From: Nitrosopumilus sp.
Lineage (GTDB): Archaea > Thermoproteota > Nitrososphaeria > Nitrososphaerales > Nitrosopumilaceae
Direction of reading: 5' to 3'
Assembly (NCBI GenBank): GCA_965214775.1
Contig: OZ243974.1
Location: 288,001-352,000, forward strand
Length of the DNA stretch: 64,000 bases
Part shown: piece by piece, positions 1-64,000 of the stretch
How the letters are laid out: the number at the start of each line of letters is the position of its first letter
How positions within the stretch are numbered: the stretch's first letter is position 1
The notes under the pieces: model-generated
What the model saw: the letters and a program-made list of their open reading frames with translations, nothing else
Database searches by the model: none
Told to the model about the DNA's origin: nothing
Made by a program: the position numbers and the translations under genes

Positions 1-135
1 GATCATGGATATTTCGTGACGGGCAATCTTGTTTCTTAATGCCCCCTTGAGAATATCAACCTCGTTTCTGAGCAAGGCAATCTCATCTTCAAGCTTTGCA
101 ACTCGCTCATAGATAGTTTCAGCGTCTGAACTCAT
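1..135 (-). CDS. Small coiled-coil hypothetical protein, 3' end outside window
   Basis: Manual translation from ATG at 135: MSSDAETIYERVAKLEDEIALLRNEVDILKGALRNKIARHEISMI, open to the window edge. Confidence 0.6.
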   Translation of the reverse strand, partial: MSSDAETIYERVAKLEDEIALLRNEVDILKGALRNKIARHEISMI

Positions 136-247
136 GATTATCTATCAGGAAGAAATTGTCTTAAAAAGTTATGCATCTGCTTAGTTTGTTGCATAACTCC
201 GACTAGAACCAAATCAGTCCGCCCGGATCATGACCGGCGCCCGGTTC

Positions 248-1417
248 CTACATGGCAGCCACCGCCTCTGCAATCCACTTGTTGTACAGCCATATTCTCA
301 GCTTTACCTCCTGCACTATATTGGACCACTTGAGGGCCATTACGCACTCGCCGAACATGCGCTTTATGGACGATATCACGATCTCTACTATCCACCTGCT
401 GCCAAAGCCGACCGTGCTCTTCCAGTACCGCAGGTTCTCCTGTCTTTCCTCCTTTGATAGGCTGCCCACCGGCTCCTCGGGGCCGCCCCCGAGCTGCCAT
501 CGTACAAGCATGCCCCACTTGTCGCCGGTGCCCTTGCCCTTTGCAGTACAGCTTGTCAAAAGCCGTATGAGCGGTTTTATGCCGCGCTTGTGACACTCGG
601 CTACGTTCTTCCTTGAGCCGTATGCGCCGTCTGCAAGCAGGATCTTTCCCGGCGTATCAGGATTCGCGCCGGTGTCAAGCAAGGTCATCGGTGAGATCCC
701 GTCTGCAAGCATGTTGGGAATCTTGACTGCATCTGCGCCGTCGGTGAGTTCCTGCTGCTGCTGCTCTTCCTTGATGTTCTTGACTGCATCTGCGCCGTCG
801 GTGAGTTCCTGCTGCTGCTGCTCTTCCTTGATGTTCTTGACTGCATCTGCGCCGTCGGTGAGTTCCTGCTGCTGCTCTTCCTTGATGTTCTTGGTCGCCT
901 CCTCAAGCAGTGTCGGCAGTTCCGTGCTGTCGCCGACTGCATCACTTGTGACAGATACTGCCAGCATCTGCTTGGTGTCTGCGTCGACCATCAGGTGTAT
1001 CTTGACGAATCCGCGCCTTACCTTCCATTTCTTGCATATCCACTCGCCCCGATTGTGCTGCTTGAGGCCCGTGGCATCGGCTATCATGACCAGGTTGCGG
1101 GGCTTGTCGCGCACCGTGATTACGTGCTCTGCAATGTCGACGTCAAGCTTTTGTATTCTCCTGAATATCGTGGCATAACACGGCGAGTCCGCACCCTTTA
1201 GCATCTCCTCGAACATGCCTGACAGCTGCCTGTACTGTATCATGAATGCGGTTCTGAGGGCGGCTGCGGCCATTATCATGCCTTCTGCATACAGGAACGG
1301 GGCGCCCTTCTCCTTGTGGCAGTTGGCATCCTTGAGATCCTTCTCCCATTCCGGGTTGTACTTAACGATCAGGCCTGCCCCCCTCTTTACGTACTTTGCA
1401 TTGTCTGTTTGTGTCAA
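248..1417 (-). CDS. IS5-family DDE transposase with internal tandem repeat linker
   Basis: IADATGLK, KIHLMVD, LADGAYGS and RWIVEIVISSIKRMFG motifs. Confidence 0.9.
   Translation of the reverse strand: MTQTDNAKYVKRGAGLIVKYNPEWEKDLKDANCHKEKGAPFLYAEGMIMAAAALRTAFMIQYRQLSGMFEEMLKGADSPCYATIFRRIQKLDVDIAEHVITVRDKPRNLVMIADATGLKQHNRGEWICKKWKVRRGFVKIHLMVDADTKQMLAVSVTSDAVGDSTELPTLLEEATKNIKEEQQQELTDGADAVKNIKEEQQQQELTDGADAVKNIKEEQQQQELTDGADAVKIPNMLADGISPMTLLDTGANPDTPGKILLADGAYGSRKNVAECHKRGIKPLIRLLTSCTAKGKGTGDKWGMLVRWQLGGGPEEPVGSLSKEERQENLRYWKSTVGFGSRWIVEIVISSIKRMFGECVMALKWSNIVQEVKLRIWLYNKWIAEAVAAM
724..891. repeat. About 57-bp in-frame tandem repeat x3 (KNIKEEQQQQELTDGADAV)
   Basis: Three near-identical units inside the transposase. 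Confidence 0.9.
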
Positions 1418-1732
1418 TGTATACCAAACGAGGCATCCTCATGATCCATTACTTTTTCGGTAAGGATTAGTTGATCATTTTGGTGATTTTCAGTCAGATT
1501 TCAAATTTTAGGAAGAGTTATGCAACAAACTAGCTACAGATAAGATTTGATATAACGTCTCATACAACATTTTTTATCGAAATAGGCACGATGTGCCAAA
1601 ACTATGATCCATTTTTTGATGTGTGCACTATACCTGCCAATTCGTGCCTGATTGGCGGGGGCAGATGACCACATACGAACTAATTATCATGTGAAACACA
1701 CTGGCGTCTACCAACATATCTTGACCATCTCG

Positions 1733-3166
1733 TCAGACTTGGTTGCGCCACTTGATATCGAACCTCAGATCATTGCGGAATACTTTCTTTGTCTCAGGTA
1801 TGGATTTGATCATGCATCTTGCGAATTCAAGCGACTCTGCAGTCTTTCCTTGCTCAACGAGTATGTATGTCTTGAGTACTGCAGAGTGGGCATTCCGGTG
1901 TAGGCTTATACTTCGATCCAGATACTTTATGGCATCATCACGTCGTTCCATTCTCCACAAGGTGACCCCGGCAGAGTGCAATCCAGTTGCATGTTCTGGA
2001 TCTATCTCAATTCCTCTCTTCAGGTATTCTAGTCCCTTCTCATATTCCCCGTTATTGGAAAAAATCCCGCCCAGATAGATCAGTGCGTCAGGATGATCCG
2101 ACCGTATTTGCAGCACTCTCTTGTACTGCTCTTCGGCTTTGTCAATGTTGTTTAGATTTACGTACACGGTTGCAAGGTTGTAAACAAGTTCCGCAGATTC
2201 CGGTGATGTATTCACCGCGTTCTGGGCCTCCTTGATTGCTTTATCGTGGTTACCCATCAGCAGCAAAACGCGACAAAATACTTGTACATATTTTGCATTG
2301 TCGTGGTTCTGCGTTAATGCTCGATCAAGCGATTGTTTTGCATTGTCAAACTCTTCAAGATTTGTATGCATTATACCCTTGAGGTAGTGGCTGGTGTGAT
2401 CTGCCGGATCGATCTCGATCAACCGGTCGATCTCGATTATTGCCTCACGTCCTTTACCGGAAGCGTACAGTCCTAACGCGACGCATCTGAGTGCTTTTTT
2501 ATTGGCAGGATTCAATTCTAGGCATCTTCGGAAATCTTTTACTGATTTTGGATATTCCTCCTTACGGTAATGTATTATGCCCCTCCTAAAATAGGCATCA
2601 TCTCGGGTTGGTTCTAGTGTCAGGATATCGTCTAGTATATGGAGCGCCTCATCAAACCACCCAAACCTCTCTAAAACGATGGCTTTGAAAAACAGCATCT
2701 GCACATTGTTTGTATTTCTTAGCTCCTCTTCATGTTGCCTTACCCATTTTTCATACTTTGTCAATTCTATCAGTGAATGTCCTACGACATGCAGGTCGCC
2801 AACTTTATTCAAACTACTGTAGAATGACAGATACCTGTCTGGATGAGGTAGGTTTAGATCCATCAACATTTTGGAAAATAGAGTCCCAATCTTTTCTGGA
2901 TATTCGTCTGGATGTACCAGATCCAATTCTTTCATGAACCTGTCCCATCGACTTTGATGCTCTTTGTAACTGTCAAATGCGATCCACCTGCCCAACAGTT
3001 GTTCTGCCTCGATCCTCTTTTCGCTACGTAGCAGATTCAGAATGATTGACTCTTCTTCTACACGTTCGGACAGCAGTATGCATAGTTGGTCTACATTCTC
3101 ATTCTCTACAATGTGCACTTTGAACCATTGTTGAATCTCATCGGTCATTTTGTCATCCGTATCCAT
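1733..3166 (-). CDS. TPR-repeat protein, probably the C-terminal part of a frameshifted Doc-TPR fusion
   Basis: Multiple TPR-like 34-aa units (AYFRRGIIHYRKEEYPKSVKDFRRCLELNP etc.); overlaps the Doc ORF. Confidence 0.8.
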   Translation of the reverse strand: MDTDDKMTDEIQQWFKVHIVENENVDQLCILLSERVEEESIILNLLRSEKRIEAEQLLGRWIAFDSYKEHQSRWDRFMKELDLVHPDEYPEKIGTLFSKMLMDLNLPHPDRYLSFYSSLNKVGDLHVVGHSLIELTKYEKWVRQHEEELRNTNNVQMLFFKAIVLERFGWFDEALHILDDILTLEPTRDDAYFRRGIIHYRKEEYPKSVKDFRRCLELNPANKKALRCVALGLYASGKGREAIIEIDRLIEIDPADHTSHYLKGIMHTNLEEFDNAKQSLDRALTQNHDNAKYVQVFCRVLLLMGNHDKAIKEAQNAVNTSPESAELVYNLATVYVNLNNIDKAEEQYKRVLQIRSDHPDALIYLGGIFSNNGEYEKGLEYLKRGIEIDPEHATGLHSAGVTLWRMERRDDAIKYLDRSISLHRNAHSAVLKTYILVEQGKTAESLEFARCMIKSIPETKKVFRNDLRFDIKWRNQV

Positions 3167-3485
3167 CGCAGTATCTACAGAGACGGATTGCCTTGAGTGG
3201 GACTATGAGCGTAGCGTTGTTTGATCTGATCATGGATTCTGCTGCCATCATGGCACACCGTTTGTTTTCGTCGGAAAGCACGTGTCTCTTTATCAGAAGC
3301 TCCATCATCTTGGCAGCCTTTTGGTAGAGTTCCGGATATTGTTGGTGACCAAACACCTCTAGTTTGGGCATCTCTAGTATAGATCTGAGTTGGCCCTTGT
3401 TCATGATAGTTACATTTGTACCGTGATGCTCATTCATGACTCTGATTATATTATGAATATCCTCAATAGAGAGATAGTTGATCAT
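3153..3485 (-). pseudogene. doc: Death-on-curing (Doc/Fic) toxin domain, frameshifted from the TPR region
   Basis: YPELYQKAA and HVLSDENKR (Doc consensus HxFxDGNKR). Confidence 0.75.
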
Positions 3486-3742
3486 AACTCTGCTAGGCGG
3501 TTATATACTGTACTGTGTCTGTCAAATAACATCCTTATCATTTTCTGTTTTTCTTCCCTAGTCAGTTTGGACGGATCTATCTTGCCCATCTTGTCTTCCA
3601 TTTTATTGGGTATGTCCGTGATTGCATCATGAGGAAGACGCACGTATTCTTCCTTAAAAAAAAGGCCCACTTTACAAGTGTCTATCTCACTCCCATGTTC
3701 TCTGACGGATGAATCCTGTTCCAATGGTGCACCTGATGCCAT
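3482..3742 (-). CDS. Putative antitoxin upstream of doc
   Basis: Small ORF with ATGA overlap into doc; C-terminal helix FDRHSTVYNRLAEL like those of Doc partners. Confidence 0.55.
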   Translation of the reverse strand: MASGAPLEQDSSVREHGSEIDTCKVGLFFKEEYVRLPHDAITDIPNKMEDKMGKIDPSKLTREEKQKMIRMLFDRHSTVYNRLAEL

Positions 3743-3802
3743 ACTAGCACAATAAACAGAATTCTGTTAATAACGGTTACTGGTGATGTAGCGGTTGTCT
3801 TA

Positions 3803-3885
3803 TATAGCAACGGGCATAAGTCTTTGAGTCAAAGTAGGCCATAACTACACGTAAAAAACCTCAATTATTTCTGCTTGTTGCTATA
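3803..3885. mobile_element. MITE family A (about 80 bp, TA target, IS630-like ends)
   Basis: TIR TATAGCAACGGGCA / TGCT(C/T)GTTGCTATA; copies at 9947-10155 (interrupted), 20097-20179, 31732-31812, 52341-52414, 53963-54045. Confidence 0.9.
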
Positions 3886-3968
3886 ACATAATAAACAACC
3901 AAAATATTTTAGGTTTAGATTGCTCTTTAGGATCATGAAAAATGCTTGTTGCAGCATAGTGCATAATT

Positions 3969-4766
3969 ATGATTTCTGATACTTCTGCGTTGGTTTGCTT
4001 GTGGACGGGAGGCGCCATTCACAAAAGCAAAAATTCTGTAAAGTACCTAGAATCACTTGACTTAAGATCAGGTACAAAATTATGGGAGAGATGTAAGAAG
4101 ATCATGAATAATTATGATCAGGTGATAAAAAATCGAAAAAAATGCATACTTGACATCGTCTCATCAGAGATTAAACAAAAACGCATAACGCAGGTAGTTA
4201 TTTTTGGTGCAGGATGGGATGCATTATCAGTCGAGCTGGTATCTGGTATAGAGAATCTCAAAGTATACGAGCTTGACATTGCCAACATGAATGAAAAAAG
4301 ATTGCTTTTAAAAAACACGGATGAAAGATTGGCAGAGTCTGTTCATTGCATACAAACGGATCTTGAAAACCCCCTAGAAGTTTATGGGCAATTAAAAAAT
4401 AACGGCTGGAACCACTTGAAGGCCTCTGTCTTGGTCTTTGAGGGCATATCTTACTACTTGACTCAGACTAATTTATTTGGCGTAATAAGACAGTTCAAGT
4501 CACACTCTCAGAATGTTCTTGTCATAGAATACCTGCGAAACAACAAACTAAAGAACATACCTGATGAAATATTTGGCGTAATTCAAAGTCAAAATGACAT
4601 TAAAATCACAAAATATGACACAGACAAAATAAAATCACATTTAGAAGAACTTGAAGGCATTGTAATTAAAAACTATTCTCTGGCAGAAATGGAAAAAAAC
4701 AGACTGGGTTTTGCGCTTTATTTTGCACACAGAAATTGGATCAATGTTTGTCATGCAATTATTTGA
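3969..4766 (+). CDS. Class I SAM-dependent methyltransferase (leucine carboxyl methyltransferase-like)
   Basis: QVVIFGAGWD, VYELD and LVFEGISYYL motifs. Confidence 0.8.
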   Translation: MISDTSALVCLWTGGAIHKSKNSVKYLESLDLRSGTKLWERCKKIMNNYDQVIKNRKKCILDIVSSEIKQKRITQVVIFGAGWDALSVELVSGIENLKVYELDIANMNEKRLLLKNTDERLAESVHCIQTDLENPLEVYGQLKNNGWNHLKASVLVFEGISYYLTQTNLFGVIRQFKSHSQNVLVIEYLRNNKLKNIPDEIFGVIQSQNDIKITKYDTDKIKSHLEELEGIVIKNYSLAEMEKNRLGFALYFAHRNWINVCHAII

Positions 4767-4829
4767 CAGCATGTTTTATGCCATAGAACCGTCGCCGTAG
4801 CCGTCACCATCTGCAAGACAAACAAACAA

Positions 4830-4950
4830 CAGTCTTCACAGATGTAACTGACTCGTGGCGGTGCAGACGGTTGCATGCGGATCTGCAGGCATCATAATCT
4901 AATTTGTGTCAAATTTGGAGCCGTTTTTCTGGGAACTTCTGGAAAGACTG
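4830..4950. mobile_element. MITE family F (about 120 bp, CAGTCTT...AAGACTG ends)
   Basis: Terminal inverted repeats and a shared GCGGATCTGCA core; relatives at 9759-9836 (partial), 9985-10105, 31852-31970, 37261-37402, 42033-42158. Confidence 0.8.
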
Positions 4951-5154
4951 ATTGTCAGGCAGTTTTACACACAGGCAACTTGTCATTTGCAGGCATTGTT
5001 TTAATGGATTTGATGCAAGCAAGTTCGGTTATGCATTATCTGAGTCTGCTAGTTTCGAATCAACCCTATGACGCTGGATCTGGAGTACTTTTCACTTGGC
5101 AGATAAAAAGGATAATAGATTATTATGACTCCTCTTTAGAGGACATCATATATC

Positions 5155-5904
5155 TTGAATGAATTATCTATTCGGTCCGTTTCTAAGTCCTTTGGCGGAA
5201 ACAAGGCATTAGATGACATATCCATTGATTTGATTCCAAAAAAGATAAACCTGCTTATTGGCTCCAATGGTTGTGGCAAGACGACTCTGATTAATGCAAT
5301 ATCAGGCAATACGCAAATTGATAATGGCAATATCGTGTTTGCAGATAAGGACATTACACAAAACGCCATAAATCACAGATTCAACTTGGGAATGATCAGA
5401 ACTTTTCAGACGCCTAGACTATTTTCAAGCTTGTCTGTACTTGAAAATCTTATGATCTGCCAACACAGTGCAGGAGAGCGTTTTAAGAATTCCCTAATCC
5501 CTAAAAGATGGAAGAGTCAAGAAAATTCAATTAAACAAAAGGCGTTATCTGTACTTGATTCGTTAAATCTCACAAAGCTGAAAAACAGCTTGGCTTATGA
5601 CCTTAGCGGAGGGCAGATAAAACTAGTAGAGCTTGCAAAGACGCTGATGTCTGACTCGAAGCTTGTCCTGCTAGACGAGCCAATAGCCGGAATAGCCCCA
5701 AAACTTGCACATGACATATTTGAGACAATCTGCAGCATGAGCAAGGATCATGGCATTACGTTTCTGATAGTAGAGCACAGGCTGGATATCGCATTACAGT
5801 ATTCAGACTGGGTGTTTGTCATGAATGAAGGCAGGATAATAGCAAACGATTCACCTGACAAAATACTGCAGGACAAGGCAGTGATCGACTCATATCTGAG
5901 GTAA
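5155..5904 (+). CDS. livG: Branched-chain amino acid ABC transporter ATPase (LivG-like)
   Basis: GSNGCGKT, RTFQTPR, LSGGQ, LLDEP, VEH motifs. Confidence 0.85.
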   Translation: MNELSIRSVSKSFGGNKALDDISIDLIPKKINLLIGSNGCGKTTLINAISGNTQIDNGNIVFADKDITQNAINHRFNLGMIRTFQTPRLFSSLSVLENLMICQHSAGERFKNSLIPKRWKSQENSIKQKALSVLDSLNLTKLKNSLAYDLSGGQIKLVELAKTLMSDSKLVLLDEPIAGIAPKLAHDIFETICSMSKDHGITFLIVEHRLDIALQYSDWVFVMNEGRIIANDSPDKILQDKAVIDSYLR

Positions 5905-5912
5905 TAATAATT

Positions 5913-6611
5913 TTGGCAATATCAATCAAGTCGCTTTCCTGCGGATATGGGAAAAACCACGTAATACACGACGTTGACTTTGTTGCAGAAAACCAGATCA
6001 CTGCAATCATCGGGGCAAACGGCTCGGGCAAAAGCACGCTGTTAAAATCAATTTGCGGATTGTGCGACATATACGGCGGAGAAATCAACCTAGGCAAAAA
6101 AAGCATTACAGGACTTGCGACACATAAAGTCATACATCTGGGAGTGTCATACATGGCTCAAAGGGACAACGTGTTCTCTGATCTTAGCATTCATGAGAAT
6201 CTAATTGTCTCAAACAGCCTAGATGCCTTGAATCTAGACGACATATTTGACATGTTTCCGGCACTATACAGGCACAAGAAAAAAAAAGCAAATGATCTTA
6301 GCGGGGGACTGCGACAGCTCTTGGCAATGGCAATGATAATAACAAAAAACCCCGGGGTCATACTGTTTGATGAGCCAACTGCGAATCTATCTCCAAAAAA
6401 TTCAAAGATGATACTGGACAAAATAAGGCAGATACAAAAAAGGCTGGGCAACTGCGTTATCCTAGTTGAGCAGAACGTCCACAGTGCATTAGAGTGTTGT
6501 GACAAGGTCTATCTGTTGGCAGGAGGACGCGTAGTATATTCTGGCGGCCCGCAAAAGCTGCTATCGGACTCGGAACTTGGCAAAAAATATCTGGGAATCG
6601 ACAAATTATGA
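5913..6611 (+). CDS. livF: Branched-chain amino acid ABC transporter ATPase (LivF-like)
   Basis: GANGSGKS, LSGG, FDEP, LVEQN motifs. Confidence 0.85.
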   Translation: MAISIKSLSCGYGKNHVIHDVDFVAENQITAIIGANGSGKSTLLKSICGLCDIYGGEINLGKKSITGLATHKVIHLGVSYMAQRDNVFSDLSIHENLIVSNSLDALNLDDIFDMFPALYRHKKKKANDLSGGLRQLLAMAMIITKNPGVILFDEPTANLSPKNSKMILDKIRQIQKRLGNCVILVEQNVHSALECCDKVYLLAGGRVVYSGGPQKLLSDSELGKKYLGIDKL

Positions 6612-7519
6612 TAATACTGGTCGATGCGATAGTTTATGCATGTGTGCTGTCTGTGCTGTGCATAGGCCTCACACTAACGTACAAGATCACAAATGTTCCC
6701 AACTTTGCCCACACTACATTTGCCGTACTTGGAATGTACATGGCATTAATCACAACCAAGATATTTGGCTCAAGTCCCTATTTGGCAATGCCGCTGGCAT
6801 TTGTCCTGTCTGGCAGTGTTGCCCTTTTTTTGTACTATTTTATTATTCGCACGCTTCAAAACAAAAAAGCGTCCTTTCTGTCACTGATCATCGCCACGTT
6901 GTCCTTTGATATCTTTATGATTGGAGTGCTAAACATAATATCGGATTACATTTCAAACACGTTTCAGGTAGCTGCAAGAGACTTTACGTTGAGAAGCTTT
7001 GACGGTATCCTCTTTGATTTGCCGATGGTTCTAGTAGTGTCATGCGTGGTGTTGGCATGCGTAGTCTTTGGGCTGTATTATTTGCTGTATCGCACAAAAT
7101 TTGGAATATCCATGAGGGCGACAATACAAAACTCGACACTTGCATCGACTTTTGGAATCAACACAAACAGGATATTTTGCGTGTCTTGGTTTTTGAGCGG
7201 TGCCATGGGCGGCATTGCAGGAGTCTTGATGTCTGTGTGGTTTCAAGGAGATCCCAGTCTGTCAGCTATAATGCTTCCCAGCGTCTTTGCAGGAAGCATA
7301 GTGGGCGGATTCTCCAGCCTTTATGGTGCAATACTTGGGGGAATAGTCATAGGAGTGTCTGAGATTTTGGGCACCAGTTATCTGGCATCGGTGCTTGGAT
7401 ACTGGATTGTGCCATACAGGCCGATAATTCCATTTTTGTTTATAATTTTGACGCTGTTGATATCCCCCAAGGGACTGTCTAGTGCGATAGAGAGATTGAG
7501 GAGCAGAAGACCATGCTAA
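6608..7519 (+). CDS. livH: Branched-chain amino acid ABC permease (LivH-like)
   Basis: GLTLTYKITNVPNFAH and TKFGISMRA motifs; hydrophobic. Confidence 0.85.
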   Translation: MIILVDAIVYACVLSVLCIGLTLTYKITNVPNFAHTTFAVLGMYMALITTKIFGSSPYLAMPLAFVLSGSVALFLYYFIIRTLQNKKASFLSLIIATLSFDIFMIGVLNIISDYISNTFQVAARDFTLRSFDGILFDLPMVLVVSCVVLACVVFGLYYLLYRTKFGISMRATIQNSTLASTFGINTNRIFCVSWFLSGAMGGIAGVLMSVWFQGDPSLSAIMLPSVFAGSIVGGFSSLYGAILGGIVIGVSEILGTSYLASVLGYWIVPYRPIIPFLFIILTLLISPKGLSSAIERLRSRRPC

Positions 7520-8514
7520 GCTCAGAGATCATATTTTTTGCAGACTTGATTGCAATATTTTCTATATACCTGATAATCAACTCCAGTCTAAACCTGGAGT
7601 TTGGGTTTGCAGGCATTCCTAATTTTGGAAAGGTGCTGACTGTAGGAGCGGGGGCATTTGTCATGGCAATAGTTCCAGTGCATCTGTACGGATTAATTTT
7701 AGATATTGATGCGGATCCAATACAGGACAATTTTGCCGTCATAAATCAGATAAATGCGCACATTGCCAGCCATCCAGAGACAGCATTTTTTGTCTTTGGC
7801 ATTACATTGACTGTGGCTGTAATTGTCGGTGCTGTGTTGGGTCTCGTATCGTCGTATCCGGCCATAAGACTGCGTGGGGACTATCTGGCAATCACCCTTT
7901 TGGCATTTGGCGAGATAATTAGAATTGTAGGTATGAACCACGAAGGGTTGGTCGGCGGCACGCTTGGAGTTGCAGTGCCTGACTTTGCGTCGTTTGTGCC
8001 TGATGAGTACAGGTTCTTGGCGTATAGCCTGCTTTTATTGGCATTTGCAGGGATTGTCTATTTTGTCATAAGCAGGTTTACGTCATCTCCCGTGGGACGG
8101 CTGCTTCGAGCAACAAGGGACGACGAGACGGCGTTGCAGTCACTTGGTCGAGACATCGTATCAGTAAAGATAAAGACGCTGATGTTTGCAGGACTGATCG
8201 GCGCAATAGGAGGACTGCTGTATGCCTCTTATGTTGAGGGAGTCGTAGCATTTGGATATAACAGGCTAAACTGGACGTTTCTTCCATTTGTCATGGTTAT
8301 AGTTGGCGGCATGGCAAACAACAAGGGCATACTTGTCGGCACCCTGCTTTTTGTTGCAATCAGAAAGCTGATAATATTTTACAATGACTCGTTTGCCGGG
8401 TTTCTGCCATTTGATATTATTTGGCTTGATTATTTGTTGCTGGGCGGAATAATGCTTGTTGTGTTAATTTTCAGACCAAGAGGAATAATCCCCGAAAGGC
8501 CATGCACGAAGTAA
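7513..8514 (+). CDS. livM: Branched-chain amino acid ABC permease (LivM-like)
   Basis: LRGDYLAITLLAFGE, SPVGRLLRATRDDE, RPRGIIPE motifs. Confidence 0.85.
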   Translation: MLSSEIIFFADLIAIFSIYLIINSSLNLEFGFAGIPNFGKVLTVGAGAFVMAIVPVHLYGLILDIDADPIQDNFAVINQINAHIASHPETAFFVFGITLTVAVIVGAVLGLVSSYPAIRLRGDYLAITLLAFGEIIRIVGMNHEGLVGGTLGVAVPDFASFVPDEYRFLAYSLLLLAFAGIVYFVISRFTSSPVGRLLRATRDDETALQSLGRDIVSVKIKTLMFAGLIGAIGGLLYASYVEGVVAFGYNRLNWTFLPFVMVIVGGMANNKGILVGTLLFVAIRKLIIFYNDSFAGFLPFDIIWLDYLLLGGIMLVVLIFRPRGIIPERPCTK

Positions 8515-8589
8515 AATGCAAACCCAACTTTGAGAAAAAAAAGATGGTTTACGGTTGGTCCTATCGACATTAGGCTGCTACTCTCCCTG

Positions 8590-8629
8590 CCTTCTCCTGC
8601 CTTCTCCTGCCTTCTCCTGCCTTCTCCTG
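8590..8629. repeat. 10-bp tandem repeat (CCTTCTCCTG)x4
   Basis: Direct reading. Confidence 0.9.
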
Positions 8630-8766
8630 AGAGTTGATTCGAAATTAGCAAACTCTGATTATTTGTGAACGAATTTGTATAGAACGGCTCAAAACATCAA
8701 CAATATACAAACTATCTGTGAAATTACATGAAAAATTCACATTGTTTCTAATTTCGGATCATCTCT
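8630..8766. mobile_element. MITE family B (about 135 bp, 3-bp CWG target duplication)
   Basis: TIR AGAGTTGATTCGAAATTAG / CTAATTTCGGATCATCTCT; copies at 8834-8959, 14463-14599, 45921-46085, 46897-46927 (partial), 49793-49927, 61815-62186 (interrupted). Confidence 0.9.
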
Positions 8767-9084
8767 CTGCCTCCCTGCCTCCTCCTGCCTGTCTCATCCT
8801 CATCCTCCTCATCCACGTCTCCCTGCCTCCCTGAGAGTTGATTCAAAATCAGCAATCTAATTATGTGTAAACGAATGCAAAAGACAGTTCAAAACATCAA
8901 CAAGACATCTGTCAAATCAGTTGAAAAATTTGCAAGGTTTCTAATTTTGAATCGCTTCTCTGGGTTGGTGCGCCCTGTAAAGGCAAAGGCCATAGGGATA
9001 GTGCACGCCAAGACAAAGGATGGCCGCGTAGATGCGGACATACTTGAGGATCGCATAGGCCAGGCTCAGGTGCGGGATGACAGA

Positions 9085-9154
<70 letters not shown>

Positions 9155-9312
9155 ATGGAACGCAGTATAATGCAGGTGGCAAAGATGAGCCGTTATCTAC
9201 TGTAGACACTACAAAGCAGGGTTCCCAAAGACAAACAGCAACCAAGTAAATGAGGGATCAAGGATGCAAAAGTGAACGATTGTCTATCACGTTTACAATG
9301 TATGTTCAACAC

Positions 9313-9714
9313 TCACACTAGGGATTCATCATCAACTTCAATGGGTTTGCGTCCCATGAAACCAGAATCTTTTTCGTGCCAGAATTTTATTTCAGTTTCT
9401 CCATATTTCCAACATAGCCAAATTTCTTCATCAAATCGCTTTGAAGGAAAGTCAAGCAAGCCCTGCTCAATACTTTTTACAACTACGCCAGTGTTTTCAA
9501 GAATTTCAACGGATTCATAGAATTTTGTGATGGCAGAATTTAGTTGCTGCTTTAATGTGATGTACTCTTCAAAAGAATTCGTTGTAGATACGCACATTTG
9601 CAATTGTTGTTCTAGTTTTTTTACTTCATCTTGTTTTGCAAGCGAGTATTCATATTTTTTGATTACATCAGGAAGCGCCTCATTGGCATCATTTGTTGCA
9701 AAATAGGAAAACAC
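9313..9714 (-). CDS. DUF2203-family protein
   Basis: GLLDFPS...EEIWLCWKYGE...FWH...GFMGRKPI motif; start moved to GTG at 9714 because the ORF extension runs through MITEs. Confidence 0.85.
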   Translation of the reverse strand: MFSYFATNDANEALPDVIKKYEYSLAKQDEVKKLEQQLQMCVSTTNSFEEYITLKQQLNSAITKFYESVEILENTGVVVKSIEQGLLDFPSKRFDEEIWLCWKYGETEIKFWHEKDSGFMGRKPIEVDDESLV

Positions 9715-9836
9715 AGTATTGCTAAAAAAAATACCAATTAAATAGCTAGCCCAAGAATCAGTCTTTCCAAAAGTAACCCAAAAAGCGGCTCCAATCTTGA
9801 AATATCTCAAACCAGGCTTCCTGCAGATCCGCACAT

Positions 9837-10165
9837 CAGTACTTCCCAAGTGTACTTTTACAGGCACGGCAATTACGTAATTTGCAGAGAACCTATGCGT
9901 AAACGAAATTAGCGGCTATGCCGTGCCGGGTCTGCAAAAGCACACCCATAGCAACGGGCAGAAGTCTTTGAGTCAAAGTAGGTCCAGTCTTCCCAGAAGT
10001 ACCACATCAAATTATCCTAGGTTCGAAACAATTCAAATGAGGATGCTTGCAGATCCGCATGTCACCTCCTGCGCCACCACGAGTCGGTTACTTCTGGGAA
10101 GACTGAGATCATAACTACACGTAAAAAACCTCAATTATTTCTGCTCGTTGCTATAGGAAGTACTG
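9837..10165. mobile_element. MITE family E (about 125 bp, CAGTACTTCC...GGAAGTACTG) carrying nested MITEs A and F
   Basis: Uninterrupted copies at 46961-47083 and 51343-51465. Confidence 0.9.
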
Positions 10166-10250
10166 AATTGCGTCCAACTGCGATCTTCATATTTGGCCAG
10201 CCTGATCATGTATCCAATATGTTATTAATTGGATCTGTTTAATACTGGAG

Positions 10251-10766
10251 TTGACAAAATATAATGTAATTTTAAAAGTTCCTGCATCAGAAAAAGACTC
10301 TATTTTGGAGTCTATAAAAAACAAATATCCAAAATCTGAAGGGCGACAATTTTCTCAAACTGGCGATGAGTTGCGTTATATGTTCAAAATTAAAACATAT
10401 GATACAAGCAAAACTACGGTGAAAAATCTTAGTGAAATCTCGGGCCTATCTGTTGTTTCTGTAAATTCTGAATTTGACATGCGCATTCGAATACATAAAA
10501 AATACTCTACTTGGCTCATGATTGGATTGCTTATTGGTTGGACAGCAATCTCTTACATAGCATTTTCCACATCTGATAACTTTATTGATTCTCTATCTGT
10601 CTCACAACTTCTTGTTGTGCAAATCACCATCGCATTGGTAATTTCCATATGGATTTTTCTTTATGATAAAAGAACTCAACAAGATGTGATTGATGTTCTT
10701 GCAACACTAGATCTAAGAACTAGTGAAATTAACGAAAATGTAAAAGATTTAGACAAATCTAATTAA
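10251..10766 (+). CDS. Hypothetical membrane protein (soluble N-terminus, two TM helices)
   Basis: 171-aa ORF, AT-rich, two hydrophobic segments. Confidence 0.65.
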   Translation: MTKYNVILKVPASEKDSILESIKNKYPKSEGRQFSQTGDELRYMFKIKTYDTSKTTVKNLSEISGLSVVSVNSEFDMRIRIHKKYSTWLMIGLLIGWTAISYIAFSTSDNFIDSLSVSQLLVVQITIALVISIWIFLYDKRTQQDVIDVLATLDLRTSEINENVKDLDKSN

Positions 10767-11118
10767 TTCTCGAATTAATTTTTCCATTAAATGATTTTGC
10801 AATTCCATATGCATGTGAAATAAAATCTTTGTCTGGTTTAAAATTTAAATCGAAATCTGCTTGAACTCTTAACTCATGAAGATCGTTTAATTTGTCACCC
10901 ATAGATGAATCTTTATTTTTAATTTTCTCAATTATGTCTTTATGTATTTCATCATTTTTTGAAAAATTCTCTCCCTTTTCTTCCAGTCTTAATTTTGCTT
11001 TCAATAGGGATGAATAATAGCTTCGATTTATTGCAGTTCTAATACCAGCTTCATTTTGTAATTCTGATTTTCTTCGAATCTTCTCAACAAAACCTAACAG
11101 TTCTTTTGGATCAAACAT
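10759..11118 (-). CDS. HEPN-domain protein
   Basis: RTAINRSYYS, an internal H, and LHELRVQADF (RxxADY-type HEPN signature). Confidence 0.8.
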   Translation of the reverse strand: MFDPKELLGFVEKIRRKSELQNEAGIRTAINRSYYSSLLKAKLRLEEKGENFSKNDEIHKDIIEKIKNKDSSMGDKLNDLHELRVQADFDLNFKPDKDFISHAYGIAKSFNGKINSRIN

Positions 11119-11119
11119 T

Positions 11120-11899
11120 TTATTGGCATAAATGTATGTAGAATCGCTTTTCCAATTCTTTGATTTCTTCTAGATTATTTGTTTTATATTTTAACTCGTC
11201 TATAGATTTGTCTACAATATCCCTTAATTTTTCCCAGAGCTCAAGTTTCCTTTCAAAGTCCCTCTCATAGAATTTTGTATCGAGGATTATTTTTTTCCAT
11301 TCCGGATTTTCCAAGTCTTTTTTCTCATACATAAGATACTCGGCAAATGCTAATTTTTCAACTTCATATGATCTACATATGTCGTTGATACAATTAACAA
11401 ATTCTTGATGAGATTCACTGACTACCATTTTTGCTTGCAGATCCTTGCTTACCTGAATATTAGATGCTATTTGGTTGATGTCTTTTAGGATTGAGCTAGC
11501 TGTAGTAGTTGGAACGTTCCCTGAAAAATTAGAGGATTCCCCTGCTTCATATATGACTGTGGAAGAAAAATCATTTGATTTTTCTACGACAATGCTAGAA
11601 TTCTCAAGTAGATTATATCTCAGTTTGGTTTTTGCTTCATACAGATTTCTCCATAAATTATAATTAAATTTTTTATTTCCACGTTTAGCTTCTTTTCTTC
11701 GTCTCTGGTCTAGAAAGTGTTCTTTCATCATTTTCGTTTTAAATTCGATAGGATCTGGGAGCTTAATTTTCAATAAAATATGTACTATACTTTCATCAAG
11801 TAATTGTCTTAGAACTTTTTTCCTCTCTTCTGGCGGGAGTGTATTTAATACAGGTACATTTCTTTCGACAACGGATTGCAAAACTGTGTATTGTCTCAT
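11120..11899 (-). CDS. Hypothetical protein, possible HEPN partner
   Basis: 259-aa ORF tightly coupled to HEPN; C-terminal DLENPEWKKIIL...LELWEKL segment. Confidence 0.7.
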   Translation of the reverse strand: MRQYTVLQSVVERNVPVLNTLPPEERKKVLRQLLDESIVHILLKIKLPDPIEFKTKMMKEHFLDQRRRKEAKRGNKKFNYNLWRNLYEAKTKLRYNLLENSSIVVEKSNDFSSTVIYEAGESSNFSGNVPTTTASSILKDINQIASNIQVSKDLQAKMVVSESHQEFVNCINDICRSYEVEKLAFAEYLMYEKKDLENPEWKKIILDTKFYERDFERKLELWEKLRDIVDKSIDELKYKTNNLEEIKELEKRFYIHLCQ

Positions 11900-12777
11900 T
11901 CACCAATTACCTCTTTTTCTATGCCTTCAGCAAGTTCCTTAACTAACTCATCTTTAATCCTTCCTTCAATAATTGGGATCTTACTTTGAATGGGTTGCTT
12001 GCTTGGTTCCAAAAATCGGATATAATACTCTCTCCATTCTTTGATAAGTTTCCATAACAAATCATTTACTTGTTCCTCGTGCATACCATTTCCATGTAAC
12101 TCTTCAAGTTTTTTTATATGTGGAATTACTTCATTTGAAATTCTTTTTTCAAAATCTTCTTTGTCTGTTGCAGTAGTGCCAACATACTCATCAATGCGAT
12201 CAATCATGACAAGTATTGATGAAAGCTGTAGATCTTGTGGATTTACACCATGGGTTCTAGACACTCTTGAGATTTCATTTAGTACGCCTTTTATAATATT
12301 GTTAGAACCATATGTGAGAAAATCTTTTGATGAAAATAATAACTTTGTAACTTTTTGTACAGTCTTACTAGTGTATTTAGTATTATCTGTATAACTACTT
12401 TTTTCATCATCTGGGAGTGTCACTTTTCGTGATTTTTCAATAGCACGATGAAAACTAATCCACAGCTTATTAAGATCATTCTTGTCTGATGATACTTGTG
12501 ATAGTACATTATCTGCAAAACTAGAAGTTTGATTAATTATTGATTCTACTCCTGCTGAGTTATTTACATTAAACTCACCATGTGCATCAAGAGCTAGTCG
12601 TCGTAAAAAGAATCCGGTAATGCCATAAAGCTGGGTGTCTGAAACCCAAGCATTTGTCATAATTCTATTTGAAATAATATTGGCAGTCTTGAAATCTTTC
12701 TTTTTTATTGCTTCCAAATAAATTTTCAAGTCTTGCTTGTATAATTTTGAATCATAGTTTGAAGATTCTTCGATCAT
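11896..12777 (-). CDS. Hypothetical alpha-helical protein, first gene of a 3-gene operon
   Basis: 293-aa ORF with ATGA overlap to the next gene; no recognised motif. Confidence 0.7.
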   Translation of the reverse strand: MIEESSNYDSKLYKQDLKIYLEAIKKKDFKTANIISNRIMTNAWVSDTQLYGITGFFLRRLALDAHGEFNVNNSAGVESIINQTSSFADNVLSQVSSDKNDLNKLWISFHRAIEKSRKVTLPDDEKSSYTDNTKYTSKTVQKVTKLLFSSKDFLTYGSNNIIKGVLNEISRVSRTHGVNPQDLQLSSILVMIDRIDEYVGTTATDKEDFEKRISNEVIPHIKKLEELHGNGMHEEQVNDLLWKLIKEWREYYIRFLEPSKQPIQSKIPIIEGRIKDELVKELAEGIEKEVIGE

Positions 12778-13385
12778 ATTGTGTGCAACAATTTGTATGT
12801 TGGTTATTTAATATATCTATGGTATCAGTCTTCTGTATGAGTTTACCCCTCAGGCGACGTTTCCAGTCAGGGTCTTGGCGACCATCTCACTCACGTTGCA
12901 ACCCTGGGCGCGCCAGTTCATCGTGCATGTCATCAGTACGGTGAACATCTCCATGCCCTCCATGGTACGGAGTCCCTGGAATATCTTGCGCGCAATTACG
13001 GACGGCCTCAGCATGCGCTCGGCCAGGTTGTTGGTGGGCTCCATGCCCGGATACAGCACGAACGTGTACAGGTATTCTGAAGCGTTCCCAAGCTTTGTAG
13101 CAAATCTCGCGCAACCTGCCTCCCTGAATGCTACGGCCAGTGCGCGTGTCTCGACTACCAGCATGTCGTGCTGCTGCTACCTGGTATCGTCCTTCTCCGG
13201 TGGTGGTGGTTCCAGCCCCTTGGCAAAGAGGAACTTTTTCTTGAGTGTATCATACAGCGCGTGGGCCTGCCGGGAAGTCTTGTCGGCATCCTTGGCCTCC
13301 CGGAGTATGTGTGCCCAGCACCACTGCCTAGTCTTGAATACGACATATACACCGTACCCGTCGACTGTAGCTGGTTTGTCATAAT

Positions 13386-13465
13386 AGACTTTATGCGTAA
13401 TCGACCTGAATGAGATGAATTTGTTCGTAATAATCCTAGATTTGAACCAATTACGCATAAAGTCT
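13386..13465. mobile_element. MITE family C (80 bp, AAT target duplication)
   Basis: TIR AGACTTTATGCGTAAT / ATTACGCATAAAGTCT; second copy 23652-23731; same ends as the IS at 54384-55868. Confidence 0.9.
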
Positions 13466-13681
13466 AATACGGAAAGTTCGTGTCAACTACTATCCTGCCC
13501 TTGCTGGGTGCAACCAGCGTGTGGACGCCGGTTATGCTGCCGTCCTTGTCCTTGCCTACTACCACCCATATACGGGCCGTCCTGCCGTTGTATGGCATGG
13601 CAGTCTCGTCAATATGCAGATAATCAGAATCTCGGATGGCCTGCTTTATGCCCTCTACGCTGGGCTTTATTGCCTTGGTGC

Positions 13682-13791
13682 AGGCCCTCAGGCACTGCAG
13701 CACGCCTGCCTCTGAGACCTACGTCCTGCGGGCGTACTTTGACATCCAGCTATTAGGCCCTCAGGCACTGCAGCACGCCTGCCTCTGAGAC
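13682..13791. repeat. 37-bp direct repeat flanking a 36-nt unique insert
   Basis: AGGCCCTCAGGCACTGCAGCACGCCTGCCTCTGAGAC at 13682 and 13755. Confidence 0.95.
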
Positions 13792-14600
13792 GTCCATGTT
13801 CAGGATTTCTGAGCACATTGTGGCCGTGGCCTGTATGGAGGCAGGTGCCATGTGCATTGAAGTTATCATCCCCGTAATGTTTGGTCCAAACTCGGTTCCC
13901 GGCACGTTCCAGTCCCTGTCATCCTCCATACACACGTGGCCGCAGTCGGCGCATTCGCGTTTGTATGCGGTGTGCTGCTGTGTCGTGACCGGTTTGGGCC
14001 TCTTGGGGATCTCAGTCACGGTCTTTGAGAACATCCTTTTGGGCTTCTTCATGTTGGTGCTGCCGCACTTGTCGCACTTTTTGGGGCAGTGCTTTACAAA
14101 TTCGGTCGGCATCCTCTTGTGTGATATTCCCTTGTGTCCCTGCCTGCGGCCCGGCTTTGCCTTTGCAGATGCCGGTACGTTGCCTGATGCCTTTGCAGCA
14201 GCAGTCTTTTTCTGCCTGGTCGGAATCGAGTTCTGCGAGGATGGGGTGTGCGGGTTTTCGTAATATTTGATGTGCTGTTTGAGCTGCTGGTTTTCTGCTG
14301 TCAGCATCGTCTTTTCTGCCGTGACCTCGGCCAGCTGTTCGGTAAGCCCGACTATTGTCAGATCCTTGTCTGCGATGGTTCTATCCTTCCTGCCTAATTC
14401 GGCTATGGTGCGGGCCAGCTCGTCGCGCAGTATCTTGGTCTCTGAATCAGGCATGAATACAGAGAGTTGATTCGAAATTAGCAAACTCTGATTATTTGTG
14501 AACGAATGTGCATGAAACAACTCAAAATATCAACAAAATACAAATTATCTGTGAAATTACTTGAAAAATTCGTATGGTTTCTAATTTCGGATCATCTCTC

Positions 14601-14668
14601 AGGTAGGACGCCTCCCTTATGAGGAGGTCATGTAACGTGGCGGGGGTTCGAATCCCCCTCTTGACGCA
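14601..14668 (+). tRNA. 5'-truncated tRNA-like remnant (anticodon loop CTTATGA, long variable arm)
   Basis: CCTCC-CTTATGA-GGAGG anticodon arm and GGGGG-TTCGAAT-CCCCC T arm; 5' acceptor/D strand absent. Confidence 0.55.
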
Positions 14669-14856
14669 GACTGCCTTCCAAACAATTGATCCTGACCGAT
14701 TATTTGTACGGAACCTAGAAGATAGGAAGCGAATTGCCATCCTGCAATCAGCGATGACGTTTTTGGCTGCAATCACCCCGGTCATGCCGGCCATCCGGTT
14801 TTCTCCGTCTTTGTTCAGGGCTGAATTGGGGATTGATTCTGTCGGGGCATCAGAAG

Positions 14857-14986
14857 GGAGTTGTCGCCTAATTCCATTTATTTGGCTCAATCTGCCAGTT
14901 TTTCTAAACTTCCGCCCTTGTGCACGCCTGATCCACATGGCATCTCAATGGTTTTCAGGAATTCTGATGAATTAGGCGACAACCTC
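14857..14986. mobile_element. MITE family H (about 130 bp)
   Basis: TIR GTTGTCGCCTAATTC / GAATTAGGCGACAAC; copies 28963-29092 and 61899-62128 (9-bp target duplication GCTGTCTTG). Confidence 0.85.
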
Positions 14987-15231
14987 CTGCGCACGACCAA
15001 GAACTCATACACGAAGGAACCTCCTTCCTCAAGAACAACCATATGTGGAATGTGACAAGGATATCGCAGCCACACTCCGTATACAAGACACTTGAGCAGA
15101 TCGTGCAAGATAATACTATTCTATCCGCTTTATTGGAATTTCAATAACACAATACACATTTCCAGATATTACCATTCTAGTACCTCTGTGTCCTTGAGTC
15201 ATGCGAATAAGCCTTTCATGGTTCTTTTTTC

Positions 15232-15313
15232 GTACAACTTCAGGTCCTATTTAAACCGCCTAGGAATCTAGGAAGTATTTGCTTGCCAGTATAAATAGGA
15301 CCTGAAGTTGTAC
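15232..15313. mobile_element. MITE family D (82 bp, 8-bp target duplication, IS66-derived)
   Basis: TIR GTACAACTTCAGGTCCT; TSD CTTTTTTC here and CAAAAAGG at copy 16802-16883; same ends as the IS at 39371-41476. Confidence 0.92.
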
Positions 15314-15384
15314 CTTTTTTCTAAATTGACATGCAACTCTTTCTCCAAATATGGCATCACCTTCATCTAGATGTATTGGCATGA

Positions 15385-15795
15385 TTATTCAGGGCTATTG
15401 ATTAATTTTCCTTCGTTACGTAGAGAGTCAACAACATCCATTACCAACATTAAATCAAGACCATGCTCATTAGCAAAATCACTCGGATAGAAAATGTCAC
15501 CGACGTTAATTTCTTTCAAGAGAAGTTCACGTATTTGTTCGTTAGTGAGATCAGTATCTTCAGGAACTGCATCCATAGATGTGATTTTATGTTGTTTAAG
15601 AAGTTGCCACATGTTAGCATTATCTACAATTAATTTTTCAACGATAGAACGCAAATGTATGTAGGCATCAACTAAAGAAACATGCGCATCATCTGGTTTT
15701 TGATTTAAAATCCCATCACGAAAATATCTAAGTGATTGTTTGTTATCAGCTATTTCATTATCATGTTCACGTTCAGATTCAACTAGTAGCGTCAT
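15385..15795 (-). CDS. Hypothetical protein with C-terminal wHTH-like segment
   Basis: FYPSDFANEHGLDLMLVMDVVDSLRNEGKL resembles a winged helix. Confidence 0.6.
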   Translation of the reverse strand: MTLLVESEREHDNEIADNKQSLRYFRDGILNQKPDDAHVSLVDAYIHLRSIVEKLIVDNANMWQLLKQHKITSMDAVPEDTDLTNEQIRELLLKEINVGDIFYPSDFANEHGLDLMLVMDVVDSLRNEGKLINSPE

Positions 15796-15807
15796 AATAC
15801 ATTCTCC

Positions 15808-16104
15808 TCAATCATAGTATGTACGCATTGTCCTTTTAGGTTTATCGTATCTTTGCCATGCTGTTAATTGATATAAAGTGGCAGTGTATCGTACTGCTTT
15901 TAACACTTCATATAATTTAGATAAATCTCCAGAATCATAAACATCAGGCAAAGGTTTTGCAGCTTCGATCATTTCATTTTTTAGCTTGTCAGACACGTCT
16001 TTAGGTACAGAGTAATTTTCTATTGTATGAGACAAATTAGAATAAACAGATTCCAAAACTTCACTGATGAAGACTTCATTTTTTAATTCCAAATTCCAAG
16101 ACAA
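15808..16104 (-). CDS. Hypothetical protein (start uncertain)
   Basis: AT-rich ORF co-oriented with 15385-15795. Confidence 0.5.
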   Translation of the reverse strand: MSWNLELKNEVFISEVLESVYSNLSHTIENYSVPKDVSDKLKNEMIEAAKPLPDVYDSGDLSKLYEVLKAVRYTATLYQLTAWQRYDKPKRTMRTYYD

Positions 16105-16262
16105 ATTAACTAAATCATGTGCAATCCTGTAACAAACAGCATAATTTCCGTCTTCAAGATTTGCTTGAATATCTTTCAGACGCTCTGAATACAGAGTTTA
16201 GCTCTTTCATACCTCAATACAATTCCAGCAGTATGTATATTAGACTTTGCGTAGTCAATGGC

Positions 16263-16431
16263 GTATGAGTTTACCCCTCAGGTGACGTTTCCAGTAATGG
16301 TCTTGGCGACCATTTCACTCACGTTGCAATCCTGGGCGCGCCGGTTCATCGTACACATCATCAGCACGGTAAACATCTCCATGCCCTCCATGGTACGGAG
16401 TCCCTGGAATATCTTGCGCGCAATTACGGAC
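16263..16431 (-). mobile_element. IS66 3'-end remnant
   Basis: Near-identical to 12835-13002. Confidence 0.85.
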
Positions 16432-16577
16432 ATGATCAGGAAGGCGCTGACCAGAAACCCCGGGTACGTGGTCATCTACCTCTAGCAATCCTGCATTAAT
16501 CTGCCTGCAGTTGTAATTTTCATGCCTGAACAGACGGGGGATGTGACTTTAATTCTAGGCAGGGGCTTAACCTGTTA

Positions 16578-17277
16578 CGAAAAGTTCTTTGGCAAGAACA
16601 GGCAGCGGTGCTGGGCCCACATAATCCGGGAGGCAGATGCACAGAGTGAAAAAACGGATTCCCCGGAGGTTCGCGCCGCAGGCCAGCGCCTCAAGTGGCA
16701 GATGCATTGCGCCAAGGGGCTGGGGCCGCCGGAGGAGGCTGCCAGGCAGTACGACAGTCGGGTGGCAGAAACACGCGAGATTGCCGCCACATACAAAAAG
16801 GGTACAACTTCAGGTCCTATTTATACTGGCAAGCAAATACTTCCTAGATTCCTAGGCGGTTTAAATAGGACCTGAAGTTGTACCAAAAAGGAAGGATGCA
16901 ACAGCTATGCCACAAAGGTTGACAACGCCTCGGAGGTATGTGATCACGTCCCCCCCGTTGGCTAGGCGTGAAAATCATAACCATACGTGACAATTCGTGC
17001 CTGATTGGTAGGGGTAGGTGACCTCGTACCCTCGGAGTTTCTCTACACGTTTATGACGCGTCATGGGATGGATCCCACCAACAACCTAGCCGAGCGCATG
17101 CTGAGGCCGTCCGTAATTGCGCGCAAGATGTTCTAGGGACTCCGTACCATGGAGGGCATGGAGATGTTCACCGTGCTGATGACATGCACGATGAGATGGC
17201 GCGCCCAAAGTTGCAACATAAGTGAGATGGTCGCCAAGACCCTGACTGGAAACGTCGCCTGAGGGATAAACTCATAC
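16578..17277 (+). pseudogene. IS66 transposase C-terminal remnant with two MITE insertions
   Basis: QRCWAHIIRE and DPTNNLAERMLR; MITE D at 16802-16883; MITE at 16936-17029 with TSD CCTCGGAG; end AAACTCATAC at 17277. Confidence 0.85.
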
Positions 17278-17326
17278 GGTTGTTGAGAAAACAACAAATA
17301 AACATAATTGACGATTCTGAAAATCA

Positions 17327-17605
17327 TTGTCAAATAAAATCAAATGCTCCCACATCCTAGTTGCCAAACAAAGCGAGGCTTTGGCAATTTTAGAGAGAAT
17401 CAGGGCAGGAGAAAAATTTGGAAAGCTTGCAAAGAAGTTGTCAACAGACACGGGAAGTGCAAAAAAGGATGGCAATTTGGGCTATTTTACCAAAGGAATG
17501 ATGGTAAAGCCGTTTGAAGAGACTGCGTTCAAACTGCAAGTCGGAGAGATTTCAGAGCCAGTAAAATCAGAATTCGGATACCACATCATCAAGAGATTTG
17601 CATAA
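17327..17605 (+). CDS. Parvulin-type peptidyl-prolyl isomerase
   Basis: [31 protein letters not shown]. Confidence 0.95.
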
Positions 17606-17640
17606 GCTGACAAATTTTTTTGCATTCTCTGCTTTAGCAG

Positions 17641-17756
17641 GGCGGCCCTCGCTGATTTTCTGGACTGCCATTTCACAGCCAGATGCCCATGTTTGCAATC
17701 AATACGACTGAGAGGCGGCCCTCGCTGATTTTCTGGACTGCCATTTCACAGCCAGA
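17641..17756. repeat. 43-bp direct repeat flanking a 30-nt unique insert
   Basis: GGCGGCCCTCGCTGATTTTCTGGACTGCCATTTCACAGCCAGA at 17641 and 17714. Confidence 0.95.
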
Positions 17757-17954
17757 ATGAATTTCTTTGTGTAGTTTCCTTTCCTTTTGCAGCAAATTTT
17801 TCACTTTTTCTGGTTTTTAGATATCATCATACAAGTAAACTGATCAAAGAGGCTTTGATGATGACTGCCATCATCATATTAAATTCCATGTACGCAATAT
17901 GCCAAAAAAATACACAACACTTTTTTCAAGGAAAACCAGAAAAAAAGAGAGTGT

Positions 17955-18269
17955 GTGAGTGTGGTGGCAGTAATTACAGAAAAGATGCTTGATGAACTGC
18001 TAGACCAATTAGAAAAACCGATAGGCAACCTTGCAAAAGAATCGTTTGAAAACATGGAGCTTGATCAAGGTTTTCAAGGGGTTCATAATTTCCTGGATGG
18101 CCAATTTGACATCCGGTTGGAAAATTTGCTTGTTGCAAAAAATAGCAGTACGCATCACTTGGAATCGGGAATGAAAAACAAGATAATTCAGCGCAAATCA
18201 AAAATCATGAAAGATGCTGCAAAAAAATGTCAGGATCAAAGAAACGCATCAAGGCCGGATTGCCCTTGA
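17955..18269 (+). CDS. Hypothetical protein
   Basis: 104-aa ORF within the core-like region. Confidence 0.6.
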   Translation: MSVVAVITEKMLDELLDQLEKPIGNLAKESFENMELDQGFQGVHNFLDGQFDIRLENLLVAKNSSTHHLESGMKNKIIQRKSKIMKDAAKKCQDQRNASRPDCP

Positions 18270-19732
18270 TTCTTTTCAAGAACCTCGGTCATTTTGTTGC
18301 CCATGGATTTGGCCGCAGTCATTTTTCTTTGCCCAATCCAATAGTATGCCTCATCGATGGTGTTTTTAGCAATAAGGACAGATAGTCTTCCAGTGTCCTT
18401 TCGGCCGGTTCTTCCGCGCCTTTGAACGAATCGAATCGAGCTTGGCACATTGTCATAAAAAATCACCTGGTTTACTTCTGCAATATCGAGGCCCTCCTCG
18501 CCCACTCGTGTTGCAACTAGGACATCAAACTGGCCGTCACGGAATTTCTGCACGGTTTCAATTTGCTTTTTCTGCTTCAAGCCAGTTTGTCCGGCTTTTC
18601 CAATAAGAATCCCAGCAGAAACCCCCATCTCAGTTAGTTTGTTAAAAACCAAGTCTACCGAATCACGATAACTTGTAAAGATCAATGCCTTTCCAGGAAC
18701 AGATTCGACGATCTCCTTTAGTTTTGGAATTTTAGAGTGCTCGATGCCACAAGATTGTGCTTTTTTTGCCAAATGAACTGCTCTTGTAAAATTAGGATCA
18801 GCCTCAAAGAGCTCCCTTATACCAGCTCCCTTTTTTGCCTGTGTGCGCTCACAGAATTTCAGGAAGGGGGTAATCCCATGCACCTCCAAGATGTTCAGGG
18901 CATAGTGAATTCGGATTGCAGTAAACAAGGGCTTTGCAGAACGCCTGCTTTGACTCAGCACGTATTGTCGACTCTTCAACAGTCCAGACAGGGACTGTCG
19001 TTCTGTAAACCTGATGCCGTTTTTTCTTAATGTATCGTATCTTTCATCCAATGCAGTCTTCAATAACGTCTGAATTGATTTTAGTTCTGAAGGAAGCTCA
19101 ACATTAATCCATTTGATGTTCGTCTCTTGGATGTACGGTTTTACATCAGGACTGTCTTCGGTACGTTCTGCAACACTGGAAATTCTTAGTTTTTTCAGAA
19201 TTTCAATCGCTTTTTCTTTTTCACTTGGCAGTGTGGCAGTCATGCCAACTATTCGGACGTCGTTGTTTTCAAGGCGTTCAGCAATTCCAGAATAGGCATA
19301 ATCTCCGACGGTCCTATGTACCTCGTCAAAAATTACAAGCGAGAATTGATCAGAAGAGATGATTTGTCTATCCAGATCATTTTTTGTGATTTCAGGAGTG
19401 GCACAGATTACGCTGTTGTTCCAAAGCTTCGTTCTTTTTTGAACTGTATCCTCACCTGTGACCAGCGAGATATCATCCAGGGTAAGGCTGTCTTTTAGGA
19501 ATTCATAGTGCTGGTTTACAAGAACACGGGTGGGTGCCAGAAACAAAACGCCGCCTGTCCCCCTTGACAGGTATTCGGCAATTACCTGCAATGCAATTGC
19601 AGTCTTTCCCAGACCGGTAGGCAAAACCACAACACAATTCTCGCCAATGGCCTGATTTGCCAGATTTACCTGATAGTCTCTTTTTTCAACAGAGCCGCTC
19701 CGGACATATTTCCTCTCAATGTACTGGGTCAA
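18236..19732 (-). CDS. Hef/FANCM-like (ERCC4-related) SF2 helicase
   Basis: LPTGLGKT, DEVH, MTAT, GEEGLDI, QRRGRTGR. Confidence 0.92.
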   Translation of the reverse strand: MTQYIERKYVRSGSVEKRDYQVNLANQAIGENCVVVLPTGLGKTAIALQVIAEYLSRGTGGVLFLAPTRVLVNQHYEFLKDSLTLDDISLVTGEDTVQKRTKLWNNSVICATPEITKNDLDRQIISSDQFSLVIFDEVHRTVGDYAYSGIAERLENNDVRIVGMTATLPSEKEKAIEILKKLRISSVAERTEDSPDVKPYIQETNIKWINVELPSELKSIQTLLKTALDERYDTLRKNGIRFTERQSLSGLLKSRQYVLSQSRRSAKPLFTAIRIHYALNILEVHGITPFLKFCERTQAKKGAGIRELFEADPNFTRAVHLAKKAQSCGIEHSKIPKLKEIVESVPGKALIFTSYRDSVDLVFNKLTEMGVSAGILIGKAGQTGLKQKKQIETVQKFRDGQFDVLVATRVGEEGLDIAEVNQVIFYDNVPSSIRFVQRRGRTGRKDTGRLSVLIAKNTIDEAYYWIGQRKMTAAKSMGNKMTEVLEKNQGQSGLDAFL

Positions 19733-19852
19733 TTACAGAAAAATCCGTGTTTGTAGATTTTATGCTTTCGTGTTGTAAAAGACTAGTCAGAGCTCAATGT
19801 TGAAAACACGCCAAAATTGAGCCTAAAAAGATAGGAATGGGGTGTGTGGAGG

Positions 19853-20044
19853 CTAGTCCAGCTTCTTCTTTAATTTGTTGACCAGGGCCATCTCCTCACG
19901 AAGATGTTTTTTCAGTAAACGATCATGAGCTTTTTTGTGAACACTGTAGGCATTGTTCAAAGATTTTTTGGTCTTTGCCCTTTTTACAGCATTTTGAAAC
20001 TTTTTGTGTATGGCGTTTACTTGAGATGAATAACTTGCCATCAC
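19853..20044 (-). CDS. Small basic hypothetical protein
   Basis: 63-aa Lys-rich helical ORF. Confidence 0.6.
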   Translation of the reverse strand: MMASYSSQVNAIHKKFQNAVKRAKTKKSLNNAYSVHKKAHDRLLKKHLREEMALVNKLKKKLD

Positions 20045-20256
20045 AAGGATCTTCTAAAAGATACTAAAGAAGTTTGTGCATCTGCTATTCATTCATTATG
20101 GCAACGGGCACAAGTCTTTGAGTCAAAGTAGGTCATAACTACGCGTAAAAAACCTCAATTATTTCTGCTCGCTGCCATAACAGGACACAGACAGGATGAT
20201 CGGCATCCAAATTTTCATAGCGTGATCCATATATTGAACAAAGCTGGAACAACTGT

Positions 20257-20781
20257 GTGAGTACGTTTGAGAGGCCCAACTGGGACGAATATTTCATGCT
20301 TCAGGCAGAACTGGCAAAATTAAGATCAAACTGCATGGCAAGGCAAGTTGGCGCAGTCATTGTCAGAAACAACAGGCAGCTGGCAACGGGGTACAACGGA
20401 ACTCCTCCGGGAATTACAAACTGCTTTGATGGCGGATGTGCCAGGTGCAAGCTAAGAATGGAGGGAAAAGTGGAATCCGGGGAATCGTTGGACAGGTGTC
20501 TGTGCAACCATGCCGAGGCAAACGCGATTATGCATTGTGCCATATTAGGAATCGAGGCCGGAATAGACGGCGCGATCCTATACACAACGTTCGTTCCGTG
20601 CCTAGAATGCTCCAAAATGGCAATTACAATCGGAATTAGAAAATTTGTTTGCCTTGACTTGTATCCGGAGACGGACTTTGGTTTGCTTCAGGATGCGGGA
20701 GTGGAGGTTGTTCAGCTAGACAAGGGGAAGATTGCAAGATGGGTAAGAGAACTCGCAAGTAGGCACGAAAAATCTGTGTGA
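20257..20781 (+). CDS. dCMP deaminase
   Basis: RPNWDEYF, TGYNG, HAEANA, PCLEC. Confidence 0.92.
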   Translation: MSTFERPNWDEYFMLQAELAKLRSNCMARQVGAVIVRNNRQLATGYNGTPPGITNCFDGGCARCKLRMEGKVESGESLDRCLCNHAEANAIMHCAILGIEAGIDGAILYTTFVPCLECSKMAITIGIRKFVCLDLYPETDFGLLQDAGVEVVQLDKGKIARWVRELASRHEKSV

Positions 20782-20785
20782 TAAA

Positions 20786-23344
20786 ATGCAAGTCGACATG
20801 GCAGAAACTCCGAAAATTGAAAGCATGCGGCCGTCAATGTTGGTTTCTGCCACATATGACAAGAACTCAAAATCGGCGGTCTTGAAATTTTACGAGCCTG
20901 AATCTCAAAAACTGTTCCTGTGGAAGGACGAGATCGGGCACAAACCGTATTGCTACTCCAGGTTATCGCCCGATGAGATAGATTTTCTTCAAGAAAGAGA
21001 CGACATTTTAGAGATAAAGGCGGTTCAGCGTTATGACCTGATCAGTGACAGGAAAATAGAAATGTCACAGATAATAGCTGCAGACCCCCTAGCAATCGGA
21101 GGGACGGCAGGGGACAAAAGCATCAGAAACATGATGGAGACATGGGAATCAGACATCAAATATTACGAGAACTACCTTTATGACAGAGGACTAATCGTTG
21201 GAAAATACTACAAGGTTGAAGACGGGGGAATAATTCAGCACGATTTAGAAATTTCTGACGAAGTAAAAATCGCTTTGAAGAGTTTGCTATGGGACAAGGT
21301 CGACAGCGAAAAGATGGTAGATGCCGAGGGGTTCAAAAAATTCATTTCAGAATGGGCAGACTTGCTCAATCAGCCAATCCCAAAGATCAAGCGGTTAAGT
21401 GTGGACATCGAAGTCGAAGCCGAGGTTGGAAGAATACCAGACCCCAAAGTGGCAGAAAAAAAAGTTACTGCAATAGGTCTCAAGGGCACTGACGGGTTTG
21501 ATCAGGTTTTCGTCCTCAGAACTACAGACACCAAGGAAGGAGAAAACGAATTGGACAAGGGCATCAAAGTCGTGTTTTATGACGCGGGCAAGGAAAAAGA
21601 GATGATAAGAGATGCGTTTGAAATCATCGAGGGTTTTCCATTCATAGTCACGTACAACGGAGACGAGTTTGATTTGCCATACTTGTTTAACAGAGCCGAA
21701 AGGCTCGGCATTCCAAACTCAGAAAACCCGTTTTACATGATGAGGGATTCGGCGACACTCAAGCAAGGGGTTCATTTGGATTTGTACAGGACTTTATCAA
21801 ACAGATCGTTTCAAATCTACGCATTTAGCCAGAAATACACAGATTTTTCATTAAACAGCGTTTCAAAGGCCCTCCTAGGAAAAGAGAAGATAGACTACGG
21901 CCTGGAGTTTGACGAACTCACGCTGTACCAAACTGCCAACTACTGCTATAATGACGCACTACTAACCTACGAGCTGACCAGTTTCAACGGTGATCTGTTG
22001 ATGAATTTGCTTGTAATCATTGCAAGAATTGCCAGAATGCCAATTGACGATATTGCCAGAATGGGGGTGTCCCAATGGATCAGGAGCCTGCTCTACTATG
22101 AGCACAGGCACAGAAACTGCCTGATTCCAAAACGGGAAGAGCTCCAAAAGAGATCAGAGGGAGTGATGTCTGATGCGGTAATCAAGGACAAAAAATATCG
22201 CGGAGGGCTGGTTGTCGAGCCAAAAGAGGGAATCCATTTCAACGTAGTCGTAATGGACTTTGCAAGCCTGTACCCAAGCATCATCAAGATCAGAAACCTG
22301 TCTTATGAAACCGTAAGATGCCCGCATGAAGAATGCAAAAAGAACGCCATACCCCAAACAAATCACTGGGCGTGCTCTAAAAGAAACGGGCTGACCTCAA
22401 TGATCATCGGATCACTGAGAGATTTGAGAGTAAACTACTACAAGAGCCTGTCCAAAAAAGAGACACTGACAGATGCGCAAAGGCAGCAGTACACAGTTGT
22501 AAGTCAGGCACTCAAGGTCATCCTAAATGCAAGCTATGGCGTTATGGGTGCAGAGATATTTCCCCTGTATTTTCTTCCGGTGGCAGAAGCCACGACGGCA
22601 ATCGGAAGACATACCATCTTGGATACCATCAAAAAATGCGAGACGGCTGGAATCGAGGTCCTGTACGGAGACACGGATTCATTGTTCATCAAGAATCCAA
22701 CAGAAGAACAAATCCAGGCAGTCATTGATCAGGCAAAAAAAGATCACGGCGTTGATTTGGAAATTGACAAGACGTACAGGTATTGCGTATTAAGCAACAG
22801 GAAGAAAAACTATCTAGGAGTCACAAAGTCAGGAAAAGTCGATGTCAAGGGATTGACGGGGAAAAAGTCGCACACCCCTCCATTTATCAGAAAGTTATTC
22901 TATGATTTGCTAGATGTGTTATCCAAAGTCGAGACGATAGAGGATTTCAAAAATGCAAAGGAGGCGATTTCGGCAAAGATTGCAGATTGTGGAAGGAAGG
23001 TGGAGGCAAAAGAGATCCCGCTAGAAGATTTGACGTTTAACGTCATGCTCAGCAAGTCGCCTTCAGAGTATGTAAAGACAATACCCCAGCACATCCGTGC
23101 TGCAAAGCAGCTTGAATCCATAAGAGAAGTCAAAAAAGGGGACAGAATTTCGTTCATCAAGATCCTCAACAAGCCAGGAGTCAGGCCAGTGGAGATGGCA
23201 AAGAAGGAAGAGATCGATTCAAAGAAATACATGGAATTCATGGAGTCAACGCTAGAACAGATAACATCTTCGATGGACTTGGACTTTGATATGATTTTGG
23301 GAAAGCCAAAACAGACAGGCCTGGATGAGTTCTTTTGGAATTAG
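20786..23344 (+). CDS. polB: Family B DNA polymerase (PolB1)
   Basis: DIEV and YNGDEFD exonuclease motifs; DFASLYPS, KVILNASYG, YGDTDS. Confidence 0.97.
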   Translation: MQVDMAETPKIESMRPSMLVSATYDKNSKSAVLKFYEPESQKLFLWKDEIGHKPYCYSRLSPDEIDFLQERDDILEIKAVQRYDLISDRKIEMSQIIAADPLAIGGTAGDKSIRNMMETWESDIKYYENYLYDRGLIVGKYYKVEDGGIIQHDLEISDEVKIALKSLLWDKVDSEKMVDAEGFKKFISEWADLLNQPIPKIKRLSVDIEVEAEVGRIPDPKVAEKKVTAIGLKGTDGFDQVFVLRTTDTKEGENELDKGIKVVFYDAGKEKEMIRDAFEIIEGFPFIVTYNGDEFDLPYLFNRAERLGIPNSENPFYMMRDSATLKQGVHLDLYRTLSNRSFQIYAFSQKYTDFSLNSVSKALLGKEKIDYGLEFDELTLYQTANYCYNDALLTYELTSFNGDLLMNLLVIIARIARMPIDDIARMGVSQWIRSLLYYEHRHRNCLIPKREELQKRSEGVMSDAVIKDKKYRGGLVVEPKEGIHFNVVVMDFASLYPSIIKIRNLSYETVRCPHEECKKNAIPQTNHWACSKRNGLTSMIIGSLRDLRVNYYKSLSKKETLTDAQRQQYTVVSQALKVILNASYGVMGAEIFPLYFLPVAEATTAIGRHTILDTIKKCETAGIEVLYGDTDSLFIKNPTEEQIQAVIDQAKKDHGVDLEIDKTYRYCVLSNRKKNYLGVTKSGKVDVKGLTGKKSHTPPFIRKLFYDLLDVLSKVETIEDFKNAKEAISAKIADCGRKVEAKEIPLEDLTFNVMLSKSPSEYVKTIPQHIRAAKQLESIREVKKGDRISFIKILNKPGVRPVEMAKKEEIDSKKYMEFMESTLEQITSSMDLDFDMILGKPKQTGLDEFFWN

Positions 23345-23351
23345 CATAAAA

Positions 23352-23636
23352 ATGGAGACAGAACCAACGCTGCTAACAATCCTGGGAATCGCCGCAGGAA
23401 TTTTGATTCTGACTGGATGGGTAGAGCAGATCTACAAGGGGTTCAAAACAAAGAGCCTAAAGGACGTATCAAAATTCCTGATGATTTTCATTTCGGCAGG
23501 GGCAATTCTCTGGCTGGTTTATGGGCTGGTTGTAAACGACGTCTTTATCATCGGCACAAACGTTACAGCCATAGTCCTGATGATGATTGTGCTGGGAATG
23601 AAAAGAAAGTATGACAGAAAACTGAAAAAACGGTGA
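23352..23636 (+). CDS. SemiSWEET/PQ-loop membrane protein
   Basis: Three TM helices; QIYKGFKTKSLKDVS and LWLVYG. Confidence 0.8.
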   Translation: METEPTLLTILGIAAGILILTGWVEQIYKGFKTKSLKDVSKFLMIFISAGAILWLVYGLVVNDVFIIGTNVTAIVLMMIVLGMKRKYDRKLKKR

Positions 23637-23752
23637 AAGGTTAATTACAATAGACTTTATGCGTAATCGGTTCAGATCTAGGATTATTACGAACAAATTC
23701 ATCTCATTCAGGTCGATTATGCATAAAGTCTAATCAAAATGGGCCAGAGAAC

Positions 23753-24413
23753 ATGCTGTTTATAATAAACTGTAAAAACTATGAAGAAATCTCGGGTGAA
23801 AAAATCATCAAATTTGTAAAAACCGCAGAAAAGATCTCAAAAAAAATACATGGTAGAAATTGCCATTGCGCCTCCACAGCATCTCACCAAAGTCGTATCA
23901 AAGAGATCAATTTCGATACTTGCACAGCATGTGGATGATTCAAAGGCAGAAAGTACGACGGGATTCATGATTCCAGGGCTGCTAAAAGAATCCAAGGTAA
24001 GCGAATCACTAATCAATCACAGCAAACACAGGGTTGGCCCCAGGACAATTGCAAGGCCAATTCCAAAATTAAGACATCTAAAAATGATTTCAGGATTGTG
24101 CGTAAAAGACGCTGCAGAAGCTAGGAAATATTCAAGACTGAACCCGGATTACATTGCAATTGAGTCTCCGGTGTTGATTGGATCTGGCAGGGCAGTCTCA
24201 AAAGATGCCGGAATTAACCGCAAAGGCGGCAACTGCAACAAAGGATTCAAAAAACAAAACGAGGCTTCTTCGCGGTGCAGGAATAGCATCAGGAGAAGAC
24301 GTAGCCAAGGCAATCGAGTTAGGATCCAAGGGAATACTTGTTGCCAGCAGAATCGTCAAGGCAAGGAAACCGGAACAAGGCAATGTCAGAGCTTGCCAAG
24401 TCAATGGTTTAAT
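23753..24413 (+). pseudogene. tpiA: Triosephosphate isomerase, frameshifted
   Basis: IINCKNY, AQHVD...TG, NHSKHR (normally NHSE), IAIESPVLIGSG, GAGI, GILVAS spread over three frames. Confidence 0.85.
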
Positions 24414-24444
24414 ACCCCCTTTTTTGGACTGGTTAATCGTAAAA

Positions 24445-27111
24445 ATGAAGCCGGTATACGCATTTGAAGAGGCAGATAGCAAAAACAGAATGCTGCTAGG
24501 TGGAAAGGGAGCAGGACTAAGCGAAATGACCAGGCTAAAGCTTCCTGTGCCGCCAGGATTTACAATTACCACGGAGGTTTGCACCATGTATTATGAAAAC
24601 GGCAAAAGACTTCCAAAAGGCGTAATGCCATCAGTCATGAAAAATATCAAAAAGATGGAAAAAAAGACCGGCAAGAGGTGGAATTCGACTGAAAACCCGT
24701 TGCTTGTCTCTGTTCGTTCCGGTGCGGCAATCTCAATGCCGGGAATGATGGATACGATTTTGAACCTGGGATTAAACGAAAAGACGGTAAAAGGGCTATC
24801 AGAGCAGACAAAGAATCCGCGCTTTTCATGGGATTCCTACAGGAGATTCATCCAGTTGTTTGGAAAAGTCGTCTTTGGGGTTGATGACGAAAAATTTGAT
24901 CATGTCCTGGAAGCTGCCAAGGAAAAACAGGGTGTAAAAGACGACAGCCAGCTAAATGTCGAATCGTTAAAGAAGATTGCATCAGAATGCAGAAAAATTT
25001 GTGAAAGGCACACAAGGAGAAAATTCCCGGATTCCCCAGATGAACAGCTGGGATTGGCAATCGAGGCCGTCTTTGAGAGCTGGATGGGGCAAAGGGCAGT
25101 AATTTATCGCGAGAAAAACAACATTACAAAAGACATTGCAGACGGGACTGCCGTCAACGTGGTTGCAATGGTGTTTGGAAACATGGGAGATGACAGTGCC
25201 ACGGGGGTCGTCTTTACCAGAAACGGGCACAACGGCAAAAAGGAGATCGAAGGGGAGTATCTGATTAATGCGCAAGGCGAGGATGTTGTTGCAGGAGTCA
25301 GAACCGGAAAAAACGTTGCGTTGCTAAAAAAAGAGATGCCTGAATCTCACAAGGAGCTAAGCACGGCATGTGCCAAATTAGAGAGGCACTTTAGGGAACC
25401 GCAGGACATTGAGTTTACAATCGAGCAAGGCAGGTTCTACCTGTTGCAGACAAGGACCGCAAAGATGAGCGCAGGAGCGCTGGTAAAGGCATCAGTAGAC
25501 ATGGTAAGAGAGAAGTTAATCGATAAAGACAAGGCGCTTACAAGAATTCCCGCACAGCAATTAGAGGCACTACTGCACAGAACAATGGACGAATCCAAGC
25601 TCAAAAACTTCAAGCAGTTTGCAAAGGGAATTGCTGCATCCCCGGGGGCTGCAAGCGGAGTTGCAGTGTTTGATGTGAAAAAAGCAATCAAGCTGGGAGA
25701 GGCAGGAAAGAAAGTGATTCTGATCAGAAAGGAGACAAAGCCAGAGGATGTTCCCGCATTCTTTTCATCAGAAGGCGTATTGACTAGCTTGGGCGGCAAA
25801 TCGTCTCATGCTGCAATTGTCTCAAGGGGAATGGGCAAGCCGTGTATCGTAGGATGTGCAGAACTAAAAATCGATTATGAAAAGAGCGTTTGTTCTGCAA
25901 ACGGCAAGACAGTAAAAGAAGGACAGACGATTTCAATTAACGGAAGTCTCGGAACCGTATTCATCGGGGAAGTTCCGACAGTAGAGCCAAAAGTAACCAA
26001 AGACTTTGAGCAGATTCTAGACTGGGCACAAAAGGCCAAGGTCCTTGGAATCAGGGCAAATGCAGACACGCCTGAGGCAGCAAGACTTGCAAGAAAGTTT
26101 GGCGGAAGGGGGATCGGATTGTGCAGAACCGAGAGAATGTTCAATGCAAATGACAGAATCGGTCTGTTTGTAGACATGATTATGACCGAAGATTCCAAGC
26201 AAAGGGCCAGAGTGCTAAAGAGACTAGGACAGTTACAAAAAAGGGACTTTAAGCAGATTCTAAAGGCAATGGAGGGGTACGAGGTCACAATCAGATTGCT
26301 TGATCCGCCATTGCATGAATTTTTGCCGAATCCCGAGGAGCTGTCAGAAAAAATTCACAAGCTAAAAGCAAAAAAGGCATCCAAGGAGATCAAAAAGGCA
26401 AAAGCGGTGCTAAAAAGGGCCAGAGAACTTGCCGAAGTCAATCCGATGATGGGCCACAGAGGGGTCAGAGTCGGAGTGACATACCCGGAAATCTACGAGA
26501 TGCAGATTCAAGCAGTCTTTGATGCGCTAGTTGAACTAACAAAGAGAAGGGTAAAGGCACGCCCGCAGATCATGGTTCCGCAGATCAGCAGCATTGCAGA
26601 ACTAGACCACATTAAGAAAATTTATGATTCAGTCAAGGGAGAGACTGAGAAAAAACACAGGATGAAACTAGACATCAACTTTGGAACGATGATCGAGGTG
26701 GTAAGAGCTGCTTTGACGTCAAATGAACTTGCCACGACTGCAGAATTCTTTAGTTTCGGAACAAATGATCTGACTCAAGGAACGTTTAGTTTCAGCAGGG
26801 AGGACGTGGAAGGGAAGTTCCTTCCAGAATACATGGAAAAAGAACTGCTTGAAAAAAACCCGTTCCAGTCAATTGACGTAAACGGTGTGGGCAGCCTCAT
26901 GAGAATCGGCATTGCCAACGGCCGCACAGTAAGAAGGAACATGGAAATTGGCATTTGCGGAGAACATGGAGGAGACCCAGACTCGATAAAGTTCTGTCAC
27001 GAGGCAGAACTGAGCTATGTCAGTGCATCACCACACAGGATTCCGATTGCCATTGTAGCTGCGGCGCAAGCTGCAATAGAGCAGCGGCAACAGCGACGGC
27101 AACACAAGTAA
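24445..27111 (+). CDS. ppdK: Pyruvate, phosphate dikinase
   Basis: LLGGKGAGL, SVRSGA..SMPGMMDT, SHAAIVSR, GLCRTE, SFGTNDL, GICGEHGG; start at ATG 24445. Confidence 0.96.
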   Translation: MKPVYAFEEADSKNRMLLGGKGAGLSEMTRLKLPVPPGFTITTEVCTMYYENGKRLPKGVMPSVMKNIKKMEKKTGKRWNSTENPLLVSVRSGAAISMPGMMDTILNLGLNEKTVKGLSEQTKNPRFSWDSYRRFIQLFGKVVFGVDDEKFDHVLEAAKEKQGVKDDSQLNVESLKKIASECRKICERHTRRKFPDSPDEQLGLAIEAVFESWMGQRAVIYREKNNITKDIADGTAVNVVAMVFGNMGDDSATGVVFTRNGHNGKKEIEGEYLINAQGEDVVAGVRTGKNVALLKKEMPESHKELSTACAKLERHFREPQDIEFTIEQGRFYLLQTRTAKMSAGALVKASVDMVREKLIDKDKALTRIPAQQLEALLHRTMDESKLKNFKQFAKGIAASPGAASGVAVFDVKKAIKLGEAGKKVILIRKETKPEDVPAFFSSEGVLTSLGGKSSHAAIVSRGMGKPCIVGCAELKIDYEKSVCSANGKTVKEGQTISINGSLGTVFIGEVPTVEPKVTKDFEQILDWAQKAKVLGIRANADTPEAARLARKFGGRGIGLCRTERMFNANDRIGLFVDMIMTEDSKQRARVLKRLGQLQKRDFKQILKAMEGYEVTIRLLDPPLHEFLPNPEELSEKIHKLKAKKASKEIKKAKAVLKRARELAEVNPMMGHRGVRVGVTYPEIYEMQIQAVFDALVELTKRRVKARPQIMVPQISSIAELDHIKKIYDSVKGETEKKHRMKLDINFGTMIEVVRAALTSNELATTAEFFSFGTNDLTQGTFSFSREDVEGKFLPEYMEKELLEKNPFQSIDVNGVGSLMRIGIANGRTVRRNMEIGICGEHGGDPDSIKFCHEAELSYVSASPHRIPIAIVAAAQAAIEQRQQRRQHK

Positions 27112-27261
27112 CAGGCAGGACAGCCAGATGAAATGTGCCAGAAAATCGGGCAGAAACAGAAACCAGACAGAGGAGACACGAGGCCCCAACTACAAGACAT
27201 AGACAGCAATTCTTACGTATATTTTGTTTTGATGTAGTGGCAGGGACGCTAGCAATAGACA

Positions 27262-27356
27262 GTATGGCGGCCATTGAAAGTTCTTGGTCATGAAAAAATG
27301 CATCCCTGCATGATTCGTGCCTATGTGTACTCGAGAACTTTTAATCGTCACCATAG
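27262..27356. mobile_element. Degenerate MITE (ATTGAAAGTTCT...AGAACTTTTAAT)
   Basis: Imperfect terminal inverted repeats; relative near 62566-62655. Confidence 0.55.
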
Positions 27357-27538
27357 TAGCAGGAGCAGGCGTAGTCTAAAAGAACGGCCAAGTGAAATGT
27401 AGATGAGGTTTGCTGTTTTGTCCCGATATTGAGGCGTCGTGCCTCCTGCCCAGTTTTGGTTTTACTCGGTTTCAGGATACTTTTCACTTGGCTGAAGAAA
27501 ATAATACATTTTAAAGCCAGCCACCCCAATTCAAAATC

Positions 27539-28096
27539 ATGCTTCCAAGAATAGATTCCATAAAACAAATGCGCCAAAAAATCGGAATCACACAGAAAAA
27601 GCTTGCAACAATGACGGGGGTTAGCACTTCGATGATCAATCAGATAGAGTCAGGCAGAAGTCATCCAAGCTATGATACTGCAAGGAGGGTCTTCGATAGC
27701 CTTGCAAAATTAGAAGGAGAGTCATCATCACATACTGCAGGGGATTTCTGTAGCAGGGGCATTGTAAAGTTAAAACCGTCAAACACGCTGCATGATGCCA
27801 TCAAAAAAATGCACCAGTTATCAATCAGCCAGATCCCGGTTTTTAGCGGTGCAGATGTTGCAGGGGTTGTATCCGAAGACGGGATTGTAAAGCATCTTGC
27901 AGACCTGGGCGAGACAGAACTAAAGAAGGCAAGGCTTGCCGATACCATGGAACCCGTGCCGCCAATTGTGGACTTTGAAACGCCTGCAAATGTGCTAGTT
28001 CCATTAATAAGATATTCAAAGTGCATTCTAGTCTCAAAGAAATCAAAGATTGTAGGAATCATTACGGCTTCGGACACACTAAAGATGATGGAATGA
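27539..28096 (+). CDS. XRE-HTH plus CBS-domain transcriptional regulator
   Basis: ITQKKLA...INQIESGR HTH followed by a CBS pair. Confidence 0.9.
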   Translation: MLPRIDSIKQMRQKIGITQKKLATMTGVSTSMINQIESGRSHPSYDTARRVFDSLAKLEGESSSHTAGDFCSRGIVKLKPSNTLHDAIKKMHQLSISQIPVFSGADVAGVVSEDGIVKHLADLGETELKKARLADTMEPVPPIVDFETPANVLVPLIRYSKCILVSKKSKIVGIITASDTLKMME

Positions 28097-28312
28097 CAGA
28101 CGAATCAGAGGGAGCAAGGATTGATCATCAGAGAAACAAATCAGACATTGTCAATCTGGTCAAAGATGTTCCGGTTGAACAAATGGGGAGACAGAGAATA
28201 CAAGACAAAGCTGCTGGAGGAGGAACTGGTAAAAAAGGACGAGGGACTAATTCAGAAAGCAATAAGAAGAATCAAGCAAGAAAAAGGGCCAGGATGAATT
28301 TTTCAGGCAGGG

Positions 28313-28711
28313 TCACTCTTTAGGATGAGCACACAGTTCTGCCAAAACTCCGTGAAGGGATTTTGGATGAATGAAGGTGACCTTTGTTCCTGCCGAACCA
28401 GGACGGATCTGGCCTAGGAATTGCACCCCGCAGACTTGCATTCTTTTAACTTCGCCCTCAATATTGTCGGTCTCTAATGCTATGTGATGCAGGCCTTGTC
28501 CTTTTTTCTCCAGGAATTTCTTGATTGGACTATTGTCATTTGTGGGCTGCATTAATTCAACACGGCCGTTTTCCAAACGGATAATTGCAACTTTGACACC
28601 TTCGGTTTCGACTGTTTCAAATTCCACGCTATCAGCGCCAAGCGCTTCTTGATAGACTTTGGCAGACTCTTCAACATCGTTTACTGCAATGGCAACATGA
28701 TCAATCTTCAT
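28313..28711 (-). CDS. mce: Methylmalonyl-CoA epimerase
   Basis: IDHVAIAV, GLHHIAL, FIHPKSLHGVLAEL. Confidence 0.92.
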   Translation of the reverse strand: MKIDHVAIAVNDVEESAKVYQEALGADSVEFETVETEGVKVAIIRLENGRVELMQPTNDNSPIKKFLEKKGQGLHHIALETDNIEGEVKRMQVCGVQFLGQIRPGSAGTKVTFIHPKSLHGVLAELCAHPKE

Positions 28712-28859
28712 ATAGAATTCGTCTTTTGTTAGTATAATTTATTGGTTTTATTGGGCACATCCAAGTGGAACGTACCAAAAAATCAAGTAAAAACAGAAAC
28801 AAGACGAGGCATGATGCCTCAGTAACAAGACAAAAAACAATTCTCGTTTACATTTCACT

Positions 28860-28962
28860 TGGCCGTATGACAAGACCAACATCGACAGTTTTTGCGACTT
28901 TCCAGAAAAGGTGCACAAGAAGCTCGGCAAGGTGCTGATATTCGTAGATAACGCATCATACC
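28860..28962 (+). mobile_element. IS630-family transposase remnant
   Basis: Manual translation KVHKKLGKVLIFVDNASY, cut by MITE H. Confidence 0.6.
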
Positions 28963-29185
28963 AAGGTTGTCGCCTAATTCATCAGAAATTTTGAAAGCCA
29001 TACGATGTTGTCCGGATTAGGCGTGCAAAAAGGGAGGAAATTCCGAAAAACGTGTAGATTGAGCCAAACAGGTGGAATTAGGCGGCAACCTCGGTTCTAG
29101 CTGTTACTGCCAAGCGGATTTTTCAGAAATTGGCCGGTTCGGACATGGGGGTTGAACACATGATAAAAAACACGCCCGCCGGAGC

Positions 29186-29315
29186 AGTTTGTTGCATAAC
29201 TTCCTTTTTCGTCAAAAAACTCCTGATTTCGATGAGCCGAAATCAACTGTGGTTTTTATCTGGATTTATCATTTAGGACGAATTCAAGCAAAAAAATCGA
29301 GTTATGCAACAAACT
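29186..29315. mobile_element. MITE with IS5 ends (AGTTTGTTGCATAAC / GTTATGCAACAAACT)
   Basis: Same termini as the IS5 at 182-1532; a lone end also at about 37645-37709. Confidence 0.85.
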
Positions 29316-29354
29316 ACGTCGTAGCCAAGGCGATGGATCAACCCCCCTGGCATG

Positions 29355-29445
29355 GTAAGAGTTTACCCCTCAGGCGACACTGCTGGCCGGAGCCTTGATC
29401 ACCGTGCCTACCACGACGTATTTTCGGGAGGGGGTAAACTCTTAC
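29355..29445. mobile_element. MITE family G (about 91 bp, IS66-derived)
   Basis: TIR GTAnGAGTTTACCC; 8-9 bp TSDs; copies 47246 (outer), 47272-47362, 49041-49132, 61943-62033. Confidence 0.88.
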
Positions 29446-29523
29446 CTGACATGTATCGTAGAGATTATTTTAGTCTCAAATAAATGCAAAATTATATAAA
29501 CTTCTGCACCATATTGATACTAG

Positions 29524-31665
29524 ATGAATATTACCACAATAAAATTGTTAAAATTCCTAGCCGAGGGCCCAAGAGAGGCAATTCTGCTGCCAGACCTGCT
29601 TGGAGTAAAAAAGAGGCAGCTTGCATATATAGTCAGAGGTCTCAAGGAGCTAGGCTATGCAGAAAAGGAGGACGGCATCATCAGACTCTTGGAAAATCCA
29701 AAGACCGTACTTTTTAGAGACGTATCCAAGACCGTAGACGTTCAAAGGCTGCTCTGTGGATCAAATGAGACAGTATTCTTATGGCTGGCAGGCGCATCAT
29801 CAGTTGATGAAATAGTGAGAAAATCAGGATTGTCCAGGGCAACGACACACAGGGCTGTTTCAGATCTACAATCCATAGGTGCGATAACAAAAGAGGGGGA
29901 CAAGATAAGAATAAACGAGTCCAAAGAGTCGCTAGGGCAGTTTGCTGCCATGCTGATGACAGAGTACGTACAAAAATACGAGGACGACGGCGCAGAGGTC
30001 ATATACAGGGACGGGCTCCGGACATTAAGAAGGGTTCCTGCAGGAAGAACCGCAAGGGGTGAGACGACTGCCTTTACGCTGTTCTCAGAATACGGTATGG
30101 AATACAGGACAGTTTATGATTACTTTTGCGAGCAGGACGGAGACTTGGACATGCAAGATGTTCTAATGCATGCAGTTTATGCAGCCAGTCACGAAAAAAA
30201 CAGGATGGCGTTGCTGATCAGCATTGTTTTTTATGCAAAGCACAAAGACGGGATGGACACCCTTCAGATGAGAAGAAAGGCAGATGGGATGGGAGTCTCA
30301 AAAGTGTGGCTGGATGTGGAGGCATACATCAGGGGAGGGCAGCTGAAAAACCCAGGCCTGTTTTTGCCGTGGGATGAGTTTGTCTCCAAGGCCGACATGT
30401 ACGAGGTGCCAGCTGAAAAGTATTCCATGCCGGAGCCAAGCGAGTCGTTGTTTGAGGACTGGGGCAGGAAGCTGAGGAAGCCAATGAATGTCTACCTGTT
30501 TGGCGGAGAAAACATGAGGATCAAGAGACTAAAGGACAGCACGAAGGACTGCGACATGGTAGTAGAAAACAAGGAGATCTTTGAGGCTGCCGAGAAAATT
30601 CTTACAAAAAAACTGGGATACAGGCCAGTAATCAAATCAGAGTACTCTGATGAGGACAAGAGAATACATCCTGACGATATTTTTGTCCATGAAAAGAAAA
30701 GCAGGATAGACCTGTTCACGACTAGAATAATGCATGACCTTATACTGTCGTCCCCGATGAGGGAAAAGGCCGACATTCGGAACTATGGGAAGCTCAAGGT
30801 CGGGCTACTTCGAAACGAGCATGTCTTTTTGCTAAAGGCCATTGCAGGCAGGGAGGGCGATATAGAGGACATGGCTGCCTTGGTCAGGGGAGAACCTGAC
30901 GGTCCCCGGGAGTTGCAGCACGGCTCCTTTGACTGGGATCTGGTATGGGATGAAATCCTGCTGCAGGAGGGTATGGATCAGACCAGGGACTTTACGACGG
31001 ATGTTTTTGAGCAGATATCGTACCTTGCGCAGCAAACGGGCATCGTTGCCCCATTTCTAGGCAGGCTGAGAAGGCATGTCATAGACGGCGTGATCAAGAG
31101 AATACTGCATGGCGGCAGCATGCCGATAAAAGAAATGGTGGAGCTGCTAGTTGGTAAGGACAGCGAGTCAATGATTCGAAACAGGATCGATTCGCTAAAA
31201 AAGGCTGGGATCGTCGAAAAGTATCTCATAGGGAGGACGGCACATGTCAGGCTGCTAAAAGGCAATGAATTTGTCAAGAAGGAACTCAAAATGAACATGC
31301 ACTGCCTTGGGAGCTACCTTGACTGGCGTTTTTACCTGAGGCAAAGACAGTCGGATCGGAACATCCGGGAGATGGCAGGGGAGCTAAAAGAGATGGGATT
31401 TCAGACGATCGGGGAGGTCGATGAGGCGGTCAGGAGCTCCGTCGAGGTGCTAAGACGGTACGAGGATGAACAGCTTTCAAAGCGTCGTCTTGACGTGGTT
31501 GGCGCAGCAAGAATCTGCATCGGCCTGCACCGTCCGGAGATCGGTAAAAAACGATCATCAAGATATTTCGTCGACAAGTTTGAAAAATACCACAATATGA
31601 TATCTGGCAGCAGTGCACCACGTCTGACAAGGACGGAGGAAAAACCAGGGTTGAACATGCGTTGA
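29524..31665 (+). CDS. Multi-wHTH plus AbiEii/DUF6036-like nucleotidyltransferase fusion protein
   Basis: N-terminal wHTH segments; YLFGGENM...STKDCDMV, RIDLF and LLKAIAGREGDIED NTase motifs. Confidence 0.75.
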   Translation: MNITTIKLLKFLAEGPREAILLPDLLGVKKRQLAYIVRGLKELGYAEKEDGIIRLLENPKTVLFRDVSKTVDVQRLLCGSNETVFLWLAGASSVDEIVRKSGLSRATTHRAVSDLQSIGAITKEGDKIRINESKESLGQFAAMLMTEYVQKYEDDGAEVIYRDGLRTLRRVPAGRTARGETTAFTLFSEYGMEYRTVYDYFCEQDGDLDMQDVLMHAVYAASHEKNRMALLISIVFYAKHKDGMDTLQMRRKADGMGVSKVWLDVEAYIRGGQLKNPGLFLPWDEFVSKADMYEVPAEKYSMPEPSESLFEDWGRKLRKPMNVYLFGGENMRIKRLKDSTKDCDMVVENKEIFEAAEKILTKKLGYRPVIKSEYSDEDKRIHPDDIFVHEKKSRIDLFTTRIMHDLILSSPMREKADIRNYGKLKVGLLRNEHVFLLKAIAGREGDIEDMAALVRGEPDGPRELQHGSFDWDLVWDEILLQEGMDQTRDFTTDVFEQISYLAQQTGIVAPFLGRLRRHVIDGVIKRILHGGSMPIKEMVELLVGKDSESMIRNRIDSLKKAGIVEKYLIGRTAHVRLLKGNEFVKKELKMNMHCLGSYLDWRFYLRQRQSDRNIREMAGELKEMGFQTIGEVDEAVRSSVEVLRRYEDEQLSKRRLDVVGAARICIGLHRPEIGKKRSSRYFVDKFEKYHNMISGSSAPRLTRTEEKPGLNMR

Positions 31666-32179
31666 GGTTTTCTCCCATATTTTTTGTAATTACAAGCTTG
31701 GCACTGTCATTTGCTTTTTTTACTACTGTCATATAGCAACTGGCAGAAGTCTTTGAGTCAAAACATGGTCAGATTGCCCGTGAAAGACCTCAATTATTTG
31801 TGAGTGCTGATAGTATCCTTTTCAATTAAAAAAAATCCAGGAGGCCATATCCAGTCTTTCCAGAAACATCCTTTAGTAGCGTCCTGCAGGCAGTGACGTA
31901 GTGCGTGCAGGAGGCCTAATTTGTATCGTATCGAATTTGGAGCCATCTTGTGTAAAACTACTGCAGACTGGGCCAGGATGTAGATTTATTATTGAGCATA
32001 ACTGACTTGAATCATGCGAATGTGGTGGGTTGCAATGGCAATAGCAATCGGAATTACATGGGTTGGAATGAATTATCTGCTTCCGTTCAAGTAGCAGGCT
32101 CAAAATTATCACATATTTTCATGTGTGCGGGAGGATTTATGGGAATCATAGCGATCGCTTTAAATTTGCTGAATCATGG

Positions 32180-33223
32180 TTGTCTTTCGGCTTGAGAAAA
32201 GGATTCATCACCAACAGACTGCGCTCCGGAAGAAAGACTATAGAGACATCGTCATCCGTAAAAAGACAGACAAAGACCATACAGGGGGAGAAGTTCGCAT
32301 GGACTGACTTGCAGAATCCCGACAGAAAAGACGTAGAGCAACTAGCTGAAAAATACAACTTCAATGCGCTTAACATCGAGGACTGTATGACAAAATTTGA
32401 ACTTCCAAAACTAGACAGCTATGACGATCACTTTTTCGTAATCTTGCATTTTCCGCCATTGTCGCAAAAAGTGGGGATTTCAAAGAACAGCCAGCTGTCA
32501 ATTTTCCTGGGAAGGGATTTCCTTGTAACGGTTCATCAGGGAGACCTCCAGCCATTAGTGGAACTAGTAGACATCTGCAAGGCAGGCTCATCAGACCGCC
32601 AAAGAAAGGACAGGCTCTTGGGCAAGTCCTCTGGATTCCTGCTTCATGAAATTATTGATGTCCTAGTAGACGATCTGCTTCATACTTCAAGAAAAATCAT
32701 GGTAAATCTTGACGAGATGGAAGACAGGGTCTTTGACGAGACAAAGGCAGTTGCAAGAAACATTGCCCTTTTGCGAAGGGAGATCAACAGGCTAAGAAGG
32801 ATTGCGAATCCCTTGAAGAGATTTGTGCTGGAAATTGCAAAAAGCATCAAATCGTTTTCTGAAAGGGAGGACGAGGAGCTTACGCTGTACTTTGATGATG
32901 TGATTGACCACATTGACAAGGTGATTGAGACGCTAGAAGAGTCAAGGGAGACGATGGAGATCTACAAGGATACCGACTTTGTGCTAAGCACCGAGAAAAC
33001 AAACAAGGTTTTGGCAGTTCTGACAATCATCTTTACGCTGGCAATCCCTTCTACTGTGATCGGCACGTTTTATGGAATGAATGTTGATCTGCCAGGCGGA
33101 ATCGGGGACAGCCCTGTGATTCTAGGGCCGTTTACGACGTTTATCATAGTCATACTGGCATCTGCAGTTCCGGCAATCCTCATGTTTGCCTATTTCAAAA
33201 AATTAGGGTGGATCAACAGCTAA
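32180..33223 (+). CDS. corA: CorA-family Mg2+/Co2+ transporter
   Basis: GTFYGMN signature and two C-terminal TM helices; start approximate. Confidence 0.92.
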   Translation: MSFGLRKGFITNRLRSGRKTIETSSSVKRQTKTIQGEKFAWTDLQNPDRKDVEQLAEKYNFNALNIEDCMTKFELPKLDSYDDHFFVILHFPPLSQKVGISKNSQLSIFLGRDFLVTVHQGDLQPLVELVDICKAGSSDRQRKDRLLGKSSGFLLHEIIDVLVDDLLHTSRKIMVNLDEMEDRVFDETKAVARNIALLRREINRLRRIANPLKRFVLEIAKSIKSFSEREDEELTLYFDDVIDHIDKVIETLEESRETMEIYKDTDFVLSTEKTNKVLAVLTIIFTLAIPSTVIGTFYGMNVDLPGGIGDSPVILGPFTTFIIVILASAVPAILMFAYFKKLGWINS

Positions 33224-33301
33224 ATTCCAAAAATATCAGGATCATCTGCCAGATCAGGAAATAATGAGCTTAGATAAATACGAGACATTCGTACAAAAAT
33301 T

Positions 33302-33553
33302 ATGGGTAAAATCAAAATCAGAACTGGCAGAGGCACAGGCACCATAGAAGTGGACAGTGACGCTACAAAGTGGTCCGGTGACGAGTTCAGGAAAATTCAG
33401 GAAGCAAGAAAGAAAGCTGCTGCCGGCAGGACAGTATCCTCAGGCAGGGGCACCGGAAGAAGGAAGTTAAGCGACATGCCAGAGCCAAAAGACAGGCCAG
33501 AATACAAGGGAAGAATCAGTTCTGGACGAGGTACCGGTTCTAGAAAAAAATAG
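33302..33553 (+). CDS. Small basic protein with three (S/T)GRGTG motifs
   Basis: 83-aa ORF. Confidence 0.65.
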   Translation: MGKIKIRTGRGTGTIEVDSDATKWSGDEFRKIQEARKKAAAGRTVSSGRGTGRRKLSDMPEPKDRPEYKGRISSGRGTGSRKK

Positions 33554-33624
33554 AAAAAAGAGCAAAATCTTAACTTTTCATTTTTATGATCATTCACCTA
33601 GAGTATTCTCTTGAAGAATGCGGG

Positions 33625-34293
33625 CTAGATCTTGACATCATCAGTGCTTTCTGCCCTGAGCTTGTCCCAGTCGGCAAGGAAGTTTTCCAATCCGGTCTTG
33701 GTCAGCGGGTGCAAAAACATCTTGTCTAGGACCGCAGGAGGCAGCGTGACTATGTCTGCGCCAATCTTTGCCGCATCAACGACATGCAGCGGGTGGCGAA
33801 CGCTTGCGACTAGAATCTCGGCTCCAAGATCATAGTGTGAAAAGATTTCCTTTATCTCCCTGATCAGATGCATTCCGTCTTGGCTGATGTCATCGAGTCT
33901 TCCAATGAACGGACTGACATATTTTGCTCCGGACTTGGCAGCCAGCAATGCCTGGCTTGCAGAAAAGATCAGTGTAACGTTTACGGGAATTCCTTGAGAA
34001 GAAAGTGATCTGCATGCCTTTAGTCCGTCAGGGGTCATGGGAACTTTGACCACCACGTTCTTGCCATATTCTCTCAGACGTCTTCCCTCCTCGACCATTC
34101 CTGCAAAATTGGTACTTACAACTTCCAGGCTGACATCCCCCTTGACGATTGAAGTGATTTGAGCCATCACATCTTTTGGATTTCGGCCTTCCTTGGACAT
34201 CAAAGACGGATTGGTGGTGATTCCGTCCAGCAGTCCCATGTCGTTGAATCTCCTAATTGATTCCAGATTGGCTGTATCAAGAAAAATTTTCAT
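33625..34293 (-). CDS. tal: Transaldolase (FSA/TalC type)
   Basis: IFLDTA, GITTNPS, VVKVP, VNVTLIFS, YVSPFIGRLDD. Confidence 0.95.
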   Translation of the reverse strand: MKIFLDTANLESIRRFNDMGLLDGITTNPSLMSKEGRNPKDVMAQITSIVKGDVSLEVVSTNFAGMVEEGRRLREYGKNVVVKVPMTPDGLKACRSLSSQGIPVNVTLIFSASQALLAAKSGAKYVSPFIGRLDDISQDGMHLIREIKEIFSHYDLGAEILVASVRHPLHVVDAAKIGADIVTLPPAVLDKMFLHPLTKTGLENFLADWDKLRAESTDDVKI

Positions 34294-35546
34294 GGCTTTT
34301 TGCTCCTCAGCTCTTTTGCCTGTTTTGCTATATTAACTGATGTTATGCCGTGTTTTTCCAAGAGGAGCGGAATTTCATCATCTCTGGCAGATTCGCCAAA
34401 CATGTCCTGGGCGCCAATACGCCTGACATGCACCGGATAGGATTCGGAGACTGATTCTGCCACTGCAGAGCCCAGACCTCCAAAGATATTGTGCTCTTCG
34501 GCAGTTACGATACAGCCAGTCTCCCTTGCGGCTTTTTCCAGAATCCCGTTGTCGATGGGCTTGATGGAGAACATGTCAAGCACCCTGCATGAGATTCCGT
34601 CCCGTTGCAGGGATTCGGCGGCCTCTAATGCCATGTGGACCGTAATTCCGCATGCGGCAATCGTGCAATCGGCCCCGTCTCTGATTGTGATGCCTTTTCC
34701 AGTACTGAATTCCTGGGATTCAGAGTGCACCAGAGGGGTTTTGGAACGGGCCATTCTCATATAAAACGGGCCGTATTGGTTTGCCATCAGTCTGGTTAAT
34801 TTTGAGACAGCAATTGTATCGGCAGGAATAAAGACCCTAAAGTTGGGAATCGCACGCATGATCGCAATGTCCTCAAGCTGCTGATGGGAGCCGCCATCAG
34901 GCCCGACAGATAGCCCGCCATGAGAGACCACCAGTTTTACATCGAGTCCTCTACCCCTCTGCATCTTTTTTCCAGTAGGAGACATGGGCGGGGGGTTGGG
35001 AGGAGGAGGAGGAATGGAGGAAGGGGGGTTGGGAGGAGGAGGAATGGAGGAAGGGGGGTTGGGAGGAGGAGGAATGGAGGAAGGGGGGTTGGGAGGAGGA
35101 GGAATGGAGGAAGGGGGGTTGGGAGGAGGAGGAATGGAGGAAGGGGGGTTGGGAGGAGGAGGAATGGAGGAAGGGGGGTTGGGAGGAGGAGGAATGGAGG
35201 AAGGGGAGGAAGGGGAGGAAGGGGAGGAAGGGGAGGAATAGAAAGGAGAAGGATATGCAATGTTGTTTCTTATTTGGTCGACTGCGCGTCCGGGAAGGAA
35301 GATTGCATACGTGCTTGCAAAAGACGTCTTTCCAGAGGCGGCAAGACCGGCAGAAATTGTAACAAGGTTTGCCTCGGCGATTCCTACATTGAAGAACCTG
35401 TCGGGAAATTCCCTTCCAAAGCCTGACGTTTTTAACGAATCGGTGGTGTCTGCTCCCAGAACTATGATGTCAGGATTTTCCCTTCCCAGCAGGATCAGAG
35501 ACTTGGAATACTCAGAACGCATGTCAGTCATTACGGCATCATTCAT
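34290..35546 (-). CDS. tkt: Transketolase C-terminal subunit with a Pro-rich insertion
   Basis: FFNVGIAEAN, DGGSHQ, TAEEHN; start ATG 35546. Confidence 0.92.
   Translation of the reverse strand: MNDAVMTDMRSEYSKSLILLGRENPDIIVLGADTTDSLKTSGFGREFPDRFFNVGIAEANLVTISAGLAASGKTSFASTYAIFLPGRAVDQIRNNIAYPSPFYSSPSSPSSPSSPSSIPPPPNPPSSIPPPPNPPSSIPPPPNPPSSIPPPPNPPSSIPPPPNPPSSIPPPPNPPSSIPPPPPNPPPMSPTGKKMQRGRGLDVKLVVSHGGLSVGPDGGSHQQLEDIAIMRAIPNFRVFIPADTIAVSKLTRLMANQYGPFYMRMARSKTPLVHSESQEFSTGKGITIRDGADCTIAACGITVHMALEAAESLQRDGISCRVLDMFSIKPIDNGILEKAARETGCIVTAEEHNIFGGLGSAVAESVSESYPVHVRRIGAQDMFGESARDDEIPLLLEKHGITSVNIAKQAKELRSKKP
34990..35237. repeat. 30-bp in-frame tandem repeat x7 (PPSSIPPPPN) plus 9-bp repeats
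   Basis: GGAATGGAGGAAGGGGGGTTGGGAGGAGGA units. Confidence 0.95.
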
Positions 35547-37216
35547 ACAAAACCTGCCTCCTGCGCAATTTTTCTGATCTGCTCCTGCTTTTCTCCGGCC
35601 ACATGGAGGCCGATCCATTTGTGCACCAGTTCAGAGCCCCCAAGCTGGTTGGCTTTCTCAAGAAGCTGCCTTCTTCGGGATTTCAGGATCTCGTCTCTGA
35701 AATCCCGGATTGCGGCCCTTACGTCTTGCTGACCAACGATCGCCCCGCCGCCAACAAAAGATCTGGCGCCATCGGCAAATACAGAGCCGACATTCTCCAG
35801 ATTTACGCCTCCGTCAGCCTCTATACATCCGGAGAAACCATGCTGAGACAGCAGGGAGTTTAGCCGGGCCATCTTCTCATGCGTGGCTTCAATGTATCTT
35901 TGACCGGATTCTCCGGGAACAACAGACATTACAATGATTTGATCTAGCGTGGGGATGAACCTGTAGGCCCACTCTGGAAATTCCGTCTCGGGGTTTACTG
36001 CAAAGCCGACACCGACCTGGTTTTGTTTTAGCAGATCATGGATTTCGCCGAAGCTTGACTCGTCTGTGGCCTCGGCATGCACGGTTACGACGTCACTTCC
36101 CGCATCAATATAGTCCCGGACGTGTTTTACGGGATCGTTTATCATCAGATGGGCATCAAAGGGGATTACCGTCAGCGGCCTTAGTTCTTTGATTTTTGCA
36201 TGATCAAACGTCTTGTTTGGGACAAACTGGCCGTCCATCACGTCAAGATGAATGCAGTCAGCCCTGCCATTTACGCATCTTTTAACCTCGTTTTCAAGGT
36301 TTGTCATGTCGCCTGCAATAATGGAAGGCGCAATCATGAATTGCGAGTCCAGTTCCTGTCCGATGATCGGGACTACATCCGAATCGGGAGCCTTTCCATG
36401 CCATTGGGGGTTGTCTTCCATGTGCTCGACTGATTTTCCTTTGACGGTTCTGCAGACGATTATTGTGGGAACGCCTTTTGTTGCGTCTGCCTTTTTAATT
36501 GCAGCATCTACCTGTTCTATGCGGTGGCCGTCAACCTCTATTACGTTCCATCCAAATGACCTCCATTTGTCGCCGGTCTTCCACCTTGATGCGTCCTTCC
36601 ACATATCTGAGAGGTCGTCGTCTCCTTCCAGTCTTTGGTCTAATGGCATGACTAGTTCGGTGTAAGAGTCTTGCTGGATGAAGTTCCTGTCCAAAAACAC
36701 AGTCAGGTTGTCTACCTTGTATTTGGACGCAGTCATGGCGGCCTCCCAGACCTGGCCCTCGTCGGATTCACCGTCGCCGATAATTGTGTAAACACGGTAT
36801 CTTTTCGAATCCAGTTTTCCGGCAAGTGCGATTCCAATCGAATAAGACAGGCCGGTACCAAGGGAGCCTCCGCAGAACTCGACTCCCGGACATTTGAGAT
36901 CAGGATGGCCCTGCAATCTGCTTCCAAACTTTCTCAGGGTTTCAATCTCTGCCTCTGGAAAATATCCGGCAACTGCCATGTTGGAGAAGAGGCCGGGCGC
37001 GGCATGACCCTTGGATAGGACCAGGCGATCCCGGTCTTCCCATCCAGGGTTGCCGGGATCAAATTTCAGGTGTTTGTAAAACAGGCATCCAAGAATCTCA
37101 GCCATGGAAAAGGAGCCTCCTGGATGTCCGGAGCCGGCGCTGCTGGTGCCTTTAATGACCAGCTTGCGGGCTCGAAGAACCTTCCTTTTGATCTGATAAT
37201 AGTCAAGCCCCGCCAT
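35543..37216 (-). CDS. rpe: Transketolase N-terminal subunit fused to ribulose-phosphate 3-epimerase
   Basis: SGHPGGS, LSKGHA, GDGE then IAPSI, HLDVMDGQFVPN, ADGG. Confidence 0.93.
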   Translation of the reverse strand: MAGLDYYQIKRKVLRARKLVIKGTSSAGSGHPGGSFSMAEILGCLFYKHLKFDPGNPGWEDRDRLVLSKGHAAPGLFSNMAVAGYFPEAEIETLRKFGSRLQGHPDLKCPGVEFCGGSLGTGLSYSIGIALAGKLDSKRYRVYTIIGDGESDEGQVWEAAMTASKYKVDNLTVFLDRNFIQQDSYTELVMPLDQRLEGDDDLSDMWKDASRWKTGDKWRSFGWNVIEVDGHRIEQVDAAIKKADATKGVPTIIVCRTVKGKSVEHMEDNPQWHGKAPDSDVVPIIGQELDSQFMIAPSIIAGDMTNLENEVKRCVNGRADCIHLDVMDGQFVPNKTFDHAKIKELRPLTVIPFDAHLMINDPVKHVRDYIDAGSDVVTVHAEATDESSFGEIHDLLKQNQVGVGFAVNPETEFPEWAYRFIPTLDQIIVMSVVPGESGQRYIEATHEKMARLNSLLSQHGFSGCIEADGGVNLENVGSVFADGARSFVGGGAIVGQQDVRAAIRDFRDEILKSRRRQLLEKANQLGGSELVHKWIGLHVAGEKQEQIRKIAQEAGFV

Positions 37217-37781
37217 CTCGATCGTTATCGTGTCAAATTTAATAAAAATCTACTTCTAAACAGCCTTCCCAAAAGCACCCTATTCATGGCAGTGCAGACG
37301 GCTGTATGCGGATCTGCAGGAGGCTTGGGCAGCTGTTTTGAGCTTGGGCAGCTGTTTTGAGCTTGGGCCGTTTGTTTTTACCTGGAACTTTTGGAAAGAC
37401 TGACGATCAGACGTTGTGGTGTGCCGTATGAGGATCATGTTTGTTGGTCATGACGTTCCAGCCCACCTGCCCACCTGCCCACCCACCTGTCTGTCCGTTT
37501 TGGGTAGCTTTTCCTGATCGCATACGAGGCATCCTAGACTTTTCACGGGATACTCTCGGCAGCAGATCCTACGAGGCAAAAAGGGACTGATCAAGCATGT
37601 GACAAGCCTCTTCCCGCAGGTAAAAAAACACCAAGAGCCAAGATTCGTTGATCATCTTTGGTGATTTTTGACAAATTTCAATTTTTTAGGCACGGTTATG
37701 CAACAAACTTGGCCTAGGGGGCAAACTCATCTGAGGCCAAGGCAAAGTTTTTACACATATTTTACGTATGTTTTGTGACAT

Positions 37782-38627
37782 ATGAATATCACAAAGAATA
37801 CACAAAATATACGCAAAGGACTATCAGACAGAGAGGCGGCATTGCTGAGTATGCTTGCCAGAGATGGCAGGTCAGTCATAGGATACGAGGATGTCTCAAA
37901 TGCAGTACACGCATCCTATCAGAACGCAAGAAAGATCGTAGAGAGGCTAACCAAGAAAAGATGGCTGATACAGATAGCAAGGGGAAGATACCTTATTTCG
38001 CCGCTGAGTGCAGGAATAGAATCCGAATACACGGAACACGAGTTTGTCATGGCGTCTAGTCTTGCCGCAGGCAGACCGTACTATATCGCATACTGGACTG
38101 CGTTGAACCATTACGGATACACGGAGCAAACCCCACTTGTCGTATCTGTTGCAACTACCTCCAGAATATCAAATGCCGTTGTACATGGCGTAAGATACAA
38201 GTTTATCACAATAGGCAAGGCAAAGTTCTTTGGCACAAGAAGCCTCCTTGTCGGAGGCAAAAAAATCACAATCTCCGACAGGAACAAGACAATGGCAGAT
38301 GCCCTGGATCATCCAGAATACTGCGGCGGGATAGAGGAGGTTGCAAAATGCCTGTGGAATGCAAGAGACGACGTGTCGTTTGAGAAAATTGTCGACTATT
38401 CAAAAAGGATACAAAACAGCACGGCAATCAAAAGACTCGGCTACCTGACTGATGTGCTTGGAATGGATGTGCCCTCCCCTTTATACGATCAAATGCGCGG
38501 CCTGATCGGGTCGGGACTCTCCCTGCTAGACCCCCACTCAACTAAAAGCAAGAAATCCAATCCAAGGTGGAGACTATTTGTAAACGCGTCAACAGATGCC
38601 ATTCTGGAGGCAAAATCTACGGCATAG
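37782..38627 (+). CDS. Type IV TA antitoxin, AbiEi-like
   Basis: N-terminal wHTH, YIAYWTALNHYGYTEQTP, KTMADALDHPEYCGG, KRLGYL. Confidence 0.85.
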   Translation: MNITKNTQNIRKGLSDREAALLSMLARDGRSVIGYEDVSNAVHASYQNARKIVERLTKKRWLIQIARGRYLISPLSAGIESEYTEHEFVMASSLAAGRPYYIAYWTALNHYGYTEQTPLVVSVATTSRISNAVVHGVRYKFITIGKAKFFGTRSLLVGGKKITISDRNKTMADALDHPEYCGGIEEVAKCLWNARDDVSFEKIVDYSKRIQNSTAIKRLGYLTDVLGMDVPSPLYDQMRGLIGSGLSLLDPHSTKSKKSNPRWRLFVNASTDAILEAKSTA

Positions 38628-39370
38628 GTGATTAGAAGTTCTTACCGATGAGCAGATACGAGTGCTTGCAAGACAGCAGAAAAAGCCAGCAGGAGTGATT
38701 GACAAGGACTATGCGCTAGAATGGCTACTGCATGGCATCTATCACAAGGACTCGGGGATCAGAGACGCGGTGATCCTCAAGGGAGGTACGGCGATAAGAA
38801 AGGTATTCTTTGCCCAAACGTGGAGATTTTCCGAAGACCTCGACTTTACAATACTTCCAGGCACGGATCCGAAGACCATAACATCCGGCTTTGAAGAGGT
38901 TTATGACATCTTGGAGAATGAGGGAGGCATCAAATACGAGGGAGAGCTAAACGTTCCTGGCAGCGGGCGAGCAGTCTTGGGATTCGTTCATTTTACAGGC
39001 CCAATTGGAATGAAGAACAGGATAAAAATCGATGCGTCAAGAATAGAAAAAATGGCAGATTCTGTATCCATGCAAACAGTAACTGCATCTTATGCAGACC
39101 TCGAGGATTTCCCGGTAAGCAGCTACACGCTCAACGAGACAGCATCCGAAAAGATTCGTAGCACCATGCAGCGAAGCAAGGCAAGGGATTACTATGACAT
39201 CTGGAAGATGTTTGGAAAAGACAGCCCACGTGACATTGATGTTGAGTTGGTTGGAGACATGGTAAGGCGCAAGTGTGCAATCAACGATATAGAGTACAAT
39301 CCATCAAAAATCTTTGATGCTGGCCGTCTTGATGGATTAAAAGAGCATTGGGAAAAGGAGCTAGGCAGAC

Positions 39371-41476
39371 GTACAACTTCAGGTCCTTTTTATACTGACA
39401 GTCAAACATTTTTGGGCAGCATCTTATGATCAGATGCCCCTGCGAACATGGCTGAACATCAGACATTTGTGATCAGATATTGCAGGTTTGGAATTTACGG
39501 GAGTGACATAATATCGGCATCTTGGTCAAAGAATTTCGATGGAAATCTTTTTTGATCTTGCCTGTCTGATGTAACATATGGACTCCAAAGCCGTGCTTGC
39601 ACACTGTACGGATCCTGGAAAGGCACTTGTCATGATCATGGAGCAGGATGAGAAGATCTCCGGGCTGGAAAAAGAACTCTCTATTGTCAAGAAGGAGAAT
39701 GCTGATGTCAAGAAGGAGAACTCTAAGCTTCAGGCAAGGCTTGCCCTGTACGAGAGTCCCAACATGCCCACGTCCACGCCGTCATTATACAATGATGCCA
39801 GAAGAAAGTTCAGGGAGAAAAGGGGCGAGGATCCCGGCGGCAGTCCCGGCGATGCTGCTCGGGGCAAGAAACGCGGCCCTCCGTGCAGACACCATGGTAC
39901 ATCGCACGGCAACCGACCATCAATGACATTAAGGTACGATCTTGGCTCCAAAATATGCCCAAAGTGCAACATCCAGTTACGGATGCTCAAGCCGATCCAC
40001 AAGCTTGTAAACGACCTAGATGACTCCATGCGCATGCTCACTGCCAATGCCATCATCCAAAACGCGGTGTGTCCACAGTGCAATACCGTGCATGTCGCAG
40101 CTACCCCGTTTCTAAGCGGCACGTCACTTGGGCCCGTCTCACTCTCTCTAATCATGATGTTCTTTGAGAAGGGAAACACAGACGAGGACATTGCAGAGTA
40201 CTTTCAGTATATGTTTGGATTCAAGATGGCCCCAAATACCGTGACTGCCGCCCGGCACGCAGTGGCAGAGGCGATTCAACAAAACATGATACAACGCATA
40301 CAGTCATTCATTGCGGGCAGGCCGTGGATACAGATGGACGAGACCGGATTTAAGCGCGGCGACGGACACATGGGATACGTCTGGGTGCTCAACTGCGAGG
40401 GGGCGTGCTTTGTGGTATTTGCAGATTCCCGGTCCTCTGAGGTACTGCACACGCACTTTGGATGGCTGGATCCCAAGACTCCCATAGTCGTAGACGGACT
40501 GGCCCAGTACAAGCTGTTCTTTGTGACAATCCAGAGGTGTTGGAGGCACCTTCTGGCGTATGCAGAAAAGCTTGCAGTAAAGATGCCCGAAGGCGATAAC
40601 GAGAAAAGGTATGACTTGCTGCTGGAATTCTACAGGAAGATAGATAAAATCAAGACGCTTGCGCCGCTTACATGCATGGAGCTTTCCAGGGAAGTATACA
40701 AAATAATCAACCCGTATGAGGACGTTCACGTGCGTACACACCTGCTAAACGCCATACATAACATGTTTACGTGTCTGGCGCATCGGGGAATGCCGCTGCA
40801 CAACAACGATACGGAGCGGTGCATACGCGACGGGATCATACCACAACGCAATGCACGTCACAAGATTGTAACTGACGGGGGAAGAAAGACGGCTTCTGCG
40901 CTGCTGACATTTTCGATGACATGTCGCAAGCAGAATATACATCCTGCCGGCGGACTCTTGAAATACCTGCGGAATCCGGGCTGGGATGTCTTTGCAGAAG
41001 CAAGAGATGATGATGATAATGCGCGCCTGCTGTCCTCGCTTGTCAATACGGACGGTACAAAATACAGCGTCTTTGAGTGTCCCGGGCCGCCGCCGGTGTG
41101 GCCGCCTGTAGTCGATGATGACGCAGGCAGTGAAGGAGGAGCGGTACGCCGGAACCGGATGGCCGTCGTACCAGTAGCAGCTCCTACAACAACATGATCC
41201 GTCTGGCGCCTACGGGACGGCGTAACCCGTAGCTTCATGTCAAAGAATCCGGCCGTGTAGGCAAGTCTGCCAGTCAACAACGCCTGGCAAATCTGACAAT
41301 GCTGGTTTCCTGCAGGTGCCGTCTGCCAATAATCTGCTGTCTGCGCGCTGCCGGTCTTGCATATACAAGGGACGTGTGGTGATGATGTAGCGGGTCTGTC
41401 ACAGCAGATGCGGAAGGATCAAAAAGTTCCGGGCAAAAAGTTCCCTAGTCAGTATAAAAAGGACCTGAAGTTGTAC
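39371..41476 (+). mobile_element. IS66-family element, complete
   Basis: Perfect TIR GTACAACTTCAGGTCCTTTTTATACTGAC; 8-bp TSD AGGCAGAC. Confidence 0.95.
39578..41197 (+). CDS. IS66-family transposase
   Basis: CPKC/CPQC, QMDETG, VVDG, QRCWRHL, HNNDTERCIR. Confidence 0.92.
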   Translation: MDSKAVLAHCTDPGKALVMIMEQDEKISGLEKELSIVKKENADVKKENSKLQARLALYESPNMPTSTPSLYNDARRKFREKRGEDPGGSPGDAARGKKRGPPCRHHGTSHGNRPSMTLRYDLGSKICPKCNIQLRMLKPIHKLVNDLDDSMRMLTANAIIQNAVCPQCNTVHVAATPFLSGTSLGPVSLSLIMMFFEKGNTDEDIAEYFQYMFGFKMAPNTVTAARHAVAEAIQQNMIQRIQSFIAGRPWIQMDETGFKRGDGHMGYVWVLNCEGACFVVFADSRSSEVLHTHFGWLDPKTPIVVDGLAQYKLFFVTIQRCWRHLLAYAEKLAVKMPEGDNEKRYDLLLEFYRKIDKIKTLAPLTCMELSREVYKIINPYEDVHVRTHLLNAIHNMFTCLAHRGMPLHNNDTERCIRDGIIPQRNARHKIVTDGGRKTASALLTFSMTCRKQNIHPAGGLLKYLRNPGWDVFAEARDDDDNARLLSSLVNTDGTKYSVFECPGPPPVWPPVVDDDAGSEGGAVRRNRMAVVPVAAPTTT

Positions 41477-42253
41477 AGGCAGACTGGCAGTTGGGGAGCT
41501 GCCAGAACCTGACAGGGTTTTCAAAGACATGCAGGAGCTGCTTGGGTTTCTTCCTGCAAAATAATCTCAAAGCAAATTGGTACAATCTGTGGCCGGAACA
41601 GTGCCAGATCAGTGGATCTGAAGACTGCCTGCGCCCACAGCATGCCCTGAAAAGACAAGGCCGGCAGGAAACCACGGACGGGGGAGTGTAATCAGCCAGG
41701 TTGAGCACAAAGGCCCAGGTCGGCTGTTTCCTAATTCGGCAGTCCAGTCTAATTTTCCAAACTCTCCAGCGTATTGATCAGGACGGATGCAGGTTCCCTA
41801 ATGACAGGCCGCAAGAGGCGCGACTGGTACTGAAACTATCACCATGCTGTCCACAGCCGTGAACCAGGGTTTCTCCTATCCAATGGTTTCTTTGATCGCA
41901 GGCAACCAATGTCCCGTCAAGAAGAAGAGGAAGAAGACCAGTTCCAGACCCGGACGACTGTAGTGCGCACAGCCGTAACAAGCTTGCATGTCTGCACTTT
42001 GATTGGCCTCTGATTTGACGTACCGTGACATGCAGTGTCCTCCCTTATGCACCCTGTTCATGGCAGTGCAAACGGCAACATGCGGATCTGCAGGCGGCTT
42101 GGGCAGCTGTTTTGAGCTTGGGCCGTTCGTTTTTACCTGGAACTTTTTGGAAAGACTGCATCGAATCAAAACCGATCAGTCACGGTTTAATTTCAGAATC
42201 TTAAGAATCTATTAAATCTAAATAGTGTGACAGATGTGGTGTGGTGTATCAGA

Positions 42254-43771
42254 ATGAGAATCAGGCTAGAGTCATCATTGCCCAAAAGGAGAACAGAACT
42301 GCTCTGCGGGTTTGTTCTCGAAGGGAATGACAAAGTACTGGGATTGCCAAAATATGACTCCAAAACCGATGCCTCCACGTCATCATCATCATCGTCATCA
42401 TCAATTAGCCAGTCAATAAAAGACAATGGCGGAAAATTTGGGAATTTGACAGTAATTCCGATCTCAGGCAAAAATCCTGCTCGCCGGATTTTGCTTGCAG
42501 GGATTGGAAAGAAAGAAAAGATGACCAATGACACGATCAGGTGTGTTTCTGGAAAGATTGCCCTCAAAGCCAGGGAACTAAAACTAAATGAGCTCACGGT
42601 TGTGGCGCCTCCCAGTTTTGTCAGCAAAGTTTCCTCAAGCATCCCGCAGATTGTTGAGGGAGTAAAAATGTCGCTTTACAAGTTTGACAAATTCAAGGCA
42701 GAAAAAGAAGATGCCGCTCTTGCAAACCTTACAATTGTCAGTCCACGATCAGCCGGAGTCTCCTCCAAGGAGGCTGTCAAGTCATCGGAGATCATTGCAG
42801 ACGGCGCAGTTTTTGCCAAAAGCATAGCAAACCTTCCGCCAAATGAATGCAGTCCCTCAACCCTGGCAGGTTTTGCAAAAAAAATATCATCAAGCAAGAA
42901 AAACAAGATGAAATGCAAGATAATTTCAAAGTCCGAGCTAAAAAAGAAGGGTTTTGGCGGAATTGCAGCCGTTGGCCAGGGCAGCAAAAACGAGCCAAAA
43001 TTGATCATCATGGAGTATGAGCACGGTCCCAAAAACAGAAAGCCGATAGTCCTTGTTGGAAAGGCAATAACGTTTGACACGGGAGGAATCTCGCTCAAGC
43101 CGGGGGCAAACATGGACGAGATGAAGTTTGACAAATGCGGCGGATGCACGGTTTTAGGAATTATGAAAGCTGTCTCAGAATTGGGACTGCCAGTCAACCT
43201 GGTCGGAATCGTTCCATCTGCCGAAAACATGCCTGATGGAGAATCATACAGGCCGGGGGACATTATCAAATTGTACAGCGGCAAGACTGCCGAAATTTTG
43301 AATACAGATGCCGAAGGCAGGCTAATTCTTGCAGATGCGCTTGCATACGGGGAAAAACACTACTCTCCGCAGGCCATCATAGATTTTGCAACGCTGACAG
43401 GCGCCTGCATAGTCGCGTTGGGAACCAACGTTGCAGGAATGGTCTGCAGTGATGAGAAGCTTGCAGGAAAGATTTTTGATTCGTCAAAAAGGACGGCCGA
43501 GGAAGTCTGGCAGCTTCCATTAAACCAGGACTATATGGACATGATAAAATCAGACGTTGCAGACATGAAGAACATGGGAATTGGCAGGGCGGCAGGCACG
43601 ATTACTGCTGCGGCATTTTTAAGAAATGCAGTTGAAAAGACCCCATGGGCACATCTTGACATTGCCGGGGTTGCATGGACTCAGACTGCAACAAAAGAGA
43701 AACCGTACAATCCCAAAGGCGCAACCGGTTTTGGTGTTCGGCTGATTTTAGACTATTTGCAAAACTTGTAA
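42254..43771 (+). CDS. pepA: Leucyl aminopeptidase (M17) with a poly-Ser insertion
   Basis: GKAITFDTGG, MKFDKCG, NTDAEGRL, ATLTGA. Confidence 0.95.
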   Translation: MRIRLESSLPKRRTELLCGFVLEGNDKVLGLPKYDSKTDASTSSSSSSSSISQSIKDNGGKFGNLTVIPISGKNPARRILLAGIGKKEKMTNDTIRCVSGKIALKARELKLNELTVVAPPSFVSKVSSSIPQIVEGVKMSLYKFDKFKAEKEDAALANLTIVSPRSAGVSSKEAVKSSEIIADGAVFAKSIANLPPNECSPSTLAGFAKKISSSKKNKMKCKIISKSELKKKGFGGIAAVGQGSKNEPKLIIMEYEHGPKNRKPIVLVGKAITFDTGGISLKPGANMDEMKFDKCGGCTVLGIMKAVSELGLPVNLVGIVPSAENMPDGESYRPGDIIKLYSGKTAEILNTDAEGRLILADALAYGEKHYSPQAIIDFATLTGACIVALGTNVAGMVCSDEKLAGKIFDSSKRTAEEVWQLPLNQDYMDMIKSDVADMKNMGIGRAAGTITAAAFLRNAVEKTPWAHLDIAGVAWTQTATKEKPYNPKGATGFGVRLILDYLQNL

Positions 43772-43953
43772 CTGCCCTAGTATCCGCGACTGTTCCTGTC
43801 AGGCTTGCCGACGTTTGGGTTTCTCCATCCGTGTTTTTCCATCATGTGGTTCATTAGTCGAATGTCATCATCACACGTTTCCCCGCATACAGAGCAGTCT
43901 ACCACCATGAAACGGCTTGAGGGATTCAATATTAATAGATTGGAACTTGGAAA

Positions 43954-44070
43954 ATGCCAGCACTGCTGCTTCCCAAGGGCTCTCGCATCTTAGTAACACA
44001 ACAGCGACGTCAGGTTTGACTTCCAAGTTCGGAAAGGGATTGGGTCGCACCCTAACGCTATGGCCGGCTT
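43954..44070 (-). rRNA. rrf: 5S rRNA
   Basis: Reverse strand GCCGGCCATAGCG...CCCTTTCCGAAC...GAAGTCAAACC...GTGCTGGC with terminal helix pairing. Confidence 0.9.
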
Positions 44071-44319
44071 GAAAGACAAGGCCAGAATCCCAATTATTAA
44101 CGTAGCGAAACCCCAGGTTCTTCTGTCAACTTACGGGGCTGGCTGCGGCTCTTCTTCTCCGCATGTCAGCGGCCGGGGCTTTTGAGGCACTCTGCGCGAC
44201 GATGGTCTTCCACTTGCTGTCGCCTTTGACCCCGATTCCGGCCCTCAGCGCAGGCGCAGATACGGGACAGAGTTAGTCAAGTTGGCAGATTCGGATCATG
44301 CATGAAGAAGTTTACAAAA

Positions 44320-44526
44320 TCAGCTTAAAAAAAACCAAGCATACGGGATTACTTTTGCCTCAGATGGAATTTTGTTTGGCAGAAAGACTTTAAGGCCAAC
44401 CGCCTTTCCCTTTTTGTCAACGTCTATGAACTGGTCTTTTCCAAGAGACATCGCCTTTGCAACCCTGCCTTTTGTCATATGAAGACAAAGTGCTTTTGCC
44501 TCCTCGTCACATCTTACTGGAACCAT
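44320..44526 (-). CDS. DUF2283-like small protein
   Basis: VRCDEEAKALCLHM...FIDVDKKGKAVGLKV. Confidence 0.6.
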   Translation of the reverse strand: MVPVRCDEEAKALCLHMTKGRVAKAMSLGKDQFIDVDKKGKAVGLKVFLPNKIPSEAKVIPYAWFFLS

Positions 44527-44633
44527 GAATCTTTGGACTTCCTGCTCCTCTCCACCCATAGGCAATAACCGCCATCCTGCTTGTCATTAATGACACTGCA
44601 CGATTAGCAAATGCGGCTGCTCTAACCGGGGGG

Positions 44634-44933
44634 TCAGTTTCCATTTTTTTTGACTTTGGCAAAATGGACATCAAGTTCTTTGATTTTCTCTTTTAGCAAA
44701 GATTCTAGTTCATTTGAGACATCGCTATTGCAAGTAAAATCAAGATCTTCTGAAAATCTCGTATCTGGAAAATATTTTTTTTTGAGTGCGGTGCCTCCCT
44801 TAAACGCCATTTCGGATATTTTTGAAAATTCAGAAATCACAAACAGCAAGATGCTTGCAGGATAATCTTTTTGAATGGTTTCTGCAGATACCCCATACCT
44901 TCCTCCTAACGACCTTATTTCGTCTGCATCCAT
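44634..44933 (-). pseudogene. AbiEii toxin, truncated
   Basis: IQKDY, FKGGTAL, RFSEDLDF, only 99 aa. Confidence 0.8.
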
Positions 44934-44935
44934 TT

Positions 44936-45760
44936 CTAATACTCCATCCAGCCAAGCAATTCGTCCCTTGTTCTGTCAAGTATCAGTCCGTATTCTTTTG
45001 AATATGCAATTCTTGTTTTTGCAGTAGTGGGATCAAGAAAACTGTAGGGATATCCAGTTGTCTCTTTTCTTATTTTCTCAGACAGATTTTTTTCCACATT
45101 AAGAATGGTAAGCAGGTAGTCCAATCGACGCAACACGACATTAATTCTAATTTTTTTGGTCAGTTGGTAAACTTCATTCCAGTCGGCTTCTTTCCGTATG
45201 TTCCACATCGCTTTTGTTACTTCTACTATCCCGCCACAATATTCCGGATGAGTTAGTCCATCAACAATTGTCTTTTCTTTTGAAGAAATGCTAAAATGAC
45301 TGTTTTTTCCTATTTTGTGTTCGATGTATCCAAGAAACTTCTTTTTTGATATGACGACAAACTGGAATTTTTGATTTCCAAATTTTATGATGCGGTTTTT
45401 CTTTCGTTTTGGCGTGGCGGCAAACCGTGTAGGGTATCTGTTCTGTCATGTCCCAAAAATTCATCGCAGTCCAGAATCCGACGTAATGCTCATCAATTAG
45501 CTGGGGTACAATTAGCCAGGGATCCTCAGACCAGTATCCCTCAGGACCGGCTCTTGCAGGGATAAGGAGGTATCTTCCCTTTTCAATTTCTTGCAGTCTC
45601 TTCTTTTTTTTCAATCCTCCAACTACATTCCAAACAGCAGAATCTGTTCCTTCAAGAATATTTCTTGCATCATCAAATGTAAAGACACTCATTTTCTTCG
45701 TTTCCAGACTGAACAGCAGTTTTGTTTCCTGTGGCCCCAACCGTATATTTTGTGCCACCT
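44936..45760 (-). pseudogene. AbiEi-like antitoxin, fragmented
   Basis: KGRYLLIP, VGFWTAMNFWDMTEQIP, LRRLDYLL split over several frames. Confidence 0.8.
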
Positions 45761-45823
45761 TTCTCTCCTCTAAAGAGAGAAAAGTTACATAAAATATACG
45801 GTTTGAGGCAAATGCTCCCACAT

Positions 45824-45920
45824 AAGGGCAATGAGCGTGTCCTGTCCTGTCCTGAGGCAAGGGAGACGCTGGAAAAGTACAAAGGCGAGATCACAAGGGC
45901 AATGAGCGTGTCCTGTCCTG
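45824..45920. repeat. Direct repeat of at least 26 bp, 71 bp apart, second copy cut by a MITE
   Basis: AAGGGCAATGAGCGTGTCCTGTCCTG at 45824 and 45895. Confidence 0.85.
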
Positions 45921-46157
45921 AAAGTTGATTCAAAGTTGGCAGATTTGGATCATGTGCAATAAGCGAATTTACATGGAATAATCGATCAAGATGCCTGCAA
46001 ATGAAAAGTCATCCGTATGCAAAATTACCTGGCAAATGTGCAAAAGAATCCGGTCATCTGCAGTTTCTAATTTCGGATCCTCTCTCAGTGACCGGATCCA
46101 CATATGCCGCATCTCCTAGATCACATAAATTCAGGTATGGTACCATACAGAGATATC

Positions 46158-46874
46158 ATGGTGGATCTGTTTGTGGACATCGAGACGGCGCCAAGCTTCA
46201 CTGCCGAGGAATACTTTGAGCTAAAGCGACGGGTCGACTCGGGAAGCCTGTCCAGGGATTCAGATGACAAGAAGCTGTACTGGAAGCTCGTGCGTGGCGG
46301 ACTGACACCGTTTGATGGCAAGGTCATCCTAATAACGTACAGGATCAACAACGCGCATACATTCAGGCTAAAGGAGTGGGAGTCCGGAGAAAAGGAGATA
46401 CTGCAAAAGTTCTACAACACGATAGGGGATCTTCTGAGAGGATCGCCCGAGGACAGGCTCAGGATAATCGGGCACAACATCCTGGGGTTTGACCTGTTCT
46501 TCCTGTACAACAGGATGCTCCATCACGGCATTGCAGAGGAAGGATGGCTGTACCAGAAGATCATAAACAGGCCCGAGGTCGTGGATCTGCTCCAGCTGCA
46601 CCTGCCGCTCAACGATTGCCAGATCAAGGGGCTCAAGCACGACGTCCTGGCCCACGCCTACGGCTTTCCGGTAAAGTCTACGCTGGGCTCCGGGGAGATA
46701 CCCCACTACTTTGCAAAGGAGTACGACAGGATAATCGAGTACTCAGAGCGCGAGTTCATCTACCCCGAACTCTTTGCAAAGATACGGTCCGGGGGCCTGG
46801 TATCCAGGGAGAGGCTGCAAGAGTCAATCAGGCATTACAACAAAATCCACGAGGGGGATTCCAGGAAGTCATAA
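46158..46874 (+). CDS. Stand-alone PolB-like 3'-5' exonuclease (RNase H fold)
   Basis: FVDIETAP (ExoI), GHNILGFDL (ExoII), IIEYSERE (ExoIII-like); start uncertain. Confidence 0.75.
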   Translation: MVDLFVDIETAPSFTAEEYFELKRRVDSGSLSRDSDDKKLYWKLVRGGLTPFDGKVILITYRINNAHTFRLKEWESGEKEILQKFYNTIGDLLRGSPEDRLRIIGHNILGFDLFFLYNRMLHHGIAEEGWLYQKIINRPEVVDLLQLHLPLNDCQIKGLKHDVLAHAYGFPVKSTLGSGEIPHYFAKEYDRIIEYSEREFIYPELFAKIRSGGLVSRERLQESIRHYNKIHEGDSRKS

Positions 46875-47128
46875 GCGCACCCGGCAAATCCTCCAGAGAG
46901 TTGATTCGAGATTAGCAAACTCTGATCAAATGGCACAATGTATACCAACCTGATCCAAATCAGTACTTCCTAGGTGTGTTTTTGCAGACCCGGCACTGCA
47001 TAGCCGCTAATTTCGTTTACGCATAAGGTCTTCTCCAAATTACGTAATTACCGTGCCTGTAAAAGTACACTTGGGAAGTACTGAAATGCAGACAAAATGT
47101 ACATAATTCATGAAGTTATTTGACAAAA

Positions 47129-47245
47129 TAACAGGTTAGTCCCTGCCTAGGCAGCAATCAGGCACGAATCTGCTTGCAGTTGTGATTTTCATTCCTGGCC
47201 GGCAAGGGATGCAGCTCCAACTCTAGTCAGGGGCTAACCTGTTAC
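47129..47245. mobile_element. MITE with TAACAGGTTAG...CTAACCTGTTAC ends
   Basis: Terminal inverted repeats; partial relative at about 16480-16578. Confidence 0.7.
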
Positions 47246-47478
47246 GTATGAGTTTACCCCTCAGGCAACAAGTACGAGTTTATCCCTTAGGCGTCACTGC
47301 TGTCTGGAACCTTCATGATCACGCCTGACCCGCCGTATCTCAGGTGAGGGATAAACTCTTACAGGCAACAAGGCTGGCTGAGACCTTCATAATCGTGCCA
47401 GCCACCCTTCCATCCAATTGCACAGGAAAAACCCATGAAAATTAGAAATTCTTATAAAATTCCTGGGTAAATCTAATC

Positions 47479-48360
47479 ATGGTATCAATAGTAAAAAGAA
47501 GGAGGGGAAAGACGTCCTTTTACTACCTGTATCATGACAACAAAAGAGGCGACAGGAGACAGTTTGAAAGGTACCTAGGGAGAAAAATCCCAGAGGACAT
47601 AGAGGAACAAAAAAAAGAGTTTCAACTAGAGATAGAAAGAGAGCAATGGAGGCCAAGGCTGGAAAGAATCCGGGCAAACCATAGAAAGAAACACGAAAGG
47701 ATGCCAAGGGAGGCAAGGGAAAAAAACCTCAAGGCCTTTGCAGTGGTCTTTACATACAATACCCAGAGAATCGAGGGATCAACCTTGACGCTGAGGGAGA
47801 CGGCACTCCTACTAGAGGACGGGCTGACTCCGGCCCACAGGCCCAAGGAGGATGTCAGGGAGGCAGAGAACCATGAAAAATTGTTTTTTGAAATGGTCAA
47901 GACAGCAAGAGAATTAACACTAAAGATAGTACTAGAGTGGAACAAAAAACTACTCAAGGATACCAAGCCTGGATTTGCCGGTAAGTTGAGGACGTGGGAC
48001 GTGCAGATTACTAGGAGCAGATTCCACCCGCCGCCTTACACGCAGATTCCGCTAGAGATTGGGAATTTCTTTGCATGGTACAAGAAAAACAAAAAAGTCT
48101 TACATCCAGTGGAGCTGGCTGCACTGGTGCATCTGAAATTTGTGACTATACATCCGTTTGGCGACGGGAATGGAAGGATATCGAGAATCATGATGAACCA
48201 TGTACTAAAGCAGTTCGGATTTCCAATGCTGGACATAGACTACAGGGACAGGAGCTCATACTATAACGCATTGGAGAGATCACAGACCACCAATAATGAA
48301 GTGTGGTTTTTGAAATGGTTTATGAGAAGATACCTCAAAGCGCACAGCAGGCTTTTGTAA
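47479..48360 (+). CDS. Fic-family protein (class II, N-terminal inhibitory motif)
   Basis: TQRIEG and HPFGDGNGRISR. Confidence 0.92.
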   Translation: MVSIVKRRRGKTSFYYLYHDNKRGDRRQFERYLGRKIPEDIEEQKKEFQLEIEREQWRPRLERIRANHRKKHERMPREAREKNLKAFAVVFTYNTQRIEGSTLTLRETALLLEDGLTPAHRPKEDVREAENHEKLFFEMVKTARELTLKIVLEWNKKLLKDTKPGFAGKLRTWDVQITRSRFHPPPYTQIPLEIGNFFAWYKKNKKVLHPVELAALVHLKFVTIHPFGDGNGRISRIMMNHVLKQFGFPMLDIDYRDRSSYYNALERSQTTNNEVWFLKWFMRRYLKAHSRLL

Positions 48361-48438
48361 CAAGCAAATGACTGCTGCATGAAAATACTGCAATGCGTTT
48401 TTTTGATTTTACCGGCATGCTGGTACAAATCAAGAGTC

Positions 48439-48683
48439 GTAAGAGTTTACCCCTCAGGCGACGTTTCCAGTCAGGGTCTTGGCGACCATCTCACTCACGT
48501 TGTAACCTTGGGTGTGCCAGTTCATCGTACACGTCATCAGTACGGTGAACATCTCCATGCCCTCCATGGTACGGAGTCCCCGGAATATCTTGCACGCAAT
48601 TACGGACGGCCTCAGTATGCGCTCGGCCATGTTGTTGGTGGGCTCCATGCCCGGATACAGCACGAACGTGTACAGGTATTCTG
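48439..48683 (-). mobile_element. IS66 3'-end remnant
   Basis: Near-identical to 12835-13079. Confidence 0.85.
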
Positions 48684-49030
48684 AGAGGTGATCCGAAATT
48701 AGAAATATAGCGCCCCGTCCGCAGTTGTTCTGCTGCCGCCACTCATTAGGCCGCAGTGACGATTCTGGCCGGCGCCCTATCGTTGACCAGTCCGCACACG
48801 ATACTGTTGGCAAGGTCGTACTTTTTGAGTGGGTTTCGGTACCTGCAGCCCATGATCCTGTATGTTTTGATCCTGCGTATGGTGTTCTCCACGTATGCGC
48901 GTATCTTTGAGTGCGTGATATTGTACTCTTTTTGTGTGTCGGTGAGCTTGCCGCCCGGTTTTTTCTTGATTGGGAGTATGACGTACGTGCCTGTACCCAC
49001 CGACTGTGCTCCCTGGTATCCGCGGTCCAT
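48684..49030 (-). pseudogene. IS5/ISL2-like (DDE_Tnp_4) transposase 3' remnant with MITE-B-type end
   Basis: DRGYQG, PIKKKPG, RAYVENTIRRIK; terminus AGAGGTGATCCGAAATTAG. Confidence 0.8.
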
Positions 49031-49202
49031 GTAGTGACGCGTACGAGTTTACCCCTCAAGCGACAAGGCCGGTCGGGACATTCATGATCGTGCCTACCAC
49101 ACCGTATTCCTCGAGATAGGGTAAACTCTTACGGCAAAGAAATAGTTGATAAAATAGATCATGGGATTTTTCGAAGTGTTTAAATACACTTTTTAGAAAA
49201 AA

Positions 49203-49400
49203 ATGCACATGTTAGAATCGAATAATTTACGGTGCGCAATACAGCAACTAGTATTTACCAAAGAACAGGTGACAGAGCAGCAACAATTCGAAGAGCAACT
49301 AAAAAACGGAACGGCAGATATTGTTTTTGAGGGATCTGTTTTAGAGGCAAAAGCTTACTTGAATGGATTAAAAGAACTTGTGGACACTCATCTACACTAA
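49203..49400 (+). CDS. Putative small antitoxin
   Basis: 65-aa ORF overlapping a RelE-like ORF. Confidence 0.45.
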   Translation: MHMLESNNLRCAIQQLVFTKEQVTEQQQFEEQLKNGTADIVFEGSVLEAKAYLNGLKELVDTHLH

Positions 49401-49653
49401 AAAATTCCTGCTTCAATTTTTGAAGTTAGAGAGACGTGCAAAGGATTTCGTAGAAGATTGGATAGATTACATACTCAATAATGCAGATATTACCAAGGAG
49501 TTTGAGTATGATATTATTGACGAGTACGATGGTTCAGTAGAAACAATGCAAATGCCAGTAAATTATCTCATTAAAGAAGATGAAGAGAAAGTATACATCA
49601 TATCTTTAAACACAAAAGGTCTAGAACAACATAGATCTCACAGACAATTCTAG
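49378..49653 (+). CDS. RelE/ParE-like protein
   Basis: WTLIYTKKFLLQFLKL N-terminus and YLIKEDEEKVYIISL C-terminus. Confidence 0.55.
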   Translation: MWTLIYTKKFLLQFLKLERRAKDFVEDWIDYILNNADITKEFEYDIIDEYDGSVETMQMPVNYLIKEDEEKVYIISLNTKGLEQHRSHRQF

Positions 49654-50184
49654 AATTCAAATCCATCAAAGATGATTTTGCAATGATTATTTTTTAATTG
49701 TCGGCATAACGTTCTGCATAATCCAAAAAGTAGTTCACCCCTTCTACGATTGTGTACAGTCAGGAGCAGGTGTGTGAGTCTGACCCACACTGAGAGGTGA
49801 TCCGAAATTAGAAACCGTGCGAATTTTTCAAGTGATTTCGCAGATAGTTTGCATTTTGTTGGTATTTTGAGCTGTTTCGTGCAAATTCGTTCACAAATAA
49901 TCAGTCTGCTAATTTCGAATCAACTCTCAGGCCCAGACTACCACCGACGACTAGGACGATACCATGGGAATGACGTTCGTGCCGCGCTCGGAGGGACAAA
50001 AGCGACTCAGGATCGAGGTCGACGTCTAGAACCGGCCCACGGCAGACGCGGTGCCTGAGGCAAAGACGTTCAGATGGCCGGCTTGCGGCAGAATGTCAAA
50101 ACTTCCCAAATGTCCCCGCGATATTGCCCAGTACGTTTAACATATATTCAATAAATTTATTAATTTGCACTGGGCAATACATCT

Positions 50185-51063
50185 GTGGTATCGATAGTAA
50201 AGCGAAAGCGAAACAACAAAACATTTTACTACCTTCAGCACAAAATACGAAGTCAGAAAAGACAGAGGGAGATCTACCTGGGCAAGGAGATCCCAGACGA
50301 CATTGAACAAATAAAGTATGATTTCCTGCTAGAGTTCTACAGGTATGACTGGATCTCCAAGCTGGAACAAATCCAGAAAAACTACAAAAAAACAAGGGCT
50401 AGGACTCCAGAGTCCGCACGAAAAAAAGAGACAGAGGAATTCTCCATCAGATTCACCTATAACACTCAAAAGATAGAGGGCTCCACCCTGACCCTGCGAG
50501 AGACTGCGGATCTCATACTGGACGGGATAACCCCGTCAAGCAAGCCTGCAAGCGACATGACTGAAACTAGGATGCACCAGAAGCTGTTTTTGCAGATCAT
50601 GCACAAAAAGCAGGATCTGTCGCTGAGAACTGTTCTGTCGTGGCACAAGTCGCTCTTTGGCGAAACAAAGCCCGACATTGCAGGCAGCGTCCGTGATTTT
50701 GATGTGCGCATAGGCGGAAGCAGGTTCATCCCACCCAAATCAGAGGCAGTCCCCATTCTACTGAAGGGCTTCTTTGCCTGGTACAGGCAAAGCCAAGGGA
50801 AGCTAAATCCTGCTGAGCTGGCCGCCCTAGTCCACCTGAAGTTCGTAACAATACATCCGTTTGGTGACGGAAACGGCAGGATATCAAGGCTTATGATGAA
50901 CCATGTCCTGAATCGATTTGACTATCCGATGCTTGACATAGAGTATGCAGACCGGAGGTCGTATTATACGGCGCTTGAGAGATCAAGTGCAAGAAATAGC
51001 GACATTGTGTTTTTGCAGTGGTTCATGAAGAGATACATCAAGACATTTAGTGATTTTCTTTGA
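50185..51063 (+). CDS. Fic-family protein (paralog of 47479-48360)
   Basis: TQKIEG and HPFGDGNGRISR. Confidence 0.92.
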   Translation: MVSIVKRKRNNKTFYYLQHKIRSQKRQREIYLGKEIPDDIEQIKYDFLLEFYRYDWISKLEQIQKNYKKTRARTPESARKKETEEFSIRFTYNTQKIEGSTLTLRETADLILDGITPSSKPASDMTETRMHQKLFLQIMHKKQDLSLRTVLSWHKSLFGETKPDIAGSVRDFDVRIGGSRFIPPKSEAVPILLKGFFAWYRQSQGKLNPAELAALVHLKFVTIHPFGDGNGRISRLMMNHVLNRFDYPMLDIEYADRRSYYTALERSSARNSDIVFLQWFMKRYIKTFSDFL

Positions 51064-51104
51064 CGGGATACTGCACTCTGGCGTGGGATGCAAAAGGAGG
51101 ACTG

Positions 51105-51215
51105 GTAACTGATCGGGCTCTGGAAGCTATTCCTGATTTTAGGCACAAATTCTGTTTGAACGGCCCTTTTTGGTGGCAAAATTCGTGCCTGATCTTCCAG
51201 AGCCCGAGCTGCTAC
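51105..51215. mobile_element. MITE family I (about 110 bp)
   Basis: TIR GTAACAGGTCGGGCTCTGGAAG-like; copies 52704-52814 and 63174-63283. Confidence 0.85.
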
Positions 51216-51544
51216 GATTTAAGACGCATATTTGATGACAAATGATTGTAAAAATTAAAAAATTCCAAACACTAGACAATTCTTTTTTAAAATCCATGGC
51301 AACGCGTGTAAATCCACATCCTTTACCTGGAGGAGTAGACTTTAGTACTTCCCAGGTGTACTTTTACAGGCATGGTAACTATGTAATTTGCAGAAGACCT
51401 TATGCGTAAACGAAATTAGCGGCTATGCCGTGCCGGGTCTGCAAAAGCACACATAGGAAATACTGGCTTGATGGTTGAGCTGCGCAGTCTGCTAAAGAAC
51501 TATGCCGGAAGCCTAGCCTAACGCAGATATGATTGATCCGGATT

Positions 51545-51955
51545 CTATCCAAAGCAGTCTGTATCTTTCATGTTGTTAGAACCTACGGGATATTCAGCAA
51601 AGGTTTCAAGTGTTGCAAGATCCTTACATACCAATTTTGGACCCACGTGGCCTCCAAATATCGTTACCTCCAGCTGGGCAATGTGTGGAGGCTCTTCAAC
51701 GGCAGCTGACCAAACAATAACATGACTGTTTAGTAAACCGTCAGTGACTGTTACCGGCTCCCTAGTATGGTCGGGATATTTTTCCTTGTAGTTCTGAACC
51801 AACCCAGTTTCCTCTAACATGTTTTTCCATTGCTTGCCACTCAAATCTGCAATGCCTGCAAAATGCAAGCCGGCCTCATACATGCCAAAATAAGAAATCA
51901 CTAAAATTCCCACGACAACGGATGCAATTATGACGATCTTTCTGTTTTTAGTCAT
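51545..51955 (-). CDS. Membrane-anchored hypothetical protein
   Basis: N-terminal TM/signal segment, two C-terminal Cys. Confidence 0.65.
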   Translation of the reverse strand: MTKNRKIVIIASVVVGILVISYFGMYEAGLHFAGIADLSGKQWKNMLEETGLVQNYKEKYPDHTREPVTVTDGLLNSHVIVWSAAVEEPPHIAQLEVTIFGGHVGPKLVCKDLATLETFAEYPVGSNNMKDTDCFG

Positions 51956-51989
51956 GTGGGATCCAAAAAGCAGTTCGTCCCCCCCCCCC

Positions 51990-52250
51990 TTTTATCTGAC
52001 ATCATACTCCCTCCTGTCTGCCCGTCAATAACGGTTTCCTCCTTGGGCATCTTTCTGAGAAATGCTTGGGAGGACGTCTCCTGGTTGTCCCAGTCCGGCG
52101 ACCTGTGGGGCCTGTCGTGATTGTACCACTGCATGAACAGGTCTATCGGGTCACTCTTTCTCATCATGATCTCCTCGAACTCGTGCAGTTTGCGCTGGAT
52201 CTCCCCGTGGAGGCGCTCGACCTTTCCGTTGGTCTGTGGACGTCCTAGGC
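51990..52250 (-). pseudogene. IS481/integrase-core transposase remnant
   Basis: PQTNGKVERLHG and WYNHDRPH. Confidence 0.8.
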
Positions 52251-52414
52251 CTGTAGTCAATACATAAAAAATGGAATATGATTTTAACACATCGTGCCTA
52301 TTTCACCAAAAAAATATTCCATTTTCAACTGCATGCACTAGAGCAGAAATAATTGAGGTTTTTTACGTGTAGCTATGACCTGCTTTGACTCAAAGACTTC
52401 TGCCCGTTGCTATA

Positions 52415-52703
52415 TCACAAAAATCCGTGGATACTTTTGAAAAGTTCGTTGAAGAGAACAAAGATGAACTGGCTACACTGGAAATCATATACTCCAAGCC
52501 ATACAGAATGCGCGATATTACCTTTGATGACATAAAGAATCTGTCAAAGGCAATACAGACGCCTCCCTACTCGCTAACGCCGGAGTTGCTGTGGAGTGCA
52601 TACGGGAGACTGGACAGATCCAAGGTAAGGAGGAATCCTGTAAAGAAGCTGACCGATCTGATATCCATCATAAGATATTCCACCGGAAAGCAGGACATGC
52701 TGG
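52415..52703 (+). pseudogene. hsdR: Type I restriction enzyme R subunit C-terminal remnant
   Basis: FEKFVEENKDELATLEIIYSKPY...LWSAY...LTDLISIIRY, bounded by MITEs. Confidence 0.65.
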
Positions 52704-52814
52704 GTAACAGGTCGGGCTCTGGAAGTTCAGGCGCGAGTTTTGTTATCTCGGGGAGGCCTCCCATGTAGATTCGTGCCTAAAATCAGGAACAGCTTCCAGA
52801 GCCCGACCTGTTAC

Positions 52815-53330
52815 GTAAATCTTGCAAAAAAACACGAAATATTCACGAAGGTTTTAGATCTTGTCTGTAGATCCGACATTACGCTGGTCAACGTAATTAT
52901 TTTCAAAGACAGGATGAAGGACAAATACGTAACTCCAAAGCCATTGGAATATTCCTGGACTCTTATTGTCGAACGTTTTGAGTATTTTCTAAGACAGAAA
53001 CCTAAAGAGACCAACAACGGATTGCTTTTCGTAGACGCCAGTCAAAAGATTCCAGAGTCGGAAATCAAAGACATAGTTTGGAGGCTGGTTAGAACAGGCA
53101 GTTTGTGGCAACGAGTTGAGCATGTTATCGAAGATCCGATTTTCACCAAATCACATTTGCGAAATTTGATTCAGCTTGCAGATATGATCGCATATGTAAT
53201 TCACAAGCATTACAAAGGCGATCCCAAATTCGCAGATTGGTTTGAGATGTTAAAACCAAAAATGTATCAGCCTAACGGAAAATTGCATGGTTTTGGCATC
53301 AAAGAATTTCCTGACTGGTATAAACAATAG
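52815..53330 (+). pseudogene. DUF3800-family protein, N-terminally truncated
   Basis: IEDPIFTKSH...IQLADMIAY motif; 5' end replaced by a MITE. Confidence 0.7.
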
Positions 53331-54383
53331 CAGGAAGCAGGTCCACACAGATGCAGAGTACTACTTCCCTACAATCGCACCGATGCGATTCTTACCGTAT
53401 TATGTCATCTTGCCATATATTTTCTTTTTGTATGTGACAGCTAAGTGAAAAGTACCCCAGTCAGGCAGAAAATCAAGGAATTAGACCGTCTTGACAACAC
53501 TATCAGATGCAAACAGATCAATTAGGGTGCGGCCCCGTGGTTTTCGTTGAAGCAAAAATCCAGACAGTGCCGCGATCTTGAGAACAACCCGCGCATATAT
53601 AGTGAAAAACACAAGTTCGTGAAATCCTAGACTTGATTCCGAGGCATTCCATGATGTCTTGATCTTCACGAACTTTTGTTTCACACTATATGAACATGTT
53701 GCAGATGGTAGTTTGTTGCATAACCCTTCCTAAAATTTGAAACTTTACTGAAAATCACCGGAATGATCAACTAATTCTGACCGAAAAAGTAATGGATCAT
53801 GAGGATGCCTCGTATGGTATACATTGACACACACGGACAATGCAAAGTACGTAGAGAGAGGGGCAGGCCTGGTCGTCAAGTACAACCCGGACTGGGAGAA
53901 GGATCTCAAGGCTGCCAACCGCCACAAGGAGGGCGCCCCGTTCCTGTACGCAGAAGGCATGATATAGCAACGGGCAGAAATCTTTGAGTCAAAGTAGGCC
54001 ATAACTACGCGTAAAAAACCTCAATTATTTTTGCTCGTTGCTATAATGGCCGCAGCCGCCCTCAGGACCGCATTCATGCTAAAATACAGGCAGCTGTCAG
54101 GTATGCTCGGGGAGATGCTAAAGGGTGCGGACTCGCCGTGTTACACCACGATATTCAGAAGGATACAGAAGCTTGACGTCGACATTGCAGAGAACATAAT
54201 CACGGTGCGCGACAAGACCTGTAACCTAGTCATGATAGCTGACGCCACGGGCCTCAAGCAGCACAACCGGGGCGAGTGGATACGCAAGAAATGGAAGGTA
54301 AGGCGAGGATTCGTCAAGATGCACCTGATGGTTGATGCAGACACCAAGCAGGTGCTGGCAGTATCTGTCACAAGTGATGCAAT

Positions 54384-55868
54384 AGACTTTATGCGTAATT
54401 GGAAAATCTGATCTAAAAATACAACACAACAGATCATGGTTTGCATACCTACAACCATAAAGATCAGTAATGGTTCTCTAACGGTATGGGTTCAGATGTC
54501 GAGCTTGTCCAAACACTGCAAGAGCAAAACAAGAGTTTGGTAGAGCAAAACGAGCATCTGAAGAGCAGGCTTGCGTTTGAGGACTCGTTGTGGCAGTCCG
54601 AAGAAAACAAGACAAAAAGAGTCGTGCGCGGCGGGACGCCTCTGCGGATGCACGCAATCGAGGTTGCAGACGGCATAATCGGCGATCCGGTGCGCCTTCG
54701 CAACGTCACGGGATGCACAAAGGAGTCATTTGAGATCATACTGGAGCGCTTTACGGAAGAAGTCATGGACGACGAGGACAGACCCCTGTTCTGGGAGGAC
54801 GACGTAAGAGGCGGCGATGCCGGAAACCGGTGCAAGCTGTACATCAGGCACGCGCTGCTTGCAGTACTCATGAGCATAAGGACCAAGGCAACGCAGCATC
54901 ATCTGGCCGCAACGTTTGACGTCGACCAGTCCACAATGTCCAGGTACCTCCGGTACGGTGCCGTGTTACTGCGCCAGATCCTGCCTGCCTCCGAAAAGCT
55001 AACAAGCATCATCTGCAAGACCCCGGCAGGCAAGCTGGAGGAGGTGCTGATCCCAAAAAAGACGCTCCTGATTGACGGCACCCTGACTCCGGTAGACAGG
55101 CCCGGGGACAGGACCGCAAGAAAGACCAGATACTCGGGAAGAAAAAAGCGGCACATGTTCAACACGATAATTACCTCGAACCTGGACGGCCTCATACTGC
55201 ACTGCGGCAAGACTGTGGACGGAAGCGTCAACGACAAGGGCGTGATGAACGCAGGGGGCGGCCCGGACTTTGGAAGGCACACCGGATCAATGAGGAATGC
55301 AAAAAACGCAGACGATCCGGAAGAGGCGTTTGTGATTTACAGCGACCTGGGATTTGAGGGCATTCAAAAGATGCTTCCGGGCGCCATACACAGGCAGCCC
55401 CCAAAGAAGCCCAGGGACGGGGATCTTACTGCAACGCAAAAGAGGCGCCGCAAGCAGATAAGCAGGGTTCGCGTCAGAGTGGAGCACCACATAGGACGGC
55501 TCAAAAGATATGGCATTCTTACCATGCCGTTTGGCGGAACTGCCAAGGATCTCAATTATTTCATGCAGATAATCACGGGTCTTGAGAACCTCAAGACGAT
55601 GTTGAAAAGGAAAAAACACTACGGCCGGCTGCTGCAGCAGCTGCATCTGCTGCCAGACACATGACATACGGCGGTACGGACCGCCATTCTTTCTGACTTG
55701 TCAGCGGGGCACATTGCCGTGCTGCATGGTTGCGCACGTTCTTTTGGCGCAACTGACTTTTACGTGCGTCATGACACGAGATGCATGCGGTAATTTGATC
55801 CGATCAGCGCATTTGCGTTTGGAAAAGCCTACGGAATTTTTAATCACGGTCGATTACGCATAAAGTCT
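54384..55868 (+). mobile_element. IS5/ISL2 (PIF-Harbinger-like) element, complete
   Basis: TIR AGACTTTATGCGTAAT; AAT target duplication. Confidence 0.92.
54486..55664 (+). CDS. DDE_Tnp_4 transposase
   Basis: HTH (FDVDQSTMSRY), LIDGT, YSGRKKRH, DLGFEG, RVRVEHHIGRLK. Confidence 0.92.
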   Translation: MGSDVELVQTLQEQNKSLVEQNEHLKSRLAFEDSLWQSEENKTKRVVRGGTPLRMHAIEVADGIIGDPVRLRNVTGCTKESFEIILERFTEEVMDDEDRPLFWEDDVRGGDAGNRCKLYIRHALLAVLMSIRTKATQHHLAATFDVDQSTMSRYLRYGAVLLRQILPASEKLTSIICKTPAGKLEEVLIPKKTLLIDGTLTPVDRPGDRTARKTRYSGRKKRHMFNTIITSNLDGLILHCGKTVDGSVNDKGVMNAGGGPDFGRHTGSMRNAKNADDPEEAFVIYSDLGFEGIQKMLPGAIHRQPPKKPRDGDLTATQKRRRKQISRVRVRVEHHIGRLKRYGILTMPFGGTAKDLNYFMQIITGLENLKTMLKRKKHYGRLLQQLHLLPDT

Positions 55869-56662
55869 AATCGGCGACAGCACGGAACTGCCGGCACTGC
55901 TTGAGGATGCAGTCAAGAACATCAAGAAGGAAGAGGAGGAAGAGGAGCAGAACCGCACCGACAGCGCGGATGCAGTCAAGAACATCAAGAAGGAAGAGGA
56001 GCAGAACCGCACCGACAGCGCGGATGCAGTCAAGAACATCAAGAAGGAAGAGGAGCAGAACCGCACCGACAGCGCGGATGCAGTCAAGATCCCCAACATG
56101 CTTGCAGACGGGACATAGCCGCTGGCTGTACTCGGTACCGGCGCGAATCCAGATATACCGGGAAAGATCCTGCTTGCAGACGGCGCATACGGCTCAAGGA
56201 AAAACGTAGCCGAGTGTCACAAACGCGGCATAAAACCGCTCATACGGCTTTTGACAAGTTGCAATGCAAGGGGCAAGGGCACCGGCGACAAGTGGGGCCG
56301 GCTGGTGCGGTGGCAGCTCGGGGGCGGCCCCGAGGTGCCTGTGGGTGATCTCTCAAAGGAGGAAAGACAGGAGAACCTGCGGTACTGGAAGAGCACGGTC
56401 GGCTTTGGCAGCAGATGGATCGTCGAGATCGTGATATCGGCCATAAAGCGTATGTTCGGCGAGTGCGTAATGGCCCTCAAGTGGTCCAATATAGTGCAGG
56501 AAGTAAAGCTGAGGATATGGCTGTACAACAAGTGGATTGCAGAGGCGGTGGCTGCCGTGTAGGAACCGGGCGCCGGTCATGATCCGGGCGGACTGACTTG
56601 GCTCTAGTCGGAGTTATGTAACAAACTAGGCAACCGCAGAACTTTATATAATTCAGCGAGGA

Positions 56663-57061
56663 ATGATCACTGTGATTACCCCACATGATGCACGAAGATT
56701 CATAGACAGCACTGGTGCCGATTACGGACAGGATGTCGTTCTGCCTGATTGCATAGACACAAGTGAATGCCAAGAGTTCTTTGGTACAAGGTGTCCTGAC
56801 AATGTTCATGTCAAGAGTGACAGAACAGCGCACGTAGACAGGGCAGACCCACGCGACGACCCGATCGGGCATCTCAAATATGACGTGGGCGTTCCGTATG
56901 CCGTAATGGCAGCTCCTGTGGGCGCCATGATCGGTGCCGCGGCAATGAAACGTAACAGGAAAAACGGTGCCCTTGTAGGAGGAACCATCGGTCTCGTTCT
57001 GGGCATGGTTGCAGATACCGTAAATAATTCTAAAAACCACAACAGTTGGAGCTTGACATGA
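56663..57061 (+). CDS. Hypothetical protein with C-terminal glycine zipper
   Basis: GAMIGAAA...GALVGGTIGLVLG. Confidence 0.65.
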   Translation: MITVITPHDARRFIDSTGADYGQDVVLPDCIDTSECQEFFGTRCPDNVHVKSDRTAHVDRADPRDDPIGHLKYDVGVPYAVMAAPVGAMIGAAAMKRNRKNGALVGGTIGLVLGMVADTVNNSKNHNSWSLT

Positions 57062-57194
57062 TGGAGGACGTAGATTTTGAAATCCAGTACAAGCCTGAAA
57101 GATACTACAGGAGTTCCAGGCATTATTATGATGATGACGATGGTGAGCTGGATTTGGATGGCCTGAGCCTAAGCTCTCATTCCTAGAAAACACG

Positions 57195-58198
57195 ATGCCT
57201 AGCTTTAGCGAGATTCAAAAGGAGATACTGGAGGAAAGGGCTCCGGAAACCAAGCATGATACGGTCTGAATCTGCGGCCCAATATGCAAATATCGCAAAA
57301 GAAGGAGGAAAGGGCTCCGGAAACCAAGCATGATACGGTGAGAAGAAGATATCTTGCGAAAATGTCCGAAAAGACAGGCAGAAACACAATACTGTACTAC
57401 TCGGGATGGCTACAAAAGCCGGTCAGGAGCATTTCCGCGTTGACGTCGATCAGCGACAATGACAAAAATGGCTTTATGAGTGTAATACGAGGACTGGATG
57501 TCTCCAAAGGTCTTGACATAATACTGCATACCCCCGGGGGAGACATAGCAGCTACGGAATCCCTCATAGACTATCTTAACCAAAAATTTCACGGAGACAT
57601 GAGGGCGATTATCCCACAACTTGCCATGTCCGGTGGGACGATCATAGCTTGTGCGTGCAAGGAAATAGTGATGGGAAAGCAATCCAGCCTGGGACCCATC
57701 GATCCGCAGATAAACGGGCTGGCCGCATCTGGGATCGTGTCAGAATTTTATCATGCAAGCAAGGAGATGAAACATGACAGAAGCAAGATCAACGTGTGGG
57801 GACCGATCATATCCAGTTATCCGCCATCACTTGTTGAAAACTGCAAGAAGGCGATATCCTGGTCCAAGGAGCTTGCGTCAGACTACCTGTCCGGCTCCAT
57901 GTTCAGAGATGATTTAAAGCTCGATCATGGTCCAGTCCAGCAAAAAATTGATGGCATCATACGCCTTTTGACGGATCAAAACATGACCAAATCACATTCA
58001 AGACACATACCAATGCCGGTATGCCAAAATACCTGATTGAAGATAGTAGAGATGGAAAAAGATCATGATCTGCAAGACATCATTCTCTCGGTACACCACG
58101 CCTCAGCACTGACAATTATGAACACGCCTACTGTCAAAATAATAGAAAACCAGAACGGGCAGGCATACATTTCTGGATATTCCAAGACGCCTGCGTGA
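57195..58198 (+). pseudogene. ClpP-class serine protease (SDH_sah/S49-like), disrupted
   Basis: LHTPGGD, AMSGGT, LGPIDPQ, SHSRHI; 74-bp insertion near the 5' end and in-frame TGA at 58034. Confidence 0.8.
57230..57339. repeat. 36-bp direct repeat flanking a 38-nt unique insert
   Basis: GGAGGAAAGGGCTCCGGAAACCAAGCATGATACGGT at 57230 and 57304. Confidence 0.95.
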
Positions 58199-59511
58199 TA
58201 TTGGCAGGCAGAGTCTGCAGTTTTTGACCACTGTAACCTTTCAGACAAGCTCCAGTTTGACATGACCATTACGAGGCAACTTCCTGCGTCAATCCTAGAG
58301 AAGATTGATTCGATTTTTGTGACGATGCGGTGTTGTTCGTTGAGGGGCGGAAGTAAAACAGGAATCATTTTCATACGTGCTTGATTTAGTTTTAGTCTAG
58401 TTGTACCGGTAACATACTCATGATAGTCAAATTGATTCAAGAAAAAACAGAGAAATCGATTATGTAGTATCTCGTTGATTCCCTTTAACACGTGAGCATG
58501 GTTGTTTACCCAGCTTTTTCCAGAAATTAAATATGCTTTGTCTTTAAGTCTGTCTAAAAACGGTGCTGCATCCTCCCCCAATAATGTCAGCTCTTCATCA
58601 AACAGATAATCATCTATCCATCCAACTTGCCCAGTTGAGCCATAATACGGTATATTTCCCTGCCTTTGTTTACGTTCACTGGAGTTTATGGGTATTCTTC
58701 TGCTGTCTAAGATTTCTACACAGTTTTTTAATTCTGTCCTAATCCATCCCTCTGGAAGATTGTCTTTTTCAATGATCAACTCTTTTCCAGAACCCTCGTG
58801 AATTCTCTTCAACAAAACTTCGGCCGGCTCGTCCTTGGCATCCTGCGGAACCAGCCTTCCCTCAAAGGCCTGCTTGAGCACGCTGCTTCTCAGCTGCGCC
58901 AGGCTTCCGGAGGCGGATCTGGCATGCACGGACAGCGCCTCCAGCTTTTCTTTTGCCGCATCAATCTGTGCGAAGATTGATTCTACTTTTGTGACGATTC
59001 TCTTTTGTTCATTGAGTGGTGGAATATTAATTTCTAATTTTTTAATGACTGATTTGGGAATTTCTTTGAAGGTGGTGCCAGTAGCTTTCTCAACGAGTAA
59101 TTTTCTATTTGCCCATAACCAATATGCCAGAAAATAATTATGAACCATCTTCGAACACACAAAAGATGCAAATCCTTGATTTGTAGTAACTTCTGTCCCA
59201 GAAATTGCGACATACCCTATGCTTGCTCTTGATGTTAAAAGAACCGCATTTGAAGGTGTCAATTTTGCAGAGCTCTTTGCCAATCCCAATTGAGTAATCT
59301 TTTCCTTTGATGTATTGATCTTTGTGATTTTCTCTTTAGGAATTTCTGTAGGTGTCAGCCAAATAACGTCTCCGTCAAAATATTCTGAAATTTTTCTTGA
59401 CGGGGTACCTCCACCTATAAGATCACAAATGTTTTCCATTTCTATCCTAATCCATCCTTTTGGAAGATTGTCTTTCTCAAATTCTGTGTTCTTCTGATGA
59501 TGACTGCTCAT
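58063..59511 (-). CDS. hsdS: Type I R-M specificity subunit with aberrant C-terminus
   Basis: LPKGW/LPEGW, two TRDs, PPLNEQ x2; similarity stops at IFSRIDA (about 58286). Confidence 0.88.
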   Translation of the reverse strand: MSSHHQKNTEFEKDNLPKGWIRIEMENICDLIGGGTPSRKISEYFDGDVIWLTPTEIPKEKITKINTSKEKITQLGLAKSSAKLTPSNAVLLTSRASIGYVAISGTEVTTNQGFASFVCSKMVHNYFLAYWLWANRKLLVEKATGTTFKEIPKSVIKKLEINIPPLNEQKRIVTKVESIFAQIDAAKEKLEALSVHARSASGSLAQLRSSVLKQAFEGRLVPQDAKDEPAEVLLKRIHEGSGKELIIEKDNLPEGWIRTELKNCVEILDSRRIPINSSERKQRQGNIPYYGSTGQVGWIDDYLFDEELTLLGEDAAPFLDRLKDKAYLISGKSWVNNHAHVLKGINEILHNRFLCFFLNQFDYHEYVTGTTRLKLNQARMKMIPVLLPPLNEQHRIVTKIESIFSRIDAGSCLVMVMSNWSLSERLQWSKTADSACQYHAGVLEYPEMYACPFWFSIILTVGVFIIVSAEAWCTERMMSCRS

Positions 59512-59711
59512 TGTTTTTCTGGGGATTGGCTCTTGTTCCAGATCTGAATCTGTCCGCCATAGATCCCGTCATCATACACTATCGGCGGAACCTGTGCATA
59601 GAACCCGCTTCTGCCGGAACTAAACGTCTTTGGAGCCATCGGAACCTCATACTCCTTGCCATCAGGCATCTTTATTGTAGCAAACGCCATTTTTGGTTTT
59701 TCTTCAGACAT
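59508..59711 (-). CDS. Small hypothetical protein
   Basis: MSEEKPKMAF...KTFSSGRSGFYAQ; stop overlaps the hsdS start. Confidence 0.6.
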   Translation of the reverse strand: MSEEKPKMAFATIKMPDGKEYEVPMAPKTFSSGRSGFYAQVPPIVYDDGIYGGQIQIWNKSQSPEKQ

Positions 59712-59987
59712 ACCTACACCATCACGCTTGTACAAATAACTCTTGCCAACCCGCTGTTTTTGAAGATGTAAGGTGGCAGGCAGGCATGCATGCAGGCATG
59801 CATGCAGGCAGGTAGGCAGGCAGTCTTGGAAAGCGTCAAGTCCCGGGATTTTGCGGGAAGCGCTGTTTTGCAAGCCCGGCGGCTGACACGGAAGAGAAGA
59901 ACTTCACAAGCCGTCATACGGCATCATAACAAACCCAAATGGCCTCCTCAAAATAGGTATAAAGCAAAGGGACAACAGCTCTAGCAC

Positions 59988-61775
59988 ATGACGCACAGAG
60001 TCGGGGTCTTGGATCACGAGGTATGCCAGCCCAAAAAATGCGGCCTAGAATGCATAAAGTACTGCCCGGTAAACAAGTCAGGTGCCGACTGCATCATACT
60101 CAACGAAGAAACCAAAAAGGCCCAGATTGACGAGGACATCTGCAATGGATGTGGAATATGCGTCAAGGTATGCCCCTTTGATGCCATTACAATCGTAAAC
60201 CTGGCAGGCGAGCTGGCAGCTGACAAGGTTCACCAGTACGGCCCAAACTCGTTCAGACTGTACAGGCTCCCGACCCCAAAGAAAGGAGAAGTCGTAGGGC
60301 TTCTCGGAAGAAACGGGATGGGAAAAAGCACCATAGTCAACATTCTCTCGGGAAACCTAAGGCCGAATCTGGGAAGGCATGAAGATCCGCCAGAATGGGA
60401 CGAGATCCTAAAGTATTACGGCGGAACAGAGCTAAAGCAGCATTTTGAAAAAATCAGGCAGGATCAGATCCGCGCCTCGATAAAGCCCCAGCAGGTTCAT
60501 CACATTGCACAGGCATTTGACGGAACGGCAAGAGAGCTGATTGAAAAATATGACGAGAGGGGCGTGGCAGACAAGCTAATCAGAGAACTGGGACTGCAAA
60601 ATTCCGTAGAGCAGGGCCTCAGGGAGCTGAGCGGCGGCGAGCTGCAGAGAATTGCCGTTGCCGCAGCAGCCTCAAGGGATACGGAGTTTTACTTTTTTGA
60701 CGAGCCGTCCTCCTACAACGACGTGTTTCAGCGGACAGGCGTTGCAAGAGTAATCCAAGGCCTTGCAAAACTTGGAAAGAGCGTCATGGTAGTAGAGCAC
60801 GATCTGACGCTGCTTGACTTTCTTAGCGACTACATCGAGGTGCTGTACGGGGAGCCGTCGGCATACGGAATCGTCTCAAACGTCCTCTCGACCAAGGTCG
60901 GCATCAATGTCTTTCTTGACGGGTACCTGCCAAACGAAAACGTCAGGTTCAGGGACAAGGCATTCTCCTTTGACGTCTCATCTACTGCCGCCGGCGAGTT
61001 TCAAGAGGGCAGCGAAATCATCAGATACCCGAAACTGGCCAAGGAATATCCCTCGTTCTCAGTCGAGATCGATTGCGGACAGGTAAGAAAGGGCGAGGTC
61101 CTAGGCATGATGGGTGCCAATGCCCTTGGAAAGACAACAATGATGAAGATGATCGCAGGCCTTGAAAAGCCGGACTCGGGCAAGGTGGACAAGAAGATCA
61201 GGATTGCATACAAGCCGCAGTATCTTCAAAACGACGTCGATCTGGAGGTCGTTGAACTGCTGGACAGGGCAAACGGAAGCCCCGTGGAGGGGAGCCTCGA
61301 GGAGGAGCAGATCCTAGACCCACTGAAGATAAAAAAGCTGTACACCAGATCAGTGAGAAACCTCTCGGGGGGGGAGCTTCAGAAGGTGGCCGTCGCATCC
61401 TGCCTGCTGCAGAAGGCAGATCTTTATGCGCTAGACGAGCCGTCGGCATTCCTGGACGTGGAAGACAGGATTGCCGTTGCAAAGTTCCTGCAAAAGTTCG
61501 TGCGCTCCTTTGGAAGATCGGCCATCGTAATCGATCACGACCTGCAGCTGATGGATCTGATCTCAGACTCGATGGTGATCTTCGAGGGGGAGCCGGGCGT
61601 GGCAGGCAGGGCAACGTCGCCCCTGCCAAAGGCAGGCGCGATGAACAGGTTCCTGAGATCACTTGACATGTCGTTTAGAAGGGACGAGAAGAGTCTGCGT
61701 CCGCGCGTAAACAAGCCGGAAAGCAGGCTGGACAAGGACCAGAAATCCTCCGGGAACTTTTACTACAAGGCATGA
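59988..61775 (+). CDS. rli: Ribosome recycling ATPase ABCE1/RLI
   Basis: Two Fe-S Cys clusters, two ABC domains, FRRD motif. Confidence 0.97.
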   Translation: MTHRVGVLDHEVCQPKKCGLECIKYCPVNKSGADCIILNEETKKAQIDEDICNGCGICVKVCPFDAITIVNLAGELAADKVHQYGPNSFRLYRLPTPKKGEVVGLLGRNGMGKSTIVNILSGNLRPNLGRHEDPPEWDEILKYYGGTELKQHFEKIRQDQIRASIKPQQVHHIAQAFDGTARELIEKYDERGVADKLIRELGLQNSVEQGLRELSGGELQRIAVAAAASRDTEFYFFDEPSSYNDVFQRTGVARVIQGLAKLGKSVMVVEHDLTLLDFLSDYIEVLYGEPSAYGIVSNVLSTKVGINVFLDGYLPNENVRFRDKAFSFDVSSTAAGEFQEGSEIIRYPKLAKEYPSFSVEIDCGQVRKGEVLGMMGANALGKTTMMKMIAGLEKPDSGKVDKKIRIAYKPQYLQNDVDLEVVELLDRANGSPVEGSLEEEQILDPLKIKKLYTRSVRNLSGGELQKVAVASCLLQKADLYALDEPSAFLDVEDRIAVAKFLQKFVRSFGRSAIVIDHDLQLMDLISDSMVIFEGEPGVAGRATSPLPKAGAMNRFLRSLDMSFRRDEKSLRPRVNKPESRLDKDQKSSGNFYYKA

Positions 61776-62736
61776 TGATGATTCCAGGCAACACCAATTA
61801 AACACCGCCTGCAAGATGGGTGATCCGATCAGACCGCGCTGATTTTTCAAGCGGTTTTGCAGATAACTCGTGTTTTGCTGATGTTTTGAGCTGTCTTGGG
61901 GGTTGTCGCCTAATTCATCAGAATTCCTGAAAAACATCGAGGGTACGAGTTTACCACTTGGACGTCACTGCTGTCTGAAGCCTTCATGATCACGCCTGCC
62001 ACGCCATATCTCAGGTGAGTGGTAAACTCGTACACATTGAGGTGCCACGCGGATCAGGTGTGCAAAAGGGCAGAAATTCAGAAAAATGTGCAGATTGAGT
62101 CAAATAGACGGAATTAGGCGACAACCCCGCTGTCTTGTGCAATCGCTCACAGGCAATCAGAATCTGTTGATTTCGGATCACCTCCTATCAGTAGAAGGAT
62201 TCAGACGAGAATGCAGGTCTCCTCAAGAACCAGGAATAAAGCCCGACAGCAAGCTAGGAGATAAGGACGTCCACGCCAAAATGAAGCACAGAAAGGAAGA
62301 TCTCAGATGTTTGACCCGGCATCCTCCCCTGTAACGTATACGGGATGACATGGAATCCTTGTCGCATAGGAGACAGAGAACCGCAGCAGACTGATGCGCA
62401 GTTTCAGAAAGGCATAATCTGCCCGCATGAGGTTCTCGGGTCTGTGCAAGGCAACAGATGGAGCCTCGAGGTGCTAGGCATGCTCAAGTGCGCCGCAAAT
62501 CCCTGTATGCCGGCGGAGGCGGCATGAAGCGAATTAGGAAACAACCCTCCTCCCCTCCCATCATACACAGTGGCAATTGAAAGGTCTTTGATCATCAAAA
62601 GCCGTCTTCCTGCATGTTCACACCCATGTGTGTTCAGGAACTTTTAATCGTCCGTGCGGCAGGTCTTGTATGCATGATCGGCGTGCAACCACCATAACAT
62701 TTCAATCCGGGGGATTACACACAAGGCCTGATCCGG

Positions 62737-62961
62737 TTATCGGCGCTTTAGTATTTTTTTAGCAATTACTTTTTTCTTGGGACTGACCTTTACTTTGTAA
62801 ACAACGATGTATTTAGTCATTGGAACGTCGTTTCTCATACTCATTTCGTGTACGGTAATTCCAGATTTTTCTAATTTTTCTAAACTTTTGACAGTTGTTT
62901 TGATGTTTTGTGCCACACGCTTGTAAGTAACAGGATCTTTTGATTCTCTTAGGTATTCCAT
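62737..62961 (-). CDS. Small basic hypothetical protein or gene remnant
   Basis: AT-rich 74-aa ORF. Confidence 0.4.
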   Translation of the reverse strand: MEYLRESKDPVTYKRVAQNIKTTVKSLEKLEKSGITVHEMSMRNDVPMTKYIVVYKVKVSPKKKVIAKKILKRR

Positions 62962-63279
62962 GTGTTCATTAAAAGTCTGGAAAGGGAGACTTGGAAGGTC
63001 ATTGTAGTCGTTTTAGAATTGCCGCTACTGCCATATCAGCGTTTTGATAGGTGCATACAATTACGTCTTCCCCTTTTTGTTTTCTTCCTAAACCATGTTT
63101 GACTTTCGAAATTGTAGTCATCTATAACTCACCAATTATAGTGTGTTAATTAAACTTATTTTTGTTTCGATCAGTAGCAGGTCGGACTCTGGAGGTTCGG
63201 GCGTGAGTTTTGCCACCTCGGAGGCCTCTCCCAGGCAGATTCGTGCCCGGAGTCAGGAAGGCTTCCAGAGTCCGACCTG

Positions 63280-64000
63280 CTACCATTTTGCCGATTTCGA
63301 ATCGGTCCTTCTCGGCAGCAGCAGCGGCAGTAGCAGCCGCCTTGCAGCGACGATGGCGGCCGCAGGGGCTGCCACGTACATGCCCACGTTCAGGGCGATG
63401 ACCGAGGCGCCTAGCGCCAGTACGGATGACTCGGAGCCCTCCCCTGCAAACGACATTATCGACAGTGTCAAGATCATCGGCGTTATGGCAATCCTTACGG
63501 CATCGCGAAACTCTGGACTCTGGCGCTCCAAGTCGGCTACCGCGGGCGAGAACAAATAGTATACGGAATTGAATCCGGCAACGAATGAGGCACCCGAGTC
63601 AGTCGAGAACAGCACGCCGTCGCGTATCTCCCTGAGTGCCTGTACTTGTGGTGCCAGCTCGGTGCCGTATGCGGCAGTCGCTATCAGGCATGCGCCACCC
63701 GGCTCAGACTCGAGCACTGGCTCAGGCTCTGGCTCTGGTTCGGGCTCTGGTTCGGGCTCTGGCTCAGACTCGGGTTCGGGCTCCTCCGCCGGCGGCGGTA
63801 CCTGCGGATCTGCTGCCGGCGCCGGCGGTCTCATCGCATCATCATGAGCCGCATCACGCTGCTGCTGCATGACTGCCTGCCTGCCGGCATTATCTACAAG
63901 CGCGGACGGCGGAAGTTCATAGTACGTGCGCTTGCCTGCGCATGCGTCCATGACTATCGACTGATGATCAGAGGTGACGGTCCCTTCAAATGGCATGATT
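63280..64000 (-). CDS. CFI-box-CTERM domain surface protein, 5' end probably outside window
   Basis: GGACLIATAAYGTELAPQVQALREIRD motif preceded by a (PE)n linker, C-terminal TM. Confidence 0.85.
   Translation of the reverse strand, partial: IMPFEGTVTSDHQSIVMDACAGKRTYYELPPSALVDNAGRQAVMQQQRDAAHDDAMRPPAPAADPQVPPPAEEPEPESEPEPEPEPEPEPEPEPVLESEPGGACLIATAAYGTELAPQVQALREIRDGVLFSTDSGASFVAGFNSVYYLFSPAVADLERQSPEFRDAVRIAITPMILTLSIMSFAGEGSESSVLALGASVIALNVGMYVAAPAAAIVAARRLLLPLLLPRRTDSKSAKW

Follow-up and report, generated by a model that had tools for sequence, protein, structure and literature searches.

Dispersed spacer-sized inserts between duplicated target sequences in a Nitrosopumilus chromosome are probably scars of off-target Cas1-Cas2 integration

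We analysed a 64-kb stretch (the window) of the 2.83 Mb chromosome of Nitrosopumilus sp., an ammonia-oxidising archaeon. The initial annotation had described four loci in the window at which local sequence is directly duplicated around a short insert, and we found all four where it had placed them, with the sizes it gave. Such a four-locus pattern is far more than chance would produce. At locus 1, the duplicated target is coding sequence of an IS66-family transposase, and the gene is split:

13682..13718, no strand: locus 1 target copy 1, 37 nt, identical to copy 2, period 73
13719..13754, no strand: locus 1 insert, spacer-like, 36 nt
13755..13791, no strand: locus 1 target copy 2, 37 nt, 100% identical to copy 1
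13464..14520, minus strand: IS66-family transposase gene split by locus 1, ORFs 13753-14520 and 13464-13703

The 5' part of the split gene matched zf-IS66 (E 0.0016, below the Pfam cut-off) and the 3' part matched DDE_Tnp_IS66 (E 4e-7). When locus 1 was aligned to an uninterrupted paralogous IS66 copy (G000:C1:50607), we observed a single clean 73-nt gap. Ten empty paralogous sites were found for this locus, the best of them aligning at 97.5% over 159 nt without gaps, and these empty sites show that the event was an insertion. On deletion of one unit, a 258-aa open frame became one of 330 aa, confirming that the frame is restored as had been claimed. The insert was traced to G000:C1:1025026, where 34 nt align with 2 mismatches, and to 482715. 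Its source match extends 2 nt further left than the insert itself, and the true duplication is probably 36-37 nt.

Locus 4 lies at the start of a gene for a ClpP-like protease:

57230..57265, no strand: locus 4 target copy 1, 36 nt, codons for EERAPETKHDTV of the protease gene, period 74
57266..57303, no strand: locus 4 insert, 38 nt
57304..57339, no strand: locus 4 target copy 2, 36 nt, identical to copy 1
57284..58036, plus strand: ClpP-like SDH-type serine protease ORF, restarted from the insert ATG (PF01972, E 3e-21)

The original frame, from the ATG at 57195, ends one codon into the insert. The insert itself supplies another ATG, at 57284, whose frame is that of the downstream gene, giving a restarted N-terminus of MQISQKK followed by EERAPETKHDTVRRRYL. 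Here too the frame was restored on removal of one unit, from 258 to 271 aa. The insert is 100% identical to G000:C1:1393038-1393076 on the minus strand.

The two remaining loci have these parts:

17641..17683, no strand: locus 2 target copy 1, 43 nt, identical to copy 2, period 73
17684..17713, no strand: locus 2 unique stretch, 30 nt; judged by its source, the insert measures up to 34 nt
17714..17756, no strand: locus 2 target copy 2, 43 nt, identical to copy 1
45821..45849, no strand: locus 3 target copy 1, 29 nt with 1 mismatch, 26 nt exact from 45824, period 71
45850..45891, no strand: locus 3 insert, 42 nt (42-45 nt depending on the boundary)
45892..45920, no strand: locus 3 target copy 2, of which 45895-45920 is the exact 26 nt

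Locus 2 sits just 3' of a PPIase gene (17327-17605). Its insert matched G000:C1:1470015 on the minus strand at 29 of 30 positions, and the match enters copy 1 by 3 nt and copy 2 by 1 nt, a microhomology. The duplication at locus 3 is atypically short, and its extension to 36 nt matches at only 4 of 10 positions. At 94% identity, positions 10-42 of the locus 3 insert (33 nt) matched at least eight genomic copies of a multi-copy element lying elsewhere. No source in the genome matched the first 9 nt, which are filler; within them, TCCTG may have arisen by slippage of an adjacent TCCTG repeat. The inserts had been correctly reported as absent from the rest of the window, and all four have near-identical sources elsewhere in the chromosome. 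We also checked whether independent runs span the junctions. Logan contigs from two runs, each belonging to a different study (X1 record 1 and X5 record 9), covered the whole locus 3 unit with 0 differences, and a third contig (run X6 record 24) runs from copy 1 of locus 4 into its insert.

We then scanned the whole genome. The prediction that many such units would exist held: we curated 49 isolated repeat-insert-repeat units, and one further ectopic site where two inserts alternate with three copies of the target. We counted 230 isolated direct repeats of two copies at periods of 30-160; of these, 65 fell at periods of 70-76, with the anticipated sharp peak at 72-74. Outside this band, the periods were nearly all multiples of 3, and we read those as coding repeats. 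Periods of the 49 curated units range from 69 to 76 (mean 72.7), and 38 of them are not multiples of 3. The two copies are identical in 24 of the 49 units, suggesting that these units are recent. Uninterrupted paralogous copies of the target exist for 14 of the 49; at the orthologous sites, 0 of 20 relatives matched at the DNA level. The suggestion that the units disrupt genes stood only in part. Some genes are split, but many units lie at gene ends, between genes or in IS copies, or are in-frame 72-bp additions within long ORFs.

The lengths fit a target duplication of 36 bp. Exact duplication runs of 36, 37, 38 and 39 nt occurred in 12, 8, 4 and 1 units, against 14.1, 7.0, 2.6 and 0.9 expected for a true 36-bp duplication with chance extension. 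In the 13 units with shorter exact runs, extension to 36 nt matched at 61 of 96 positions (64%, versus a null of 34%; 0 of 2000 trials reached this value), which identifies them as decayed 36-bp duplications. Insert length is then 33-40 nt by period minus 36, mostly 35-38 nt, and 33-42 nt as judged by source sequences. Five units have duplications of 43-46 nt and correspondingly short inserts. Microhomology accounts for only part of their length, and judged by sources these duplications are still 39-41 nt.

Sources elsewhere in the same chromosome were found for 21 of the 49 inserts by a loose criterion and 17 by a strict one. These are distant loci, so the inserts are not templated from adjacent DNA. 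For the remaining inserts we found no source in the chromosome, and four of the source-less inserts gave 0 matches to viral contigs. No common motif flanked the 17 source sequences, and the expected shared PAM did not emerge; this negative is weak evidence, since the sample is small (17) and orientation was inferred. As had been noted for the four loci, terminal inverted repeats are lacking (0 of 49 inserts with at least 6/8 terminal matches; mean 2.04 versus a null of 2.00) and the inserts do not resemble each other (0 non-self BLAST matches among the 49). IS elements, MITEs and casposons likewise insert between direct target duplications. However, IS duplications are typically 2-14 bp and those of casposons about 14-15 bp, whereas the ectopic insert is about 36 nt long, encodes nothing and is flanked by a 36-bp duplication. 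We therefore rejected transposon (IS or MITE) insertion.

The genome does carry CRISPR-Cas, as a Cas1 explanation had required. An intact type I-B-like operon contains cas1, cas2, cas4, cas3, cas5, cas6b and cas7, all as open frames; Cas1 is 336 aa (E 7e-69). Array 1, an orphan with no cas genes alongside, has 12 repeats of 36 nt and spacers of 36-39 nt. Array 2, which is cas-adjacent and matches Rfam CRISPR-DR7, has 68 repeats of 37 nt and spacers of mostly 33-37 nt. Both arrays have periods of 70-76, the same unit geometry as the ectopic units. Unlike in the arrays, each ectopic "repeat" is a different local sequence. The units are thus not bona fide CRISPR arrays: each site has its own two-copy sequence, no Rfam CRISPR-DR match lies within the 64-kb window, and the repeats of the two native arrays occur nowhere else in the genome. 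The insert sources also set the two apart, as none of 78 array spacers had a source in its own genome. This contrast is predicted by counter-selection of self spacers in arrays, which excerpts of PMC5737086 describe for P. furiosus.

The duplications also share a sequence bias. Of 98 duplication ends, 40 have G as the 5' base (genomic G ~23.5%), with weak further preferences for T at +2, G at +4 and A at +6 to +8. The ends resemble the leader-proximal repeat end of array 2 (z = 4.0, 0 of 2000 trials; z = 3.1 without position 1), although the likeness is weak per site.

Together, we consider it likely that the units are scars of off-target Cas1-Cas2 spacer integration ("neo-CRISPR"). The Cas1-type integrase proposed in the initial annotation gains support from the period peak, the co-occurrence of cas1-cas2-cas4 with arrays, the distant insert sources and the junction-spanning contigs. 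The enzyme and the order of steps are what we infer. Cas1-Cas2 would join both 3' ends of a ~34-40 bp fragment to ordinary chromosomal DNA, one end to each strand at points 36 bp apart. Fill-in of the resulting gaps would then double the 36-bp target and leave one copy on each side of the fragment, in the same way as the repeat is doubled during spacer uptake by an array. The cell's own chromosome supplied about 40% of the fragments, in many cases through multi-copy elements, and the favoured sites start with G, resemble the leader-proximal repeat end and are capable of forming a hairpin. Because the "repeats" that flank self-derived inserts are unlike those of CRISPR, no crRNA and no autoimmunity should result, and such inserts could persist. 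Several observations count against this explanation. The sources share no PAM, whereas selection of one is to be expected from a type I-B system that has Cas4; the one array with cas genes beside it has a repeat of 37 nt, unequal to the 36-bp duplication; the five duplications of 43-46 nt are explained only in part; and the 9-nt filler at locus 3 is without a source.

A smaller share of the probability that we assign to integrase action falls to a second adaptation module that either has since disappeared or travelled on a mobile element, and that worked with the orphan 36-nt array; the reaction would be the same and only the enzyme would differ. The duplication length equals the repeat length of this orphan array, whereas 17 of the 30 core events are too short for a 37-bp ruler. 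Ectopic periods differ from those of array 2 (mean 72.7 versus 72.2, Mann-Whitney p 0.007) and show no significant difference from those of array 1 (72.7 versus 73.5, p 0.09). The better-fitting array lacks its own integrase, as a genome search gave a single cas1 candidate and it has no adjoining cas genes. In a relative, G107, a large array of the same 36-nt repeat family adjoins a differently scoring Cas1 (E 6.5e-95), and a module without Cas4 would suit the absence of a PAM. Against such a module, the duplication ends are closest to the leader-proximal end of array 2 and less like the orphan-array ends (z 2.8 and 1.2), and the same genome search found no second cas1 or cas1 remnant. Its loss would also have to be very recent, given the 24 units with identical copies. 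Furthermore, one integrase able to serve several arrays in trans is described for Thaumarchaeota in excerpts of PMC6563490.

It seems improbable that a non-CRISPR process adds ~72 nt as a genomic copy plus a compensating target duplication, for example through a template-switching error of repair or replication. Taken as exact runs, duplications spread over 23-46 nt and inserts over 26-50 nt, while their sum is narrower (69-76), and the five units above pair long duplications with short inserts. This compensation is, however, largely an artefact of where boundaries are drawn, as judged by the extension of short runs to 36 nt, and the main class fits a fixed 36-bp duplication with chance extension. 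The period range is that of the native arrays, in which the repeat is fixed. The sources are distant and unrelated rather than adjacent DNA, and the 5'-G and repeat-end-like bias is specific to the integrase model. The lack of a PAM would suit the non-CRISPR process. The relatives bear on both sides. In the same scan, G100, which has no arrays, showed no period peak (4 of 84 pairs at 70-76), in line with integrase action. G107 also showed no peak and at most 2 candidate scars in 800 kb, despite its Cas1 and arrays, which suits a non-CRISPR process and indicates that possession of the system is not sufficient. Short-read assemblers can mis-join at repeats, and some of the 72-bp periods are multiples of 3 within long ORFs, but an error of assembly or polishing, like an origin as chance or coding repeats, is very hard to reconcile with contigs from other studies that carry locus 3 entire and the copy 1/insert junction of locus 4, with inserts that exactly copy distant loci, with clean empty sites in paralogues, with the 38 of 49 periods that are not multiples of 3 and with the lack of a peak in G100.

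The mechanism of off-target integration is already known; its natural scale here is unusual. Neo-CRISPR formation was reported by Nivala, Shipman and Church (2018, Nat Microbiol 3:310; via 10.1101/148544, PMC7054753, PMC6698737 and PMC9456107, each in excerpt). As in the E. coli case described there, a spacer-length fragment lies at a non-CRISPR site and a repeat-length target is duplicated. Site reuse can begin a new array, and one site here holds two inserts. According to these excerpts, the E. coli events were rare in a population over-producing type I-E Cas1-Cas2; beyond E. coli, the excerpted text of 10.1101/148544 speaks only of "circumstantial evidence" from two other species. By comparison, the present case involves an archaeal genome from nature, which has a type I-B-like system and shows ~50 events in the assembled consensus, with many self-derived inserts. 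In vitro, P. furiosus Cas1-Cas2 used non-CRISPR sites at repeat-length spacing with a preference for G1, T2 and A6 (PMC6698737, in excerpt). The sites here similarly combine repeat-length spacing, repeat-like features and a preference for G, which was strong in that assay. Unlike the genomic scars with their 36-bp duplication, those data come from purified proteins acting on a plasmid, and the repeat there is 30 bp long.

If the neo-CRISPR explanation is right, the reaction occurs in nature, in archaea, at a rate that lastingly marks genome content. The natural target sites would expose the intrinsic preferences of the integrase (a 36-bp ruler, a 5'-G, a repeat-end-like motif and a hairpin tendency), and the inserts would sample acquisitions without an autoimmunity filter (~40% self-derived versus 0 of 78 in arrays). 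Tentatively, we see the ~50 scars as a natural record of capture and integration that autoimmunity has not filtered. The 36-bp ruler, mismatching the only cas-adjacent array, might then point to a recently lost or mobile module or to an intrinsic ruler unlike the cognate repeat, and a failure of fidelity control might have made adaptation a continuing internal source of mutation, splitting genes, substituting gene starts and inserting in-frame segments of 24 residues into proteins. The cost of carrying CRISPR adaptation genes would include transposase and glycosylation genes that have been split, gene starts that have been replaced and proteins with 24 extra residues in frame. The ectopic site that already holds two inserts illustrates how a new array could originate. 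For annotation, units of 71-74 bp produce apparent frameshifts and pseudogenes.

A direct-repeat search of the window recovered the four loci of the initial annotation, each as a family of two copies, spaced 73, 73, 71 and 74 nt apart; in each unit, local DNA is duplicated around a spacer-sized insert, apart from any CRISPR array. The effect of each unit on its surroundings is as follows.

Locus 1, window 13682: splits an IS66-family transposase gene
Locus 2, window 17641: lies immediately past a PPIase gene
Locus 3, window 45824: lies at the 5' end of a 189-aa ORF
Locus 4, window 57230: in a ClpP-like SDH protease gene, truncates the first 24 codons; the insert provides a new in-frame ATG

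The surrounding genome (G000), in which the window occupies C1:288001-352000, is a single contig of 2,833,656 bp with 47.1% GC, from an archaeon with ammonia monooxygenase (ribosomal protein S4e present; Archaeal_AmoA, E 3e-116). A scan of its whole length, as proposed with the original observation, bore out the expected periodicity: exact direct repeats peak sharply at periods of 70-76, with harmonics, and two true CRISPR arrays contribute part of this peak. After excluding repeats that occur a third time or whose spacer resembles the flank, we retained 230 isolated pairs with periods of 30-160, of which 65 fall at 70-76; pairs with other periods are almost exclusively at multiples of 3. This distribution led us to reject a chance origin. 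Among 67 rows of period 69-77, 18 were discarded as low-complexity tandem repeats or members of a six-copy 25+50 family within a repeated gene, leaving a curated set of 49 units. One doubtful unit (G000:C1:2288313) was kept although the flank of its "source" is its own target, as in a MITE-like family, which suggests that such a repeat family, and not simple spacer capture, is involved there. The duplicated segments of this unit and of the one at 934396, both outside the window, have GGGCTCTGGAAG in common.

The same scan was applied to two relatives. The whole contig of G100, a 1.67 Mb genome of the same genus without array-like periodic repeats, gave 84 isolated pairs with 4 at 70-76, and 800 kb of G107 (one third of that genome) gave 39 pairs with 5 at 70-76, three of them from one coding-repeat family. 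G000 is thus exceptional among the three scanned genomes. Since G107 carries Cas1 and large arrays yet has few such pairs, a CRISPR system alone is not sufficient for the pattern. We also noted three Cas1-like genes of 409-416 aa within 65 kb of G100 (G100:C1:1416863-1482301), the genome whose scan found no array-like repeats; we assume that these may be casposon-type Cas1.

We then asked whether the DNA is real. Locus DNA was found in sequencing runs of several studies: locus 3 is covered in full, with 0 differences, by Logan contigs of runs X1 and X5, and at locus 4 a contig of run X6 reads through flank and copy 1 and on into the insert; contigs there end at the 36-nt repeat and no single one spans the whole unit. 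None of the matches listed, all of them Logan contigs, has a joint at which 71 or 74 nt are left out. The DNA of X1, X5 and X6 may come from the same strain. Because contigs from other runs carry the units, we rejected an artefact of this one assembly.

Uninterrupted copies of the targets give the polarity of the event. Fourteen of the 49 targets sit in multi-copy elements, whose other copies run uninterrupted through flank, single copy and flank; at locus 1, alignment with an uninterrupted IS66 copy leaves one clean 73-nt gap. The locus 4 region had no DNA-level match in 20 relatives and hence no orthologous empty site for comparison, and a homologue search with an Mrr-domain host protein returned no usable orthologue spanning the unit. 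For an in-frame unit in a glycosyltransferase gene (G000:C1:1207545), the region matching the duplicated ASDSTLY is single in seven homologues with divergent surroundings, so that a protein-level empty site there is only suggestive.

The lengths of the duplications point to a fixed ruler. Exact runs measure 36, 37, 38 and 39 nt in 12, 8, 4 and 1 units, respectively, where a fixed 36-bp duplication plus chance identity predicts 14.1, 7.0, 2.6 and 0.9; under a 37-bp model, 17 of 30 core units would be impossibly short. Where the exact run is 33 nt or shorter, as in 13 units, extension to 36 nt on the better side matched at 61/96 positions (null, 34%; 0/2000 trials), and these units are older 36-bp duplications carrying a few substitutions. 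Most of the apparent near-constancy of repeat plus insert remarked on in the initial annotation is accounted for by such decayed 36-bp duplications. Unit periods span 69-76 with a mean of 72.7. Five units have duplications of 43-46 nt, and in the three of these with a known source the source match reaches 3-5 nt into the duplication. By our count, source matches extend by at least 3 nt on 3/32 sides against ~0.5 expected, which suggests microhomology between the spacer end and the target flank. After this is allowed for, 39-41 nt are still duplicated, so the 36-bp ruler allows some slack at ectopic sites. The two copies are identical in 24 of the 49 units, and mismatches total 31/1826 nt; the process is therefore both recent and extended in time.

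The targets are also biased. Of 98 duplication ends, 40 have G as the 5' base, and 32/49 units have G at exactly one end; alignment on that end revealed a weak preference for T at +2, G at +4 and A at +6 to +8. Duplicated segments fold slightly more stably than GC-matched random 36-mers (-6.24 versus -5.06 kcal/mol, p 0.003). According to an in vitro study of P. furiosus Cas1-Cas2 (PMC6698737), integration at non-CRISPR sites keeps repeat-length spacing and prefers G1, T2 and A6; the target bias and spacing observed here are the same kind of behavior.

Inserts match elsewhere in the genome in 21 of 49 units by a loose criterion and in 17 by a strict one (at least 75% of the insert, without gaps, E ≤1e-4), and several sources are multi-copy elements. 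All four window loci are among the units with a source: the locus 4 insert is a 100% copy of G000:C1:1393038-1393076, the locus 2 insert matches 29/30 nt at 1,470,015, the locus 1 insert comes from another repeated gene, and that of locus 3 from an element present in 8 or more copies. In contrast, such a match elsewhere was found for 0/78 array spacers. In a P. furiosus study (PMC5737086), the cell's own chromosome supplies most new spacers, with transposons as hot spots, and lethal autoimmunity purges self spacers from arrays; the contrast seen here fits that literature, and self-derived inserts would persist at ectopic sites because crRNA cannot be made there. The flanks of 17 source sequences lack a common motif, so the shared PAM that the initial annotation had proposed to look for did not emerge. 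For four of the inserts that lack a genomic source, viral contigs yielded 0 exact matches, although requiring identity over 28-29 nt makes this a weak test.

Both IS or MITE insertion and bona fide mini-arrays were rejected as readings of the units. All sequence-level features of off-target Cas1-Cas2 integration except a PAM were found, and from the sequence evidence we consider it likely that the units arose by this reaction, as an unusually rich natural case of a known phenomenon. The closest published counterpart, as citing papers describe it, is the neo-CRISPR unit created by off-target Cas1-Cas2 integration; according to one of these papers (10.1101/148544), the evidence outside E. coli was circumstantial and concerned two species. 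Among the papers listed on neo-CRISPR, off-target or ectopic spacer integration and Thaumarchaeota CRISPR, none describes a natural genome rich in units of this kind, and "ectopic spacer" in most of them means a non-leader position within an array.

Which integrase was at work was considered against the native arrays.

Array 1, ~1,977,219-1,978,062: orphan array, 12 repeats of 36 nt, spacers 36-39 nt; last repeat degenerate
Array 2, ~2,420,114-2,425,007: cas-adjacent array, 68 repeats of 37 nt (Rfam CRISPR-DR7 match on the minus strand), spacers mostly 33-37 nt

The genome has a single cas1, whose closest relative from a named record is 52% identical ("Thaumarchaeota archaeon" MAG). It belongs to an operon with every reading frame open, in the order 591-aa gene, cas7, cas5, cas3, cas6b, cas1, cas2, cas4, directly followed by array 2; the 591-aa gene has no Pfam match and is possibly cas8. 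Array 1 has no adjoining cas genes (its neighbors include a metallopeptidase-like ORF) and its repeat has no Rfam match; the same 36-nt repeat family serves the large cas1-adjacent arrays of G107. In a pre-specified comparison, duplication ends resembled the leader-proximal repeat end of array 2 (z 4.0, 0/2000 trials; z 3.1 with position 1 omitted) more than the two repeat ends of array 1 (z 2.8 and 1.2). The mean period is 72.2 in array 2 and 73.5 in array 1, with that of the units lying between. Array 1 is the better fit for the 36-bp ruler and for the lengths of the inserts, array 2 for the similarity of the ends. If Cas1-Cas2 made the units, the maker may be the extant module or, rather less probably, a second one since lost.

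With one unit deleted, ~36 of the 49 loci fall, by our count, within open spans of 100 aa or more. Units of period 72 are frequently in frame within long ORFs, such as those of a 615-aa Mrr-domain protein, an 833-aa PMT/laminin-G protein and a 562-aa protein. Where the period is not a multiple of 3, units are found mainly in IS copies, in intergenic DNA or at gene ends, which is what would be left after purifying selection. Outside the window, G000:C1:1264000-1312000 is a hot spot that holds 6 units where 0.83 are expected (P 2e-4), as well as a three-copy site with two inserts that is additional to the 49 units (copies at 1,266,834, 1,266,906 and 1,266,979). The region is a glycosylation island with glycosyltransferase, sulfotransferase and PMT genes. 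At the three-copy site (G000:C1:1266834-1267014), a 36-nt hairpin-containing sequence occurs three times with two spacer-sized inserts between, and the 5' end of the first copy deviates, a deletion of 1 nt being among the differences; the site resembles an incipient two-spacer "neo-array" in an ectopic position.

The window also holds other repeats. Microsatellite-like tracts, unusual for a prokaryotic chromosome, lie at 9078-9167, 59761-59838 and 8586-8635 and consist of (CAGG)n or (CAGG/CATG)n plus a 10-nt CCTGCCTTCT tandem repeat. Tandem repeats of coding type, with units of 30, 54 and 57 nt, occupy 34944-35243, 55905-56096 and 721-891, and similar GGATGCAGTCAAGAACATCAAGAAGGAAGAGGAG-type repeats recur at further genomic loci. 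The minus strand carries a 5S rRNA gene at window 43952-44071 (Rfam RF00001, 73 bits).

Follow-up and report, generated by a model that had tools for sequence, protein, structure and literature searches.

Most demonstrations of spacer integration outside CRISPR arrays have come from over-expressed Cas1-Cas2 of E. coli or from work in vitro. In the type I-E system of E. coli, off-target integration is said to give rise to neo-CRISPR loci, a finding attributed to Nivala, Shipman and Church in 2018. A preprint that cites this work speaks only of 'circumstantial evidence' for two other species. Off-target full-site integration by P. furiosus Cas1-Cas2 in vitro is reported to occur through joins at G (or C) that are spaced by the length of a repeat, with border bases G1/T2/A6 (PMC6698737). 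Adaptation in the type I-B system of Haloarcula hispanica begins at a fixed first site, the leader-repeat junction, and measures off the length of the repeat with a ruler (PMC4872114). Lone spacers held between two repeats, away from cas genes, are described in two accounts of the mini-CRISPR arrays of viruses and of orphan or isolated arrays (PMC8616872; PMC13142298), and for isolated arrays off-target acquisition is listed among the proposed origins (PMC13142298, which cites Shmakov et al. 2020).

The structure described here is referred to as scar 1. It occupies positions 13682-13791 of the window, which is a stretch of 64,000 nucleotides corresponding to positions 288001-352000 of a 2.83-Mb Nitrosopumilus sp. 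genome (47% G+C), and it consists of the following parts.

13682-13718, minus strand: target copy 1, a 37-mer that is also found once each in three other copies of the host insertion sequence
13719-13754, minus strand: spacer-like insert of 36 nt, unique in the genome
13755-13791, minus strand: target copy 2, 100% identical to 13682-13718

An earlier note on this DNA had described a 37-bp duplication around a 36-nt insert, and the repeat search bears this out exactly: the two 37-mers are identical and lie 73 nt apart from start to start, and the sequence between them occurs a single time in the 2.83-Mb genome. A perfect 37-mer repeated at 73 nt is far too improbable to have arisen by chance. 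Our reading, to which we assign a probability of roughly 0.87, is that scar 1 is the product of off-target (non-canonical) spacer integration by Cas1-Cas2, that is, a "neo-CRISPR" unit. The E. coli neo-CRISPR loci, as reported, and the units of this genome as a set have in common a spacer-length insert, a repeat-length duplication, a chromosomal site that is not a CRISPR array and a choice of site that resembles the leader-repeat junction, and the E. coli units are described as able to seed arrays. The events reported here differ in that they are natural and fixed, belong to an archaeon with a native type I-B system, carry duplications of 36-37 bp and number about 44 in one genome.

Scar 1 lies within a degenerate copy of an insertion sequence (IS), of which the following segments can be recognized.

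12835-14462, minus strand: degenerate IS66-family copy (~1.45-kb element), host of scar 1, from BLAST against the genome
13753-14454, minus strand: N-terminal fragment of the transposase, severed by the 73-bp insertion, from the ORF list and the intact paralogue
13464-13703, minus strand: middle fragment of the transposase (LQCLRACTKAIKPSVEG...VVDTNFPY), colinear with its intact paralogue
12850-13458, minus strand: C-terminal transposase fragments, from ORFs 13177-13458 and 12850-13164 compared with the intact 476-aa protein
13382-13469, no strand assigned: MITE-like insertion of ~86 bp with 20-nt inverted arms, the second lesion of the IS66 copy, from repeat search and BLAST

A BLAST search with genome positions 300001-303600 reveals at least 10 other copies of the ~1.45-kb element (query 835-2462) at 90-98% identity. 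The intact paralogue encodes 476 aa and scores above the cut-offs of both PF03050 (1.1e-29, 104 bits against 23.1) and NF033517 (184.4 bits against 180), so the interrupted gene is that of an IS66-family transposase, as the note had named it. The paralogue reads without interruption across the split point (...MDVSEAGVLQCLRACTKAIKPSVEGIKQAIRDSDYLHIDET... / ...VLQCLRACTKAIKP...), which agrees with the further claim that removal of 73 bp joins the flanks in one frame. In the window copy, ORF 13753-14520 (minus strand) ends in ...MDVSEAGVLQCLRA; the transposase start, MPDSETKIL, is assigned from the intact paralogue. The 73 added bases shift the frame by +1 and thereby inactivate the copy, although the consequence is that of a frameshift in a transposase already decaying: the gene is broken in at least three places, including a frameshift near 13165-13185 that separates the C-terminal fragments and the MITE-like insertion (I3), whose arms are 95% complementary. 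The MITE-like sequence (query 1381-1470) has matches at more than 20 further places in the genome and is skipped by the other IS copies, and contigs of three sequencing runs connect 13381 to 13465, as those copies predict. The neighborhood contains several multicopy MITE-like families, 85-140 bp long and present in ~10 to more than 20 copies each (13382-13469, 14462-14600, 14856-14984 and 15229-15313). Contigs from run X1, which belongs to a different study, include a relative with 36 differences over ~1 kb in 15112-16248 that lacks 90 bp at 15226-15315, which suggests that a related strain lacks one of the small multicopy elements.

The other copies of the element also supply the empty state of the site. 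All 10 of the 10 other copies that span it lack the 73 bp that the note had proposed they would lack, and hold the target 37-mer or a close variant once, as is visible in the three that were aligned; the two BLAST segments overlap in the subject by the length of the 37-mer, and hence these copies contain one target and no insert. Beyond the three copies with the exact 37-mer, others carry it once with 1-2 substitutions. Among the contigs of the sequencing runs, which break at the repeats, none bridges scar 1 at its own locus in either the filled or the empty state, and the loose ends of contigs at 13718 and 13755 are those expected from the other IS copies.

As many IS and MITE copies are found in this region, one could suppose that scar 1 is an assembly artefact or a small transposon or MITE that made a 37-bp target-site duplication. 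This is the least credible of the explanations considered here. The insert is single-copy, no inverted repeats within 13719-13754 are reported by the repeat search, so that it has no terminal inverted repeats, and inserts differ from one unit to the next; moreover, contigs of runs X3-X5, which come from one study and possibly from the source culture, exactly reproduce three other units in IS66 copies, those at genome 895394 and 894783 included. Transposons and casposons do share with scar 1 the underlying operation, in which staggered strand transfer and gap repair duplicate the target. The difference is that the insert here has neither ends nor genes of its own, is unique to each site and is flanked by a duplication of 36-37 bp. 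The target duplication of casposons is usually 14-15 bp.

The dimensions of scar 1 have a ready counterpart in the CRISPR arrays of the same genome.

Genome 2420114-2425007, minus strand: array B, 68 repeats, each 37 nt long, with most spacers at 33-37 nt (mode 35), period 71.9
Genome 1977219-~1978062: array A (orphan), 11 perfect 36-nt repeats and one degenerate repeat

The array B repeat, read on the minus strand, begins GTCG and finishes ATTGAAAC, and the array, which has a leader of ~90 nt, adjoins an operon of the order cas7 (Csh2)-cas5-cas3-cas6b-cas1-cas2-cas4, preceded upstream of cas7 by a 591-aa ORF with no family hit. The layout is that of type I-B. Whole-genome model searches return one Cas1 (232 bits) and one Cas2 match, the cas1, cas2 and cas4 frames are open, and archaeal ribosomal protein genes (S4e, uL6) lie beside the operon. 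Array A has a period of 73.4 (range 72-75), spacers of 36-39 nt and a repeat ending ATTGAAGC; no Cas family was detected among the 13 ORFs scanned within 10 kb of it. By the geometry of these host arrays, scar 1 amounts to the duplication of exactly one repeat length and the insertion of one spacer length. The newest spacers, in the leader-proximal part of array B (genome 2424440-2425007), measure 36, 35, 50, 35, 30 and 29 nt, with a degenerate repeat inside one of the intervals, and it may be that the integration ruler of this array has been imprecise in recent times.

Units with the same arrangement recur throughout the genome. There are 334 perfect non-CRISPR direct repeats of 28-48 nt at periods of 30-300 in the whole genome, and 55 of these fall at periods 70-76; elsewhere, most periods are divisible by 3 and reflect coding tandem repeats. 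When mismatches are tolerated (at least 30 matches in a 34-nt window), periods 71, 72, 73 and 74 yield 4, 14, 14 and 9 hits, respectively, and the other periods of 56-95 that are not multiples of 3 yield 0-2, save for 3 at 70, 1 at 76 and 7 at 75, where the seven imperfect hits are attributed to a multicopy 25-nt motif. Eleven of the 55 perfect repeats were removed: nine are coding repeats, tandem or multicopy, and two were considered doubtful (genome 90701, with 44+26 nt, and genome 1056987, a simple-sequence repeat). This leaves 44 ectopic units, with an amplified unit at genome 895394 counted apart. Duplications of 34-39 bp are present in 32 units, of 28-33 bp in 8 and of 43-46 bp in 4. The modal length is 36 bp (13 units), with 37 bp in 8, 38 in 4 and 39 in 1, which is the pattern expected of a true length of 36 bp with chance extension. 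The mean period is 72.8 +/- 1.3, and the duplication is perfect in 30 of the 42 units at periods 71-74 and 76. The inserts are all different, no 12-mer being common to any two of 46, and a transposon is thereby excluded.

Two further units reside in the window itself.

17641-17756, no strand assigned: second unit, period 73, apparent duplication 43 bp, insert 30 nt
57230-57339, no strand assigned: third unit, duplication of 36 bp and insert of 38 nt, located at the 5' end of a 250-aa ORF

The second sits just downstream of a 92-aa ORF, and its insert is 29/30 identical to genome 1469986-1470015; the insert of the third agrees with genome 1393039-1393076 at 38/38 positions. Within this latter insert (57266-57303) falls the first ATG of the 250-aa ORF (57284-58036), and the insert may have provided the gene's start or displaced it.

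The second unit belongs to a group of five (genome 90701, 305641, which is window 17641, 849741, 1281865 and 2701975) in which the apparent duplication is 43-46 bp and the insert 26-32 nt, and yet the period stays at 70-76 (~73). Such constancy is not obviously predicted by an integrase that works with two rulers. It could instead be taken to indicate an undescribed process, unrelated to CRISPR, that always adds ~72-73 nt by combining a short genomic copy with a compensating duplication of the target. Consistent with this, the period is independent of duplication length (71.6 for duplications of 28-33 bp, 73.0 for 34-39 bp and 72.7 for 43-46 bp; r=0.21), and 17 of the 44 inserts copy the host's own genome. 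We nevertheless regard such a process as improbable. The apparent compensation is largely a matter of ambiguous boundaries, as several units with short duplications extend to ~37 bp once 1-3 mismatches are allowed, and in three of the units with long duplications the source of the insert continues to match for 3-5 nt into the duplication. This overrun suggests microhomology between the end of the prespacer and the target; after 3-5 nt are allowed for, duplications of 39-41 bp remain in those three units. Furthermore, the period equals that of the host CRISPR arrays, an intact set of integrase genes is present, the edges of the units resemble a true leader-repeat junction, no insert recurs, and the inserts do not form hairpins (p=0.07). 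Less probable still is slippage during replication, or the repair of a break with filler DNA: either could yield a local duplication with a short templated insert, and some inserts do come from the genome itself, but a fixed duplication of ~36-37 bp, a fixed insert of ~36 nt and a rule of G-rich edges at 32-44 unrelated sites are not expected from it.

This edge rule emerges when both edges of the 44 units are pooled (88 edges). G is enriched at +1 (39/88, p=2e-5), at -3 (38/88, p=7e-5) and at +4 (39/88); T or C is found at +2, positions +6 to +8 are A-rich, and A is depleted at -1 (9/88). A weight matrix built from the edges only, with the array B junction left out of its construction, gives the leader-repeat junction of array B (GGCT/GTCGTAAT, the slash marking the junction) a score of 4.13 bits, which places it in the top 0.39% of random sites. 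The likeness of the targets to the repeat itself is slight but significant, with 12.1 identities to repeat B against 10.75 for random 37-mers (p=4.5e-4). In the P. furiosus reactions the joins are likewise made at G one repeat apart and the sites bear a partial likeness to the repeat border (PMC6698737); the pattern found here is G at +1, T/C at +2, G at +4 and A at +6 to +8. The substrates there were plasmids and the spacing 30 bp, whereas the sites considered here are chromosomal and heritable, with a spacing of 36-37 bp. A measured duplication of repeat length and a first site that resembles the leader-repeat junction are features also shared with H. hispanica (PMC4872114). In contrast to that system as it is there described, the ectopic sites have no leader and lack conserved motifs midway through the repeat, with 12.1 identities to repeat B against 10.75 at random.

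Scar 1 conforms to this rule to a limited degree. Its better leader-like edge is the outer edge of target copy 2 (13791/13792), which reads GAC/GTCTCAG on the minus strand, and its match to the leader-repeat junction pattern is limited to GAC/GTC...A. When scored with scar 1 itself left out, this edge obtains 0.9 and the other edge -0.8, against a mean of -1.4 (sd 2.1, 95th percentile 2.1) for random edges, so the resemblance is mild and both scores lie below the random 95th percentile. The earlier note had also loosely likened the duplicated sequence, read in reverse, to a CRISPR repeat. In substance this hint at CRISPR holds, in that 37 nt is the length of repeat B, the insert has the length of a spacer, and the reverse sequence starts GTC as repeat B starts GTCG. 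The overall sequence does not follow: without gaps, the target agrees with repeat B at no more than 12/37 positions and with repeat A at no more than 12/36, where random sequences average 10.75 and 11.5, respectively. This is the level of chance, and the likeness is confined to length and edge bases. Nor is the inner inverted repeat (CAGGC...GCCTG) that the note had picked out special. The folding energy of the scar 1 target falls at the 7th percentile of GC-matched random 36-mers, and a preference for hairpins or cruciforms is not significant among the 32 core targets (p=0.069) or among the inserts (p=0.07).

Which adaptation module made the units is a question nested within the preferred reading. 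Several features recall array A rather than array B. The ectopic period of 72.8 does not differ from the 73.4 of array A (p=0.22) but exceeds the 71.9 of array B by ~0.9 nt (p=6e-4), a discrepancy that counts against our explanation in its present form, as does the modal duplication of 36 bp, not 37, which is the repeat length of array A. Array A, as noted above, has no cas gene within the 10 kb scanned. It could be, therefore, that the units were integrated not by the resident type I-B proteins but by a lost or extrachromosomal module cognate to this orphan array. We consider this the less likely of the two possibilities, though it carries more weight than the other alternatives. The genome has only one Cas1 hit, the mostly perfect duplications suggest recent events, and the edge matrix that ranks the array B junction so highly puts the array A junction in the top 6.9% of sites; in addition, the comparison of periods draws on just 10 array A periods. 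Of the two modules, the type I-B one now resident is judged about twice as likely to have made the units.

The insert of scar 1 had been called foreign, and while it does read as coding DNA, as the note had also proposed, its nearest matches are resident. It is 34/36 identical to genome 1024993-1025028 and 33/36 identical to 482713-482748, and both positions belong to members of one gene family. The former lies inside the following ORF, which has RPYVLRAYFDTQLL where the insert encodes YVLRAYFDIQL.

Locus L006 246-1880, minus strand: 544-aa integrase-like ORF, closest match to the scar 1 insert

The family of this ORF comprises 13 further tblastn hits at 40-85% identity, and a C-terminal fragment of it is present in the window at 49964-50074. 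Searches of Pfam (above cut-off), PHROG and PDB sequences return nothing for it, and the lead offered by ESM-Atlas, a tentative one, is to tyrosine recombinases (score 0.91, 17 of 30 hits); the family could be the integrase of an unrecognized mobile element. An exact donor of the insert has 0 matches in three collections (viral_contigs, genome_contigs and metagenome_contigs), and none of 150 other genomes in the genus holds a sequence that differs from it by 3 or fewer mismatches. Accordingly, the donor was a member of the family that is not resident or has been lost, or else the insert or its source has mutated since. With an insert 34/36 identical to a resident integrase-like gene, a foreign origin is unproven.

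A similar self-derivation is common among the other units. The source search took in 47 inserts, three of which were later dropped; near-full-length matches elsewhere in the genome are found for 17 of the remaining 44 (16 at coverage of at least 80%). Six of the 17 are exact, five in single-copy DNA and one in a multicopy element. By comparison, 0 of 78 array spacers match the genome (Fisher 2.7e-9), and the G+C content of the ectopic inserts is 50%, against 42% for array B spacers and 47% for the genome. The simplest reading is that a spacer against self is lethal in a real array but harmless in a unit that undergoes no crRNA processing, which fits with the tolerance of self-derived inserts in units that are never expressed as crRNA. 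As judged by eye, TT stands beside one end of 6 of the 12 distinct self protospacers, and in 5 of these 6 the TT end faces the better leader-like edge; it is absent at the closest source of the scar 1 insert. The pattern is a faint hint of PAM-guided, oriented integration.

Taken in sequence, the preferred mechanism would run as follows. Cas1-Cas2, loaded with a prespacer of ~36 nt that may have been cut from a member of the integrase-like gene family, would have found within the IS66 transposase gene a site whose edges loosely mimic a leader-repeat junction, and would have performed two strand transfers there, on opposite strands and 36-37 bp apart. Gap repair would then have copied the stretch between the joins, to leave target, insert and target, the equivalent of one repeat-spacer-repeat unit. 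That Cas1-Cas2 was the catalyst, and the order and orientation of the joins, we infer; the anatomy of the product, the empty sites, the ruler lengths, the enzyme genes, the ~44 analogous units and their edge preference are what is observed. Scar 1 is probably not a working CRISPR locus, since its 'repeat' appears unlike a Cas6b substrate. In this respect it differs from the mini-arrays and isolated arrays, in which, as described, the repeats match a real CRISPR repeat and are usable, whereas here they are local sequence.

Some of the units appear to have gone beyond a single integration. Besides scar 1, IS66 copies elsewhere contain three units (genome 894783, 895394 and 1929695), so that 4 of 45 units fall in the ~19 kb of IS66 DNA (summed from BLAST rows) that makes up ~0.7% of the genome. 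The unit at genome 895394-895650 (locus L005) has four repeats and three identical inserts of ~37 nt at a period of 73; its site is homologous to window 13835-13870, and the same IS66 copy carries the different unit at 894783. At genome 1266834-1267014 (locus L024, ~2834-3014), three copies of the target alternate with two different inserts of 36 and 37 nt. The first of these target copies is imperfect at its 5' side, where one base is missing from an A run and there are two substitutions. Conceivably, this unit took up a second spacer and became a neo-array. The surroundings (genome 1266242-1281908, locus L024) hold five units in 16 kb, in an island of glycosyltransferase, sulfotransferase and PMT genes that also includes an AbiEi/AbiEii pair.

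Events of this kind are known; the unusual features are how many clean, fixed and natural ones occur beside an intact native system, and the contrast in self-content between these and the arrays. A natural genome with so many events was not found in the literature covered, subscription papers being mostly outside that coverage. A broader interpretation, which we put forward tentatively and at slightly under even odds, is that the adaptation machinery acts as an endogenous mutagen across the whole genome. It would have left ~44 fixed off-target integrations, 32 of them with textbook geometry, along with a unit amplified to three identical spacers and what appears to be a nascent array of three repeats and two spacers. 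As the units would not be read out as crRNA, they would then constitute a natural record of the DNA that the native type I-B integrase samples and of its landing sites, without selection through interference (~40% self inserts against 0% in the arrays), with survival shaped by selection in that mid-gene units would mostly be in-frame 24-codon insertions and IS DNA would be over-hit. If this were true, a wild genome would allow direct measurement of what adaptation costs in autoimmunity and mutation, and of how new arrays are born. In any case, the set offers a rule, obtained in vivo, for the target sites of a type I-B integrase from an archaeon and allows the content of unselected and selected spacers to be compared (self 17/44 against 0/78; G+C 50% against 42%). 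The units exemplify gene disruption, in-frame protein insertions of 24 codons and the inactivation of insertion sequences by a defence system, and they are candidates for the first steps of array birth. For annotation, such units are missed by searches for repeat similarity or dismissed as false two-repeat "CRISPRs".

Signs of selection among the surviving units may be seen in those that interrupt genes. By a rough criterion, a unit is classed as mid-gene if its removal leaves a stop-to-stop ORF of at least 150 codons with more than 30 on each side; a period of 72, which keeps the frame, is found in 6 of 12 mid-gene units so defined against 4 of 32 others (p=0.015). Examples are a 615-aa Ig-domain/Mrr protein and an 833-aa PMT/LamG (glycosyltransferase-like) protein. 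With a 908-bp stretch around another unit as the query, comparison of DNA gave no match in 20 relatives, and as the species are too distant for comparison at this level, proteins were compared instead. In the 833-aa protein, the in-frame unit contributes ~24 extra residues that are absent from two paralogues, and alignments with orthologues break at the unit in 5 of the 6 relatives within the genus that give a strong match, the sixth aligning across it.
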